Source: an uncultured Nitrospiraceae bacterium (GTDB taxonomy: Bacteria > Nitrospirota > Nitrospiria > Nitrospirales > Nitrospiraceae). From it: a stretch of DNA of 64,000 nucleotides. Of this stretch, positions 1 through 64,000 are shown in pieces. The stretch spans positions 416,001-480,000 of the forward strand of contig CAWJWJ010000002.1 of NCBI GenBank assembly GCA_963846575.1. Direction: 5' to 3'. Under the pieces are notes generated by a model. The model saw only the letters and a program-made list of their open reading frames with translations. It was not told the origin of the DNA and made no database searches. Within the stretch, counting starts at the first letter, position 1, and each line of letters begins with the position of its first letter. A program made the translations under genes and the position numbers.

Positions 1-566
1 GCCTGCGCCTCCCGCGACGCGACTTCCATATTGTCACGCAGCTCCTGGTCGGACCGGACGACCCGGAGGCCACGTCCTCCGCCGCCGGCGCTGGCCTTAA
101 TCATGACCGGATAGTTGATCCGGTGGGTGAATGCCAGGGCCTCTTCGAGGCTGGTCACTCCGCCTTCGGTGCCTGGCACAATCGGGACGCCCGCCTGTTG
201 AGCGATTTGCCGCGCCTTTACCTTGCTGCCCATGAGGTCGATCGTTTCCGGCGACGGACCGATGAAGGTAATGCCGGATGCTTGGCAGAGGCGGGCGAAG
301 CTTGCGTTTTCTGACAGGAACCCGTATCCGGGATGGATCGCATCGGCGCCAATGCGCTTGGCGATTTCCACGATCTGTTTCCCGTCCAGGAAGCCTTTGA
401 CGGGTCCCGGGCCTACGAGGTAGGACTCGTCGGCTTTCTTGACATAGATACCGGAGGAATCGGCTTCGGAATAGATCGCCGCCGTCGCGATCTTGAGTTC
501 GCGACAGCCACGGATAATGCGCATGGCGATTTCGCCACGATTTGCCACGAGGATCTTCCGGAACAT
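1..566 (-). CDS. Biotin carboxylase subunit (acetyl-CoA/pyruvate/2-oxoglutarate carboxylase family), runs off window start
   Basis: Manual translation (not in ORF track): MFRKILVANRGEIAMRIIRGCREL...IHPGYGFLSEN...MIKASAGGGGRG; classic biotin carboxylase motifs. Confidence 0.93.
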   Translation of the reverse strand, partial: MFRKILVANRGEIAMRIIRGCRELKIATAAIYSEADSSGIYVKKADESYLVGPGPVKGFLDGKQIVEIAKRIGADAIHPGYGFLSENASFARLCQASGITFIGPSPETIDLMGSKVKARQIAQQAGVPIVPGTEGGVTSLEEALAFTHRINYPVMIKASAGGGGRGLRVVRSDQELRDNMEVASREAQ

Positions 567-741
567 AACGGGTTTGCGAGAGGAGTGGAGCCGCAGCTCA
601 CCTCTGGACCGCCTCCAAAAAAGATCGCGTAACCTAGCATAGGGTCAAGAGAGTTGTCGAGACGAACGAGGACGAAACGATAGTTGCTGGAGCGGAGGAG
701 AGAACGGGGGCAGGATGGGGGTATCCTGCCCCGGGAGAGTC

Positions 742-1212
742 CTACTTGGTGTGGATGAGTACCGGCTTGGACTGCGCGCTACCTCCGCCCGCCACAACGA
801 TGATAAACGACATGCCGGCTTTCGCTTCCGGCACCACGGCTTCGATGGTGGTGTCATTTAGAAAATTATAGTCGACCTTTTCCTTGGAGGCGGCGCTGAA
901 CGTGACTCCGTGGAAACACTCCTTGCTGCCGAAATTCTCGCCCTTGATCGTGACCTTTTCGCCTGGTTTGGCTTCGTCCGGCTCGACCTTGGCGATGGAA
1001 GGACGCTTCGAGCGGTCGCAGACCGGATCTTTTTCGAGTTTCGACGCATCCGATCCCTTGATGGATTCCGTATCGAACATGCTAAATCCCGCCCCCTCCA
1101 CCATCGCGCCCTCTTGAGCGTGACCCGTTTGCGCGGAAATAAAGAGCAGGCCCAGAACAAGGGTGATGCCGATGATGGCCGATAGCATAGTGCGCATGAA
1201 TGCCTCCTTCAT
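742..1212 (-). CDS. Exported IPT/TIG-domain protein
   Basis: Signal peptide; PSIAKVEPDEAKPGEKVTIKGENFG resembles the IPT/TIG repeat; start may be a few codons downstream. Confidence 0.7.
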   Translation of the reverse strand: MKEAFMRTMLSAIIGITLVLGLLFISAQTGHAQEGAMVEGAGFSMFDTESIKGSDASKLEKDPVCDRSKRPSIAKVEPDEAKPGEKVTIKGENFGSKECFHGVTFSAASKEKVDYNFLNDTTIEAVVPEAKAGMSFIIVVAGGGSAQSKPVLIHTK

Positions 1213-2036
1213 GGGGATGATGTCTTCGGGAGGGGCGTATAAAACTCGCTGATGATTTTTTGCCCCGGATCCGAAAGGATAAATTGCTCAAACGCCTCGA
1301 CGAGCGGGTCGGGCTCATTGGGCGATATCAACAGGACTGGACGGCGGAGTGGATAACGGCCATCTTTGACGGTGGGGGTTTCGGGCTCCACCTTATCCAC
1401 CGGTAGGAGACGGACAGGCACGCCGGAGGCGACGGCTTCCAACGCCTGGCCGAGGGAGACGTAGGCGACAGCCGAGTTGGGTGGGAGGGTGCCGGCGACT
1501 GTCTTGATGACCTTTTCGTCCTTGGCAATGATTTTGGCTCCCTCGGGAATCTTGCCGACTATATTGAGCTGTTGTTCGAAGGCATCTCGATTGTTTTCGT
1601 TGCGAGGCCGGTCGATGAGGAGGATTTTCGTATCCGGCCCGCCCAGGTCGGCCCACATTTTAAACTTTCCGGAAAATAGCTCGGCCACATCTTGTGTGGT
1701 GACTTCTTTTGTGAAGTTCGAGCGGTGCACCATGATGGTGATCCCGTCCCAGGCAATTTGACGGGACCGAAGGCCCGGCTCCGGTGTTCCGGCGACGGCG
1801 ATCTTGGCCTGATTCGTTTTGACCATCTCGATAGGTTTCGAATTGTCATCCCACAGCACGTCCAAATAGACACGCGGATTGGATTTTTCAAAGGCGTGGG
1901 CCAGTGCCTCCATCATGCGTTGTTCGGGACCGTGACCGGCGATGGTTAAAGATCCTGCCAATTCTGCTGAGGCAGGGACGGAGAGGAGAAAAAAGAGGGC
2001 TGGGTATATAACGAATCGGTCGATAAGCGCATGCAT
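1209..2036 (-). CDS. PstS-like (PBP_like_2) substrate-binding protein
   Basis: Signal peptide, IAWDGITIMVH, ELFSGK..W.DLGG, GRYPLRRPVLL motifs; lacks canonical GS(S/T)T so ligand uncertain. Confidence 0.75.
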   Translation of the reverse strand: MHALIDRFVIYPALFFLLSVPASAELAGSLTIAGHGPEQRMMEALAHAFEKSNPRVYLDVLWDDNSKPIEMVKTNQAKIAVAGTPEPGLRSRQIAWDGITIMVHRSNFTKEVTTQDVAELFSGKFKMWADLGGPDTKILLIDRPRNENNRDAFEQQLNIVGKIPEGAKIIAKDEKVIKTVAGTLPPNSAVAYVSLGQALEAVASGVPVRLLPVDKVEPETPTVKDGRYPLRRPVLLISPNEPDPLVEAFEQFILSDPGQKIISEFYTPLPKTSSP

Positions 2037-2141
2037 GCTGAACCTGTCTCCCTGTCGGTCCTGGCCGTTCTGCTTCTCTGCGGGGCGGCGGGAAGAGTGG
2101 GCGAAGCAAGGGAGCGGCCTTCTCAATCCTTCAATCTTTGT

Positions 2142-2459
2142 TCAAAACCCGTTGCCTTCCGGGGGTGCGGAGCCTCCGCCACCGGACATCATGTCCGAGG
2201 TGACATCCACACGTTTGCCCATTGCGGGGGGAAGTTTAGAGAAACGGTCCATCCGCTCGTTCAGCATATTATACGCTTTCATCTCCTCGAATCCCGGCTT
2301 GTGTGAGCCTTTCACCTTCGAGGCGAACGCAGACAGTACCCTGGTGGCACCGACTCCATTGCATTGCGGGCATACGGTATCTTCAGGCCTCGCATGAATG
2401 GATTGCGTGGCCTCAAACTGCTGAGTGCAATGCTCACAACGATATTCGTAGACCGGCAT
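2142..2459 (-). CDS. FmdB-family zinc-ribbon protein
   Basis: MPVYEYRCEHC...CPQC; AAGGAG RBS. Confidence 0.85.
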   Translation of the reverse strand: MPVYEYRCEHCTQQFEATQSIHARPEDTVCPQCNGVGATRVLSAFASKVKGSHKPGFEEMKAYNMLNERMDRFSKLPPAMGKRVDVTSDMMSGGGGSAPPEGNGF

Positions 2460-2610
2460 AGCCGACTCCTTGGATAAGACCCCATGGCCGGGCGCTAAGA
2501 TGGATAAAGCGACGACGTCTGGCAGTATCGCTTGACCCTGTGCATATCTTTGAACTATTGTACCGAAAATCTGTGTCGAAACGCGAGTCACAATTGGAGG
2601 ACTGTTTCAA

Positions 2611-2787
2611 ATGCCCCTGTTAATTCGGAAATACAAAGGCAATAGTGGCATCATGCAGGAAGAGCGGATCGACGATCCGGACAGGATCGAACGCTACTTG
2701 CGGCTATTTGACGAGAAGGACGTCAAGAAGCTCGAGACGGGCGTCAAGACCGTGATTGAGAAGGATGAGTGGCTGCTCCTGCCGTAG
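2611..2787 (+). CDS. Small hypothetical protein (58 aa)
   Basis: Manual ORF MPLLIRKYKG...EWLLLP with GGGAG RBS; below ORF-track cutoff. Confidence 0.6.
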   Translation: MPLLIRKYKGNSGIMQEERIDDPDRIERYLRLFDEKDVKKLETGVKTVIEKDEWLLLP

Positions 2788-2929
2788 AGCGAACTCCTCG
2801 TATCACCTAACAATCTTACGTTTCTCATCGTCACTGATTGCGGGGAGGAGGCGCCTTTGGCGCATTGCCCTCCTGCCTTTTCGCATGGTAGGCTCTCGCC
2901 CAGCGACCGTGACGCAGCAGCGGGGTACC

Positions 2930-3133
2930 ATGGTTTATTGGGTTCACATTGCCCGGGCAATTGACCGAGTCACCCTCCATCGGGATCGTTGCTCGGAGGT
3001 GCCCTCCAGCGTGTCGAGCAGTGATTTTTGGGAGGGCGGGTGGTTCGACTACCCGGATAAGGAACGGGCGCTGGCGGCGATGGAGCAGGCCGGTACCAGT
3101 GATGAGCGCAAGTGTGCGCTCTGCAAGCCGTAA
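2930..3133 (+). CDS. Small hypothetical protein with C-terminal CxxCxP
   Basis: MVYWVH...LHRDRC...KCALCKP. Confidence 0.55.
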   Translation: MVYWVHIARAIDRVTLHRDRCSEVPSSVSSSDFWEGGWFDYPDKERALAAMEQAGTSDERKCALCKP

Positions 3134-3200
3134 TGTGGATATGATCCCTGTTGAATCGCCCGTTGGCAGGCCCTAGGCCTCGCAATTTTTTCCCTTCGCC

Positions 3201-4076
3201 ATGCCTCAACTCGCGCTACTCCTCACGACGTTTGTGTGGGGAGCGACGTTTCCTGCCACCAAAGCGGCGCTTGATCAAATTTCCCCGCTCTCGTTCCTCT
3301 TTTTACGGTTCCTCCTGGGGTTGATGCTCGTCCTCGCGATCCTTCTGATTGCGCGACGGGGCTTGGTCAGGGATTCCTTTACCCTGCGGATCAGCTTCAT
3401 CGCCACATGCTGGCTGTTTCTCGGCTATGTATTGCAGACGGTCGGTCTCAGCTTCACGACAGCCTCCAATTCCGCCTTCATCACCGTGCTCTACGTCGTG
3501 TTCGTCCCGTTGTATTTGCGCCGTATGGGCCTACATGCCTGGGTCTCCACGGGGATCGCGCTGGTTGGACTGTGGTTGCTGGTCCGTCCGAGTGCTTCCG
3601 CCAATTGGGGAGATCTGATGACCTTGGCGAGTGCCGCAGCCTTTGCTGCCCATATTGTCTGTCTGGAGCGATATACCCGCATCGTAGATCCCATTTCGCT
3701 CTTCGCATGGCAATTGCTGTTCATTACGTTGGCCATGTTGGGGACCATGTGGGGGGAAAGTCCGACCCTGCCGATGTTTGAACCGACCCGTGTTTTGGTC
3801 GTAGGGTTAGTCGTGACCGGTGTCCTGGCAACGGGAGCGTTTGCGATTCAAATGTGGGCCCAGCGATTGCTGCCGGCGCAGCAAGTCGCGCTGTTGTTTG
3901 CTGCGGAACCGGCTGTCGCGGCCTGGCTGGCATGGTATTTCCTGGGCGAGACACTCGATGCGCAGGGGTGGTTCGGCAGCGCGATGATTCTGGGCGGGGT
4001 GCTGTTCGGGTCGTGGACGACTGGGGATGTGTCGCCTGCTCAGGTCGGATCACCGGCACCTACAGAAGGAGGCTGA
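3201..4076 (+). CDS. DMT/EamA-family transporter
   Basis: WGATFPATK, LQTVGLSFTTASNSAFIT, EPAVAA; ~10 TM helices. Confidence 0.92.
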   Translation: MPQLALLLTTFVWGATFPATKAALDQISPLSFLFLRFLLGLMLVLAILLIARRGLVRDSFTLRISFIATCWLFLGYVLQTVGLSFTTASNSAFITVLYVVFVPLYLRRMGLHAWVSTGIALVGLWLLVRPSASANWGDLMTLASAAAFAAHIVCLERYTRIVDPISLFAWQLLFITLAMLGTMWGESPTLPMFEPTRVLVVGLVVTGVLATGAFAIQMWAQRLLPAQQVALLFAAEPAVAAWLAWYFLGETLDAQGWFGSAMILGGVLFGSWTTGDVSPAQVGSPAPTEGG

Positions 4077-4077
4077 A

Positions 4078-4548
4078 GTGGCGCAGAAATTCGGGAACAG
4101 TCGATGGGTGCAAGAGGGATTTTTGGACAATCGACAGGAGGGCGCAGTCATCGGCAGGATCACGTTCGCGGTATTAGGCCCCGTGGAGTTTTACCTGGCC
4201 GGTAATGGTCGGGGAGAGGTATTCGGCAAGGTGATACGATTTCAGAATAGCCGGTTTGCCGACGAGGACCTCGCCGGCCAAGTATTGGGAGATGTGGAGA
4301 TTCCTCAGATCGGCGAGGTGAGTTTGATTTCCTTCGACCCGCATCCGCACCTGGTGCCGCATCCCTACTTCGAATGGTTCTCGATGCGCAAGAATCACTA
4401 TCGCATCGAACTCGTGCCGGAAGATGCCTGGATTGCGACGGCGGAGGAAGTTGCGGAACTCGATGGCATGAGTCGGGAGATTCGGGATCGATTGGCCTCT
4501 CGGTACGGACGTCCGACCTTGCCAGTCGATGACTCAGAGTGGGTGTAG
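4078..4548 (+). CDS. Hypothetical protein
   Basis: GTG start with AGGAGG RBS directly after EamA stop; protein-like composition. Confidence 0.7.
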   Translation: MAQKFGNSRWVQEGFLDNRQEGAVIGRITFAVLGPVEFYLAGNGRGEVFGKVIRFQNSRFADEDLAGQVLGDVEIPQIGEVSLISFDPHPHLVPHPYFEWFSMRKNHYRIELVPEDAWIATAEEVAELDGMSREIRDRLASRYGRPTLPVDDSEWV

Positions 4549-4594
4549 GCGGGGGGTGGAGAGGCGGGCGCCGGGCGCCCGCCTTGGCCCTTGG

Positions 4595-5596
4595 TTAAGC
4601 GAGTTTATTCTTGCCTTCCCGCACGTGAACGGGCACTTCCCGGATGTCCCAGATCAGCCCCATCGCTTGCATGGCCCGCAACATGTAATAGGTGATGTCG
4701 ATTTCCCACCAAAAGAAGCCTTGGCGGGTCGAGGCTGCATAGTAGTGGTGATTATTGTGCCATCCCTCGCCCAGGGTAATCATGGCAAGGAAGAAATTAT
4801 TCTTGCTGTCGTCCCCGGTCTTGTAGCGCTGAGAGCCGTACACATGCGAGAGCGAATTGATGGTGCAGGTGCCGTGAAGCAGGGCCACCGTGGAGACGAA
4901 GAATCCCCAGATCAACATTTGGGGGCCATTGGTGCCGAGGCTGGGCGCGTAGGCCTCGAGTAATTTACCCAGGCCGAACATGCCGAACCCGCAGATCGTG
5001 GGGACGAGCGTGTCGAATCGATCCAGGAAGCGCAGTTCTGGAAACTTGGCGAAATCACCGATACTCTTGAGGCGTGGAGGAAAGAATTTCTTGGAGGAGA
5101 TCCAGCCGATATGAGCCCACAGAAATCCGCCTTGGCGCACCGAGTGAGTGTCTTCCGGCTTGTCAGAGTAGACGTGGTGATGGCGATGATGGCCGGCCCA
5201 CCAGAGGGGACCGCGCTGGGCGCAAGACGCTCCGAGGAGGGCAAAGGCAAACTGACAGGCCCGTGACGTCTTGAATGTCCGGTGAGAGAAATAGCGGTGA
5301 TACCAGCCTGTGATTGCGAACATGCGCACGAAGTAGAATGCGGCAGCCACGCCCACGGCCACCCAACTCCAGCCGACAATGAATACGCCCAGGCAAATCA
5401 GGTGCACAATAATCAGGGGAATGGCCCGCAGCCAATCGACACTTGCAGGGGCGGCATCAGTTCGCATCTTGTCGATTCCAGCCCAGGAGTCAAACCAGCG
5501 TAAGACGGTGAGCCAGGGAGCGTCGCTGGTGGGTTGCTCATCGCCTTTGGAAAGCTCACCTTCCGGTAAGGTGAGCGGATGCAGATCACTACTCAT
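4595..5596 (-). CDS. Membrane fatty-acid (delta-9 acyl-CoA type) desaturase
   Basis: Three His boxes HRYFSH, HRHHH, HNNHH; GEGWHNNHH. Confidence 0.95.
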   Translation of the reverse strand: MSSDLHPLTLPEGELSKGDEQPTSDAPWLTVLRWFDSWAGIDKMRTDAAPASVDWLRAIPLIIVHLICLGVFIVGWSWVAVGVAAAFYFVRMFAITGWYHRYFSHRTFKTSRACQFAFALLGASCAQRGPLWWAGHHRHHHVYSDKPEDTHSVRQGGFLWAHIGWISSKKFFPPRLKSIGDFAKFPELRFLDRFDTLVPTICGFGMFGLGKLLEAYAPSLGTNGPQMLIWGFFVSTVALLHGTCTINSLSHVYGSQRYKTGDDSKNNFFLAMITLGEGWHNNHHYYAASTRQGFFWWEIDITYYMLRAMQAMGLIWDIREVPVHVREGKNKLA

Positions 5597-5970
5597 GCCA
5601 CCTCCACATTTAGTGCGAATCAGAATGTATTACTGACAGGTCGCGCCGTGGTTTCACGTCACTTTGTCATCGCGGCGCTTGTAAGTGATACGATGAGGCA
5701 GGCCGCTGAATGCGTCGGCTTGTGTTGCTCACTTGAGCGATGTCACTGGGGCTCGACAACACGTGCCGTGAGTATACACGGATTCGAGAGGAAATGTCGT
5801 GAGATTTTTTACCGTTTGCAAACCCATGGTTTCACGGGCAGCCGTGGGCCGCGGCCGGCAGATGAGGCTTACGTGGATTCTCGTGTCCATGGCCTGGGCG
5901 ACCTGCGCGTTCAAGGCGGTACAGAATCGTTTGACTCCGTTTACAGTGCCCCTCTAAAATGCGCCCCACT

Positions 5971-6996
5971 ATGAACGATCGATTTCTGAAAGCCTGCCGG
6001 CGCGAACCCGTTGATTGCACGCCAGTGTGGTTCATGCGCCAGGCTGGCCGTTACATGATTGAATATCGCCGGTTGAGGGAGAAACATTCGATCCTCGACC
6101 TTTGTAAGACACCTGAACTCGCGGCAGAGGTCACGCTGCAGCCGATCGACCGTTTCGCGCTCGATGCCGCGATCATCTTTGCCGACATCCTCCTTCCCCT
6201 GGAACCGATGGGACTTTCACTGGAATTTGCGGAGGGTGAAGGGCCGATCATTCATAATCCTCTACGGGATCGAGCGGCGGTGGACCGGCTCAAATTAATC
6301 GATGACACCGAACTCCAATACGTGATGGACGCGATCAGCCTCACCCGTACCAGGCTGGCCGGTCGAGTGCCGTTGATCGGTTTTGCCGGAGCGCCCTTCA
6401 CGCTAGCGAGTTATGCCATCGAAGGTGGTAGTTCCCGGAACTATATCCATACGAAACAGATGATGTACAGCGAACCGGAGGTCTGGCATCGGTTGATGGA
6501 TAAGTTTGCGCGGGTGATTACCGGGTACCTCCGTCGTCAGATCAAGGCTGGCGCACAGGCCGTGCAGTTGTTTGATAGTTGGGTGGGATGTCTGTCTGCC
6601 GGTGACTATGCCGAGTACGTCATGCCCCATGTTCAGCTGATATTTGAGGGATTGAAGCATGAAGGCGTCCCGCTGATTCACTTCGGTACAGGCACCACGG
6701 CCATTCTGAAGTCGATGCGTCAGGCGGGCGGTGATGTCATCGGGATTGACTGGCGAATCCCTCTCGACGAGGCTTGGGCTCTGGTGGGGCATGATCGTGC
6801 CGTGCAGGGAAATCTCGATCCTGTCACGTTGTTCGGGCCAATCCACGAGATCGAGCGCCGGGTGACGGATATTCTGAGCCGCGCCGCAGGACGTCCGGGA
6901 CATATCTTTAACCTCGGCCATGGTATTCTTCCCAACACGCCGGTTGAGCACGTCTCCGCGACGATCGATCTGGTACACAAATTAAGCGCCCGCTAG
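5971..6996 (+). CDS. hemE: Uroporphyrinogen decarboxylase
   Basis: PVWFMRQAGRY, LIGFAGAPFTLASY, FNLGHGI. Confidence 0.98.
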   Translation: MNDRFLKACRREPVDCTPVWFMRQAGRYMIEYRRLREKHSILDLCKTPELAAEVTLQPIDRFALDAAIIFADILLPLEPMGLSLEFAEGEGPIIHNPLRDRAAVDRLKLIDDTELQYVMDAISLTRTRLAGRVPLIGFAGAPFTLASYAIEGGSSRNYIHTKQMMYSEPEVWHRLMDKFARVITGYLRRQIKAGAQAVQLFDSWVGCLSAGDYAEYVMPHVQLIFEGLKHEGVPLIHFGTGTTAILKSMRQAGGDVIGIDWRIPLDEAWALVGHDRAVQGNLDPVTLFGPIHEIERRVTDILSRAAGRPGHIFNLGHGILPNTPVEHVSATIDLVHKLSAR

Positions 6997-7117
6997 GGTG
7001 TGAACACTCGGCGGTCTTGTCCTGGTTCAATCGAGCGTTGAGGTTGAGAAGGACGCTCGAACCTCATCGGGCGTTCCGGGCTCGTTCGACAAGTGAACAT
7101 TACCCACGAAGGTGACG

Positions 7118-8062
7118 ATGCCTGAAACACAACGACCCGTTGCGGTGCTGCTGATGGCTATGGGTGGCCCAGACAGTCTGGAGAATGTCGAGGCCTACCT
7201 CAAGGACGTGCGGGGAGGCAGGGCGACTTCGCCCGAGCTCGTTGAGGAAATCCGCAATCGGTATCGTGTCACCGGCGGCAAATCTCCCGTGCTCGGCATC
7301 ACGCGCGAGGTCGCGCGGGCTTTGGAAGCGCGACTGAACGGGCCTGATGAGGCCCGTTACCGGTGTTATGTGGGGCTGCGGCATTGGCATCCTTTTATCA
7401 GGGAAACCTATGACCAGCTGCTGGTGGATTCGCCGGAACGAATCATTGGCCTCTGCATGGCCCCGCAGTATTCCTCGTTGAGCATCGGGGCATACGTCAA
7501 GAAAGTTGAAGACGCGCGGACCGAGCTCTCTGATGACACTCCGATCACCTTCGTGACAAGTTGGCATCGCCACCCGCTCCTGATTGCGGGTATTGCCGAC
7601 AACATTCGACTGACGTTGAAGAGTTTTCCGACGGAAGCGCGCACCCAGGTCCCCATCCTGTTTACCGCTCATAGTTTGCCGGAACGGGTGGTCGCCCTGA
7701 AGGACCCATACCCGGAGGAGGTCAGAGGGACGGTTGAGGCAGTGTGCGACCGTCTCAGGAGTCAACCGACCAGGTTCGCCTATCAAAGCCAGGGCCGGTC
7801 CGGCGAGAAGTGGCTCGGACCGTCGGTGGAGGACGCGCTGGCTGAACTGGCTCACGAAGGGCATCGTCACGTGCTCGTGGCCCCGATCGGCTTCATTTGC
7901 GATCACGTGGAGACATTGTATGATATCGATGTCGAGTTGAAGCAGCTGGCCCATGCGAAGGGTATGCAGCTGGAACGTATTCCGATGTTCAATGCCTCAG
8001 CTCGGCTGATCGACATCATCACGTCGATAGTGGAGGCGCACGAAACCTCCCTCAGTCACTAG
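7118..8062 (+). CDS. hemH: Ferrochelatase
   Basis: LLMAMGGP, GGKSP, FTAHSLP, WLGPS, GFICDHVETLYDID. Confidence 0.97.
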   Translation: MPETQRPVAVLLMAMGGPDSLENVEAYLKDVRGGRATSPELVEEIRNRYRVTGGKSPVLGITREVARALEARLNGPDEARYRCYVGLRHWHPFIRETYDQLLVDSPERIIGLCMAPQYSSLSIGAYVKKVEDARTELSDDTPITFVTSWHRHPLLIAGIADNIRLTLKSFPTEARTQVPILFTAHSLPERVVALKDPYPEEVRGTVEAVCDRLRSQPTRFAYQSQGRSGEKWLGPSVEDALAELAHEGHRHVLVAPIGFICDHVETLYDIDVELKQLAHAKGMQLERIPMFNASARLIDIITSIVEAHETSLSH

Positions 8063-8073
8063 CGGCACCACCC

Positions 8074-9528
8074 GTGGCGCGTACCCCCAAGTCAGTGGTT
8101 ATCGTTGGCGGAGGCATCTCCGGGCTCTCTACCGCCTTTGCTCTACTCGAGCAGGCTTCGGCGGCTGTTGTCCCGTTAACCTGCACTATTCTCGATGCCG
8201 CGCCGACTTGGGGCGGAAAGATCCAAACGCATCGCGTGGGACAGCTGGTCATGGAAGCCGGGCCGGATTCGTTTCTGTCGCAGAAACCGTGGGCCATGGA
8301 TCTGTGCCGACGCCTCGGTCTACTCGATCAACTCGTGAATACCAAGCCGGTCGCAAAAAAGGCGAGCGTGTTATGGGGGAACCAGCTCCACGAGTTGCCT
8401 GAAGGACTGGTGACGTTTACCCCGACTCAACTGGGGCCGTTTTTCCGTAGCGGGTTATTGTCGTGGCTCGACCTGGCGCGCATGGGCTGCGATCTGGTGA
8501 TTCCGCCGCGCCGCTCCACGGACGACGAATCGCTCGCCGCATTTTTCCGCCGCCGGTTCGGGCGACATGCCTGCGATCGGGTCATGGAGCCGCTTATGGC
8601 TGGCATCTATGCCGGTGATGCCGAGCAAATGAGTTTGCGCGCGACCTTTCCACGCTTTTCTGAGTTGGAACAGGCACACGGCAGCGTGATTCGGGGCATG
8701 ATGGAGGCCCGGCGTGCCAAGGCCCGGCAGGGGGCCGCAGCGGGCCCCCCGCATACGATGTTCGTTACCTTGAAAAACGGTCTCGGAGATTTGGTGACGG
8801 CGCTTGGCGGTCACATCCAAAAGACAGGCGGGATTCTGAAAGCAGGCGTTCAGGCGGAAGCCGTGCGTGTGCGATCGCACCAAGCCGGGCGCTGGATGTA
8901 CGACATCATCTGCAGCGACGGCACGGCCCTTTCTGCCGAAGCATTGGTGCTGGCCACGCCGGCCTATGTGAGTGCCGAATTGGTCCGGCCCTTATCACCC
9001 CTGGCGGCTGGACTGATGGATCGGATTCCCTATGCCTCGACGGCGACCATTTCCCTGGTGTATGAGGCCGGGGCGGTGGGCGACCGGCTGCAAGGGTTCG
9101 GCTTCGTGGTTCCCCGGATCGAGGGCCGGGACCTGATTGCTGCAACGTGGACGTCAAATAAATGGCCCCATCGGGCGCCTCCGCAGCAGGTGTCCGTGCG
9201 TTGTTATCTCGGAGGGGTCGGGCGGGAAGCCATTCTGCAGCGCGACGATGAGGCGTTGGCGCAGTGTGTGCGCAAGGAGTTGGCCGATATCGTGGGATTG
9301 CAGGCGGTGCCTCATTATACCGAGGTGAATCGGTGGCATCGAGCGATGCCGCAGTATACGATTGGCCACCTCGACAGGCTGTCGCAGCTGGAGGCGGCGC
9401 TCTCTCGATTCGGAGGCCTGAACATCACGGGAGCGGGCTATCGCGGAGTAGGAATTCCCGATTGTATCCGGGACGGTACGGAGATAGCGGCGCAGACACT
9501 GCGTTATCTACACACCACGATGGCGTAA
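8074..9528 (+). CDS. hemY: Proto/coproporphyrinogen oxidase, HemY family
   Basis: GGGISGL FAD motif, EAGPDSFL, GIYAGD, GVGIPDCI. Confidence 0.96.
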   Translation: MARTPKSVVIVGGGISGLSTAFALLEQASAAVVPLTCTILDAAPTWGGKIQTHRVGQLVMEAGPDSFLSQKPWAMDLCRRLGLLDQLVNTKPVAKKASVLWGNQLHELPEGLVTFTPTQLGPFFRSGLLSWLDLARMGCDLVIPPRRSTDDESLAAFFRRRFGRHACDRVMEPLMAGIYAGDAEQMSLRATFPRFSELEQAHGSVIRGMMEARRAKARQGAAAGPPHTMFVTLKNGLGDLVTALGGHIQKTGGILKAGVQAEAVRVRSHQAGRWMYDIICSDGTALSAEALVLATPAYVSAELVRPLSPLAAGLMDRIPYASTATISLVYEAGAVGDRLQGFGFVVPRIEGRDLIAATWTSNKWPHRAPPQQVSVRCYLGGVGREAILQRDDEALAQCVRKELADIVGLQAVPHYTEVNRWHRAMPQYTIGHLDRLSQLEAALSRFGGLNITGAGYRGVGIPDCIRDGTEIAAQTLRYLHTTMA

Positions 9529-9571
9529 GGGCCGGAACTGATTCGGACTTCCTGGAAAAAGGATTACCGCA

Positions 9572-9988
9572 ATGTTGAACGACCAATTAGTGATTTCCAC
9601 TGTGACAGGCCCTTTCCGCGAGCCGCGGGAGCCGGCATTGTCTTACGATTATTCCATTCAGCGGGCGACCTGGGCCGCGACTCATGCGGTTCGAGTGAAA
9701 ATCGCATTGGCGGAGGAACTGGATTATGTCAAAGAGAAATTGCTGGGGCCGGTCGTGGGGAGCCCCGGTCAACAATTGATGTTGAACAAATTTCTATCCC
9801 GCAAGATCGGTGACCAGAAGATTCGGATCGCGGAAGCGGAAGGTATGTTGAAAGAGCGCGGTGACGTCTTGCTGCCGGCGTTCACCGGACCCTGGGCGCA
9901 ATACTTTCAGCAATTGGAGTCCTGGGTTCAGGCGGAGCATGATGCGCTCCGGGCCGAGATCCGGAAAGTCACTGGCCTCTCGTTCTGA
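9572..9988 (+). CDS. Hypothetical protein
   Basis: 138-aa ORF with AAGGA RBS following hem cluster. Confidence 0.7.
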   Translation: MLNDQLVISTVTGPFREPREPALSYDYSIQRATWAATHAVRVKIALAEELDYVKEKLLGPVVGSPGQQLMLNKFLSRKIGDQKIRIAEAEGMLKERGDVLLPAFTGPWAQYFQQLESWVQAEHDALRAEIRKVTGLSF

Positions 9989-10375
9989 TCCTTCCTGGCA
10001 ACGACTGTGTGAGGGACGTGTTTGCGGTCGCACAGATCAGAGGCCTATCCCGTGCGACTGATCGTACGGTCCACGTGTCTGTCCCGCGGATCACCGTCAC
10101 GCCTGGGCGACTTGCTGCCGATTCTCTCCCATGGTGCTGCAGTCATTCGCTCACAGAATCTGTGGATAAGCATGTGTATATTCGCCTTCCCCCAGCCGGA
10201 TGTCCCTATCAGACTGCTTCTTCAGCAGCCTGCACAAGTTTTAGGCATTGGGGTCACTGACTTCACGACCCCCTAGATCCTGTAGAGGATGAAAACACCT
10301 AGGGATATGTTTCAGGGCCAGGTGGCGTCTGGGGATAATGGAGGCAATCGGGACGAGGCGTTTTGGCGCAGCGGC

Positions 10376-10990
10376 TCAAAAAATACGGCGGTATTGTCTG
10401 CTGTGTACGCCGGAATCGTCGGCGAATCCGAGGGAGCCGGTGTCAGGATTGCTGGTGTCATTGAGATCGATCCGATAATGTCCCGCTACATGTTCCATGG
10501 CTTCTTCGAACGGAATCGCCTGAGGATAGAGGTTGCCTGGAGCGTGGGCACCACGAGCCAATGTACCGAGCACATCCGGCGTGGCATATTTCGCTTCCGA
10601 AAATATGTAGAGGTCGGCGACAGCCTGGTCGCCCAGTTTGTGGCCGGGGCTGGTCGCCGGGAGCATGGTCTCGAGGGTGTGATTCAGTCTGGCTTGCTTG
10701 AACTGCTTCAGGAGGCCGACGACCTGGCTGGTCGTCACCTGGGCCGGTACGACGATGCTCATGGCATTGAACTCCGTCAATGTCGTCTCAACTTTGAACA
10801 TCACCGGGGCTGCATCAGGGTCTTCCGTGACGACTTGTGAAATCTCCGGTCCTGCGGCTTGCTTTTGCTTCCCGCTCGGGACCGCCAGGTTAATCAGCAG
10901 CCACATCACGATAATAACGCCGAAGAGGACGATGAGCGGGTGGAGCCCCGCCCGTTTACCTTCTTCGTACGGATTGTCTTCATCGCTCAT
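10376..10990 (-). CDS. Membrane-anchored hypothetical protein
   Basis: Single N-terminal TM helix; ATGA overlap with mazG stop. Confidence 0.7.
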   Translation of the reverse strand: MSDEDNPYEEGKRAGLHPLIVLFGVIIVMWLLINLAVPSGKQKQAAGPEISQVVTEDPDAAPVMFKVETTLTEFNAMSIVVPAQVTTSQVVGLLKQFKQARLNHTLETMLPATSPGHKLGDQAVADLYIFSEAKYATPDVLGTLARGAHAPGNLYPQAIPFEEAMEHVAGHYRIDLNDTSNPDTGSLGFADDSGVHSRQYRRIF

Positions 10991-11880
10991 GTGATTGCCT
11001 GCGTTGTTCCTGTCGACGGGGGATTCGACGAGGGCGACTTGGCAGACTGGCCCACCTCCAACTGTTTGGCCGCCTCCCACTGCTGATTCATTTCTGTCAG
11101 GGTAAGGTCGTTCACGCGACGTCCCTCGCGCGCCGCTTCTCGTTCGATAAACTGAAAGCGGTTTGTGAACCGGTTAGTCGCCTGACGAAGCGACTCTTCT
11201 GGATTCACTTTGAGGTGCCGAGAGACGTTGACCAGTGAAAATAGGAGATCTCCCAGTTCATCTGCCATTTCGCTCGTGGGGTCCCCCACGGTCGTTGCCC
11301 CGGCCGCGTCGTTGATGGCTTCTCGGAGTTCGCCGATCTCCTCTTCCACCTTCGCAAGGACCTCGGTCAGGCCCTGCGGGCTGTCAGGCCAGTCGAACCC
11401 GACGCGTGCCGCCCGGACCTGGCTTTGATAAGCGCGGAGTAGGGCCGGGAGCGCTTGGGGAATGTCGTGAAGGACTGATTCGGGTTGTCCTGCATTTTTG
11501 CGCTCGGCCCGCTTGATATCCTCCCAGCGATGAACGACTTGATCGGAATCGAGCCCAGACTCGGCTGGGGACGCATCGCCAAAGACATGGGGATGCCGGC
11601 GCACCAGTTTGTCCCCCAATTGCTGCACCACATCCGTTATGGTGAAGGTTCCCTCTTCCGAGCCGATTTGGCTGTGAAACAGGACCTGGAGGAGTACGTC
11701 GCCCAATTCTTCCTTGAGTTTGGCAAAATCTCGCCGGTCGATCGTATCCAGCGCCTCATAGGTTTCCTCAATCAGGTAGGGCTTGAGGGATTCGTGCGTC
11801 TGATTGCGATCCCATGGGCACCCGCCGGGCGCACGAAGCTGCGCCATGATGGCTACGACTCTATCAAACTCGTCGGACAT
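10987..11880 (-). CDS. mazG: Nucleoside triphosphate pyrophosphohydrolase MazG
   Basis: LRAPGGCPWD..QTHESL, EELGDVLLQV, second ELGDLLFS domain. Confidence 0.96.
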   Translation of the reverse strand: MSDEFDRVVAIMAQLRAPGGCPWDRNQTHESLKPYLIEETYEALDTIDRRDFAKLKEELGDVLLQVLFHSQIGSEEGTFTITDVVQQLGDKLVRRHPHVFGDASPAESGLDSDQVVHRWEDIKRAERKNAGQPESVLHDIPQALPALLRAYQSQVRAARVGFDWPDSPQGLTEVLAKVEEEIGELREAINDAAGATTVGDPTSEMADELGDLLFSLVNVSRHLKVNPEESLRQATNRFTNRFQFIEREAAREGRRVNDLTLTEMNQQWEAAKQLEVGQSAKSPSSNPPSTGTTQAIT

Positions 11881-12014
11881 GAAGATCCCCCTTGATGGCG
11901 TCACTCTAGCTGAGTTCCGTGGCGCCTTCAACGGGGCAGCTGTCTTGCGCGCGTCACAGGCCTATGGTAGGGTACCGCCCTGTCTTTGAAGGTTGGTTGA
12001 TCGGAGGCATTAGC

Positions 12015-12437
12015 ATGGGCGAAGAACAGGACCAGGGATTTGTGATTCGGGATCGTCGTGGACGAAGTGAGGGCGCGCCTTCCCCTTCCGAGGCTGCACC
12101 TCCGGCCCAGTCCGGACCGCCGCCGGCGGCCGAAGCTCATCACGAACATGGAGACTCGAGGGCCGGTCACCTTCCGGTAAACTTTTCTTCCTTCGTCATT
12201 TCCATGGGAAGCTCGGCCTTAATGCTTATGGGCGAACAACTGGATCCCGGTCAGCCGGCCATGCCCTTGAATCTCCCGCAAGCCAAAGAAATCATCGACC
12301 TGCTTTCAATGCTCGAGGAAAAGACGCGAGGCAACCTCACTTCGGATGAGCAAGTCGTCATGAAGGACATGCTCTATGCCTTGAGGATGAAATTCGTGAG
12401 TTTGACCTCTGGAAAATCAGCCATTCATACGCCCTAG
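12015..12437 (+). CDS. DUF1844-like protein
   Basis: FSSFVIS...AKEIIDLLSMLEEKTRGNLTSDE...LRMKFV. Confidence 0.85.
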   Translation: MGEEQDQGFVIRDRRGRSEGAPSPSEAAPPAQSGPPPAAEAHHEHGDSRAGHLPVNFSSFVISMGSSALMLMGEQLDPGQPAMPLNLPQAKEIIDLLSMLEEKTRGNLTSDEQVVMKDMLYALRMKFVSLTSGKSAIHTP

Positions 12438-12638
12438 TCCCGTGACCTCTGCTTCGCTGCCCGTCCTGCTTGGCGCCGTCCCGGTTTCTCCGGTCGCATC
12501 GGTGTCCCGCGTTCCCTGGTACAAGAATCTTCCTAGATGAGAACGCACCCCATATCAGTCGTTGCCTTTTTGAGACTCCCCTCGAAATTCGTTATGATGC
12601 TAGGTCGCGCGAAGGGGAGGTGAGCCGGAGGCTGCCGG

Positions 12639-14936
12639 ATGCCCGAATCGATGGACATGACCAAACTCGTCCCGCCCGGCGTGCTGCGGGAGGAAAAGCC
12701 GTTGTCCTCCGCCTCCGCGGAAAGCGAGCGGCGTAAACGCCATGTCCGGCCGGTCTGGATCGTGCTCATCCTGCTACTGCCCTGTCTCGTCCTGACGTTC
12801 TACTATGCCCAGACCGCTATCCCGCTAGGTGAGGAGTCGGATTCCTTTCTGCCCAGCACCGGGTACGCCTTCGTGCTTCTGCTGGTCAATCTCGATTTGA
12901 TCGGCTTCGTCGTTCTCACGCTCCTGCTGTCACGCAATCTCATTAAGGCCTATTTCGAACGGCGGCATCGGCTGGTGGGGTCCGGCTTCCGCGCGAAACT
13001 GGTCGCGGCGTTTATCGGATTTTCGCTGATTCCGACCGTCTTGCTGGCACTGGTCGCGAGCGGGTTGGTGAATAAGGCGGTCGACGTCTGGTTCAACGAT
13101 CAAATCGAACATGTCATGAAGGATTCCTACGAGGTCGCGCGGATGCATCATGCCGGCCATGTGTCGCTGGCGATCAATAGCGCACGCGCCATCAGTCACG
13201 AAATCTTCCGCGAAGAGCTGCTGTTACCTGAGCAACGTGACCTACTTGTCGCGGCAATCGCGAGGAAACGTGCGGAATATGCCACGGCCGGGATCGAAGT
13301 CTTTTCTTCGAAAATGGAAACTCTGACCAAGTCGCTCGATCCGGAGGTGCCGGTCACCGTGCTTGATCTGCCGATCGGCCAGTTGGTATTGCAGGTGATT
13401 AACGGCAAGCAGGAACTCACGTCGGTGCAGGAAGCGCAGACTGGCCGTCTGGTGAGGGCCGGGGTCCCCATCGCTTCGAGCATCCACCGTGGTGAGATCG
13501 ATGGTGTGGTGGTGGTGGACGCTTACGTGCCTGAATCTTTGCTCGGGAAGATGGAGAGCATCGGGCGCCAGTACTCCGAGTATAAACAGATGAAGGCCAT
13601 GAAGAATCCGATCAAGGCCGGGGCCTATTTGCTGGTAGCTGTCATTACCGTCATGATCCTGTTCAGTGCCACCTGGTTCGGCTTCTACGTGGCCCGTGGT
13701 ATCACCGTTCCGATTCAACGGCTGGCCGAGGCAACGGAATCCATTGCCCAGGGCGATCTCTCCGTGCGCATTGAAGCGAAAGCGACCGATGAAATCGGCA
13801 CCCTGGTCGAATCCTTCAATCGCATGACAGGCGATCTGCAGAGCAGCAAGACGAAAGTGGAAGAGGCCAACGTGTCGCTTCGGCAATCCAACCTCGAGTT
13901 GGATCGCCGGCGTGCCTATATTGAAACGGTGGTGGATACGATTGCTGCGGGGCTGCTCTCCATTGATCGGCAGGGGATCATCACTACCTTCAATCCGTCC
14001 GCGGAGCGCATGCTCGGGCTTTGGGCCGACCGGTTTCGCGGGCGGCCGGCCAATGAGGCGTTTAAGGAATATAAGCTGGACCTGTTTCAGTCCGTGTATG
14101 ATCGTATGCTGGCCGACCAGCGCGACAATATAGCGGTCGAGGGTCAGTTGGACCTGCAGGGGCGATTCCTGACCATCGGCGTGCACTGTTCGCGGATGAA
14201 GGATGAAGCGGCGAGGGATCTGGGGTTCGTGCTGATTTTTGAGGACCTTTCGGAATTGATCAAGGCGCAGAAGGCGGCGGCCTGGCGTGAGGTCGCGCAG
14301 CGCATCGCCCATGAGATCAAGAATCCGTTGACGCCCATCCAGCTCTCAGCCCAACGGCTGCGGAAAAAGTTCCAGGATAAGGCTCCGGATTTTGACCGGA
14401 TTTGCGACGAATCCACCCAGGTGATCGTGAATGAGGTGGGTAGTCTGAAGCAGATGCTGGACGAGTTCTCCAAATTCGCGCGCATGCCGGCGCCTCACAT
14501 GACGATGGGCTCATTGGACGACGTGGTGAAAGAAGTGGTCGCGCTGTATCAGAGCGCGCATCGCGAGATCGACTGTGTGGTGGATTTGGATCCTGACCTG
14601 CCGTCGTTTAATTTTGACCGGGAGCAGATCAAGCGCGTGCTGGTCAATTTGTGCGATAACGGTATTCACGCGATGAACCACAAGGGCCGGCTCTGGATTA
14701 CCACCCGCTACGACACGAAACAGCGAAGGGCGGTCGTAACCGTCGCGGATGAAGGATCAGGGATCGCGCCCGAGGATCAAGAGAAGTTATTCGTGCCGTA
14801 CTTTTCGAGAAAAAAGACCGGAACGGGGCTGGGACTAGCTATTGTACGGCGAATTGTGACCGATCACGACGGCCAGATTCACTCGGGAAACCATCAGCCC
14901 AAAGGCGCGCTGTTTACCTTTGAGCTGCCGGTGTAA
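12639..14936 (+). CDS. ntrY: NtrY-like membrane sensor histidine kinase (HAMP-PAS-HisKA-HATPase)
   Basis: AAWREVAQRIAHEIKNPLTPIQLSAQRL; GTGLGLAIV; upstream of sigma54 response regulator. Confidence 0.9.
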   Translation: MPESMDMTKLVPPGVLREEKPLSSASAESERRKRHVRPVWIVLILLLPCLVLTFYYAQTAIPLGEESDSFLPSTGYAFVLLLVNLDLIGFVVLTLLLSRNLIKAYFERRHRLVGSGFRAKLVAAFIGFSLIPTVLLALVASGLVNKAVDVWFNDQIEHVMKDSYEVARMHHAGHVSLAINSARAISHEIFREELLLPEQRDLLVAAIARKRAEYATAGIEVFSSKMETLTKSLDPEVPVTVLDLPIGQLVLQVINGKQELTSVQEAQTGRLVRAGVPIASSIHRGEIDGVVVVDAYVPESLLGKMESIGRQYSEYKQMKAMKNPIKAGAYLLVAVITVMILFSATWFGFYVARGITVPIQRLAEATESIAQGDLSVRIEAKATDEIGTLVESFNRMTGDLQSSKTKVEEANVSLRQSNLELDRRRAYIETVVDTIAAGLLSIDRQGIITTFNPSAERMLGLWADRFRGRPANEAFKEYKLDLFQSVYDRMLADQRDNIAVEGQLDLQGRFLTIGVHCSRMKDEAARDLGFVLIFEDLSELIKAQKAAAWREVAQRIAHEIKNPLTPIQLSAQRLRKKFQDKAPDFDRICDESTQVIVNEVGSLKQMLDEFSKFARMPAPHMTMGSLDDVVKEVVALYQSAHREIDCVVDLDPDLPSFNFDREQIKRVLVNLCDNGIHAMNHKGRLWITTRYDTKQRRAVVTVADEGSGIAPEDQEKLFVPYFSRKKTGTGLGLAIVRRIVTDHDGQIHSGNHQPKGALFTFELPV

Positions 14937-15083
14937 ACGACGCTGGGACCAGGGACCCATAGGATATTCCGCGCGGTCATCCGGCAAGGGCCGGTCAGGA
15001 TCGCAAGCCGGTAGGTTGGTGTCACAGTGGCGAGCCGCAAAGCACGGGACTTTTTCCTCACGTCCTCCTAGCCTGGAGAAGAC

Positions 15084-16484
15084 ATGTCTGCCTCGATCCT
15101 CATAGTAGACGATGAAGTGTCGATTCTGAATTCACTGAGCAGCATCCTGGAGGATGAAGGCTATGAGGTGAGTGTGGCCAAGAGCGGAACGGAGGCTCTC
15201 CGGTTGTGCGCGGTGAGTCCGCCGGAGTTGATGATGCTCGATATCTGGATGCCTGAGATGGACGGGCTGGAAACTCTCAGGCGCTTGCGTGAACTGGTTC
15301 CGAATACGCAAGTCATGATGATGTCGGGGCATGGGTCGATCGAGACGGCGGTCAGGGCTATTAAGCTGGGAGCCTATGATTACATCGAAAAGCCTCTGTC
15401 ACTCGAAAACGTCACGCTGCGGGTCAAGCATGCCTTGGATCAACACAGGCTCGAACAGGAGAACCGGACGCTTCGCACCAAGGTGGAACGCAAGTTCGAG
15501 TTGATTGGACGTGCTCCGGTCATGCAGCAATTAAAACAAATTATCGAAACGGCCGGTCCGACCAACAGTCGTGTATTGATCGGCGGTGAGAATGGAACCG
15601 GAAAAGAACTCGTCGCCAGGGCGATCCATCAACATAGTGCCAGAGTCGACCGTCCATTCGTGGCCGTGAACTGCGCCGCCATTCCCGAAACCTTGATCGA
15701 GAGCGAGCTCTTCGGGCACGAACGAGGGTCGTTCAGCGGCGCCACGGCCATGAAGCGCGGCCAATTCGAGCAGGCCGACAGCGGCACGCTGTTTTTAGAT
15801 GAAATCGCGGACATGAGCCTCAGCACCCAGGCGAAGGTCTTGCGGGCTCTTCAGGAGCAACAGTTTACGCGGGTTGGCGGAAGCAAGTTGATCAAGGTGG
15901 ATGTGCGGGTGTTGGCAGCGTCCAATAAGGATCTGTTGAAGGAAATTGACAAGGGTACCTTTCGGGAAGACCTGTTTTATCGCCTGAACGTGGTGCCGAT
16001 CGTGGTGCCGACGCTGCGCGACCGTCGTGAAGATATTCCATTGCTCGTGAAACATTTTCTCCATGTGCATGCCGAAGAACAAGGCTTGAAGATCAAGCAG
16101 GTGTCGCCGGAGGCGATGGACGTATTCATGCACTACGAGTGGCCGGGTAATATTCGCGAATTGCGCAATTTGATCGAACGACTCATGATCATGGTGCCGG
16201 GTCCGGTCATCGAGGGCACGCATGCATCGGTGGCATTACACGTCCGTCCTAATCTGTCGGCGCCGCCGGTCATGGCGGGTGTTCCACCGGCCAATGCCCT
16301 GCTGACGAGGCATTACGACTCCCTTCGCGACGCCCGCAATGCGTTCGAGAAGGAATTTATCGCACGCAAGCTGCGCGAGCACCATTGGAATATTTCCCGC
16401 ACGGCCGAAGACCTCAAGATCGAGCGCAGCCACCTCCATCGCAAGATCAAGTTGCTGGATGTGGAGATGCGCCCTGAAATCTGA
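15084..16484 (+). CDS. ntrX: NtrX-like sigma54-type response regulator (REC-AAA+-HTH Fis)
   Basis: GENGTGKELVA, ESELFGHERGSFSGA (GAFTGA variant), WPGNIRELRN. Confidence 0.9.
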   Translation: MSASILIVDDEVSILNSLSSILEDEGYEVSVAKSGTEALRLCAVSPPELMMLDIWMPEMDGLETLRRLRELVPNTQVMMMSGHGSIETAVRAIKLGAYDYIEKPLSLENVTLRVKHALDQHRLEQENRTLRTKVERKFELIGRAPVMQQLKQIIETAGPTNSRVLIGGENGTGKELVARAIHQHSARVDRPFVAVNCAAIPETLIESELFGHERGSFSGATAMKRGQFEQADSGTLFLDEIADMSLSTQAKVLRALQEQQFTRVGGSKLIKVDVRVLAASNKDLLKEIDKGTFREDLFYRLNVVPIVVPTLRDRREDIPLLVKHFLHVHAEEQGLKIKQVSPEAMDVFMHYEWPGNIRELRNLIERLMIMVPGPVIEGTHASVALHVRPNLSAPPVMAGVPPANALLTRHYDSLRDARNAFEKEFIARKLREHHWNISRTAEDLKIERSHLHRKIKLLDVEMRPEI

Positions 16485-16667
16485 GCCGCAGCCGGAACCT
16501 GTGCACCCCATGTTTTCCGGTTCGAGCTGCCTCCCACTTTTCCTCCGTGCTCCGCAATTTCCTCCCGTCTGCGGCCTGAACGGCAGCCCGCTGTTCGAGT
16601 GTCCGGGACATCTCTCAGGCTTCCACTGTTGACCAACTGTCTGCCGCATCGCTAAGATGCGACCCCT

Positions 16668-17705
16668 ATGACTACCTATCGCGATGCCGGGGTCGATATC
16701 GATGCCGGTGATGAATTTGTGGAACGGATCAAACCGCATGTGCGGGCTACGTTTCGTCCTGAGGTCCTTACCGATCTTGGCGGGTTTGGAGGATTGTTCC
16801 GGCTACAGGCGCATCGCTACCAGGAGCCCGTTCTCGTGTCCGGAACCGACGGCGTGGGGACGAAGCTGAAAATCGCGTTCCTCATGGACAAACACGATAC
16901 GGTCGGAATTGATCTGGTCGCGATGTGCGTGAACGATATCGCCGTGAGTGGCGCAGAGCCGTTGTTTTTTCTCGACTACTTCGCTACCGGGAAATTATCG
17001 TTGGGCACGGCGGAGGCCGTGGTGCGAGGAATTTCGGATGGGTGCCGCCAGGCAGGCTGTGCGCTTATCGGAGGGGAAACAGCCGAGATGCCGTCTTTCT
17101 ATGCCGAAGGGGAATACGATCTGGCCGGTTTTGCCGTCGGGGTGGTTGATCGCCCGAAGATGATTGACGGCCGACAGATTGCGCCGGGTGATGCCGTCAT
17201 CGGCCTCGCCTCGACCGGCGTGCATAGTAATGGGTTTTCACTGGTGCGGAAAGTACTCTTTGAGCGGAGCGGCCTAGGGGTCGAAAGTGTGCTGCCGGAA
17301 CTCGGCGGACCATTGGGTGAGACGTTGCTCACCCCCACGCGTATTTATGCCAAACAGGTGCTTTCGCTGGCAGAAACCTGTCCGATCAAAGGGATGGCGC
17401 ATATAACGGGTGGTGGAATCACCGATAATCTGCCCCGAGTCTTCCCGGCTCGTTGCGGGGCGCGCATCCGCCGCGGGTCGTGGCCAGTACTGCCGATTTT
17501 TCAGGTGATCCAGGACCGCGGGGCCGTTGGGGTGGATGAGATGTACCGGGTATTCAACATGGGTATCGGAATGATTCTGATCGTCGCCCCTGAACATGTT
17601 GATGCGGTTCTGGCCAAGGCTTCGCAGTTGGGCGATCACGCTTACTCCATCGGTGAGATGGTAGCGCAAACGGCGAACGAAGGTGTGGTGGAGTATGTCG
17701 GGTAG
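16668..17705 (+). CDS. purM: Phosphoribosylformylglycinamidine cyclo-ligase
   Basis: [39 protein letters not shown]. Confidence 0.98.
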
Positions 17706-18369
17706 GCCGGCGCAACTGGTACGACTCGGCGTGTTACTGTCAGGCCGAGGGTCGAATCTCCAAGCAATTATTGATGCCATTGAAAGCGGAACACTCTCGG
17801 CTGAAGTCGCCGTGGTCGTCAGCAACAAACAGGATGCCGGTGGTCTCGACCGGGCACGGAAGCACGGGGTGCCACATGTGTGGCTGGATCCGAAGCCCTT
17901 CGCCGGCCGGCCGGAAAGTCGTGAGGCGTATGATCGGGCGGTGCTGGACGTCCTGCGGAAATACGAAGTGGATCTGGTACTCTTGGCCGGGTACATGAAA
18001 ATTGTGACGGGCGCGCTCGTAACCGCTTATCAGAACCGGATGATGAATATTCATCCGTCGCTGCTTCCCTCATTTCCCGGGCTGGAGGTACAGAAGAAGG
18101 CGATCGACCATGGGTGTAAAATCGCCGGCTGCACGGTGCATTTCGTGACCGAAGGCGTCGACGAGGGGCCGATCATCATCCAGGCTGCCGTGCCGATTCT
18201 GGAAGGCGACAGCCCGGATGTCCTGGCAGCCCGCATCCTGGAGCAGGAACACCGGATCTATCCCCGAGCGGTTCAACTGTTCGCTGAGGGACGGTTGCGG
18301 GTCGAGGGACGGCGAGTGATCGTGGATGAGCCAGGACTGGCCGCGGACGGTTTTCACAATCCGGTGTAA
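17695..18369 (+). CDS. purN: Phosphoribosylglycinamide formyltransferase
   Basis: [39 protein letters not shown]. Confidence 0.98.
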
Positions 18370-18420
18370 CTTGGTATGGAGACCCTGACGTCGGTTGTGT
18401 ATAATGCCCCTGAGAATTGT

Positions 18421-18496
18421 GGGGGGCTAGCTCAGTTGGGAGAGCACTACGTTCGCAACGTAGGGGTCGGGGGTTCAACTCCCCTGCCCTCCACCA
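18421..18496 (+). tRNA. tRNA-Ala(CGC)
   Basis: 76 nt; acceptor stem GGGGGGC/GCCCTCC with G3:U70; anticodon arm CTACG-TTCGCAA-CGTAG; GGTTCAA T-loop; encoded CCA. Confidence 0.96.
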
Positions 18497-20159
18497 CTTT
18501 CGTTGATGACTTCAACGCCTGTCAGTAGACGATCGAATGTACCCGTGGCCGTGAAACGATAGCCTCGTTTCCCGCCTTTCTCAACGGGCTCGCACACAAT
18601 ATGTCCATCTAAAAGCTTCCTGAGCATTTGGCGGGCAAGAGGAATCTGTCTGGCAAACAGGGCAGGGATGTCTCCCACACGATTTCTTAGTTCCTTGGCC
18701 AGACGATTCTCGTCTACCTGAACCAGTTCGACAAGCTCATCAAGTTTTACTAATTCTGCCAATAACGTCTTCTTCCTTGCTTCCTCATGATGTAGGGACT
18801 CATCTATAGCATCAGTTGCTCTACCGTTTGCGATGTGTTCAACGAGATGATGTAGCCGCGTTTGTATCAAGGAGAGTTCTCGCTCAATAGCGACGCGCTG
18901 ATCAGGAAATTTCTTCTGTTCATTCCTGACTCGTTCGAGAGCTTTGGCTACTGAAGCTTCTAGCACCTGCTCATCTAGCACGTCGTTTATTGCGTGAAGA
19001 ATTGCGGAATCGAGGATATCCTGTCGGACTTCCACACTGTTGGTACACACAGCATGGCCCCGCTTATGATGATAGGCACAGCGATATGCGATTCGTGTGT
19101 AATGCTGTTTGGAGGTTCGCTTGATTGCCACGATTGACCCGCCGCAGGTGACACATTTTGCAATGCCGCTGAGCAAATAAGTAGACCTTAAATCCTCGCC
19201 TGTCGGTCGCGAAATGAGACGGCCACTTTTCTCTCGAAGGTACGCGCATTTGTTACTCAACCTGCGCGCTTCGACCTTTTCCCACAGCGTCTCGGAGATA
19301 ATCTTCAATTCTGGCGCTTCTAATCGAAGCCATTCCGACTGCGGACGTTTTCGTTGCTTACGGGTTCCACCCAGCTGGACGGTTTGAGTCCGATTCCAGA
19401 GCACCACTCCACGATAAAGATCACGGTGCAAAATGTCTCGAAGGGCTGTCGGGCACCACCCAAGAACCCCGCCGTGCGGAGGTGCGATGTGATCTTCATT
19501 TAATGCTTTTGCGATGCGGGCGAGCCCAAGCCCTGACGCGTACATTTCGAAAATCGGACGACGACCTTAGTTTGTTCAGTATTAATTCTTCTCACCACGT
19601 GTTGACGATGTGGTGTCCCGTCCGCGTTCGCCTGGTTACCGTATATGGGGACATTGTCATAGCCAAACACCTTATTCCCCGTTACGTGAAGAGCCTTGGC
19701 TTTTCGAAACATGGCGTCATAGGTTCTTTGACTCGCTTTCTCTCGCTCCATTTCTGCCGAGAAATTCGTGAGGCTGAGCATCACTTTGTCGAGAGCATTG
19801 TCGAGCTTTCGTTCTTGATTGGTCAGATAGAAGAATATGCGCACGCCACTGTCGATAATTTGCTTAAAGGCATAACTTGATTGAATGGCCTCGCGGCCCA
19901 ATCGAGACTCTTCGCTCATAATAAGAACTTGGAAAGCTGGACGTGGCTTAAGAGCATTCATCAGTCGAAGAAAGCCCTGTCGCTTTAAGAATTCCGCGCC
20001 AGACACGCCGTCATCAGAGTAAATATGCTCCTTAGAAACGGTCCAGCCCTTTTGTTCGGCATAGGCAATACCGTGTTCTATTTGACGAGTAACCGACTTC
20101 TCTTCATCACTGAACCCTACCTGTTCAGTCGACTTTCTACAGTAGATGGCCGCAATCAT
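18475..20159 (-). pseudogene. Large serine recombinase (resolvase + recombinase + zinc-ribbon domains), split by a frameshift near 19553
   Basis: ORF 19500-20159: IYCRKST, DDGVSG, SRLGRE, FGYD; ORF 18475-19545: IAKALNE, LLSGIAKCVTCGG...YRC; one extra base restores VVRIFEMYASG. Confidence 0.9.
18485..18496 (+). repeat. attL core (tRNA 3' end) TGCCCTCCACCA
   Basis: Identical 12-mer at 46824-46835; adjacent to recombinase. Confidence 0.8.
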
Positions 20160-20232
20160 CCCACTGCTCCTTTCAATTCCAAGTCGCCGCGTTTCGGCGA
20201 GGGAACATGAATGTTCCGACGCTGAGGGATTA

Positions 20233-20487
20233 TTAGCTTTCAGTGGACGGTGTCAACGCTAATTTACGGTTGGTTCGGGAAGGGGAATCGACCGTAAACA
20301 CTGTATGTGCTTGAAGATCCAAGAGAAGTAAATCATCAAGCAATGAAGAAATGTCATCGCGGAGTTGAGCGGAAATAGCTGTCTTGTCGGTTGGTGTCCA
20401 TTGTATTGATTTCTCTCTCACATGGATCGACCTAGCGTTACATCGTTTCATATAAATGCTCTTCAGATTTAATTGGACCGGTGCCAT
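20233..20487 (-). CDS. Small hypothetical protein upstream of recombinase (possible directionality factor)
   Basis: Co-oriented ORF immediately 5' of the recombinase; function is a guess, start uncertain. Confidence 0.3.
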   Translation of the reverse strand: MAPVQLNLKSIYMKRCNARSIHVREKSIQWTPTDKTAISAQLRDDISSLLDDLLLLDLQAHTVFTVDSPSRTNRKLALTPSTES

Positions 20488-20713
20488 TTACAAGATCCCA
20501 GTTCCATCGACTGAACCGTCTGCCGGTCCAACGGCTCCACGCCAAGAGTAAATCTCAGTAGGTGCGACCCGCGGCCGGGGAGCAGGGGATCAGGCCTTCC
20601 CGTCCGTTCGTCCAGGCCTGCCCGCTGCGAGAGCCTCGTGCCGCCTCTTCTTCTACGCCCCACCCTCGGTGTGTGAAGGGTGGGGCTACATAGCAATGAA
20701 GAAGGAGGCGCAC

Positions 20714-21217
20714 ATGTCTGTTGAAGGCTCTCTCGGTTCCTCGAACGGTGGACGGCCACTGAGCCAAAAATCCCGCTACGGCGTGCCTCGGTACCGCGTC
20801 ACGCTCGTGCGCGAGGGCCGTGCCATTCCCGCGACCGAGTCCATCACGACGTCGGAGGGCGCTGCGGAGCTCCTGCGTCCCTTGTTCGCCGGTCTGGACC
20901 GGGAGCAGTTCCTGTTCTGTGGCCTGGATGCGAAGCATCGGCTTATCGGCATCAATGTGGTGTCCACCGGGTCGCTCACCCTGGCCATTGTCCATCCCCG
21001 CGAAGTCTTCAAACCGCTGATCCTGATGAATGCCGGGGCCTGGATTTGTTCGCACAACCACCCCTCTGGCGATACCATGCCCAGCCCGGAAGATCGCGTC
21101 CTGACCACACGGCTGCGCGAAGCGGCTGATCTGTTCGGCATTCCGCTGCTGGACCATCTCATCTTGGCTGACGACCGCTATTACAGCTTCGCCGACCAGG
21201 GCTGGTTCGGCGCCTAG
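20714..21217 (+). CDS. RadC-like JAB-domain protein (UPF0758 C-terminal domain only)
   Basis: DREQF, VHPREVFK, HNHPSGDTMPSPED, LLDHLI; AAGGAGG RBS. Confidence 0.93.
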   Translation: MSVEGSLGSSNGGRPLSQKSRYGVPRYRVTLVREGRAIPATESITTSEGAAELLRPLFAGLDREQFLFCGLDAKHRLIGINVVSTGSLTLAIVHPREVFKPLILMNAGAWICSHNHPSGDTMPSPEDRVLTTRLREAADLFGIPLLDHLILADDRYYSFADQGWFGA

Positions 21218-21342
21218 CGGAGCAGCCGCACCACCCAGGTCGCTCCGGCGGCTACCAAGGCGAGCCCGATCGCTGCCGTGCCCCAGGCGACCAGGTCGGT
21301 GGCCAACGCGTTCCCGATGTTTTGAATCTGTTGCGCCGTCAT
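21214..21342 (-). CDS. Signal-less coat-like protein (42 aa), paralogue of the major coat
   Basis: Manual ORF MTAQQIQNIGNALATDLVAWGTAAIGLALVAAGATWVVRLLR; AAAGGAG RBS; amphipathic N-terminus + TM + basic tail. Confidence 0.7.
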   Translation of the reverse strand: MTAQQIQNIGNALATDLVAWGTAAIGLALVAAGATWVVRLLR

Positions 21343-21389
21343 CACGAAACTCCTTTGCCGCCACCCTCTCGATGTTGTCGTAGGATGCG

Positions 21390-21423
21390 AGAAAAGGAGG
21401 CAGGCTGCTGCTCAGCCCGCCTC
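21390..21423 (-). terminator. Intrinsic terminator after major coat gene
   Basis: Minus strand GAGGCGGGCTG-AGCAG-CAGCCTGCCTC-CTTTTCT. Confidence 0.7.
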
Positions 21424-21435
21424 GATGGGCTCTTC

Positions 21436-21648
21436 CTAGCCCACAATCGCGCGCACGCGCTTAAAGGCGTAGATCGCCAGGGCCACGCCGATCAGGGCCG
21501 TAGCCCACAAGAGCAGATCAGCCCGCACTGTGGCCACATCCGCCGACACCGGAAACAACTGCGCCTGTGACAGCGCCGGGATGCCCAGGGCGAACACGAA
21601 CGCCATGAGCACGCCCCCAAGCCCCTTGACCCAACCCCATCCCTTCAT
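21436..21648 (-). CDS. Inovirus major coat protein (pVIII-like) with signal peptide
   Basis: MKGWG...ALSQA|QLFPVSADVATVRADLLLWATALIGVALAIYAFKRVRAIVG; AGGAGGT RBS; followed by terminator. Confidence 0.85.
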   Translation of the reverse strand: MKGWGWVKGLGGVLMAFVFALGIPALSQAQLFPVSADVATVRADLLLWATALIGVALAIYAFKRVRAIVG

Positions 21649-21738
21649 ACTGCACCTCCTTGTGCTGTGGTGGTCACGTCCACCCACGCCGCCGGAATGC
21701 TCGCCGGCGGACGAGTGCCTCAAGGCCTTGAGGCAGAA

Positions 21739-21822
21739 TCAGTGCTGAGGCAGAATCAGCTTGATAATCAGACCGACGGCAAACCCGCCGAGCCAGAAGA
21801 TCGCTGTGAAGTAGGTCATCAT
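21739..21822 (-). CDS. Tiny TM protein (pVII/pIX-like, 27 aa)
   Basis: MMTYFTAIFWLGGFAVGLIIKLILPQH; starts immediately after zot stop. Confidence 0.55.
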   Translation of the reverse strand: MMTYFTAIFWLGGFAVGLIIKLILPQH

Positions 21823-21823
21823 C

Positions 21824-22831
21824 TCAATCGCCTGCTGGTCCATAGAACACTCCTTCGCCGATCAGCTGCATCGATCCCTCTTCATAGACTTCCGACACGA
21901 CGACGCCATACCGGCCGGTGATCTGAGCCGCCGTGAGGATCTCGCCACTGTCCAACAGATAGCGCCAGCCTTGACGGTTCGCCGACATGCCGGCGCCGCC
22001 AAGAATGCGCACGGGGCGTTTGGGAAGTGACGGTGTGGCCACGGAGGGAGCGAACGCGCCCAAGGGATTCACCAGACTGCCCGGCGTCGATGCAGACGGC
22101 AGCGAAGACAATGTCGCGGTGCTACTCACGCTCGTTGCCGGCACTCCCTTGGTGCTGCTTAATGACGACCAGGGCCGCCAAACCATGAGGGTGAGAGCAA
22201 ACAGCCCTGCCGCAATGCCGATCGCCACCCGCGCCGACTTGAAGACCGTATGGCTGCGTTTCTCTTCCCGGATCGCCGCCGACGCGTAACTGGAATAGTA
22301 GGCGTAGATCGCCGGCGAATAGGTCCCGACGAAGGCCCGAATGACGTCATGGTCTTCGGGGTTCCCGCGCACCTTGCCCTGATATTTTTTCGCCAAGCCC
22401 ACGAAGGCGAGTTTTCGAAACTTCACCGTGGCTTCGATGAGCCGGGTCACACCTTGGGACATCTGGCGGAAATCCTGGCTCATGAGCAGAATGTCCACGC
22501 CGTAATGCCGATGGGTTTCGAGCCAGCGGAGGAGACCTGGCTCCACCTTCTGCATCGACCGAAACACGGTCTGGGCTTCGTCGATAATCACCGCCGAGCC
22601 CGGTTCGACATGTGGAAAGGCCTGCAGGACTTCCACGGAATCCTTCCAGATCGTGATCTGCTGTTCGAGGACGGAAAGTTCGATGCCCGTGAACAAGGCC
22701 AGCCGATCCAGATAGATCCCATCGACCGCGATGTAGAGTCGCCGGCCTTGCCGCACCCAGGGCAAGAATTTCTCGCAGATCGCGTGGTAGGACTTGCCCG
22801 AGCCCGGCACGCCTTCATACAGTTCAATCAT
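21824..22831 (-). CDS. zot: Zot/pI-like morphogenesis ATPase
   Basis: MIELYEGVPGSGKS (Walker A), IIDEAQ (Walker B), HRHYGVDILLMSQ, C-terminal TM. Confidence 0.93.
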   Translation of the reverse strand: MIELYEGVPGSGKSYHAICEKFLPWVRQGRRLYIAVDGIYLDRLALFTGIELSVLEQQITIWKDSVEVLQAFPHVEPGSAVIIDEAQTVFRSMQKVEPGLLRWLETHRHYGVDILLMSQDFRQMSQGVTRLIEATVKFRKLAFVGLAKKYQGKVRGNPEDHDVIRAFVGTYSPAIYAYYSSYASAAIREEKRSHTVFKSARVAIGIAAGLFALTLMVWRPWSSLSSTKGVPATSVSSTATLSSLPSASTPGSLVNPLGAFAPSVATPSLPKRPVRILGGAGMSANRQGWRYLLDSGEILTAAQITGRYGVVVSEVYEEGSMQLIGEGVFYGPAGD

Positions 22832-22914
22832 CGGAGACTCCTCAGATACACCCAGATCCACAGGGCTAAGACGACGGTCCAGGCATAGGCCCACCCGATC
22901 ACGAGCTGGTTCAT
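22828..22914 (-). CDS. Tiny TM protein (28 aa)
   Basis: MNQLVIGWAYAWTVVLALWIWVYLRSLR; ATGA overlaps at both ends. Confidence 0.55.
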   Translation of the reverse strand: MNQLVIGWAYAWTVVLALWIWVYLRSLR

Positions 22915-23186
22915 GAACCCCACCGGACAAATGGAATAGTCTGTAAGATGAATCGGGTCCCCATGGCGCTCGCCAGGATGGCCAGCGCCTGACTCATGCC
23001 CGTCGCGCCCAGCACCCACGCGTACTGATCGGGGATGACCGGCAGCGTGAGGCCTGCCGTCCCCACGGTCGCGAGCGTGCTGTCCGCCGCGGAGAGCAGC
23101 GAATCCCAGATGCTCAATCCCCAATCGGTGAGGGAGAAGAAGAACTCCTGCAGCCAGCAATAGATCAGGGTCAGAATGGCGGTCAT
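22911..23186 (-). CDS. pVI-like (DUF2523-type) minor coat protein
   Basis: 91 aa hydrophobic, ...LGATGMSQALAILASAMGTRFILQTIPF, directly upstream of zot. Confidence 0.75.
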   Translation of the reverse strand: MTAILTLIYCWLQEFFFSLTDWGLSIWDSLLSAADSTLATVGTAGLTLPVIPDQYAWVLGATGMSQALAILASAMGTRFILQTIPFVRWGS

Positions 23187-23819
23187 GAGCTGGTCTGGCC
23201 TCCCACAAAGATGATGCGGTACGCCGCAATGGAAGCCGCCGCAATGACCAATGTCCGGAGCACAGTGAAGAACCAGGCCCATTGATTGAAGTCGACGTGC
23301 TGACTGCCGAAGAAGGCGGAGGGCAGCGCAATCACCGGCAACGTCGACCGCACAGAGGGGAACATTGGTCGTGCTGAATTGGATGCTCGCATTGAGGTAA
23401 TTCGCATTGGCCGGGGTGCTGGTCCCGAGACCCGGAAAGGTCTGGATGCCGGCGTTGCTGCTCGTGACTTGCCAGCCGCCGGGTGTTGAAGCCGCCGATT
23501 TAATGGCCGACAGGTCGGATTGCGAATAGTACATCTGAGCCAGGACTAAGCCGGCCCCCACGCCGAGTGCGGCCCACCCAACCGGACCGGCGACCATGCG
23601 GACGGCTACAGAGGCGGCCGAGGGCGCCACTGCAGCGGAGGCCACCTGACCCGCCAAGGCGGACCGTTGCGCGGCGAGATAGGCAATGCGTTCGGCTTGC
23701 GCGACCACCCTGGAATACTGCGTGGCGGTTTGTGCGAGGGATTCTCCAGGTGCCAGACAGAACGAGACCAAAAGGCCCCAGATAAGTGAGAGATAACTGG
23801 TGAGTGAAAGCAGTTTCAC
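23183..23819 (-). pseudogene. pIII/TspB-like adsorption protein, apparently internally deleted and frameshifted near 23350
   Basis: Signal peptide + GPVGWAALG N-terminus in one frame; C-terminal anchor ...VDFNQWAWFFTVLRTLVIAAASIAAYRIIF in another; short for a pIII. Confidence 0.65.
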
Positions 23820-23890
23820 AATCGTCCAACTCCAAGGCCGGTGAGGAAGGCCAGTAACAGGACCGCCACGAGAATAATGGTGAGATCCAC
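23816..23890 (-). CDS. Tiny TM protein (pVII-like, 24 aa)
   Basis: MDLTIILVAVLLLAFLTGLGVGRL; GGAGG RBS; GTGA overlap with pIII start. Confidence 0.55.
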   Translation of the reverse strand: MDLTIILVAVLLLAFLTGLGVGRL

Positions 23891-23910
23891 CGGCCTTCCT
23901 CCCTCTGCCG

Positions 23911-24174
23911 TTATTTCAAGACTTCCAGCCCAGAGAGGTCGAAGAAGACCCGTCCGGTCTGCTCGAACTTCCGGACTTCGATCGAGACTTTCGCTTGCTT
24001 GCCCTCGGCTTGCTTGCAGGCTTCGATTAAGGGCATCTGATCGTCCGGAATCCCCAATCGAAGCACCCCCGGATCTCGGCCCTTCACATAGAGATCCACC
24101 GATCGGTAGACTTTCCCTTCCCGACTCCTCCGCTCCACATAGCCCTGGACCGCTCCCTCCGCTTTGACTTGCAT
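23911..24174 (-). CDS. ssDNA-binding protein (pV/RstB-like position)
   Basis: 87 aa beta-rich, RRSREGKVY loop, between Rep and virion genes; AGGGGG RBS. Confidence 0.65.
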   Translation of the reverse strand: MQVKAEGAVQGYVERRSREGKVYRSVDLYVKGRDPGVLRLGIPDDQMPLIEACKQAEGKQAKVSIEVRKFEQTGRVFFDLSGLEVLK

Positions 24175-24374
24175 CGTCGTCCCCTCCTGAATAATGGATT
24201 GAATTCGGATCAGCCAAGCGCCTGACCCACACGCCCCGGCCTTCAGACCGGGCTTTTGGTCGAAAGCAGAATTCCGAATCGCATTCCCGACAGCTCAGAT
24301 ACAAGGCGCCCTGTTCCCACTTGCACCGACAGCCTCTCGCGCCACATCCCGGACACATGCGTCGCCAGTAGCCG

Positions 24375-25367
24375 TTATGAAACTCTAAGGACATAGGGCG
24401 TGCCTTTTCGTCGTTCCTTCAGCAGGGCATAGTGTTTCTGCTTCCATTTCTTGGTGCCGGCATAGATCAACTCCTTCAGGAACTGATCACCTCGGCAGGC
24501 CACCACCACGGCCAGCATCGAGGCAACGGATTGGGCGAGCCAGGCGGCCACGTCATCTAGCCGTTGCTGAATCCGTTCAACCACCAGGCGGCAGCGCTTG
24601 AAGCCTTCGGTCAGGGCGTGCCACCACCCCAACAGCGGCGCCCGATATTTTTCGTAGGATTCCGCTTCCCGCGTCGTCTCGCGGAAATCCACATAGGAGC
24701 GGAGCACCCCCACCATAAAGGCCCGCCAGTCTTCGGCATCGAGCGTGAGCAGAGCTTTGGCGCAGGCTTGGGCCCGGTCTTGTTTGAATTCCATTTCCCA
24801 CCGGACTCCATAGGAGGCCGCGTCTTCCCGGCCTTCGACTCTGCAGTTCCAGTCGTTTGTCATAGACCCGCAGCATGCTTTGGCTTTCCCGGCTGCCAAA
24901 GTAGAGGGTTTCACCGGTCCGGACCCCGTCGCGTGATTGGAGGCTTGGATCACTTTGAATTGCTTAGACCGACTCACGACCTGTCCGGCTTCCACGGCTT
25001 GCCGGACGGTCTCAACTGCGACCGTGGCCTCCCGGTCGTCCAGGGCCACGTCGGTCCGAGTCACATGGCCCTTCTGCGCGAAGATCCAGGCCAGGACCGT
25101 CTTCAGCTTGATCTCATCCCACTGGGAGATAATTCCGGCCGACAGATCCACGTGCACTTCCTTCGGACTGCGAGGCGCACCCGTCCCCAGTTTCCCCACG
25201 CCGGTCTTGCCCTGCGTCATGAGCCGTGCGACGGGATAGCCGCGAAAGCCCGTCTCACTCTGGAACCAATCGCCCCCAATCGTCTTGATGACCTCGTCCA
25301 CGTCAGCCTTCGGCAGTGTGAACGCCAGCCAATCAATCGTGTGAGTGAATCCGCCAGAACCCGTCAT
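24375..25367 (-). pseudogene. Rep_trans-family rolling-circle replication initiator with two compensating frameshifts
   Basis: IDWLAFT, TRTDVALD, RWEMEFK in frame; TGETLYFGSRESQSMLRVYDK present only in an alternative frame (~24834-24933). Confidence 0.85.
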
Positions 25368-25396
25368 TTTTTGCTCCTTGGCTTGCGTGCGATAGA

Positions 25397-25423
25397 CGCC
25401 CCCGTCTTACCAAGTCGGGGGCG
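25397..25423 (-). promoter_or_regulatory. Putative double-strand origin / nick-site hairpin
   Basis: Minus strand CGCCCCCG-ACTTGGTAAGA-CGGGGGCG, 30 bp upstream of rep; resembles C-run/TAA/G-run nick sites of Rep_trans/MOBT enzymes. Confidence 0.6.
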
Positions 25424-25676
25424 GGGTCGGCTGCGCGCGCCGCCGGCTGGCGCCGCCTTGCGCGCTGCGCGATCCCGTCTTTCTCCCGGCTTCGACAAAA
25501 GACGGACCATTCCCTTTGGCCTGCAGCGCTTCCTTGACGCGTTCAAGATCGAAACGGACGAACCGACAGAAGCGATCAACCGGAATCTCGCCTTTGCGGT
25601 AAGCGCGGCGGATCGACTTCGGGCTGACTTTGAGGACGGCGGCCAACTCATCGACGGTTAACCATGTTTGTTCCAT
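25407..25676 (-). CDS. Excisionase-like helix-turn-helix protein (HTH_17)
   Basis: WLTVDELAAVLKVSPKSIRRAYRKGEIP...VRFD; AAAGGAG RBS. Confidence 0.85.
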   Translation of the reverse strand: MEQTWLTVDELAAVLKVSPKSIRRAYRKGEIPVDRFCRFVRFDLERVKEALQAKGNGPSFVEAGRKTGSRSAQGGASRRRAQPTPPPTW

Positions 25677-25766
25677 CACGTCTCCTTTGTGAGTGCAGCA
25701 CACGATGTATGGCGGAACCATACGCATCTGCGTGCGGTGGTGAAAAGAGGCCGGTTCATGGACCTG

Positions 25767-25793
25767 GGGACACCAGGGGACACTGAGGGACAC
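25767..25793. repeat. Three GGGACAC direct repeats at 10-bp period
   Basis: Copies at 25767, 25777, 25787 upstream of the HTH gene. Confidence 0.75.
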
Positions 25794-26432
25794 TACGGCA
25801 TTCCATTCCAAGCCGTGATCAGAGCAGGAATGGGAGTCGAAGGAATCTATGCAAAAAGATTGTCAGGAGGATGAGTCGCTACTGAAGAATGACGAAAGGC
25901 CACGCTGGGCTTGATGGTTCGACGGCTGGTACGAATAAGGCCTATGGAAATTTATAGGGCAAATGGAACTGAGATGAGGCGAATCATCTTTAGCGCCCCG
26001 ATCAAAATACGGCGCAATCATGCAAAAAATAGTCATCGGGCCAAATTACTTTGAATAGGGCCAAATGGCTCTGGCCTCAACAGGGCGAATTCGAGCCTCG
26101 TGCTTTGGGCAATAGAGAGAAGTCACAGTGGACGGTGTTGCAAGAAAGTAATGGTTGATGGCCTTCCAACGAGCGAAGACTGGAAAACTGTAGAGCCCGA
26201 GATAATCGACTTCACCTTCGGGTGAGTGTGAAGTGGGTATGGTCCTGGCCGACCAATGCGGCTGAAGAAAATAATCACGACTACAGTGGGCTTGCAAGCG
26301 ATTAAGTTCGCACATGCGGTACAAGAGGTTCTTATCTCTCAGCCTTAAACAGAAACCCCCCTACTGCACGTTTGGCACTTCGCGGCAGTTGGGAGCACTC
26401 GATCAGCAGTGGCAGGAAGACTCTGTGAAACT

Positions 26433-26570
26433 TTAGCCCGGCTGAATAGCAGTGAATTCCAGAACGAAGGTTGTCCCTTCGTCTTCTGAACTGTGCACGC
26501 GAATTCTCCCTTTGTGATCCTCCACGACGGCTTGCACGAGGGTCAGCCCGAGGCCCCAGCCTGGAAGTTG
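26433..26570 (-). pseudogene. Histidine kinase HATPase C-terminal fragment
   Basis: GWGLGLTLVQAVVEDHKGRIRVHSSEDEGTTFVLEF with no upstream kinase domain. Confidence 0.7.
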
Positions 26571-27120
26571 TGAATGGGAAGTCCTCGTCGGCCTAGAATA
26601 ACCGCTTAAAAAATCTAATTGACCAGAGAGTTCAAGAAGCGTAATCCGCGTCACAACGGGAATCGTGCACCTTGATATTGAGCAAGAAGCGTCATCAGGA
26701 AGCTTGGTTTAGCATCGCCTGCGGTGAGAGTTCGGCAATCGTATGGCCGCAAAAACTGCCTGAAACGTTTCAAGTGGACGACAGAAGAGGGCCACTAGAT
26801 GCACCGAGCAACCCATCGTTATCAAAAACTCCTTTGGCAAATCCCATGGGATGTCTTTGAATGAATCGATAACACTATTGCGGAGGCGCCGAAGGCGGGA
26901 TGTGATTCACACACCCTAGACGGGCTTAAATATCTAGAAACCCTCTCATCAGCTGTCCAAGATCGCAGAGGTTCTCTCCGAAGCGACCGGACGATCGCGA
27001 AGAATTCGATGAGGATTTGGACGATGAGACCGCGATTGAAATCCGCCAGCCTGCTCCATGGCATCAAGAAAGATAACAAAGGTGACTGTTCCTGGGAGAC
27101 CGGGTCGTCGGAAGGTGCCG

Positions 27121-27300
27121 ATGTTTTTCATGTGGGCCGCAATCTTCTTTCTAATCGCACTGGCTGCAGGCGCCGTCGGGTTTACTGACATTTCTGCCGA
27201 CGCCTCGCATATTCCAGAATCCTGTTCTGTATTTCATGGGCGATTTTTCTCTTTTTACTCAGTCCTGGTTGATTTTAATCAAAATATCAAGTCGGTCGCG
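27121..27300 (+). pseudogene. DUF1328-like small membrane protein remnant
   Basis: MWAAIFFLIALAAGAVGFTDISA then loss of similarity; end approximate. Confidence 0.55.
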
Positions 27301-27664
27301 CGTGGCGTCGGGATCAATGGCAATTGGAGAGGGCTGCTTCGAAACATAAAAATAAGATGCTCAAGTACCGCTGCCTGGCCAAATCTCCGGAAAGCGCTAT
27401 ACTTCTACTATGCTCGCGCCGGAATTCATCCTCTTCCTGATGCTCGATGTCATGGTGCTGACGTGGACCGTCTTGAAGGTCTTGGTCAACCGTATGATTG
27501 ATTCGGATCCCCATCTCCCCCCTCGTGTCACAGCACAACCCTCAGAGCCTTCTGATCATCTTCGGCGAGTGGCCTAACTTGTAGGCCCGTGCATCATCCT
27601 CGTTCCAATCTATCCTGCTGACTAAATATATACGCAACATGTCTCCAGGGCGACATGTCCCTTC

Positions 27665-28192
27665 CACTCCCCGCGGATTAATATTGAGGAGGCCATTCCC
27701 GTCTATGGACCAGGTCGACGCACACCTAGAGATCCTTCTGCAAGACTTTATGCGACTGTGTCCCGAGGACGCGCCCTTAGAGGCAGACGACTGGACCGGC
27801 CTGCATGAAATTTATGTGTTTATCTACGAGCAGGGGATTCAGTGCGTACCTTCGACCTTTCGAGATTTCTTGATTCAGCACGGCTATTCCGAGAATAAGG
27901 CGAGAGCCGTGAGTCAGCACTATAGTCAGTACCTTCACCAGCTGAAGGTGCGTGGTCACGATCCCCAGACCTCTGTCCAGAAGCTGGACGAGACGCCAAC
28001 GCAAACTGGCGCTGAGGCTCACTCTCAGAATAAAGGGGCGACGGATGTGTCGGTTCCAATTTAACCGTAAGAATCATGATTCCGTTGTCGTCGAGGGGAG
28101 CCGGGTCGACATAGTGGACGGCTATATCACAGTCGTGGATGCGCAAGACCGGCCTCTTGCGACGTTTGACCCAGCCGAGCTGTCGAGTTGGT
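27665..28192 (+). repeat. ~530-bp direct repeat, copy 1
   Basis: Aligns by eye with 44214-44742 (offset ~16550) with scattered substitutions. Confidence 0.92.
27705..28064 (+). CDS. Hypothetical protein (family A, copy 1)
   Basis: GAGGAGG RBS; frame conserved in copy at 44255. Confidence 0.65.
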   Translation: MDQVDAHLEILLQDFMRLCPEDAPLEADDWTGLHEIYVFIYEQGIQCVPSTFRDFLIQHGYSENKARAVSQHYSQYLHQLKVRGHDPQTSVQKLDETPTQTGAEAHSQNKGATDVSVPI

Positions 28193-28221
28193 ACCGAGTC
28201 ATGGACCCGTTCAGAACTTAA
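28045..28221 (+). CDS. Small hypothetical beta-rich protein (copy 1)
   Basis: MCRFQFNRKNHDSVVVEG...; AAGGGG RBS; conserved in second copy. Confidence 0.5.
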   Translation: MCRFQFNRKNHDSVVVEGSRVDIVDGYITVVDAQDRPLATFDPAELSSWYRVMDPFRT

Positions 28222-28300
28222 TTCTTTTTCGTACGCCGGTCAGCAGTCGGCCCCCGATGATAATGGTTGACCCATGGACGCAAAAGGGGTGTTTGTCTCA

Positions 28301-28882
28301 TCAGTCGCGCTGTATCTCAACCTCCCTCCATCCGAGCCTATCAGACAGTAAGACGGTGTCGTGGCATTCCCATACCTTGAGGGTGTCGTCTGGAGTCCAG
28401 GCGTCAACTGGATACGTGCAGAGGGCCACAATATTCGCCTCCCCGACTGCCTCGGTCACGCCGCGTTCATAGGCGAGGAATCGCGCGCGCTGCTCCGGGG
28501 ACTGCAGCCACGATGAATCGCCTGTTACGCGAAATCCTGTGAAGCGGGGCGCCACCTGTACCACCTTCCGCATGCACGTCGCGAACATCGTCTCTGGATC
28601 GAGCGGGGCCTCCGGCCGGTACCATTCGCTGGAGGCGACGAGGTCCAACTGTCCCGTCTGAAGGTAATCGTACACGTTTGGAACAGTGCGCTGAAGGAGG
28701 ATCGTGGCCGCGGACGGGCTCAGCCAGGGCGGAAGGATCCAGTGGCAACCTTCGTGGTCGGCTAATCCGGCCTCGATATAAGAACAGATGAGCATGTGCA
28801 AGTCAGCGGCAGATCGGTAGAAGGCACATAGATGACTGCCCCAGGGCAGTGTCTGAGAAAGGGTTGTGCTGAGACGGGGCAT
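28301..28882 (-). CDS. Stand-alone MEDS (DcmR-type sensory) domain protein
   Basis: LPWGSHLCAFY, GFRVTGD.SW, FLAYE, ALCTYP, HDTV. Confidence 0.85.
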   Translation of the reverse strand: MPRLSTTLSQTLPWGSHLCAFYRSAADLHMLICSYIEAGLADHEGCHWILPPWLSPSAATILLQRTVPNVYDYLQTGQLDLVASSEWYRPEAPLDPETMFATCMRKVVQVAPRFTGFRVTGDSSWLQSPEQRARFLAYERGVTEAVGEANIVALCTYPVDAWTPDDTLKVWECHDTVLLSDRLGWREVEIQRD

Positions 28883-29263
28883 GGCGTCCTTACGGTGGAG
28901 GTCTAAGTTCCGCTGCGCGATCAGCCTGCGTCTCTAAGGTGGCGAGAGCGCGCTCCCGCTCGCGCAATCCTTCGGACAGAAATGGGGGACCAGAAAATTT
29001 GGGTGAGCCACTGTCTGAATAAAAGTGGACGGTAGGGGACAGAGAAAGGGACGCTGACAGGCGAGGTGCCATGATGGCGTCACTCTATCATTATTTACGT
29101 AGTCGTCAGCTAGTAAGTCCTCTAGAGCAGAGTGTATGGTTTGGCCAACGCCTGTTCGGCCTAGCTGGCAGAAGAGGAAGGACCGTGGTCAGCGGGAAGC
29201 TAGAAGATTCGCGTGGGAACTCCAAGACAGGCGTACCGAGACCTTATCGTAGCGGAGTTGCGT

Positions 29264-29668
29264 TTAGTGCGTCGGACCAAGGAGTGTTTGCATAGTCATG
29301 CGCAACTGGTCGACGCCAAGCGGCTTCGTCAGCACGGCGTCAGCTCCGCGTCGCTCCCGGGAGGTCAGCATTGCCTCCGGCTCTGGTAAGCCAGACACGG
29401 CAAGGATTTTCAGGGCTGGACACGCTGCTCGTAACTCACGAATGACTTCCCAGCCGTCGCCGTTCGGCATGTGCATATCGGTGATCACGGCGTCGGTGGG
29501 CGACGCTCGAAAGCGGCACACGCCCGCTCGGCCGTTCTCGGCTTCGACGATCGTATAGCCGACGGGTTCCAGAATCGCCCGGATGAGAGTGCGCACGGCC
29601 TCCTCATCGTCAATCACCAGAATCGACGCGACGGCAGGAGACGAGATTGGTTCGAGGGTATGCTGCAC
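29264..29668 (-). CDS. Single-domain response regulator
   Basis: ILVIDDE, VITDMHMPNGDG, AVSG, LTKP. Confidence 0.85.
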   Translation of the reverse strand: MQHTLEPISSPAVASILVIDDEEAVRTLIRAILEPVGYTIVEAENGRAGVCRFRASPTDAVITDMHMPNGDGWEVIRELRAACPALKILAVSGLPEPEAMLTSRERRGADAVLTKPLGVDQLRMTMQTLLGPTH

Positions 29669-29839
29669 GGTGTCCCTTCGTGAAAACGAGTAACCTTTTA
29701 ATATTACCAGTATAATAGCCCTCGAATGGCTGTGAGAAGCCCTAGTTTTTGTCATCCTTCCGTTGCTGTCATCCCGAGGTGCCAAGGATATACCCTCGAT
29801 GCTGGTGAACACATGCTCTTACCTGTAGATTGTGGACGC

Positions 29840-30352
29840 ATGAGAACCATATCCCGCTATTGGGGCTATCGCGCCACTGGGTTACTGCTGGTTCTTGTCG
29901 TCGCGCCGAGCCTCGCACATGCGGAGTATATCGGGACAGTGGTGGGCGTGATCGACGGCGATTCCATCCGAGTCATCCACGATGGCCAGGCCGAGCAGAT
30001 TCGCCTCCTCGGGATCGACTGCCCCGAGAAACGTCAGCCATTCGGCACACGGGCCAGGGAATATACCTCTGAGCTGGCCTTTGGGCAGGATGTCACGGTG
30101 TACGGAGACAAGCGAGATCGCTATGGCTGACGGCTGGCCGAAGTCCTCCTCCCCGACGGCCGTAGCCTGAATCAGGAACTGGTCAAGGCTGGTTTCGCCT
30201 GGTGGTTTCGAAAGTATTCGAAGAATCTACGGTTGGGAGAGTTGGAACGGCAGGCGAGAATAGCGAAGAGAGGCTTATGGGTTGATCCGCGGCCGGAGCC
30301 ACCCTGGGAGTGGCAGAACAGCATTAAGCAGTCCAACGATGGGAATCAATAG
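29840..30352 (+). pseudogene. Thermonuclease (SNase-family), internal TGA at 30128-30130
   Basis: VIDGDSI, IRLLGIDCPE, DRYG*RLA, LVKAGFAW, KRGLW...PPWEW. Confidence 0.88.
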
Positions 30353-30429
30353 ATGCATTGCGTCCCACTAGAACTCCTAAATTACTTTAAGCCACATCGA
30401 GAAGCACGTGAGGCAGTTCGGACACCTAC

Positions 30430-31221
30430 TCAACCAAGAGTTCGTGACATGATGTCGGTAGAAATCACGTGCGCCACGTGGATCACCCGCGAAGGTGCAA
30501 GGCCTCCCCAGCGTCCCCAGGGCCGAAATGTCAACGTCCAGACGCGGCGTGTATTGGCCGACGTGTTCGTATGGGCGGTGTGCAACGTCAGCGCACCATG
30601 GACCATGGCTCCCCCTGCTGACAGCGGACAGTTCACTGCCTTAGACGCATCCACATAATCCGTCATCAAGGATGAGGGATCATTGGGAAAGAAGGGGCGA
30701 TGCGGCAGGACGGCTTGATTTCGCTCCAGAGGGATATACTGCATACACCCGTTTTCGGTACCGACATCGTGCAAGGGAATCCAAAAGACGATGCTGTTGT
30801 GGCGACTGTACTTTCCATGAAAGCCTGCGTCCTGATGCCAGGGGCTCCCGACGCTACCATGCGCTTCCTTGTAGAGAGCTCGATCGTTTCCATAGAGGGC
30901 CGTGGGCCCGAGCAATTGCCTCGCGATAACCTGACAGGATTGAAAGACGCGAGTGTTGAGTAAGGCAGGCACTAGCCGCGTCGGTCGGTCAATGGCTCCA
31001 TAGGCAAGCCCTTGGTCAGCATACAGGCGGTCAATCCTACTGCCTATCCACGCAATCTCGCTCCGCCTGGTGAGTGTAGGGACGCGTAAGAAGCCTTCTT
31101 CTCGGTATCTACTGACCTCTTCCCTTGTCAAAATTCGGTGCCCGTATCTGTCGAACTGCAGAGACACATGAGAAGGCAGGAAAGTAGTATGTATGCGTGG
31201 CTCCAAGGTCGCAGGGTTCAT
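30430..31221 (-). CDS. Phytanoyl-CoA dioxygenase (PhyH)-family Fe(II)/2OG oxygenase
   Basis: YREEGF, PWHQD, WIPLHDV..ENGCMQYIP, LH...N.S...RR. Confidence 0.88.
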   Translation of the reverse strand: MNPATLEPRIHTTFLPSHVSLQFDRYGHRILTREEVSRYREEGFLRVPTLTRRSEIAWIGSRIDRLYADQGLAYGAIDRPTRLVPALLNTRVFQSCQVIARQLLGPTALYGNDRALYKEAHGSVGSPWHQDAGFHGKYSRHNSIVFWIPLHDVGTENGCMQYIPLERNQAVLPHRPFFPNDPSSLMTDYVDASKAVNCPLSAGGAMVHGALTLHTAHTNTSANTRRVWTLTFRPWGRWGGLAPSRVIHVAHVISTDIMSRTLG

Positions 31222-31326
31222 GGCTACACCTCCAGAGAGCCCTAGGCTATCGAGGAGTTAAGGATACAGCTAGCCTACAGAAGGGATCGGACAGATCCCT
31301 TAGAGGTAGGCTCCACTGAAGCGTGA

Positions 31327-31821
31327 TTATCGGCTGAGTTCCGCGACACGCAGGTCGCGTTCTTTCATGTTGCGTGCCGACGTGAGGTCAGGGTGCCCCA
31401 ACAGGGTGTGCAATACCTCCTGTCGGAGTTGCCCTCGCAACGCTTTGCTCGCCATGGAAGAGACCGCAGGATCTTGCAAGAGGTTTAGCCAACCAATGGT
31501 AGCGGCATCATAGCGGCTAGTGGGCATAGCCGTGTGCAACTCCTGAAACACCCGAATCGCATCGGCACGATTTTCGAAAAGGGCCACCAACCCGCGGGCA
31601 TAGTACGCATCTTCACACGCAGACCCTTTGTGACAAGTTTTCATTCGAGTGTCCTGTGCCTGGGCAATCGCCTTGAGCGGAGTGAGTTCGGCCGCGTCGC
31701 TGGAAAAGTAGGCGCTACTCGGTAGGGTCGTGGACGAGCCAGCCTTCATCATCGTACAGCCTGCTATCCCCCCGGCCAGGAGGACCCCGAGTGCAAAACC
31801 GAGGATCGTTCGTTGGGACAT
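31327..31821 (-). CDS. Putative lipoprotein
   Basis: Lipobox IAGC; AGGAGG RBS. Confidence 0.65.
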   Translation of the reverse strand: MSQRTILGFALGVLLAGGIAGCTMMKAGSSTTLPSSAYFSSDAAELTPLKAIAQAQDTRMKTCHKGSACEDAYYARGLVALFENRADAIRVFQELHTAMPTSRYDAATIGWLNLLQDPAVSSMASKALRGQLRQEVLHTLLGHPDLTSARNMKERDLRVAELSR

Positions 31822-31967
31822 GGCGTGCCTCCTAAAAAGTGACGGTGTAGGCTTGCGTTTACTATCTCTGTCGACACTCTGATTGTAGCGATGAACTTCG
31901 ACCGGTCATGATGCGGAGGATGTACTGCTTCGGTACGGTGTCTCTCGGCAAGCAAGATTAAGGCGAG

Positions 31968-32174
31968 CTAGTAATGCTGAGCATGAGTCATCTCTGAGAG
32001 GGCCGGCACTCGTGCCGCCTGGGGAGTTGATTGCAGACGATTCTTTTCAATTGTGGGATCCGTGACATGCCCGCAATTCATGCAGCGGATCGTGCTCACC
32101 CACATCCCTTGGGTCTCTCCGAGATCACAGCTCAAATCCCCAACCATCAACCCCTGGCATCGTGGACAGGTCAT
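31968..32174 (-). CDS. Small zinc-ribbon protein
   Basis: MTCPRCQGLM...RCMNCGHVTDP; GAGGGGG RBS. Confidence 0.7.
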   Translation of the reverse strand: MTCPRCQGLMVGDLSCDLGETQGMWVSTIRCMNCGHVTDPTIEKNRLQSTPQAARVPALSEMTHAQHY

Positions 32175-33207
32175 GCATCACCCCCTCGTGACATGTGATA
32201 CATGAAGTCTATCGGGTTGGAGCGATTGCGATAGACCTGAAGGCAGTACTGCTTAAGAGGACACTACGCCCCTCAGACCGCCCAGTCCGAAAGGGGGCTA
32301 CATGGCTTCGTGACTAGTTGGGTGACTATCGCCGCACCGACCTTCCTCACCATTGCTGAGGCGTGCGTGGTTAGCACCTGTTGGCCCGCCGTAGATCTCA
32401 GCACACCTGCCCATCCAAAGGGACAATGTCCTCACCCGCCTCTGAACGATCTTCGCGAGGATGAGCGGCGTAGGGTGCCACCGTCTGCTGCCCACGCATG
32501 CAGTTTTTCGGGCCAGCACAGCAACTAAACCGGGAGAGGGACCGTAGAGGAAGAAACGACAATCAAACCAAAATGTGCTAATGCAAACCTGTCTCAGTGA
32601 AGGGGTTCACCCCAGAGCACTGTGGCTAAACTGTAGCAGCATTATCCTTCAGGTTTGATCGGTTCTTCTCCTGTCTCTGATTTTTGGGTAAGTACCGTGA
32701 CGGGCAATAAAGAACACTGGGGGGCCTTGGCAACTGCTTAGGTGAACGCGAGAAAGCGATCGCAGCCTTTGATGATATCGGTCAGCACGACCAGTCCACA
32801 GAGCGAAATGCACTAATCGAGCCCGGCGGTGGCTACGACATGCTGCTGACATCCGTACGCGCAGACGAAGAGCTTGAGACCGCGACTCACGAGTACCTGC
32901 ACCCTTGCGTCATCGAGGTTTTTCACGCCCTCATCAATGAAGTACAAGTACACTCAAACCCTGCCAGCTCGGGGAGCTGTATGAGCGGCATGGCCGTCCC
33001 AAAGACGCCCTTTGCCATTACGCGGCGGCCAAACGGTGCCATCCAGGGCCACACTAAACCCAAGTGTCATTCGTCTTAATCAGATGCTGGTGCGGAGACC
33101 AGAGGCCTCGCCCGCGATTCACGAAGCCATGCTCGAAGATTACAGCGGGAACACATCGGACCTTGCGCCCGCGCATCGAGGACCAAGGAGGGCAAGATCA
33201 GGAGCGG

Positions 33208-33254
33208 AAAGAAAAAAGGCGGCCTCCCTGGGGTCTGTCACCAGAGAGACCGCC
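33208..33254 (-). terminator. Intrinsic terminator (minus strand)
   Basis: GGCGGTCTCTCTGG-loop-CCAGGGAGGCCGCC-TTTTTTCTTT; mismatches are G:U pairs only on minus strand. Confidence 0.65.
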
Positions 33255-33706
33255 GATCACAATGAAGGGTCTGCTGCGGAAGCCGCGGCGTCTCAGCCGC
33301 TTTTTATGCGAGGCATTCCAGCGACTTCTTTCCGTACTCTCACCAGCTAGTATTGGGGGCAGATGAAGAGGAATCTCAGTCTGTACTCCGGCTGCCGCCT
33401 GTCACTCATCGACTCTTACCTCGCGAGGGTCTTCCTCCATTCCATTCGGCACGAGTGCACCGACGCGGAGGCGATTAAGGCCTGTGCGACCCTATCTGAA
33501 CCGTTCGGATGCGCGAATGTGAAGGATGCTTGACGCCTCGTCGACTCGTGATAGGGTGACCCAGTAACGGACACCGCCACTGCGGACGGACGGGCGCCAG
33601 GGCGGACTCTCCCCCTTTGTAACCCTCTTCCCCACAGCCGGGCTCACACAGTCGACATCGGCCACGCCGATGCCTTGTTGACCAATCTCCATGAAGGAAC
33701 CACACG

Positions 33707-35080
33707 ATGCACTCACTGCGTCATCAGTCTCGGATCGCCATCGAACGCCTCGGTCTGGTGAGTGGTCATGGCCACACCACGGAATGCCGGGTCTTAGATT
33801 TTACCGAAGAGGGATTCCGTCTTCAGACAGACGCGCTGTCCGTCCTGGTGGGCGACGTCGTGCACCTGACCTGTGCTCTGGGTGCCCACGACAACATCGA
33901 GTGCCGCGTGGTTGTGACGCATCTTCATCCGTCGGGCGTGGGGACACAGATCGTCGACATGTCGACCGAACACCGGGCGCGGCTTTCGCAGTTCATTGAG
34001 GATGTAATCACCGTCAATATCACGGACACGGTCGTGGTGGATCACGAGCCCCAACACAGGACACCTCGGATTACGTCGCATCCGGTGAGTCACCTGGTGC
34101 CCCTCCTTTGCCTCTGCGGCGTGATCGTGCTCGTCAGTGCCATTACGCCAGCGATCAAATATACGCTCCAGCATAGTGCCGTTGATTTTTTGGAACTGGC
34201 GACGAGCCGGGTCGCCATTGGATTTCTGTTTCTGGCGGGGATCACGGTCTGGTTTGATTTACCGGGTCTTCGATCGCTGACCCCGCGCGAGGTGGGAAAG
34301 CTGACGCTCTTAGGACTGCTGGGCGTCGGCGGGTACCCCATCGCCGCGTGGGGGCTGGTCTATACGAGCGTTACGCATTTCGCCATTATTTACAGCTTGC
34401 TGCCCACCTTTACGACGATGTTGAGCATCGCGCGTGGCAGGGACCACGCCACTGTCGCGAGTGTGACTGGCCTGCTCCTGTCCTGGGCTGGCTGTCTGCT
34501 GGCCGTCCTAGCCAGCCCCACCGTTTCAGGCAAGGGGTGGGGCGTGGGAGATGTCCTGATCTTGCTGTTTACGTTGATGATGTCCTGCTACCTCGTCGTG
34601 AGCCCGAACACCATCAAGCGAGTGGGGGTGTGGACGGCAAATACGATGATGTTTGGCACGGCCTCACTCGTCCTCCTGTCGGGCGAGGCGGCCCAAGGCA
34701 CGCTATTCCTGCATGATCTGCCCGCTATGGTGTATGGCTTGCTCTTCTTCATCGGCACCGCCACCGCTGGGGTCTTCTTGTTGCGCTCTCGGGCGCTGCA
34801 ATCGCTCTCGCCAGCCGTGGTGGGTGCGTACCACAATCTCATTCCGATCTGCACCATTGGCTTGGCCTATATGTGGTTGAGCGAGGCCGTCACCGTCTCT
34901 ACCTGCCTTGGCGCGCTCGCCGTCGTAGCGGGGACCGAATTGATCCGACGTGCCCCGTGCTTCGGTCGGCAGGGACGCCACCCGTCTGGCGTCGGACTGA
35001 CATGTCCCCCGTCATCAAGCGAGACGATGTTCAAGGGAGACCCAGCAGGCCTACCTGATCTCCCTGCGAGGGTCGCCTGA
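33707..35080 (+). CDS. PilZ-domain / EamA(DMT) transporter fusion
   Basis: N-terminal RHQSR and DFTEEG motifs + GVGTQIV; C-terminal ~10-TM double EamA; AAGGA RBS. Confidence 0.78.
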   Translation: MHSLRHQSRIAIERLGLVSGHGHTTECRVLDFTEEGFRLQTDALSVLVGDVVHLTCALGAHDNIECRVVVTHLHPSGVGTQIVDMSTEHRARLSQFIEDVITVNITDTVVVDHEPQHRTPRITSHPVSHLVPLLCLCGVIVLVSAITPAIKYTLQHSAVDFLELATSRVAIGFLFLAGITVWFDLPGLRSLTPREVGKLTLLGLLGVGGYPIAAWGLVYTSVTHFAIIYSLLPTFTTMLSIARGRDHATVASVTGLLLSWAGCLLAVLASPTVSGKGWGVGDVLILLFTLMMSCYLVVSPNTIKRVGVWTANTMMFGTASLVLLSGEAAQGTLFLHDLPAMVYGLLFFIGTATAGVFLLRSRALQSLSPAVVGAYHNLIPICTIGLAYMWLSEAVTVSTCLGALAVVAGTELIRRAPCFGRQGRHPSGVGLTCPPSSSETMFKGDPAGLPDLPARVA

Positions 35081-35249
35081 AGGCCTCGCATCAGGATGCC
35101 AGGGTCCGGGGCCCGAGCGACGCACCCGTGAACGCTCCCACGAAGCCATCACCATGGGGCGCGGAGCCTGGCCCAATGGTATTCATGGCACATGAAAAGG
35201 GTTACACTACCTCACCGTCAGCAGCGACTGGCACCAAATCAGAGGGATT

Positions 35250-35545
35250 CATTCATGTGGGTACGCTTCGGCAGATGGAAGATGGGAGGTTACAAACCGG
35301 ATGACACCGGCTCCGATACCCACGACCCTTCGAGCGCCATGGCCCACCACGGAAGAGTTCGTCCGCGTCGCCACACGGTCGCGAGGTTGAACAGCCTGTC
35401 CAGAAGGGCGTAGCCACCGAAGAGCCACGCCAAAGCCACCATTGGAGGGAAGCGGCAACAGAAAGGTGATGACACCAATGAGAACGCTCACGTGCCCTCG
35501 GATCGCGATGCCCCACCAGGTTTCTCGAAGCAAGAACAGTAGCCT
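35250..35545 (-). pseudogene. HdeD/DUF308-family membrane protein remnant
   Basis: WWGIAIRG..SVLIGVITFLLP and ALAWLFGGYALLD...PWWAMALEG in different frames; ends approximate. Confidence 0.65.
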
Positions 35546-36109
35546 GTGAGGTGTCGTTCACCGGAGTCGCTAACCTGAATCGTAACAAGCGGACCTCGTC
35601 AGTGAGCTCCACTATAAAATGAAACGAGAAAGCCCACGGCTAATCCCGCAGTGACCCACCAAAATATTACTACCTCTCGCTTCTTACGTCCTTGGGGAAT
35701 CGGCTCAAAAGTGCGGCCTTTAAGTCTTCAAAAAACAGTTCATGATCGAGACAGTGTTTCCTTTTTTCCAAAGCTAGAGGGATAGGTGGCGTAGCAGTTC
35801 CCTCTGCTTTTTCTTCGAATCACCGTTTGTAACTGGCTGCCCGAATGTGTGCGTGGACCAGATGCGAGTGGCTCTGGGCACGCCGAACCGCTACGCAACT
35901 CACTTGGTGTGCTGGAGGGGATCTCGCAGCTTCAAGCGCCTCGGTCCCAGGAGGGTGCTTAGTGCCTGGAGAGGAGGACTCTAACGCCACAGCCGCAACT
36001 GAGCGCGTCGAGAGACGACCAGTGAGGGTAGAGCGATCAAGACGGTGCGGAACCGATTGATTACCCATGTTCGGCGCACCGGAAAGTGCGATGGGCGTAG
36101 GGAAAGATG

Positions 36110-37066
36110 CTAGGGGGTCAGATCATCGTAGGTGTAGATGGATCGCATATCCAGCACCTCGGAGGGTCGCATCGGGGGAGAAATGAGCGAGTCCATCTGA
36201 TCGTTGATCCGGTGGCCTCGTAAGGCCGATGGCGCACTTTGTGGCGGTGCATAGGACCGTCCGTTTTGCGTGAGCCAGCCTTCCCAGAGGCGGTCCACGT
36301 TGCAGTGATTCAGGTAAAACACCGGGTCGTTGGGAGAGCTCGACGGCAGCATGTCTCCACCCACCCAGACATGCACACGGTTATGGAGCGCCGGCGCGGC
36401 GGGCGGCGCCCAGCCCTCAAGCCGATTGCGGAATCCTGAGGAAGAGGTATCCCAGGGCGCGGTATCATACGGGGTCATGGTCACCACTCCCTGGGTGTCG
36501 GTGGTTGTGGGCAACACTGAGATCTGCGAACCCAACGCACGTCGCAACCCGCGATTCACCTGCACGAGCTGTCCATTGACGTTCGCTTCGATCCGCACGC
36601 GGAAACTGTTGGAGTTAGCCGCGTTGTATCTGAACGGTCCGGTTCTGACTGGACTCCCTGAGCTCCCAAGTGCGTTGGGGGCCCACAAGGCCGATCGCCT
36701 CTGCTCCGCGGGAGACCCCGCACCGTCGGCGGCCCAGTCCCAATATGGCAGCCCGAATGTCGTGTCATTCAGGACTCGCTGAAAATTCAGTTCAAGTTGA
36801 TACAACATGAAGCGGTGCCAAGGGCAAAAGACTGGCCCCCGATGGGCGGCGTTGCGATCACCTTGCGTGGGCGGGGTCAGGGTCGACATGGCTGTGTGGT
36901 GCCAGACGACGAAGAGGTCATAGGTACTCACGAGGCGCGAGGGTCCCGCGATGCCAAGACTCGTGGTCGTGGGACCAGTAAACTCTCGTTTCAGCAGCAT
37001 GACGCCCTGAGTGTACTGTTGCCTCACCGCAGGGTTTGCCAGAACATTGAATCGGGTGACTGCCAT
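36110..37066 (-). CDS. Tyrosinase (type-3 copper, MelC2-like)
   Basis: CuA: WHH, AHRGPVFCPWHR; LPYWDW; CuB: LHNRVHVWVGG, SPNDPVFYLNHCNVD. Confidence 0.95.
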   Translation of the reverse strand: MAVTRFNVLANPAVRQQYTQGVMLLKREFTGPTTTSLGIAGPSRLVSTYDLFVVWHHTAMSTLTPPTQGDRNAAHRGPVFCPWHRFMLYQLELNFQRVLNDTTFGLPYWDWAADGAGSPAEQRRSALWAPNALGSSGSPVRTGPFRYNAANSNSFRVRIEANVNGQLVQVNRGLRRALGSQISVLPTTTDTQGVVTMTPYDTAPWDTSSSGFRNRLEGWAPPAAPALHNRVHVWVGGDMLPSSSPNDPVFYLNHCNVDRLWEGWLTQNGRSYAPPQSAPSALRGHRINDQMDSLISPPMRPSEVLDMRSIYTYDDLTP

Positions 37067-37091
37067 GTGGGTGCTATCCTTCCGGTGGCGT

Positions 37092-37484
37092 CTAGTGATG
37101 CGGGCGAGTGCGTGTAGGCTTCCGTGCCGGACGTCGGCGACGAGTCCGTGGTGCCTTTTTGGAGAAGTCATCGGGGAACACGTCAATGAGTTGTTTTACT
37201 AAATCAATGGCCGAGGCAAACGACATATTCGGCACGGGATGATAATGCACCTGCCCATCATTCGTCACGCCCATATGGCCGGTCACCGCACGCCCGTCCA
37301 CTTCGATCTCATAGTGAGTGCGTACGACAATATGATGGCCCTGATAGTCGGCCTCTCGAACGCTGTCGGTCACAGGGTGCTGGTGTTGCTGCAGGTGCAG
37401 AACGCGGTTTGCATTCTTCTGCACGTAGGAGGCAATGGATTGCACCGTCGGGCGGGGCCGTGCCCGACTCTTGGATTTTGGCAT
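37092..37484 (-). CDS. Putative tyrosinase caddie/copper chaperone (MelC1-like)
   Basis: His-rich; EADYQGHHI...VDGR...HMGV..DG..HYHPVP pattern like caddie proteins; directly upstream of tyrosinase. Confidence 0.6.
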   Translation of the reverse strand: MPKSKSRARPRPTVQSIASYVQKNANRVLHLQQHQHPVTDSVREADYQGHHIVVRTHYEIEVDGRAVTGHMGVTNDGQVHYHPVPNMSFASAIDLVKQLIDVFPDDFSKKAPRTRRRRPARKPTRTRPHH

Positions 37485-38443
37485 ATTGGTCCTCCGATTG
37501 CGGGGTGCTCTCGCGCATCGTAGCTAGATCGGTGAACGAGAGCAACTGCTGAGTATGCGCTGTGTCGATGTGACCACCGTCTAAGAATGGCTTCTACAGT
37601 AGGTAATTCGGGAGCAAGTTGTCCTATCGACCGGAGTGGCGTGGAACCGCAGCCCCAACATGTGCCGTGGTGGGTGCTGTGCTGTTTTCGAGAGCGTTAT
37701 GTGCACCCACAGAAAGCATAGCCCCATGACGAAGAATCAATGCCAGGTCGTCGAATAGTACTACGTGCTCTCGGAGCGCATTGTACGGGTCTAGCCACAC
37801 TCCCTGCGACTCCAGTGAGCCTGTAGTTATAGACTAAGCGCCTGGGAGCTGCTCGTAAGCCTTCGTTGGCCAACAGGTCACTCGCTCCCTCCCCTCTCTG
37901 TCCTTCCCTGCGTTGCATAGAATGGCTCGCCATGCACGCCAAGTACGCTACCCTAATCATTCGTGCCCTCCCGTTAGAGGAGGTAGTGTAGGTAGACGCC
38001 TACAGAGCCCATTGGTTCTATTGGTAGTGAAAGAACAATGCTAATGCTACTGTATTCACCTGGCATGTGTGTTCAGTCACTATCCCTAGTGGCGAACCAA
38101 AGGTGGGCTTAACGTCAATGGATGAAGGATTTTAGACTTCCATGCTGGGGGAGTTCGATGTGGATGGACCCCCAAGGACACCCTGTCGAGCTAAAATACC
38201 GCACGATTAGACTACATCGCACGCTCTGCGAGCGCCCATCATCACGTTAAGGGATTGCTTCGGTCCCCGAAGGTGAATCTGCCAGTACTTCGTAGGCTTT
38301 CTATGTGCCACCGCCTTCATGCGGCTCCATTTCGCGAACTAGGGATCCCACTAGCTTCTACGTCTCTAGGATTTCTGTACCTTCCTTTTGGGAAAATCCT
38401 TAGTCGGAACACCGTCGGCTCTTTCTGATCGGAGGTTGCAGCT

Positions 38444-39958
38444 ATGCCAGCAAAGCACGACCCAATAACGGCGGGCACTCAACTAGAAAAAGAAGCCAAG
38501 CTCCGAACCGTCATTGAGTCGGTCCCGAATGGCATTCTCATGGTTGATGAACAAGGCAAAATCACGCTGTGTAACACGGAAGCCGAACGAATGTTTGGCT
38601 ATGGTCGGAATGAACTATTGAACATGCCCATTGAAACGCTGGTGCCGAAAAAAATCCGTGAAAGGCATCCGAGCTATCGGGACAGTTTTCTGCACGATCC
38701 ATCCAAACGACAAATGGGGGCCGGCCGCGATCTGACCGGCATTCGCAAAGACGGGGCTGAGATTCCCGTGGAGATCGGGCTCAATCATATCAAAACCGAG
38801 CAAGGCCCCTTCGTAGTTGCCTCGGTCGTGGACATAACCGAGCGAAAAAAACAGGAAGAAAAATTTCGCACCATCGTCGAATCCGTGCCGAACGGCATCA
38901 TCATGGTCGATACGACAGGGTCTATCACGCTCAGTAATTCTGAGGCGGAAAAAATGTTCGGCTATGACCGAGGTGAATTGCTCGGCAAGAAAGTCGAATC
39001 CCTGGTCCCCATGCGATACCAGGGCAATCATCCTCGCGACCGGGACCGATTCATTGATTCCCCCCAGAAACGCCAGATGGGAGCGGGTCGTGACCTTTCG
39101 GGCCTCAAAAAGGACGGCACAGAAATTCCGGTTGAAATTGGACTGAATCCGATTGAAACCCCCGAAGGGCGCTATATTCTCGCGTCAATTCTGGATATTA
39201 GCGAGCGCAAAGGCATCGACGACAAGCTGCACAAGGCTTACGAAGAGGTACAGCAGAAAAACCAGGAGATGGAGCAGTTCGTCTACACCGTCTCCCACGA
39301 TCTCAAGGCTCCGCTCGTGACCAGCATGTCCTTTATGGGATTCCTCAAGGAAGACATCGCCGGTCAAAACTTTGAGGAAGTGGCCGACTCACTGGTCCGC
39401 CTGGAAAAGGCGCATAAGCGCATGCAGGAACTCATTGATGACCTGTTGCAGGTGAGCCGCATTGGCCGCATGGAACTCCATTACGAACCGGTGGTGCTCA
39501 AAGAGGTGCTCATGGAAGTGGGGGAGAATGCGGCGGAGCGATTACAGTCCACAAATGCGCGGTTTGAGTATGCAGCCGATTTTCCTGAGCTGATGGCGGA
39601 TCGGAAGCGCGTTGCCCAGGCCTTTGAAAACCTCATCGGCAATGCACTCAAGTATACCGCTGAGGGAGCACAGCCCGTGGTGCAAGTATTGTGGAGCGAT
39701 GCTGGACATGAACTCCATGTGTGCATCAAAGACAACGGCCCAGGGATCGAGCCACAATACCATGCCAAGATTTTTGGGCTATTCCAACGGTTGGATTCCA
39801 GCAAGGAAGGCACGGGCGTCGGGCTCACGATCGTCTCTCGTATCATGCAGCTCCATGGGGGTCGCGTGTGGGTGCAGTCTGCATTAGGCCAGGGCTCTGA
39901 ATTTTGGCTTGCGTTTCCAAAAGTGCCCACGCGAAAGGAGTCCATAAATGCCAACTGA
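38444..39958 (+). CDS. Cytoplasmic PAS-PAS histidine kinase
   Basis: Two near-duplicate PAS/PAC domains; FVYTVSHDLKAPL; GTGVGL. Confidence 0.93.
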   Translation: MPAKHDPITAGTQLEKEAKLRTVIESVPNGILMVDEQGKITLCNTEAERMFGYGRNELLNMPIETLVPKKIRERHPSYRDSFLHDPSKRQMGAGRDLTGIRKDGAEIPVEIGLNHIKTEQGPFVVASVVDITERKKQEEKFRTIVESVPNGIIMVDTTGSITLSNSEAEKMFGYDRGELLGKKVESLVPMRYQGNHPRDRDRFIDSPQKRQMGAGRDLSGLKKDGTEIPVEIGLNPIETPEGRYILASILDISERKGIDDKLHKAYEEVQQKNQEMEQFVYTVSHDLKAPLVTSMSFMGFLKEDIAGQNFEEVADSLVRLEKAHKRMQELIDDLLQVSRIGRMELHYEPVVLKEVLMEVGENAAERLQSTNARFEYAADFPELMADRKRVAQAFENLIGNALKYTAEGAQPVVQVLWSDAGHELHVCIKDNGPGIEPQYHAKIFGLFQRLDSSKEGTGVGLTIVSRIMQLHGGRVWVQSALGQGSEFWLAFPKVPTRKESINAN

Positions 39959-40412
39959 AGCCGTCGCTAGAAGTATGAAGTTTCTCCTGGTTGAGGACGA
40001 TGACGACCACGCCACGATCGTCATCCGATGTCTACGAAGAGAGAATGGTCTCAATACCGTTGACCGCGCCACCGATGGCGTCGAAGCAATCCAATATTTG
40101 AAGGGGGAGGCGCCCTTTCAGGACAAATCGCTGCCAGACGTGATCTTGCTGGACCTGAAGCTGCCCAAAAAAGACGGCCATGAAGTGTTGGCGGAAATCA
40201 AACGGGACGAACGCCTACGGGTGATTCCCGTCGTCGTACTAAGCACCTCCGACGCCGAAAGTGATCGCATGCAAGCGTATCATCTGCATGCCAACAGCTA
40301 CCTGGTGAAGCCACTCAGCGGGGAGTACTTCAAAAAGATGATTCAAGATATGAGTCTGTACTGGGGCAGTTGGAACCGATCCCCCAACATTGCATTGACG
40401 CCTAGTGCCTAA
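39948..40412 (+). CDS. Rcp1-like single-domain response regulator
   Basis: LLVEDD, ILLDLKLPKKDG, PVVVLSTS, ANSYLVKP. Confidence 0.92.
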   Translation: MPTEAVARSMKFLLVEDDDDHATIVIRCLRRENGLNTVDRATDGVEAIQYLKGEAPFQDKSLPDVILLDLKLPKKDGHEVLAEIKRDERLRVIPVVVLSTSDAESDRMQAYHLHANSYLVKPLSGEYFKKMIQDMSLYWGSWNRSPNIALTPSA

Positions 40413-42543
40413 CGCCACTCAGCTCAGCGTCCTCTTGATTGAGGACAACGACGAGCACGCGACCATTATTGCTCGACACTTGAGGCAAGTCGAAGATGCC
40501 CGCGTGGTCGTCTCGCGGGCCTCGTGTCTGGCCGATGGGCTGAGTCTGCTCGCGGCGAAGCGATTCGATGCCCTTCTCTTGGACCTCCAACTGCCCGATA
40601 GCCAGATAGACGAGACCTTGCGCTGCACGCTGAAGTATACCGTCGAGGTCCCGATCATCGTTATTTCCACCATTGAAGAACGCGCCCTCGCCAAGCAAGC
40701 GTTGAAGGAAGGGGCGCAAGCCTACCTCTGCAAAGCCGATCTCTCGTCGGAGCTGCTCTACCGAGCCATCGATTATGCCATTGAGCGGCAAGTGACCGAC
40801 GCCCGCCTGCGCGCAGAGGTTTCGCGGAAACAGGTTCTGTTCGATCTCAGTCAACAGGCCTTATATGAGAAGGACGTGGTCTGCCTCTTTGACAGGGCAG
40901 TGTCCACATTGTCGCATGCATTGCACGTTAAGTTCGTCATCTTGATGGAGTTTCTCCCAGACGAAAACCGGTTTCTCTTACGCGCGGGCACGGGGTGGAA
41001 AGACGGCCTTGTTGGACGGGAGAAAGTTGGGGCCGAATTGGACTCGCTGGCGGGCTTCACGCTTCGCGCCAGCCGTCCGACGATTCCAGGGAATCTGAGC
41101 ACCCTCGAACCGGTGATCATTAGTGATCTGACGACGGAAAGACGTTTTTCTCCCGCCCCGTTCCTGCCCGATCACGGCATCATCAGCGGCCTCAGTGTCG
41201 TTATCCATGGCAAGGACCAGGCGCATCCCTATGGCATCTTGGGGGTGCATTCGGCAACCCGTCGTGAGTTCACAGCCGATGAAGCCCAGCTTCTCCAATC
41301 GGCGGCGAACGTGTTGGCGGCGGCGCTCTTGCGAGTACAGCTCGAAGGGGACCTCATAGAATTGAACGCCGACTTAGAGCGCCGGGTGGCGAAACGCACC
41401 CATGACCTGGAGCAATCTCAGACGCTTCTGCGCGGATTAGCCACCAAGCTGAACCTGGCTGAACAGCGCGAACGCAAGCGGGTGGCGACGGAATTACACG
41501 ACCATCTGGCCCAAATGCTCGTACTCGGACGCCTAAAGCTGGGAGAGGCAAAGCAAAGCGTATTATTGGACTCCGAGTGCCAGGCCTTGCTGGGTGAAGC
41601 GGACAAGGCGCTGAGGGACTCGCTATCCTACGCTCGCACACTCGTTGCCAGTCTCAGCCCCTCTGTTCTGTATGAGTTCGGCTTACCGACAGCGATTAAG
41701 TGGCTGGCCGACCAGATGCAGCAGTACAACCTAACGGTCATTCTCGAATTACCGGATGGGCCTCCCATATCCCTGCCCGAAGACCAGGCCGTGCTGGTCT
41801 TTCAGTCGGTGCGTGAACTACTCATGAACAGCGCGAAACATTCCCAGTCTTCTCAGGCCAGAGTTATCCTGCAATATCGACAGGAGGCATTACGGGTCGA
41901 AGTGCGGGATCAGGGCGTGGGCTTCGATGTAGCGGCATTGACGCAAGCGGGGCTCTCACCTAAATTCGGTCTTTTCAGCATCCGTGAGCGCATGACGGCG
42001 TTGGGTGGGTCGTTTACGATTCAGTCTGAGGACGGACATGGAACGCTCGCCGTGTTGACCTTGCCCATGCCACGAGAAGTGCCTCACCCATCGCCTGAGC
42101 TTGAGCCCGCAGTCCAACGTAGGGCGCTCATCGCTCAGTTGGCGTCACAGGCCGTCCAAGCGGACACCGGAGTGCAAGTGTTGCTGGTGGATGACCATGC
42201 CATGATACGGCAAGGCTTACGCAGCGTACTTGAGAGGTATTCGGACATTTGTGTGGTCGGGGAAGCGTGCGATGGCGTGGAAGCGATTGCCCAAGCCGAC
42301 CGGCTGTGCCCGTCGGTCGTCGTGATGGACATCAACATGCCAAACATGAATGGCATTGACGCGACGAGCATGATCAAGACCCGTCACCCCGAAATGGTGG
42401 TCATCGGATTATCAGTCAACGCCTCGCCTGAGAATGACCACGCCATGCGGGGAGCAGGGGCGGTGCTGCTGCTCACCAAAGAGGCGGCTGTGGAACAACT
42501 CCACGCATGCATTCGAGAAGCCATGCATGGATCCAGACCCTAA
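40405..42543 (+). CDS. Hybrid kinase REC-GAF-HisKA_3-HATPase-REC
   Basis: N-terminal REC; GAF; ERKRVATELHDHLAQ; FGLFSIRER; C-terminal NarL-type REC. Confidence 0.9.
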   Translation: MPNATQLSVLLIEDNDEHATIIARHLRQVEDARVVVSRASCLADGLSLLAAKRFDALLLDLQLPDSQIDETLRCTLKYTVEVPIIVISTIEERALAKQALKEGAQAYLCKADLSSELLYRAIDYAIERQVTDARLRAEVSRKQVLFDLSQQALYEKDVVCLFDRAVSTLSHALHVKFVILMEFLPDENRFLLRAGTGWKDGLVGREKVGAELDSLAGFTLRASRPTIPGNLSTLEPVIISDLTTERRFSPAPFLPDHGIISGLSVVIHGKDQAHPYGILGVHSATRREFTADEAQLLQSAANVLAAALLRVQLEGDLIELNADLERRVAKRTHDLEQSQTLLRGLATKLNLAEQRERKRVATELHDHLAQMLVLGRLKLGEAKQSVLLDSECQALLGEADKALRDSLSYARTLVASLSPSVLYEFGLPTAIKWLADQMQQYNLTVILELPDGPPISLPEDQAVLVFQSVRELLMNSAKHSQSSQARVILQYRQEALRVEVRDQGVGFDVAALTQAGLSPKFGLFSIRERMTALGGSFTIQSEDGHGTLAVLTLPMPREVPHPSPELEPAVQRRALIAQLASQAVQADTGVQVLLVDDHAMIRQGLRSVLERYSDICVVGEACDGVEAIAQADRLCPSVVVMDINMPNMNGIDATSMIKTRHPEMVVIGLSVNASPENDHAMRGAGAVLLLTKEAAVEQLHACIREAMHGSRP

Positions 42544-42652
42544 GGCAGGCTGCACCCGTTCCATTCAGCAGGGACGGGGGAATCGCAGATTAGCATAGAG
42601 AGAGTGGGCAACACTCTCTCTATTGCCACGGAGTCAAAGCGGGCGGAGGTGT

Positions 42653-42988
42653 ATGTCCTCGATTCTTCTCATCGAAGACGATGTCAGTCTGCGAGAATTG
42701 ATACATATCACCTTGAGGACGGCGGGATACGACGTCATCGATGCGGTGAACGGCCGACTCGGACTCAAGGCATTTCGGAAGTCGCCGACCGACCTGTATA
42801 TGCCAGAGCGAGACGGTTTGGAAGTGCGGCGCTCCCATCGCAGCGTTAAGGTCCTCGCGATCTCGGGGGCCTCAGGGACCATCGGATATTTTCCACTCGC
42901 GCAGTCCTTAGGCGCCGTGGCTGTCCTTCAAAAGCCATTTTCTCCTTCAGTGTTATTAAAGGTCGTCGCGGAGCTGCTGAGTCATTGA
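42653..42988 (+). pseudogene. Degenerate response regulator with in-frame deletions
   Basis: ...SPTDL|YMPERDGLEV|RRS lacks the beta3 strand (VITDI) that carries the phospho-Asp. Confidence 0.6.
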
Positions 42989-43083
42989 TGGCTCAGGGTC
43001 GGAGCCAGTCGATTCCAGAAAAGCGAGCCTCCAGAACACGCGCGCACATCGGCGAATTGTGTTGCCAACTGAGGCTAAATAAG

Positions 43084-43431
43084 ATGATGGAAAATCCGTT
43101 GTCCCCCCACGCCCCTCTCAACCACTGCCCGCCCCCACTTGTCCCGATCATGCTGGAAGTCGTTGCGGCTCACAATGCCGCCATGCCAAGTGTGGGCGAA
43201 GGCATCCACGAGAAGACGGTGGAGATGGCCGGCAGCGACTACGATCAGCTGCTGGTGCTGTACTACACTGCATTCGGGACGCCCTTCTCCTGTAAAGACG
43301 CACAGCACGGGGTCACTCATACTTTATCCTTCGCCGATAAACCAGCCGTGGTACAGGAAACTCTGACTAGCACGACTCGCCGCTATACCGTACAGGTGAA
43401 GTTGCTGAAGCTGCCGGCCGTGCCCTGGTAG
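43084..43431 (+). CDS. Hypothetical protein
   Basis: Protein-like ORF; no recognisable motif. Confidence 0.4.
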   Translation: MMENPLSPHAPLNHCPPPLVPIMLEVVAAHNAAMPSVGEGIHEKTVEMAGSDYDQLLVLYYTAFGTPFSCKDAQHGVTHTLSFADKPAVVQETLTSTTRRYTVQVKLLKLPAVPW

Positions 43432-43858
43432 CCCCTGAATGCCGAAAGGCACTCGAGTGGTCGATTCAATCCCGTATGGGACTGTTCTCCTTTTGGATCA
43501 GCGTACTGGCGATGGTGTGCTTGAACCATGCGATGCGCACGTGGACGAGACTCACGCATCCCTGTGCGCACGTCGCTGGGCTCGGTGATCGGCCTTCGCG
43601 GTTGCCTGGGGATGTTGACCCCTCGTCAGTCGGCATGGTGGGCTGAGAACCATCCCAGAACGAGGACGCTACCTGGCCATGCGTGCGATGATTCTGTGAG
43701 CTCTGTCGTGGTTCGCGCAGAAGTTTGGTCCATACACGCGAGAAAGACGTCATCTGCACCAGCACCAGGCCCTAGGACGCCTTGATCCTCCCAATCGTAG
43801 AGCCCATTCCATCTAACGCGGAATAGCCGTCCTAGCGGCTTTGTCCTAGAGTCGCGCC

Positions 43859-44230
43859 ATGCAAATATGCTGCTCGCCGAACGAGGATGAAGGCCTTCCC
43901 TTCTCTTGTACGATCTCCATCACCGATGAAGCCGAGCCCATGGATGGCACGATCTGGGCCTTCTACCCGCATCGCTGTCTCCTTGAAAGCGGTCGCGGCC
44001 TCACTCTCGGAATGGGCGTCTCCCAAACGTTGGACCTCTCTGAGATCGCGCGGGTCCGGCTCGGGCCTGGGATCGTCACATGGGTCTGCGACAAGGCATG
44101 CGGCATTGAGTTTCCACACAGTTCGGCATCTACCACCTTTGAGCGGCTACCATGCGCAGGTGAGGTCTCGGCCGTCGATCACGCCCATGTCTCCAGGGTC
44201 CACCTGTGCCCAACACTCCCCGCGGATTAA
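43859..44230 (+). CDS. Degenerate PilZ-like protein
   Basis: DGTIW...CLLES...LGMGV...IVTWV...CGIEF beta-barrel pattern; c-di-GMP motifs absent. Confidence 0.45.
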   Translation: MQICCSPNEDEGLPFSCTISITDEAEPMDGTIWAFYPHRCLLESGRGLTLGMGVSQTLDLSEIARVRLGPGIVTWVCDKACGIEFPHSSASTTFERLPCAGEVSAVDHAHVSRVHLCPTLPAD

Positions 44231-44742
44231 CTTTGAGGAGACCAGTCACCGTCTATGGAGCAAGTCGACGCACATCTAAAGATCCTTCTGCAAGACTTCG
44301 TGCGACTGTGTCCCGAGGACACGCCCTTAGAAGGAGACGACTGGGCCGGCCTGCATGAAATTTGTGTGTTTATCCACGAGCAAGAGATTCAGTGCGCACC
44401 TTCGACCTTTCGGGATTTCTTGATCCAGCATGGCTGTTCGGAGAACAAGGCCACGGCCGTGAGTCAGTACTATAGTCACTACCTTCACCAGCTGAAGGTG
44501 CGTGGTCACGATCCCCAGACCTCTGTCCAGAAGCTGGACGAGACGCCAACGCAAACTGGCGCTGAGGCTCACGCTCACAACCAAGGAGCGACGGATGTGT
44601 CGGTTCCAATTTAATCGGAAGAATCATGAGTCAGTTGTCGTCAAGGGAAGACGGGTCGACATAGTGGACGGTTGCATCACAGTCGTGGATGCACAAGACC
44701 GGCCTCTTGCAACGTTTGACCCAGCCGAGCTGTCGAGTTGGT
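44214..44742 (+). repeat. ~530-bp direct repeat, copy 2
   Basis: Aligns with 27665-28192. Confidence 0.92.
44255..44614 (+). CDS. Hypothetical protein (family A, copy 2)
   Basis: Near-identical to 27705-28064; GAGGAG RBS. Confidence 0.65.
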   Translation: MEQVDAHLKILLQDFVRLCPEDTPLEGDDWAGLHEICVFIHEQEIQCAPSTFRDFLIQHGCSENKATAVSQYYSHYLHQLKVRGHDPQTSVQKLDETPTQTGAEAHAHNQGATDVSVPI

Positions 44743-44777
44743 GGATGGTGCCCGAGACCCGAACGCCCTCCTCATGA
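44595..44777 (+). CDS. Small hypothetical beta-rich protein (copy 2)
   Basis: AAGGAG RBS; paralogue of 28045-28221. Confidence 0.5.
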   Translation: MCRFQFNRKNHESVVVKGRRVDIVDGCITVVDAQDRPLATFDPAELSSWWMVPETRTPSS

Positions 44778-45278
44778 TTATCTGCTATCTCACCAGGTCG
44801 CATCCTCTTTTCAGGTCGTCTGGACCACAAATTGAATAGCAGAAAAAAAGGACAGCCGCAGTGTCCATGTGGCTCAGCCGGTTTCAAGGCATCGATTAAA
44901 CCAAAGTATGCGGTGAACGACTTATCGCTCAATTTCTGGAGCCTTTGCCCTCCTTTCGGAATACAGCGAGTGGTATGGTCTTAGTGCTGGGCTCTTCACA
45001 TAGCGCGGCAGTCAGGCCAGAAGCACGCTTTGAAGTCCCGTCTATACACGGACTGAGTCACACAATTATTTCTTCGACGACCGCATTCTCTTGCTAGTCT
45101 CCGGTGGGAACTAATTGGCCGTCATTGCCATGATAGCAAGTCGTCGCCCGTGGGTCACTCCGCCTTCCAAATGCAGGCCATCCTTCAAATCTTTGCACAG
45201 TACACCTAGGTGCCCTCCCGCCTTTGCGGTACGTCCTCTGGGGCATGGCAAAGATGCGAGGTTGGGTTATTCTTCCTC

Positions 45279-45632
45279 ATGGACAGGACGGCTACCCTAG
45301 GAGAACAAAGTGTTGCCTCCATGATTGAGATCCCTTGCCGAGTTGACTATCGCCCGACCAACGCCCAGCAATTTTGCGAATGGACCGGCCGAGTCGCTCG
45401 GCTGTCTGCTACCGAATGCCGGATCGTCGCTGCCCATGTACCTCAGCCCGGCGCCTGGCGGGAGCTCCGGATCTATCTGCGCGGACATGCCTGGCCAATC
45501 AAGGTCCCCCAGGCAGAGGTGGGGTGGAGTCACTGGAGGGACTTTACGGTGGGATTTCTTCATTTCTCGAGGCAGGAGCAGGACCAGCTCGAAGGCTCTC
45601 TCAGAGCCGCCTCGGTCCTAGTCGCGAATTGA
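45279..45632 (+). CDS. PilZ-like protein
   Basis: IPCRVDY...GRVARLSATECRI...LRIYL...WPIKV..AEVGW....FTVGF. Confidence 0.55.
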   Translation: MDRTATLGEQSVASMIEIPCRVDYRPTNAQQFCEWTGRVARLSATECRIVAAHVPQPGAWRELRIYLRGHAWPIKVPQAEVGWSHWRDFTVGFLHFSRQEQDQLEGSLRAASVLVAN

Positions 45633-45681
45633 CGAGCCATTCCTGCCCCCTGAAGAATCCTCACAAAGGAGTACGACTGGC

Positions 45682-45954
45682 ATGGACAAACACGTTCAGA
45701 GACTGCTGCAGGATCTTGCCCGAACCTGCCCCGCCAGCGATCTTCAACAGAAGGATTGGGAAGAGATGTATGAAATCTGCCTGTACGCGCATTTGAATGC
45801 CATAGTACTGACCCCTCGTAGCCTGAGAGTGTTTCTCCACGAGCAAGGGTGTTCGGTGCAAAAGGCAGCTTTTTTGAGTCACCAAGTTGAACATCTGACC
45901 CGCATCCTGAGCCTCTATGACGAGCGGCGAGCCGAACAAAGCGCCCGAGACTGA
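45682..45954 (+). CDS. Hypothetical protein (family A, divergent copy 3)
   Basis: Shares D.H...LLQD..R.CP...DW...EI...P...R.FL...G.S..KA with copies 1 and 2; AAGGAG RBS. Confidence 0.7.
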   Translation: MDKHVQRLLQDLARTCPASDLQQKDWEEMYEICLYAHLNAIVLTPRSLRVFLHEQGCSVQKAAFLSHQVEHLTRILSLYDERRAEQSARD

Positions 45955-46002
45955 CCACCGGTGCTTCCAGGGATTTCATCGCACATGGAACCGGGAGTGA
46001 GC

Positions 46003-46419
46003 ATGCAACGTCTTGAGAAGGCAACAGTTGACGCGAAACTCCAGATGCTGATCCGGCATTTGGTGCTCAGCTTTCTCCAAGCCACCATTTTTTCTCGTGA
46101 GGTGGAGGAGCAGTACGCTGTCGTGGTCATCGCCCCTTATGACGGGGGCCCTGACAAAGTCATTCAAGTCGAACGGGCGTGGCTGGCCAAGCAGCCGGAC
46201 ACGATGGAAGCATTTCGACGTGTGCTGGAAAATCTGAACTTGCCGACCGTCCTCCAACGGTACGGAAGATACGACCTGGGATCGGCCGATTGGAGCGACC
46301 CCGCCAACGCACGATGGCTGGCGGCCCAAGGCAGCGATGTGGTCTCTCTTGGCCGCCTGCACCTCTCGGGTCCGTCCCTTCCATCGTCTGCCCGTGCAGT
46401 CTTCCCTGCCCGTGCATAA
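46003..46419 (+). CDS. Hypothetical protein
   Basis: GGGAG RBS; protein-like ORF. Confidence 0.45.
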   Translation: MQRLEKATVDAKLQMLIRHLVLSFLQATIFSREVEEQYAVVVIAPYDGGPDKVIQVERAWLAKQPDTMEAFRRVLENLNLPTVLQRYGRYDLGSADWSDPANARWLAAQGSDVVSLGRLHLSGPSLPSSARAVFPARA

Positions 46420-46823
46420 CGAACACCTCCAGGGCACCGGGAACGCTCTGAGATCCGTCCCCCCGACGAAATACTCGATCACCTGATTGGATTCGAGTGA
46501 ACCTATCCTATTTGGCAGGTTTTAGGATATACGATGGATTTTACTTTTGGCCTGGTGCCCTTTGAAGGCGAAGTGCGCGCGCGAATTCTTCACTAGGAAT
46601 GACTTAGATTCATACCCGTGTAGCGCATTCCATTAGGCCCGTTTAAGTGCCTCTCCACTTTGGTCGATGTGTCCCATAGGCTATTCCTTTGCTCGGAGCT
46701 CCCACTGCGGTCGGGGATCTTCACTCAATTTTCACCGGTGTGAATTCCGACCATCCTCACGCAGCCAGAGCGATTCCTTCAATTTTGAAGGAAAGCCCTG
46801 ATACCAACGATGGGCGGATTGCT

Positions 46824-46835
46824 TGCCCTCCACCA
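46824..46835 (+). repeat. attR core TGCCCTCCACCA
   Basis: Exact copy of tRNA-Ala 3' 12 nt; in-frame continuation of the recombinase lies immediately to its left (46757-46823, minus strand). Confidence 0.8.
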
Positions 46836-47187
46836 ATTCCTTCCTCCCTGTCACGCAGCTGCTACATGATACCTGGCGGGTCATTAGGCTGGTTGTCTCC
46901 TAAACGGTTGCTCTATTCTCCGCTGAGTAGCTTCTCATTCATGTGAGCCTTTTGGGTCACATCCATCAGGTCTCGTCAACTCCGCGCACAAGGTCCCTTG
47001 ATCGCCTGCTCCTGTTGGAGTGATGCATCGACCACCTCCGCCTTGCGGCCTCGGTCTCATCAGGCACTTAGGTGCCGATACAATTGTGCCATATACAGTG
47101 AAGAGACTCAGGCCTAGGATGCAGCCTTCCGCTGTGTTCACCCTGAGGCAGTTCTCGTCTCGCCTCACCCTGAGAAAGGATAACGGC

Positions 47188-47465
47188 ATGACACCACTTC
47201 ACCAAGAAGTGCTGGGATACATCCGTGCCTGCGAGCATCTGCTATCCCCACGCGTGCGGCAGCTTTCCCGGACGAGCAGGAACTGGTGGTTCATTACGCG
47301 ACCGAAGTGCTGCAGTTATTCGCGCCCGGTGGCGACTCCCGTCCTTTCGCGCAACAGACCAAGAACCCCTGCCACGCCAGCGGTAATGACCGCAAGATCG
47401 ATCGCGGCGGTCCCCCGGGCGAACGGGTCGGTGGCGAGCGCCTTCCCGATCGATCGAATCTGTGA
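47188..47465 (+). pseudogene. Small hypothetical protein, probable frameshift near 47268
   Basis: AAAGGA RBS; MTPLHQEVLGYIRACEHLLS...QLS then PDEQELVVHYATEVLQLF in another frame. Confidence 0.35.
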
Positions 47466-47755
47466 TGCCTGATGCTCAATGCACCTAAGTCACATCCCCC
47501 AAGCGCTTCAGTAGGTGCTTGATAAGCAAAAGCTCTGTTCGTCAATACTTGCTTTCTTGTCTTCCAGCCATCCCGCCTGCCAAGGCCCTTCTCCTGGCCG
47601 AAAGGCCTCGATATCTTCCTCGAAGATCGATATATTGCCGCCGATAGTTGCCTCGGGTGCCTCCAGTCGAGCCAGCGCGCCGCACTCGAGGAGGTCTAAT
47701 CGCTCACTGCTTGGCCTCGGCTAGAGGATTCGGGTAGCGTGGCAGGAGAACGGAA

Positions 47756-49285
47756 ATGGGCAAGGAGGATACCGACAAGCACCAGCCGCTTGCCATAGTC
47801 TCGACTACTCGGACTGGAACCATCACGAGCTTCAATAGAGCCGCCGAACGCCTCTTGGGGTTTGATGCGGAGGAGATCATCGGATTACGTTCCCTCGTCT
47901 CGTTCCATGATCCAGCCGAGTTGAAGCGTCGAGGCGCAACCGATCTCTCCGAAATCAGGACAGCGGCAGGAGATGAGTTTGGCATCATCGTCGCAGAGGC
48001 CGTACCCGGTCATACGACCGATCACCAGTGGACCTATATCCCTTGCAAGGGCCGTCCCGTGCGGGTTCGCCTCTGGGTCACGGCCCTGTCCGACGAAACT
48101 GACGGCATAGCGGGGTACGTCATGGTCCTTCAACCCCACGATGAAAAATCGCGTTCCAGCGAGCTTCTCAGGCATCAAGCGGAACTTCTTGACCTCGCGA
48201 ATGACGCGATACTGGTACGAGATCTGGAACACGATACCATTGACTATTGGAATGACGGGGCCGTGCGTCTCTACGGATGGACCAGTAGCGAGGCTGAGGG
48301 TGCATATATTCATGATTTTCTGAAGACGGTCTTTCCTCAGCCATTGACGGAGATTAAAGAGAGTTTTCTCGCCGACGGATTTTGGACCGGGGAACTTCTG
48401 CATACGACACGGACCGGCGAGAGGATCGCCGTCTCCAGTCGCTGGACTCTGCTCAGGAATTCGGAGGACGTCCCCAGCGCGAGTCTGGAGTTGAATACGG
48501 ACATCACTAAGCAAAAACAGGCGCAAGAAGCGCTGACGGCCGCCCATCAAGAACTGGAACGGCGTGTCGAGGAGCGCACGATGGCGTTGAGCGACGCCAA
48601 TACCCGATTGCAGGTCCTCTCGCGACGATTGATGGAGATCCAAGAGTTGGAGCGTCGCGCCATTGCGAGAGACCTGCACGATGAGATCGGGCAGGCATTG
48701 ACGGCCATAAAAATGAACCTTCGCGAATTCGAAGTGCAGCGTGAGGCCGAGGGGCCGTCCGACAAACAGCTGGCCGAGAGTCTACTAATTCTGGATCAGG
48801 TGCTTCAGCATATACGCAACCTGGCGTTGGACCTGAGGCCCTCGATGCTTGACGAGTTGGGTCTCATTCCCGCTTTGAGGTGGTACGTCGCAAGACAGGC
48901 CGAACGTGCTGGATGGATCCTGAAGTTTCTGGCCGATGAGGCCATGACCAGACCGTCTCCGGAGGTGGAGATTACCTGTTTCCGGCTCACGCAGGAGGCC
49001 TTGACCAATGTGGCGCGCCATGCGAAAGCCACAGTAGTGGAAGTTCGTCTCGAACGCAGTGGTGCGGAGCTGGATCTCATCATTCGGGACGATGGGGTCG
49101 GATTTGTGCCGGATCTTATTCGCAGCGGGATTCGTGCGGGGACAAGTGTAGGCATCTCCGGCATGGAAGAACGCGTTCGTCTTGCAGGAGGACGAATCCT
49201 GATCCATTCCACCCCCGCGGCCGGAACTGAAATCCGCGCCACGTTTCCGCTAGACACGAGTCGCGCCGAGACAGCCTATGAATAA
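47756..49285 (+). CDS. PAS-PAS HisKA_3 histidine kinase
   Basis: ERRAIARDLHDEIGQALT, QEALTNVARHA, DDGVGF, GISGMEER. Confidence 0.93.
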   Translation: MGKEDTDKHQPLAIVSTTRTGTITSFNRAAERLLGFDAEEIIGLRSLVSFHDPAELKRRGATDLSEIRTAAGDEFGIIVAEAVPGHTTDHQWTYIPCKGRPVRVRLWVTALSDETDGIAGYVMVLQPHDEKSRSSELLRHQAELLDLANDAILVRDLEHDTIDYWNDGAVRLYGWTSSEAEGAYIHDFLKTVFPQPLTEIKESFLADGFWTGELLHTTRTGERIAVSSRWTLLRNSEDVPSASLELNTDITKQKQAQEALTAAHQELERRVEERTMALSDANTRLQVLSRRLMEIQELERRAIARDLHDEIGQALTAIKMNLREFEVQREAEGPSDKQLAESLLILDQVLQHIRNLALDLRPSMLDELGLIPALRWYVARQAERAGWILKFLADEAMTRPSPEVEITCFRLTQEALTNVARHAKATVVEVRLERSGAELDLIIRDDGVGFVPDLIRSGIRAGTSVGISGMEERVRLAGGRILIHSTPAAGTEIRATFPLDTSRAETAYE

Positions 49286-49928
49286 TGTACGCGTATTACT
49301 AGCCGAAGATCATACCTTGGTGCGCGCAGGTTTCAGGATGTTGCTGGAAAAGATTCCGGGTGTTCTCGTCATCGGAGAAGTCAGCGATGGCCGGATCGCA
49401 GTGAAGACGTCGAAAGAACTCGAACCTGATGTTGTGTTGATGGATATCGCCATGCCGGGGATGAACGGGCTCGAAGCGACTCGCCGCATCCGACAGGAGA
49501 GCCCGCGCATCAAGGTGTTAATGCTGTCCATGTACACGAATGAGGAGTATCTGAAGGAAGCGTTACGGGCAGGCGCGGCTGGTTATCTTCTCAAAGATGC
49601 CGATCGAAACGAACTTGAACTGGCCATTAACGTCGTGTGGCGGGGAGAGACCTATCTCACACCTAGCATGGCCAAGTTCGCCGTGGATGCCTATTGTCGA
49701 AAAGGGGAGGATCAGACCGGCCCACTGGCGCGTCTGACCGGTCGGCAGCGCGAAATCCTGCAATTGATCGCAGAGGGATGCTCTACGAAACAAATCGCGC
49801 AACGGCTGGAGCTGAGTGTCAAAACGGTAGAAACCCACCGGGCGCAGCTTATGGAGCGCCTTGAAATCCATGATGTTCCAGGTCTTGTCCGCCTAGCGAT
49901 CCGCACCGGTCTGGTCAAGCCAGATTAA
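49278..49928 (+). CDS. NarL/LuxR-family response regulator
   Basis: REC + LTGRQREILQLIAEGCSTKQIA...SVKTVETHR. Confidence 0.95.
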   Translation: MNNVRVLLAEDHTLVRAGFRMLLEKIPGVLVIGEVSDGRIAVKTSKELEPDVVLMDIAMPGMNGLEATRRIRQESPRIKVLMLSMYTNEEYLKEALRAGAAGYLLKDADRNELELAINVVWRGETYLTPSMAKFAVDAYCRKGEDQTGPLARLTGRQREILQLIAEGCSTKQIAQRLELSVKTVETHRAQLMERLEIHDVPGLVRLAIRTGLVKPD

Positions 49929-50681
49929 GCTCCCGATCGCCTCAACTTTGTATTACCTAAGGTGTTTTTCGACTCTTTCCAAGGGTAACCCCGATTCCTT
50001 CGTTGTGGTGTGATATGGCACCTTGCTTGCCATATTTGCCGTCAAGCAGGGGGACGGGCGCCTTGCGAAACTCTCGAGAAAAACTCGGGGGAGAGGCGGG
50101 CAGAAAACTCGACAAGCAGTAGTCGCATCGAGCGATAGAAGCTCGTGAACGGTGCGGCGATTTCACAATAAGTGGAGCCATGTGTGATGAAACACGCGAC
50201 TTCTCTCTTGAGCAGAGCCAACAATCGCCTGCGAGTTTTATCCCGCAGCCTCCTGGATGGCCGGGAGTTTGACCGATGCTCGATCGCACAGGACTTGCGT
50301 GACGAGAACGGGCACGTCATTCCCCTCATCACGCTGAATGTTTGTGAGATCGGAAAACCGCCGGGACATCCGAGTGTTGCGCTGTGTGAGGAATAGCTGG
50401 CCGATGGCTTCCCGAATGTAGATCAACTGCTCCGACATCTCCGCCGGTTAGCGTCGGATACGAAGGCTCACAATCCGTGATGGAGTGGACCCAACCCCGT
50501 GGTGAAACGGGGTCCCTCGAAGGAGATGCCCATGAAGCACATGACTCCTCATGCAAACTTCAGTGATCTGAAGCTGAAGGACAATCAGTTTAAAAAACTG
50601 GCTCTGGCGTCCGCGATTCTTCTAGTGACAGTCCTTGCCATCCTCATTCTGGAACTGCCCGGAATCAGGCGCTGACTGCAC

Positions 50682-51071
50682 GTGAACCTCCCTAGCCTAA
50701 AGATATCGCGCCTATCCGGGAATGATGCGACAGCCAACTGGTATTCATCGAATGCCTGCATAATTGTCGAGCGACGAAGGCATAATCTGCCAAATCGGCT
50801 GGCGATACTCACCGCCGTAGCTACCGGCTTCATGCTCGTGATTCTCCTCATCCTAGACCTCGGAGAGATGGCGACCGGAGTTGTCCATCAGTTACGGAGT
50901 GAGAGTCCCTTTCCAGATAGCAAGGAAGGTCAGGTGCGCTCAATGAGACCCAAGCCGAATCCCGGTCGGCGGGCGACTGAGAACTATGGGGATGGTGCGC
51001 ACGGCAATAACCTGGGGACCCAATGGTATTCCCGGCAGGACGGCGGGTTTGCCGCAGGTTCAAGACTCTAA
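50682..51071 (+). CDS. Hypothetical single-TM protein
   Basis: ERRR + hydrophobic helix; weak support. Confidence 0.3.
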   Translation: MNLPSLKISRLSGNDATANWYSSNACIIVERRRHNLPNRLAILTAVATGFMLVILLILDLGEMATGVVHQLRSESPFPDSKEGQVRSMRPKPNPGRRATENYGDGAHGNNLGTQWYSRQDGGFAAGSRL

Positions 51072-51741
51072 GATCGTCGAGTCCGACAGCCCCATTAGTG
51101 ATGACCGTATGGTAAGGCCCCGAACATCTGTTGCCTCCATGCCTGACAGATGCAATGGTTAGCTCTCTAAGAATGGCGGCGCCAAGAAGAACATGGGCGA
51201 ATCGAGGCCTCAGATGTTTCCACAAGTTTCGTAACGTGCCGCCTCTGAAACGTTCATGAGGTAGGGGCCATGGGACCTTCAGCCTATTGTCGGGATTGTT
51301 GAATGCTGGTGGCGATGGCAAAACATCGGAGGACCGGCAGCGGTTGGATGTTCTGCTGAATGCGTGGAGGTCCGGGGGCGAACTCGAACAGCGGGAGGGC
51401 CCGTGCGAGCGGTGCGGCCACTATATGGAGGTGAGCTACTACGAGGTGACTACTTAAGCCGTCTTCATGCAGGTGGAGCGTATCAACGATTGGATCGCTG
51501 GCTCAGAAGGACTCCGCCAACAAAAAAGAGCAGAGTTCCTGCGGAGCGCGAGCCTCACTTGCCTCGGTCTACCTCACTCTGATTTTCGTGCTGATGCGTT
51601 GTCATCGGGGCTAGGGGATAGAACTGCGTGCACGACAGGGCCACGCATGTCTCGGCCCGCCATGGAAGTCTACGGACGTTGAAAATTGAGGGTCGGTGAA
51701 AGTCTAGCAAGGTCGAGGGATGCGGGGGAAGGCAGTCACGG

Positions 51742-52065
51742 TCATTTGTACACGACGGTGACCCGAGCGAGGAAATTCTGAAGGTGTTCCTGCTGATCCT
51801 GCAGCGCGATAAGGTTTTTCGCCATGGCGGCCTCTTCAAGGTGATGCCCGATCGTACTGATCTGGGCAAACCCATACCCTCCGCCATCGCCCTTCATGCG
51901 ATGGCCCAAAACCCGAATGGTATCCAGGTCTCCCTGCTGGAGGCAGGCAGCGATCGTGCTGAGGTCCCGCTGGCGATTGGCCAGGAATCCCGGCACGATG
52001 GCCTCCAGGTCGACGTCCACCTGTACGACAATTTTTTCTTCGGCAGTCGGGCGCGCGGGGATCAT
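51742..52065 (-). CDS. Hpt phosphotransfer protein
   Basis: [17 protein letters not shown]. Confidence 0.9.
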
Positions 52066-53831
52066 TGAGGTCGGGTCCTTTCGAAGGCAGTCAACAGCTC
52101 TAAGAGTGTGATTCTCTTCAGCGGTTTGGTCATGTGGGCGTTGCAGCCTGCCTCAATGATTCGTGCGGATTCTTCCTTCAGTGCCAACGCCGTGAGCGCC
52201 ACGATCTTGACCGCGGGTAGGTCTTGCTCTTGTTCCCATTTGCGGATGGTTCTGGTGGCGGTGAGGCCGTCCATGACCGGCATCTGCATATCCATCAGGA
52301 TCAGGTCGTAATGTCCGTTCTGGAATTTTGCGACTCCGATCTGGCCGTTGTCGGCCAGATCCATTCGATGGGGGGTGTCCTTGAGGTAGGATTTGATCAG
52401 GATCTGGTTATCCGGCGAATCTTCGACAAGGAGAATCCGCAATGGCTTGCACAGGGAGGCTGCGGGCAAATGAGAATGCTGAGCGGTTGCCAGAAGACCA
52501 TTTTGGCTGCGTCCAAGGGCAATGCTGATAGTTTGTTGGAGATCAGGACGCCGGATCGGCTTGACCAAATACCCACCCAGGCCGAGTTCGTAAGTTCTGG
52601 CAATGTCGTCAGCCCAACGGTCGGAAGCCAACATGATGATCGTGAGGCCGCTGAGGCGATGATCATCTCGGATCCGCTCGATGACTTCAAACCCGTCCAT
52701 GCCGGGCATTCGGCAATCCAATAATAGGAGGCTAAAGGGCATGTTGGAAGCAGCCGCCTGGTTCAGCAGTTCCATGGCCTGCTCGCCGCACTCGGCTTCG
52801 TCCACGAGGGCCCCCCACCCGAATAGTGTTTCGCGCAGAATTAAGCGGTTGGTCGGGTAGTCATCCACCACCAGGCAGCGCAATCCTTTCAAATTCAGCG
52901 CGACGGGTACCTTGGATGCCGACGGAGCCGTTTGTACGCCGAGCCGAACTGCGCAATGAAAGGTGCTGCCTTCGCCGAGTGTGCTTTCGGCCCAGATTCG
53001 ACCACCCATGAGCTTGGCTAATTGCTGCGATATCGATAATCCCAGGCCTGTGCCGCCGTACTGACGGGCGATGGTGCTATGAGCCTGAGTAAATGTCTCG
53101 AAAATGGTTTTTAATTTATCCGGAGGGACTCCGATGCCGGTGTCCTTGATAGAGAATCGAATCCCGCCGGCTTCCCGGCAGTCTGGATCGTTGGTTATGG
53201 TCATGACCACTGAGCCCTGCTCGGTAAACTTGATCGCATTCCCAAGGAGGTTCAGGAGGATCTGGTACAGCCGATTAGGGTCGCCGATCAGATGGCAGGG
53301 GACGTCATGTGCCAGATGCGAAACCAGTTCGAGCCCCTTCTCATTGGCCCGAAGCGCCAGCATTTCGCTGGCCTTGTCGATCAACTCAGAGAGATCAAAG
53401 TCAATCCTGTCTAAATCCAGACGCCCTGATTCCACCTTGGAGAGGTCCAGAATGTCGTTAATGAGGCTCAGCAGACTCGCGCCAGCACGGCGAAAGATAC
53501 GCAGATATTTTCTTTGCTCAGACGTGAGGGCGGTTTCCCATAACAGATCTGCCATGCCGATGATGGCGTTCATGGGAGTCCGAATCTCATGGCTCATGCT
53601 GGCCAGGAATTCACTCTTGGCACGATTGGCGACCTCAGCGGCGTCCTTGGCGGTCTGAAGCTCTGCGACGCGGCGCTCCAGTTCGCCGGAGACGCGCTGT
53701 AGGGCCCGTTCCGCCCGCCGGCGTGCAGCCTGTTCGCGTTGTAAGGCCGTGAGCGGACGAGAAGGAGTACGGGACACGGGTTTTGCCGGGGGGGCGGAGG
53801 TTCGGTGGGGATGAGCTGCGCGTTTCGCCAT
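52062..53831 (-). CDS. Hybrid histidine kinase (HisKA-HATPase-REC-REC)
   Basis: [26 protein letters not shown], two REC domains. Confidence 0.95.
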
Positions 53832-53898
53832 GTCCTGGTCGGATCGTGTTCAGCCCCGGATGGGGATGCGGAATGGACCGCACATCGGCGTGAGGCCG

Positions 53899-54903
53899 TT
53901 AGTCCTTATGAATGTGATGCACCAATGTCAGCACGCCGGCCTGTTTGGCGCGATTGCGCCCTTCCTGTTTCGCTTGGTATAGCGCTTGATCGGCGGCCCG
54001 TATCAGATCGGTCGGGGCCGCAACGCGGTTCGGTACCGTACTCGCGAAGCCAAGACTGATAGTAATGGGATCTCCATTGGGATGTTTGATTTCAGCCTCA
54101 CAGACCTTTCGCCTCAGCGTATCCGCAACCTGTGCCGCGCCTTCCACCGTGGTTCCCGGTAAGACGATGACGAACTCGTCGCCCCCGTAGCGGGCTACCA
54201 AGTCACCGGGACGGTTGACATGGCTGGAAATAAGTTGGGCGACCTGGCGCAGACACTCATCGCCGGCCTGGTGTCCGTGGCTGTCGTTGTAGGTCTTGAA
54301 AAAATCGATATCCAGCATGATCAGAGACAGTGGCGTCGATTCGCGGGCGGCCCGCCGCCATTCCTGATCAAGGAAGTCGTCGAATTGCCGCCGATTCGTA
54401 ATCCCCGTCAAGCCGTCAAGACAGGAGAGGCGTAACAACATCTGATTGGCTTCCTGGAGCTGGCGCATGACCTCGAGGAGTTCCTGCTCGCGTGCGCGCC
54501 GCCGTTCGATTTCATGGACGAGGCGGAGCACGCAGCGGACGCGCGTCAAGAGCTCAATCTTGCTGAGGGGCTTCGCCACATAATCGATCGCGCCGGCGGC
54601 AAAGGCGAGTTGCAGATCCACGGGATCCGTTTTGACCGTAGCCATAATGATGGGGATGTCCCGATAGCGTTCGACGGCTTTGATTTGCCGGCAGGCCTCG
54701 ATGCCGTTCGTAGACGGCATGACGATGTCCATTAATACCAGATCGACCCGGCCAGTCAGTTGCTTTCCGCCGTCGAGACCCAGGAGGCGAAACGCGGCTG
54801 CGGCGGATTCGGCAACGAAGGTTTCTTCATAACCGGCGTTCGTGAGAATAGATTGCATCAGGAGGCGATCGTCCGCCGAGTCATCGACGATCAAGATACC
54901 CAT
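53899..54903 (-). CDS. REC-GGDEF diguanylate cyclase
   Basis: [15 protein letters not shown]-site, RYGGDEF. Confidence 0.95.
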
Positions 54904-54947
54904 GGCAGCAGTCTCCGTAGGGGTGTGTCGTAGGAGGATGCTAGCAG

Positions 54948-55595
54948 CTAGTCTGCGTAAACACCAGGGTAAAGCTTTTTGATGCAGGGGGTGCAGAGTC
55001 CGTGACTGAATTCGGCTTCGGAATGTTGTTGGAGGTATTCCTCTAACTGTTGCCAGAATCCTTGATCGTTGCGGATCTTCTTGCAGGAGGCACAGATCGG
55101 CACGAGACCTTTGAGGACCTTCACTTCGCGCAGGGCTTGTTGCAGTTCTTCATTGCTGCGCCGCAGTTCCCGTTCGCGCGCTTTGCGGCAATCCATTTCT
55201 TTTTTTAACATGAGCGCAGAGTTGACACGGGCGAGAAGTTCTACGCTATTGACCGGCTTGTTGATGAAGTCCATGGCGCCGGCTGAGAAGGCGGCTTGCA
55301 GATTATCGAGATCCGTTTTTGCCGTGACGACGATCACGGGGATATCCCGAAGACGGTCCAGGCTCTTGAGATGGCGAGTGGCGGCCACCCCGTCTGTGCC
55401 GGGCATGAGGAAGTCCATGAGAATGAGATCAATCGAAGGTGGAATATCTGATGTCGAAGCAGACGTCGCGCCGAGTAGGTCATACGCGGAGGAGGCCGAT
55501 TCTGCGACGAGCAACTCGGAATAACCGGCTTTGTTCAAAATCGTACGGAGCAGCAATTGCTGGTCCGGCGAATCGTCAACGATCAAAATGCTCAT
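54948..55595 (-). CDS. Response regulator with Cys-rich C-terminal domain
   Basis: REC + coiled coil + [10 protein letters not shown]...SHGLCTPC. Confidence 0.9.
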
Positions 55596-55748
55596 GTGTC
55601 GACCTCATCCGATGGTTGGCCTGAGAGACCTCGAGAGATACGATGGGATAGCCGGACAGTCGACATCCCGCAGACGAGATCCGCTCTTGTAGTCCGTCAT
55701 ATTCGTATCGGCAGATTGGATGGCCAGGTTGAGTCTAGCGGGTGGGGG

Positions 55749-56198
55749 CTAACGTTGGAGGGCGGTCTTCACCAATTCACTTACCAGCTTGCCGTCGACG
55801 GATTGACCGGCCAGGCGGGCCATGACCGCTTTCATTACGCTGCCCAGCTCTTTGAGAGAGGACGCGCCGCATTCCTTGACCACGGCCTCGACGACCTCTG
55901 CTATTTCGCCGGAGGAAAGGGCGTTCGGGAGATATCCCTCGATGATGGTAATCTCAAGCCGTTCCTTTGTGGCGAGGTCTTGCCGGTTGCCTTTCTCGAA
56001 TTGCTCGGCAGCCTCTTTTCGCTGCTTGATCAGAGTGGTCATAATCCGGCTCATGCCTGCATCGTCCAGATCTTGCTTGAGTTCGACTTCCTTGTACTGC
56101 ACAGCGGCTTTGATCATGCGAATAACGTCCATGCGCAGTTGATCCCTGGACTTCATCGCCGATTTCAAATCCTCGCTCAATCGATCATGCAGTGACAT
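55749..56198 (-). CDS. yqeY: GatB/YqeY domain protein
   Basis: DLKSAMKSRD, KQRKEAAEQFEKGNRQDL, ELGSVMK, DGKLVS. Confidence 0.93.
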   Translation of the reverse strand: MSLHDRLSEDLKSAMKSRDQLRMDVIRMIKAAVQYKEVELKQDLDDAGMSRIMTTLIKQRKEAAEQFEKGNRQDLATKERLEITIIEGYLPNALSSGEIAEVVEAVVKECGASSLKELGSVMKAVMARLAGQSVDGKLVSELVKTALQR

Positions 56199-56412
56199 AG
56201 GCGTCCTTTCAGGTGGGAAGCAGTACCGGCCTGCAGAATAGCTTTTTTGCAGGAGGCAGTCAACGCAAGGGCCGCTCGACCGTGGGACGAGAAAGCGAGG
56301 GGCCCTCCAAGGCCAGGGTTTTCAAGTTGAGAGCCGAGGGAGTCTGTCCCATAATGAATGAATGTGCGTGAAGGCGATCCGGCAGAGAACAGATAAATGG
56401 AGGGGTCCTGAG

Positions 56413-56625
56413 ATGAATGACAGGAACGGGTGCAGGGGGGAGGGGAATCGGCTTGGGGTGATGGTGTGCGGCTTTCTTGCCAGCGCGTTGTTGGTCGCGG
56501 GTTGTGCCAGCGACAAAACAAAACCGATGGCTCAGCCATCACCGGAGCAGGTGAAGGGTAGTGCGGATCGCGCATTCGATAAGCTCAAACAGGAAGAACG
56601 GGATCGCAGGCCGGCCGGCATGTGA
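56413..56625 (+). CDS. Small lipoprotein
   Basis: Lipobox VAGC; GGAGGGG upstream. Confidence 0.6.
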   Translation: MNDRNGCRGEGNRLGVMVCGFLASALLVAGCASDKTKPMAQPSPEQVKGSADRAFDKLKQEERDRRPAGM

Positions 56626-56661
56626 TCGGCCCTGGCCGGGGACTCTTCATCCTAGGAGGGG

Positions 56662-58071
56662 TCAGGCAGGATTTCTCCAGGGCCAGAGGGCTGCGATCGG
56701 TTTGACCAGCGGGAGTTCCCACACCAGTTGCCGGCGAGACGGGGGGCGGAGTGGCCGGGGCTCGCCGAACGCGCCGAGCAAACTGGCGGCAATCACCAAT
56801 CGTAATGCGCCGGAGAGGCAGAATAGGAAGGGCAGGTTCGAAGCCGGCGTCAGTTCCCAAACGCCAATCGAAAGATGGGTGGGTATCATGGTAGCGAGCC
56901 AGCTGCCAGTGAGGGCTCCGAGACCCCATCCGATCGCATTCACCCCGTTGCCAAGCGCGACGCCTCGCGTGCGCTCCTCGGGCCGGACCGAATCAAAGAC
57001 ATAGTTCTGCAGCCCGAGCGACAATCCTGCCCAGATCACGCCGCCTCCGAAGTTCCACAGCACCAAGAACAAATACTGCTCGCTTAACAGGTACCCCATG
57101 GGCAGCAGGGGCACTGCCAATCCGGTAACCGCCAACAGCGTCTTATTGCCGTATCGATCGCCGAGTTGTCCCCAGGCGGTGAGGGTGAGGAACTGCGCCG
57201 AAATGCTGCTGGCCATCCATCCGGCATACTGCAGATACGTCCACTGTAAATCCCGCAGCAAATAGACCACGAAGAATGGTCCGGAAAGGAGGACGGCGAA
57301 ATGCATCAAACCTGAAAATAGGAGGAAGTACCGAAAATCTGCAGTGGCGGTTTCGGTGAGAAAATGGCGGAATCCGTGGGGGGCTTCGATCTGATGTGTC
57401 GGGACCAGCGTGGAGATGTTGGTCTGGCAGCGAGTGGCTCCTACTCGAGCCGCGGCGGCACCCAAGAAGATGATCACGAATCCGACCCAGCTGATCTCCC
57501 ATTCCTGGCCGATGGTTAGGACTGCACCAGCCACTCCCAAGGCAACAAAACTGGTCAATGCCGTGATGCGGGCTCGACGGGCAAAATAGGTGCCCCGGTT
57601 ACTTGCATCGACGAGATCAATCAGCAGACTGTTCCAGACTGGAATTGTGGCCTGACCGAAGGCAAAGTAGGCCATAGCGCAACCGATTAAGAGCCAGGGG
57701 CCATGTTCGGGCACGAGCAAGGGCAGGGCCAGCAGCGGGATCCAGCAGATGGCTTGCCCCCAACCGCCGGCGCGGATGAGGTCGCCGGGCACACGGAAGT
57801 ACCGGCGAAGTTTGACCGAACAGAGCTGAGCGAGCATGCCGACCAGTTGAGGCAGTGCGGAGAGTATGCCGATGTGGAAGGAAGATGCCTGTAGGAGCAA
57901 CGCGAAGGCGGAAAAATAACTTTCCCCGCCGCCTTGGGCTGCTGCTTGGAAGGCCGCGTCGCGGGCGCCATAACGCTGGCCGAGAGCCTTCACGTCCGGG
58001 TCGAGCGGAGTTTTTCCATCATCGGAAGACGGAACGGAAGCCATGTGCCGCTCGGCGGGTAACTGATTCAT
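56662..58071 (-). CDS. MFS transporter
   Basis: ~12 TM; WGQLGDRYGNK motif A variant; RGTYFARR. Confidence 0.9.
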   Translation of the reverse strand: MNQLPAERHMASVPSSDDGKTPLDPDVKALGQRYGARDAAFQAAAQGGGESYFSAFALLLQASSFHIGILSALPQLVGMLAQLCSVKLRRYFRVPGDLIRAGGWGQAICWIPLLALPLLVPEHGPWLLIGCAMAYFAFGQATIPVWNSLLIDLVDASNRGTYFARRARITALTSFVALGVAGAVLTIGQEWEISWVGFVIIFLGAAAARVGATRCQTNISTLVPTHQIEAPHGFRHFLTETATADFRYFLLFSGLMHFAVLLSGPFFVVYLLRDLQWTYLQYAGWMASSISAQFLTLTAWGQLGDRYGNKTLLAVTGLAVPLLPMGYLLSEQYLFLVLWNFGGGVIWAGLSLGLQNYVFDSVRPEERTRGVALGNGVNAIGWGLGALTGSWLATMIPTHLSIGVWELTPASNLPFLFCLSGALRLVIAASLLGAFGEPRPLRPPSRRQLVWELPLVKPIAALWPWRNPA

Positions 58072-58274
58072 GAGGCGACGCGGGACCGTGAAGGGAAGCA
58101 GGTATAGAGATAAATCCTTGAGGCCCGAGGTCTAGCGAAAGTATATCAGAACCAGGGGCCATAATACGCTTTGTCCCACGAAACACCCACCCCGTTGACC
58201 CCTACGCTGACACTGAGTACGATACGAGTATGAACTTGAATCCGTCATGGTCAACTGTGCGGCGATGCCTTCAC

Positions 58275-58925
58275 ATGGATCTCGGCCTGCCACCCTACCG
58301 TCTGGTCTCGGCACTGCTTCTCACGGTTGGTCTAGGATTCTCACCGTCCGTAGTCCAGGGTCGTGACCTGATGGTTCCGAAGGAGCAGGAATCGACGGAG
58401 TTCGAGCCGACCGAGACGCCCTCGCTGGATACTCAACAACGAGGCGTTCCGCAGTCGCTTTTTACCTGGATCAAGATGGCGCGCGGGTACGAAGTGGAAT
58501 GGGATACATTCGGGAGAAAGGGCTGGTATACGCAGGATCCTCGTTTGAAGCCGATCGATCCGGGCACCACTCGATTCACGCCCGACACCCCGGCGGTGTA
58601 CATCGTCTTCGAGGTTGCTCCGCTGGAGGACCCCGCTCAATTTGCCGCACAGGTCTATCCGGTGTCGACGGAAGGCACAACGGCCGATACAGTCATCGTG
58701 AGCGATAGACTGGAGGTGCCGGGTCATGAGCGATATGGATTTCTCGAGTTGAGAAAACCTTCTGCCGGATGGCCGTCAGGAAAATACGTCGTCAAAATCT
58801 ACATCACCTCGCTGGGACAGCAGCCCTTCCACGCCGTCAATCAGGTTGGCATGATGCATTTTACCGTCACCGACGCCCCGGCTCCCGATGCCTCATCCTT
58901 CGTGCCGGATCCCACAACACGTTGA
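58275..58925 (+). CDS. Exported hypothetical protein
   Basis: Signal-like N-terminus; GWPSGKYVVKIYI beta-sandwich-like C-terminus; start uncertain. Confidence 0.65.
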   Translation: MDLGLPPYRLVSALLLTVGLGFSPSVVQGRDLMVPKEQESTEFEPTETPSLDTQQRGVPQSLFTWIKMARGYEVEWDTFGRKGWYTQDPRLKPIDPGTTRFTPDTPAVYIVFEVAPLEDPAQFAAQVYPVSTEGTTADTVIVSDRLEVPGHERYGFLELRKPSAGWPSGKYVVKIYITSLGQQPFHAVNQVGMMHFTVTDAPAPDASSFVPDPTTR

Positions 58926-59013
58926 AATCTCCCATAGCTTGGTCTAACGTGCATCACCGTCCGCCGTAGTCGACGGCGGCGACGGTCAGTCGATTTTACC
59001 CGGGAGTAAGTGC

Positions 59014-59289
59014 ATGAATGAAACCGATGCGGAGAAGTTGGCGCTGTTATACGAGCGTTTCTGTGACGTGTGTCTGGTAGAGAAGGAAGTCTGGACCGAG
59101 ATCTATATGCCTCGAACCTTTAAGGACGGTACCGCCGTCCGGACGAATATTCAAGACCGGTATGATGTGATCATCGATGACCCGTCGGTAGAAGACGCCT
59201 TGGAGGCGAATATCCCCCTTGGGAAGGCCGCGTTGAGCGCGGCCATTCAAGAATATCGAGCCCACATCAACTTTGAAAAGAAGGCGTGA
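59014..59289 (+). CDS. Hypothetical protein
   Basis: GGGAG RBS; 91 aa. Confidence 0.7.
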   Translation: MNETDAEKLALLYERFCDVCLVEKEVWTEIYMPRTFKDGTAVRTNIQDRYDVIIDDPSVEDALEANIPLGKAALSAAIQEYRAHINFEKKA

Positions 59290-59295
59290 GGCGCG

Positions 59296-59916
59296 TTACT
59301 GTCCGGCAAGAAAACGTTCGACGTCCTTCACGACCTCCGCGGCCAGGGGTTTTGTCCGATGGTGGTAACGAGCCACTACATTGCCGGAGCGGTCGACCAG
59401 GTACTTCTGGAAATTCCACTCCACCTCACCCGGAAATGGACTCTGTTCCGTCAGGTAGTGATAAAGGGGATGTTTGTCGCTTCCCTTCACGCTGATCTTG
59501 CTGAAGAGAGGAAACCCCACGCTGTACTTTGTCAGGCAAAAGCCCTTGATTTCCTCGTTGGTTCCAGGTTCTTGCTGGCCAAAATTATTGGCGGGGAAGG
59601 CAAGGATCTCAAAGCCCTTGTCCTTGTAACTCTCGTACATAGTTTCGAGGTCCGTATATTGCGGGGTATTGCCGCAGAAGCTGGCCGTGTTCACCAGCAT
59701 AATCACCTTTCCTTTGAACTGGCTCAGCGAAACCGGTTTCCCGTCGATGTCGTTCAGGGTGAAATCGTACACGGTCGATGCCTTAGCGGCCATACGGACT
59801 CCTCCTTGTTCTGCCGAACTCACTTGCTCGAGGCCTGGGAAGGCGCCTAGGCCAAGACTTATAAACAGCCCCCCAACGAGCACTTTCCAGGAACATGATG
59901 GTCGGATGAACGGCAT
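59296..59916 (-). CDS. Glutathione peroxidase family protein (Cys-type, signal peptide)
   Basis: VNTASFCGNTPQY, FPANNFGQQEPG, WNFQKYLVD. Confidence 0.95.
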   Translation of the reverse strand: MPFIRPSCSWKVLVGGLFISLGLGAFPGLEQVSSAEQGGVRMAAKASTVYDFTLNDIDGKPVSLSQFKGKVIMLVNTASFCGNTPQYTDLETMYESYKDKGFEILAFPANNFGQQEPGTNEEIKGFCLTKYSVGFPLFSKISVKGSDKHPLYHYLTEQSPFPGEVEWNFQKYLVDRSGNVVARYHHRTKPLAAEVVKDVERFLAGQ

Positions 59917-59931
59917 GGGAATACTCCTTGG

Positions 59932-60849
59932 TTAGAGTCGTTGCAAGGCTGCGACGCGCTCTTCAATCGGAGGGTGGGTTGCCAGCAAGTGCATGAAGCC
60001 CGACGTACTGCCGGAAATCTTCATGGTTGCCAGTGCGTCCTGAGTTGAATACTCGAATTGGGTGCGATTTACCCACCGGTCGATTCCCTGCAGCGCATTG
60101 ATCATCGACTGTTTCCCGTACACTTTTGCCGCGAATGCGTCTGCGGCAAACTCCCGGCGGCGGGAGTGCCAACTGACCACGACCATGGCCAACACCGACA
60201 GCACGACTTGCAGGAAGATGTAGACCACGAAGCCCAGAATGGGATTCCCGCTCTGACCTGCTTCCCGATCCCCCCCTTGAGGCTGCGCAACCATTTGGTA
60301 AACAAAGTTGCTGATGTAGTGAACGAATGTGTTCATCAGACCGGCCAAAACGGTGGTGGAAAACATGTCGCCGTTGAAGACATGGCCCATTTCATGGGCG
60401 AGCACCGATTTCACTTCGTCTTCGCGCAAATTCGCCAGGAGACCGGTCGACACGGCGACCATCGCATTATTCTTGCTGGGTCCGGTGGCAAAGGCATTGG
60501 GATCGGCTGACTCATAGACCCACACTTCCGGCATGGTGATGTGGAGGCGTTGGGCAATTTCCTGCACGGAGCCGTAAATGACATGTTCGGCATTCGTGCG
60601 CGGCTGCGTAATCTGGGTGCAATCCAACATGGCGCGCGCCATCTGTTTGGAAAGCAGTAGACTGATGAAGGCGCCGCCAAAGCCAATAACGAGGGACCAG
60701 ACCAGTAACTCTTGGCTGAACGCTCCCCGGACATCTATTCCGAAGGTCGGCAGCACGACATTGATCAAGACCCTGACGGTTATCGACAGGGTGAGATAGA
60801 TGAGCACGTTCGCAATGAGCAGCAACCCGATACCCTTCAGCGACTTCAT
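59932..60849 (-). CDS. htpX: Protease HtpX
   Basis: PNAFATG, LAHEMGH, SRRREFAAD, THPPIEERV. Confidence 0.96.
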   Translation of the reverse strand: MKSLKGIGLLLIANVLIYLTLSITVRVLINVVLPTFGIDVRGAFSQELLVWSLVIGFGGAFISLLLSKQMARAMLDCTQITQPRTNAEHVIYGSVQEIAQRLHITMPEVWVYESADPNAFATGPSKNNAMVAVSTGLLANLREDEVKSVLAHEMGHVFNGDMFSTTVLAGLMNTFVHYISNFVYQMVAQPQGGDREAGQSGNPILGFVVYIFLQVVLSVLAMVVVSWHSRRREFAADAFAAKVYGKQSMINALQGIDRWVNRTQFEYSTQDALATMKISGSTSGFMHLLATHPPIEERVAALQRL

Positions 60850-61123
60850 GTATGCCCTCCTTAAAGGCCGATTTCCGCGCTCTTCTCTGTCTCGGGCGAG
60901 AGGAAGCTGGTTACCATTATACCCAATTCGTCCTGACCTGCTCTGGGGATAGCAACAGGCGACGATTTGGATTCGGTATGGCAGATAATACCATTTTGCC
61001 ATACAGTCAAGGCTGGATGGGTCAGGGAGTCCTTCAGCGACAGAGGTCCATAGCAGCGGGACGGCGCGGCAAGCGGGCGCCGTCTGGTTGACCCACTCTC
61101 CGCCCTTCTGCTAGAAAAGCCCC

Positions 61124-61567
61124 ATGAGAACGGCCTGGAGATATGTTCATGTGAGCATGTTGGCTCTTCTCATGCTGGTTGGTCCCGTCTTTACCCTGCC
61201 CGTGAGAGGCGCGGAGGGGCCACTCGTCCCGCCGTTATTCGTACCCGTCGATCCTCTAGATGGTATTCAGCGTGCCACCATCATTCTGGACAGCTACGCG
61301 TACACGCCGAACCATGTGATCGTGCAAGCCGGGAGGCCGGTCGAATTACTCCTGACCAGTATCACGACCATCACTCCGCATAACTTTTTATTAAAAAACG
61401 AGGCCGCGGGTCTGTCTATCGAGCGCGACGTCGGTTCAGGGCGTACCGTTACCGTCCAATTCACCGTGATGAAGCCCGGCATCTACCCGTTCCATTGCGA
61501 CAAAAAACTCCTGTTCTTCCCTAGTCATCAGGAGAAGGGCATGGAAGGCACATTGGAAGTGAGATAA
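61124..61567 (+). CDS. Exported cupredoxin-domain protein
   Basis: Signal peptide; HNF...KPGIYPFHC...H..KGMEGTL type-1 Cu ligands. Confidence 0.85.
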   Translation: MRTAWRYVHVSMLALLMLVGPVFTLPVRGAEGPLVPPLFVPVDPLDGIQRATIILDSYAYTPNHVIVQAGRPVELLLTSITTITPHNFLLKNEAAGLSIERDVGSGRTVTVQFTVMKPGIYPFHCDKKLLFFPSHQEKGMEGTLEVR

Positions 61568-62620
61568 GTAGGTACCTCCACGTCTATTGATTCCGCAAGA
61601 CACGAACTTCTTCACGGCATCCTCAAGCAGGTTTCACGGTCTTTCTACCTGACCCTCAACGTGCTGCCGGCGGATGTGCGGGATCAGATGGGCCTGGCCT
61701 ATCTCTTCGCTCGCGCCGCCGATACCATCGCCGATACCGATTTGATCAGCCGTGAGGAGCGTCTCAGGTATCTGGAACAGTTCCGGGCGCAGTTCAGCGT
61801 CGCTCATGTGGAACGGAAGGATGTGCTGGCGATCCAACTGGCGCTCGTTGGCCGTCAGACGGAGTCAGCGGAGCGGGTGCTGCTGCAACGGTTGGACGAG
61901 TGTCTGGCGCTCTATGACCGGTTCGACTCGGCCGATCAAGAGCGCATTCGATGGCTGATGGGAGTATTGCCTGACGGCATGGCAATGGATCTGAAGTGTT
62001 TCCCCGGTCAGTCGGCGCAGGAGCTAACGGCCCTTGGAACACTTGACGAACTCGATCGGTACACATACCACGTTGCCGGTTGTGTGGGGGAGTTCTGGAC
62101 CAGGATGATCTGTGCCCACCGTCCGGCAATGGCCCGGTGGGATGTGAAGCAGATGTCTGCCATCGGTGTACGATTCGGTAAGGGCTTGCAGCTCACCAAC
62201 ATTGTCAAAGATCTCGCACGGGACCTCCAACGTGGCCGCTGCTACGTGCCCGAACCGCTCCTGCGAGAAGTCGGACTGACACCGGCAGACCTGCTGAACC
62301 AAGGCAACCTGCCGAAATTCAGACCGGTTTTGAACAGGTTGATCCGAACGGCCATGGAACACTTGGATCAAGGCTGGATGTACACCATGGCCCTTCCACG
62401 TTTTGAAATCCGTCAACGATTGGCTTGCATGTGGCCGATTTTACTGGCCGGGGAAACGCTCAAGCGTGTGGCCGCGGCGACTGATCTCCTGGACCCCGCC
62501 GTCAATGTCAAAGCGCCGCGCGCCGTCGTCTATCGCGTGCTGGCGCTCACGACCCTCACGGGAGCTTGCGGTTATGTCGGCACCGCCTATTGGGGCCGGC
62601 TACGAAAGCAGATCGTCTAG
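61568..62620 (+). CDS. Squalene/phytoene synthase family (farnesyl-diphosphate farnesyltransferase-like); start codon unresolved
   Basis: LKQVSRSFYL, RAADTIAD, YTYHVAGCVG, GKGLQLTNIVKD..RD..RGRCYVP. Confidence 0.9.
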   Translation, partial: VGTSTSIDSARHELLHGILKQVSRSFYLTLNVLPADVRDQMGLAYLFARAADTIADTDLISREERLRYLEQFRAQFSVAHVERKDVLAIQLALVGRQTESAERVLLQRLDECLALYDRFDSADQERIRWLMGVLPDGMAMDLKCFPGQSAQELTALGTLDELDRYTYHVAGCVGEFWTRMICAHRPAMARWDVKQMSAIGVRFGKGLQLTNIVKDLARDLQRGRCYVPEPLLREVGLTPADLLNQGNLPKFRPVLNRLIRTAMEHLDQGWMYTMALPRFEIRQRLACMWPILLAGETLKRVAAATDLLDPAVNVKAPRAVVYRVLALTTLTGACGYVGTAYWGRLRKQIV

Positions 62621-62785
62621 CCTGACCGCGCACGTTCCCCTTGTGTCTCCGCAACTCCTCGTGTGTGCCGGTCCGTCAGTGTGCGTCCCATTATAGGTCT
62701 GTCCTGGTAGATTCCCGCGGCGCGCGTCCAATGAGAGCCTTGTTAGCCTGCCTGTGCGGAACAGGAGGCTCTGCCAGGAGTCCGC

Positions 62786-63082
62786 TTACTTCTTCTGCGG
62801 TTCCAGCAGCTTCTCGCCCTTCTTGAAGACGGCATAGATCGCTTGCGACGGACAGGCGTCCAAACATAACCGGCAGCTTTCGAGGCAACGGGAGGGATCG
62901 AACTTATAGGGCGGTGTCGAAAGCCATGCGCTGGTCGGGCAGATGGGAACACAAATGGCTTGATGGGTGCAACGATCGGGATGGCGGACGAGGTGATCGC
63001 GAATGACCAGCATGGGCTTCACTCCTTCGAAGAGACCTTGCGAGAAGATCTCGAACATGTTTTTGTGCGGTAGACTGCTCAC
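62786..63082 (-). CDS. 4Fe-4S dicluster ferredoxin-like protein
   Basis: CTHQAICVPICP and CLESCRLCLDACPSQAI; GTGA overlap with upstream stop. Confidence 0.8.
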   Translation of the reverse strand: MSSLPHKNMFEIFSQGLFEGVKPMLVIRDHLVRHPDRCTHQAICVPICPTSAWLSTPPYKFDPSRCLESCRLCLDACPSQAIYAVFKKGEKLLEPQKK

Positions 63083-63492
63083 TTCCACTCCTTGACCAGA
63101 GCTTTAAGCCGGTCTTTCAATTCCGGGATCTGTTCCATGTTATTGCGGATCGCCCCAAGGATATTTTCAAGACGCGCCGATCGCTGGGCATCTTTATCTT
63201 GCTTCACCAGCTGATCATATCCGACATAGGCCTCGCGGTGTAGAGGCTCCAGATAGGGTCGGCTTGCTTGTAACGCTTCGCCCAGTTCGTATGGTTCGGC
63301 CGCCAGCGCGGGAGCCACGACAAATGAGCCATCTGTGAAGACGAGGACCACCGATCCGGCCTTGCTTTTCAGTGGCGTCACGACTTCGACCGTCTTCCCG
63401 GTAAGTTGTTCCCAGTGGTGGAGCAATCCCGGAAATGCTTTAAGGTAGGCCACCTTTTCCATGTTGGCCTTCCATTTATCGTCGGCTGGCAT
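63079..63492 (-). CDS. Hypothetical protein
   Basis: 137-aa ORF between two ferredoxin genes; GAGG RBS. Confidence 0.75.
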   Translation of the reverse strand: MPADDKWKANMEKVAYLKAFPGLLHHWEQLTGKTVEVVTPLKSKAGSVVLVFTDGSFVVAPALAAEPYELGEALQASRPYLEPLHREAYVGYDQLVKQDKDAQRSARLENILGAIRNNMEQIPELKDRLKALVKEWK

Positions 63493-63527
63493 AGAAACCT
63501 CGCGAGATGCAGGGGCCTGTGCTGAAT

Positions 63528-63878
63528 TCAGGCCTTTAGTGGAGAGAGGAGCGGGGTCGGGGCTTGATCGGGCATGAGCAGGCGTTCGACGAGCTCCCCC
63601 TTCACGATGTGGCGCTCCATAATTTCTTTGACGTCAGCCTCGGAGGTGACGCGATACCAAACGCCTTCAGGATATACGACGACGCTCGGACCTTGAGCGC
63701 AATAGTCTAGGCAACCCGCTTTGTTGGCACGGACGATCCCTTTCAGATTCAGACGCTTGGCTTCCTGCTTGAAACAGGCATGCAGCCCTTCGGACCCGAG
63801 CTTCGAACAGCTTCCCCGCGGATCGTCGGGTTCGCGTTTGTTTGTGCAGACGAATATGTGGCGTTGATAGCCGGTCAT
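63528..63878 (-). CDS. Thioredoxin-like [2Fe-2S] ferredoxin
   Basis: HIFVCTN...GSC...RANKAGCLDYCAQGPSVVVYPEGVWY. Confidence 0.93.
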   Translation of the reverse strand: MTGYQRHIFVCTNKREPDDPRGSCSKLGSEGLHACFKQEAKRLNLKGIVRANKAGCLDYCAQGPSVVVYPEGVWYRVTSEADVKEIMERHIVKGELVERLLMPDQAPTPLLSPLKA

Positions 63879-64000
63879 ACGACTTCTTCCACGAAATGCG
63901 GTCTGATGTGCACGGTCATGCCTGACTATGGAACCGTTCAATGAGTTGCTTGACGTCCCCGACATTGAGAAGCGGCGAGCCGGCAGCCTGGGTGCCTGCA

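Follow-up and report, generated by a model that had tools for sequence, protein, structure and literature searches.

The segment between positions 18497 and 46835 of the window, i.e., the whole 64,000-nt stretch analyzed here (Nitrospiraceae assembly GCA_963846575.1, contig CAWJWJ010000002.1, positions 416,001 to 480,000 of the forward strand), is best explained as one integrative element of 28.3 kb, put into the 3′ end of a tRNA-Ala gene by its own large serine recombinase. A swap of the recombinase tail on integration is well supported by comparison of the element ends with those of its relatives. Because the recombination core sits within the closing codons of the recombinase gene, this gene would, in the joined form of the element (excised or tandem), end with a conserved 21-residue tail; in the integrated form, two residues and a stop codon derived from the tRNA complement take its place. 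We give roughly even chances to the full reading, in which the element's integrase carries out this swap and the swap has the purpose of a ClpXP-type degron switch. The features on which the argument draws are the following.

18421..18496, plus strand: tRNA-Ala(CGC), the integration target (ARAGORN)
18485-18496, plus strand: attL core copy, the last 12 nt of the tRNA-Ala (12-mer search)
18475..19545, minus strand: large serine recombinase, C-terminal part (Recombinase and Zn_ribbon_recom domains)
19500..20159, minus strand: large serine recombinase, N-terminal part (Resolvase catalytic domain)
20669..21217, plus strand: RadC-like JAB domain gene (PF04002, E 8e-39)
21824..22930, minus strand: Zot/pI-like assembly ATPase of filamentous phages (PF05707, E 2.5e-29, above cut-off)
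22911-23819 and 23816-24394, minus strand: two phage-module ORFs homologous to the G020 prophage
24375..25367, minus strand: Rep_trans rolling-circle replication initiator (PF02486, E 1e-21, above cut-off)
25407..25811, minus strand: HTH_17 DNA-binding protein (PF12728, E 6.6e-8)
26035..26075, no strand: end of the phage module, the last stretch common to the prophages of three other genomes
26076..46756, no strand: variable cargo (MEDS, response regulators, PhyH, PilZ-EamA, tyrosinase, PAS/GAF histidine kinases, and unknowns)
46757..46823, minus strand: detached recombinase tail, 21 codons plus stop (stop at 46757-46759)
46824..46835, plus strand: attR core copy, the displaced tRNA 3′ end (12-mer search)

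The recombinase gene carries a Resolvase domain in its N-terminal part (PF00239; E 2.9e-23, 83 bits, cut-off 23.3), and PF07508 (62.7 bits) and zinc-ribbon PF13408 (45.9 bits) matches, each above cut-off, in its C-terminal part. The first-pass annotation of this DNA had the recombinase running into the tRNA and stopping at 18475-18477, and the ORF and ARAGORN positions agree. The C-terminal ORF ends in ...VINESGGGQGS, its stop codon lies within the tRNA-Ala, and its last seven codons plus the stop come from the strand complementary to the tRNA 3′ end. That the copy is frameshifted, as also claimed there, is confirmed by a 1-nt deletion near 19555 with respect to intact relatives (G020 and G006; an intact relative of 567 amino acids is encoded at L018:13601-15304). 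The broken frame probably renders the element copy in the window inert. The window contains the core 12-mer, TGCCCTCCACCA, exactly twice, each time on the plus strand, at 18485-18496 and at 46824-46835. Since the core is identical at both ends, the reading frame is kept at any crossover position inside it, and positions 46757-46834 of the minus strand translate to GGGQAIRPSLVSGLSFKIEGIALAA followed by a stop, in frame with the recombinase and with ALAA as its last residues. The translation of both ends thus agrees with the annotated att core inside the recombinase ORF and with joined ends that keep the frame. A symmetry scan for the crossover dinucleotide pointed to the left edge of the 12-mer as a possible center, in some elements only (10 to 13 of 22 positions), and when the recombinase-side arm was sought in inverted form, no match exceeded 15 of 22. 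Taken by itself, the window offers weak evidence, because open frames of 22 codons are common enough and the same 12-mer turns up by chance in a relative.

The element had been described as filamentous phage-like, which is consistent with the Zot and Rep_trans matches above their Pfam cut-offs. The two ORFs between these genes have no firm family assignment (a DUF2523 match is weak and below cut-off), no major coat protein was identified in the element, and the HTH_17 protein could be a regulator or an excision factor. The equivalent of 26035-26075 contains a TAGGGCC-N4-GGCCCTA palindrome that is conserved in three other genomes and degenerate in the window. Cargo content varies among elements; here, it amounts to ~20 kb and is cellular-looking.

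The far end was doubted at first, given that the last of the filamentous-phage genes ends near 26.1 kb, and our initial reading took the phage module alone as the element and the 12-mer at 46824 as a chance match. By that account, the element would be a module of ~7.6 kb reaching to ~26.08 kb, and the remainder would be ordinary chromosome. The end of the phage genes at 25.8 kb, the loss of homology with the G020 prophage near 26075, the cellular look of the cargo, the chance occurrence of the same 12-mer within a response-regulator gene of one relative, and the return of synteny with relatives at 51.7 kb rather than at 46.8 kb all speak in its favor. However, a second same-strand 12-mer with a conserved left arm lies 16.6 to 28.3 kb downstream in all four element-bearing genomes, and on this ground the initial reading was dropped. 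Other copies of the 12-mer number 0 to 2 per ~4-Mb genome, and the DNA to the left of the second copy is homologous at all five sites. The recurrence of this 12-mer in four of four genomes, along with the conserved tail-coding DNA to the left of the core, places attR and the tail above chance. A chance 12-mer is further at odds with the lack of a core copy at the 26-kb boundary and with a 12.2-kb contig of sequencing run X1, even in depth, that leads from attR across the cargo to inside the phage module. An empty-site check of the junction was also run, and the G045 flank past the second 12-mer proved to be the sequence that follows the tRNA in the G021 empty site. We thus regard a chance 12-mer as already contradicted and extremely improbable, and the annotated placement of the island ends at the two 12-mers stands on the conserved left arm and the matching empty site. 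G006 and G045 share homology over the stretch between the tRNA and roughly the second 12-mer, with none beyond, and the spacers downstream of the tRNA in empty-site relatives were too diverged to align with the window at 46.8 kb and 51.3 kb.

A survey of tRNA-Ala loci yielded 34 loci with 21 distinct tails, 19 of them complete. Among the complete ones, 17 of 19 have 22 codons and 13 of 19 end in AA; the other six comprise ends in AI, VA (twice), and AV, one truncated tail, and one read-through. The consensus over 21 residues is ...PSL....SFKIEG.A[LVF]AA. Relatives at tRNA-Glu genes have tails ending in IDVLALAA, IDVTVLAA, and IDLLVVAA, each followed by a stop, and one that ends in MGA, whereas the tail of the tRNA-Ser relative closes with RAVALAA and a stop. 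Tails with other ends than AA may be decaying, since they are orphan copies at attR. It had been proposed to ask whether the attP extensions of homologous recombinases are consistently in frame; at tRNA-Ala, tRNA-Glu, and tRNA-Ser genes alike, they were, mostly with -[LVF]AA ends. The recombinase C-terminal end is contiguous with the tail in natural sequences (P0122-P0124, L067, L077, and L093), and the tail is absent from all 120 best database homologues.

Conservation of the tail could have an origin other than its peptide. Were the swap a by-product of the attP position, DNA-level needs (half-site, binding sites) would conserve the left arm and the peptide itself would be without function. 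The stretch that varies least, CCAACGATGGG, which fixes the P-S-L residues, sits 10 to 20 nt from the core, where a half-site is expected; its conservation in the tail set is biased, because the pattern used for the metagenome search required it. (A second CCAACGATGGG at 30333 is followed by no core and was set aside as a chance match, with 1.67 matches expected.) Yet codons 9 to 22, past the half-site, change mainly synonymously, with a pN/pS of 0.35 in the recombinase frame versus 1.17 and 2.77 for the two remaining frames of that strand; the antisense frame, which shares wobble positions, reaches 0.39, and this weakens the coding argument. Moreover, the place of the stop codon is constant while its letters vary (TGA, TAG, and TAA are all in use), the window and G020a are homologous precisely as far as that stop, and the tRNA-Glu and tRNA-Ser subfamilies have the same peptide pattern encoded by different DNA. 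No promoter- or terminator-like site was found over the tail. A peptide without a role is, in our judgment, improbable.

Alternatively, the swap is real and the tail serves the enzyme as one of its working parts, namely, as a strand that docks onto the hairpin domain at the C terminus, or else as a peptide that binds a partner or inhibits the enzyme itself. Activity, site choice, or directionality would then set the free form apart from the integrated one, a difference of the kind reported between IntP and IntX of Mx8. Several observations fit such a part: [SCF]-F-x-I-[DE] is kept across subfamilies of only 40 to 55% identity, hydrophobic residues alternate in it as befits a strand, the conserved F-x-I-[DE]-G exceeds what a ClpX tag needs, and, according to the part of PMC6070905 available to us, integration of phage Mx8 alters integrase specificity rather than inactivating the enzyme. 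In the AlphaFold model of P0123, a natural tailed fragment, residues 252-261 are predicted as a strand that follows a disordered Gly-rich linker and lies beside strands 205-212 and 215-225, but its pLDDT is only ~63 and few aligned sequences carry the tail. This low-confidence strand would fit a structural role and does not choose between a degron and a docked strand. Docking, in turn, leaves unexplained both the Ala-Ala end, kept through many synonymous changes (4 and 3 different codons encode the last two Ala residues), and the identity of the tail end with that of the host ssrA tag. We consider a working enzyme part rather unlikely as the role of the tail, and the two roles are compatible and not exclusive.

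The degron reading itself builds on the host. Its tmRNA encodes the tag ANQELALAA followed by a stop, which shares the ALAA end with the tail in the window, and two ClpX matches above cut-off were found in the host. From this likeness and the presence of ClpX, and only from these, we infer that the tail may act as a degron. A tail ending like ssrA would make the episomal integrase a ClpXP-type substrate, short-lived in the free element and long-lived in the integrated one. A labile integrase after excision would block re-integration and commit the element to the free state, so that control of directionality or commitment would sit in the 3′ end of the integrase gene and not in a separate factor.

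Classical large serine integrases (of the phiC31, Bxb1, and A118 type) use protein-coding targets, have minimal att identity, and keep attP outside the gene. They have the same three Pfam domains as the recombinase described here, whose family, unlike them, adjoins tRNA-Ala, tRNA-Glu, and tRNA-Ser genes. Closer parallels in site organization come from other enzymes, and the comparisons that follow are bounded by the available parts of the cited sources. In Mx8, attP lies in the integrase gene and integration gives it a new 3′ end, so that the prophage integrase differs from that of the virion (PMC6070905, PMC4383910). The likeness consists of an att core within the integrase gene and a C terminus changed by integration. 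However, Mx8 Int is a tyrosine recombinase, and the effect reported for it is on activity or specificity, with no degradation tag, whereas the tail removed here ends like ssrA. In phages of the BPs type (clusters G, N, and P), integration strips the repressor of an ssrA-like tag, and the integrase has such a tag too (PMC9262239). Here also attP lies inside an ORF and the free form ends like ssrA, but in BPs attP cuts the repressor gene and the tyrosine integrase is tagged in both states, whereas the recombinase described here would itself lose the tag; no repressor switch of the BPs kind was seen in the element. Both analogies drawn in the first-pass annotation hold against these sources. It needs correcting on one point, as a serine recombinase on a tRNA-integrating filamentous phage is already known from Ralstonia phage phiRSM, whose Int (ORF14) is a small serine recombinase acting at a 13-nt core in the 3′ end of tRNA-Ser(UCG) (PMC3816273). 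phiRSM thus shares with the element a filamentous phage background, an own serine recombinase, and a short core at a tRNA 3′ end. Its Int is small and resolvase/invertase-like, with attP between ORF14 and ORF15; the enzyme here is a large one of 560 amino acids with the core in its ORF. As far as the available open-access and bioRxiv texts go, a gene-end swap on integration is described in just two settings, tyrosine integrases (Mx8) and a phage repressor (BPs), and this literature yielded no serine integrase whose own gene contains attP or that bears a degradation tag.

The attP junction of the free form was searched for in the Logan contigs of three runs and in about 12% of the raw reads of another. 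None was found in these four runs at the 18.7-kb G006 locus; contigs drop rare forms, so this result speaks neither for nor against a free form. Depth in run X1 is flat along the element and thus does not point to abundant free circles in this sample. At the tRNA, one contig end from run X4 bears the attR-side host flank; it represents an empty-site allele alongside the element in one sample, and either excision or a strain mixture could be its source. Viral contigs returned no match to the core pattern and a single distant recombinase (22% identity). Some element copies look recently mobile: recombinases are 99% identical in three species, and 20 runs, drawn from 11 studies of wastewater, sludge, and bioreactors, contain the G006-type element. 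Given this distribution and the near identity of the recombinases across species, experimental material should be obtainable.

Serine integrases are widely used genome-engineering tools. The family described here targets three or more different tRNAs and rewrites its own C terminus at every recombination, while tRNA genes are stated, in the available part of PMC4383910, not to be serine integrase targets. For island mapping, a rule follows in which a short conserved ORF ending in -AA precedes the displaced tRNA end. It is possible, if short of even chances, that throughout this tRNA-targeting Nitrospirota integrase family excision remakes a ClpXP-labile integrase and integration a stable one, with recombination serving as a proteolytic timer. 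If the tail is a degron, the principle known from BPs would extend from a repressor to a recombinase and from tyrosine to serine enzymes, and the element would possess a built-in memory in which the lifetime of the enzyme reports whether the element is free or integrated.

The large serine recombinase of the element (class assigned by Pfam) is split into two open reading frames (ORFs) adjoining tRNA-Ala(CGC), the single tRNA gene of the window:

18421-18496, plus strand: tRNA-Ala(CGC) (ARAGORN)
19500-20159, minus strand: recombinase N-terminal part, Resolvase domain (Pfam, over cut-offs)
18475-19545, minus strand: recombinase C-terminal part, Recombinase and zinc-ribbon domains (Pfam, over cut-offs)

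The C-terminal ORF ends in ...VINESGGGQGS with its stop codon (18475-18477) inside the tRNA, so that its last seven codons are the complement of the tRNA 3′ end. At the same tRNA, the compared genome G020 carries an intact 567-aa recombinase ending in ...VINQSGGGQGS. As the first-pass annotation had cautioned, the window copy is frameshifted (one base is missing near 19555 relative to intact relatives) and probably inert. In hosts with G for A in the tRNA-Ala T-loop (TTCGACTCC), the integrated form loses its TGA stop (proteins P0006 and P0070; loci L020-L022 and L029), and the recombinase extends 16 codons deeper into the tRNA complement (...GSRTPDPYVANVVLSQLS).

There are exactly two copies of the 12-mer TGCCCTCCACCA in the window, one at the tRNA 3′ end (attL core, 18485-18496) and one at 46824-46835 (attR core), both on the plus strand. 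The minus strand of 46757-46834 translates to GGGQAIRPSLVSGLSFKIEGIALAA followed by a stop, the tail of the joined form. Re-reading of the window sequence found all coordinates previously assigned to the recombinase end, the 12-mers, and the tail correct.

Second 12-mers on the same strand (12-mer search; distance from the tRNA copy) and tails, each followed by a stop codon
Window genome: 28.3 kb; GGGQAIRPSLVSGLSFKIEGIALAA
G006: 16.66 kb; ...PLCPSLAKAVSFKITGVAVAI
G045: 16.63 kb; ...PLHPSLAQAVSFKISGVAFAA
G020 (second and third 12-mers): 20.55 kb and 23.9 kb; tails G020a, ...AIHPSLVAGFSFKIEGVAVAA, and G020b, ...PLRPSLAKAISFKIAGVAFAA

The proposed far end was open to doubt, since the element could be the phage module only, stopping near 26 kb, with the 12-mer at 46824-46835 arising by chance. 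The filamentous-phage look is limited to 18.5-25.8 kb (RadC, Zot, Rep_trans, and an HTH_17 protein), homology to the G020 prophage fades at ∼26075, and 26-47 kb carries MEDS, response regulators, PhyH, PilZ-EamA, tyrosinase, and PAS/GAF kinases. In three empty-site relatives (G018, G004, and G021), what comes within about 150 to 330 nt after the tRNA is the homologue of 51748 onward and not that of 46.8 kb, and another relative has the 12-mer by chance inside a response-regulator gene. However, a second same-strand 12-mer lies downstream of the tRNA in all four genomes with the recombinase at tRNA-Ala, against only 0 to 2 other copies per ∼4-Mb genome; from these copy counts, ∼0.004 would be expected by chance per genome in a 30-kb same-strand span. 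The left arms of the second 12-mers are mutually homologous at all five sites, the right flank in G045 is the post-tRNA sequence at the empty site of G021, and homology between G006 and G045 runs from the tRNA and is lost at about the second 12-mer. The short element was rejected on these grounds; the sequence comparisons indicate that the far end at 46824-46835 is real and that the element comprises the phage module plus variable cargo.

Within the cargo, a direct repeat of ∼350 nt (27648-27998 and 44197-44548; 91% identical across 300 nt) overlaps two ORFs without a Pfam family (27639-28064 and 44255-44614) and represents a duplicated gene. The phage-module end (26035-26075; loci L018, L052, and L053) bears a conserved TAGGGCC motif pair, the last motif being a palindrome (TAGGGCC-N4-GGCCCTA) in G020, G006, and G045, of which the window has a degenerate form; possible roles are as an origin, as a packaging signal, or in protein binding. 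The 4.9-kb gap between 46836 and 51.7 kb (synteny resumes at 51748) is missing from the empty-site relatives too. A PAS/HisKA_3 kinase (47756-49285) and other ORFs lie there, a search of 46836-51700 returned no further core or tail, and an older element may have left this stretch behind. In G020, C1:656345-680293 (L054, L057, and L058) contains two attR-type cores 3.4 kb apart, with tail types A then B; some ∼130 nt within it are homologous to the G045 element's right end, and the whole is thus a tandem or nested array. The window's own genome has a second fragment, from a related recombinase (G000:C2:2724231-2724749, L049; 50% identity over 180 aa), beside tRNA-Glu(TTC), the scar of another element of the tRNA-targeting recombinase family.

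In the recombinase frame, the left arms at all five tRNA-Ala sites encode tails of equal length. A search pattern built from the window (CCAACGATGGG, nine free bases, and the 12-mer), which imposes the tail residues P-S-L and nothing distal, matched 21 stretches in metagenome contigs, 8 in genome contigs (titled Nitrospira, Nitrospiraceae, or Nitrospirota, plus one "uncultured bacterium"), and 0 in viral contigs. In total, 34 loci yielded 21 distinct tails, of which 19 were complete. A length of 22 codons was found in 17/19 and an AA end in 13/19, the other six being AI, VA (twice), AV, one truncated, and one with stop read-through. Over tail codons 9 to 22, pN/pS was 0.35 in the recombinase frame, and the two alternative frames on that strand gave 1.17 and 2.77; the antisense frame with common wobble positions gave 0.39, as expected. 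The stop is constant in position and varies in codon (TGA, TAG, TAA), the two terminal alanines are encoded by four and three codons, respectively, and homology between the window and G020a stops at the tail stop codon. These features mark the tail as conserved coding sequence.

Within the genus, 12 of 39 genomes match the G020 recombinase at E <= 1e-40, at loci adjoining tRNA-Ala(CGC), tRNA-Glu(TTC), or tRNA-Ser(GCT), with ORFs continuing into the tRNA. At tRNA-Glu, a second copy of the last 12 nt of the tRNA lies 6.6 to 30.5 kb downstream in G001, G007, and G045, and G053 has a tandem array.

Left-arm tails at tRNA-Glu in the frame of the adjacent recombinase, each followed by a stop codon
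...FCFSIDVLALAA
...FCFLIDVLALAA
...WFFEIDVTVLAA
...PLSFTIDLLVVAA
...PLGFTLDLIAMGA

At tRNA-Ser, G053 has its second core at a distance of 10.2 kb, with the tail ...EPSLNAALRFELRAVALAA before the stop. Of two further tRNA-Glu sites of G053, that at 98.59 kb has ...PLSFSIDLLVPAA plus stop in the third frame, and that at 86.2 kb has an unrelated peptide with an EAA end. The pattern [SCF]-F-x-I-[DE]...[LVF]-A-A-stop is kept among recombinases only 40 to 55% identical. Taken together, the sequences give good support for the tail swap as a trait of the family.

Public data are dominated by the integrated form. Among the best 120 database homologues, 68 end in GG[GC][QHE]Gx and 13 in GGEGGI, both complements of tRNA ends, and none has an AA end or tail. 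A 55-aa query from metagenome locus L067 retrieved three predicted proteins (P0122, P0123, and P0124) in which the zinc-ribbon and coiled-coil region runs unbroken via GGG[HQ] into ...F[KTE]I[QE]GVALAA and a stop. Recombinase C-end and tail are contiguous too at L067, L077, and L093, beside decayed recombinases; such cases probably represent the inner junctions of tandem arrays. A transposase ORF at L093 2781-3485 (Nitrospiraceae MAG), presumably ISL3-like from its sequence, splits a recombinase remnant that keeps its tail. The G006-type element is present in 20 runs from 11 studies. Mining reads and contigs for the attP junction, as earlier suggested, disclosed no back-joining joint and no unambiguous free circle in four such runs mapped on the 18.7-kb G006 locus. 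Depth in run X1 was even along the element, at about 36, and one contig end in run X4 links the tRNA directly to the attR-side host flank, an empty allele in the same sample. An X1 Logan contig follows the recombinase 3′ end and 10 nt of core (L052 position 17724) and then departs into 20 letters matching neither the tRNA nor the tail arm; the contig may be misassembled or may mark a secondary site or another junction.

The precedents invoked by the first-pass annotation agree with the published record, cited here from excerpts. Mycobacteriophage BPs and relatives bear -LAA-like tags on both repressor and integrase, and attP lies inside the BPs repressor gene, so that integration strips the repressor tag (PMC9262239). 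In Mx8 and SSV, both with tyrosine recombinases, attP lies within the integrase gene (PMC4383910), as in the window, where the enzyme is a serine recombinase. For the filamentous phage phiRSM, the recombinase is of the serine type and the tRNA-Ser core is 13 nt long; the enzyme is small and resolvase-like, with attP between genes (PMC3816273), in contrast to the large serine recombinase and intragenic core of the window. Searches of literature excerpts, mostly outside subscription journals, returned no account of a serine integrase that has its own tail exchanged on integration.

The host tmRNA tag, ANQELALAA before its stop, has its last four residues in common with the window tail, and host ClpX gave two matches above the curated cut-off. 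A degron role is an inference: the conserved segment F-x-I-[DE]-G is more than a ClpX tag requires, and AlphaFold predicts a strand in the natural fragment P0123 (95 aligned sequences; residues 252-261, pLDDT about 63), following a disordered Gly-rich linker (pLDDT under 50), with the last three residues outside the strand. The tail as a docked strand altering integrase activity is a serious rival, for which the activity change reported for Mx8 IntP and IntX (excerpts of PMC6070905) offers a parallel; the two roles could coexist. By analogy with the BPs-type -LAA-like tags, one of which is removed by integration, the tail would most likely serve proteolytic control of the free-form integrase, a plausible function for this family.
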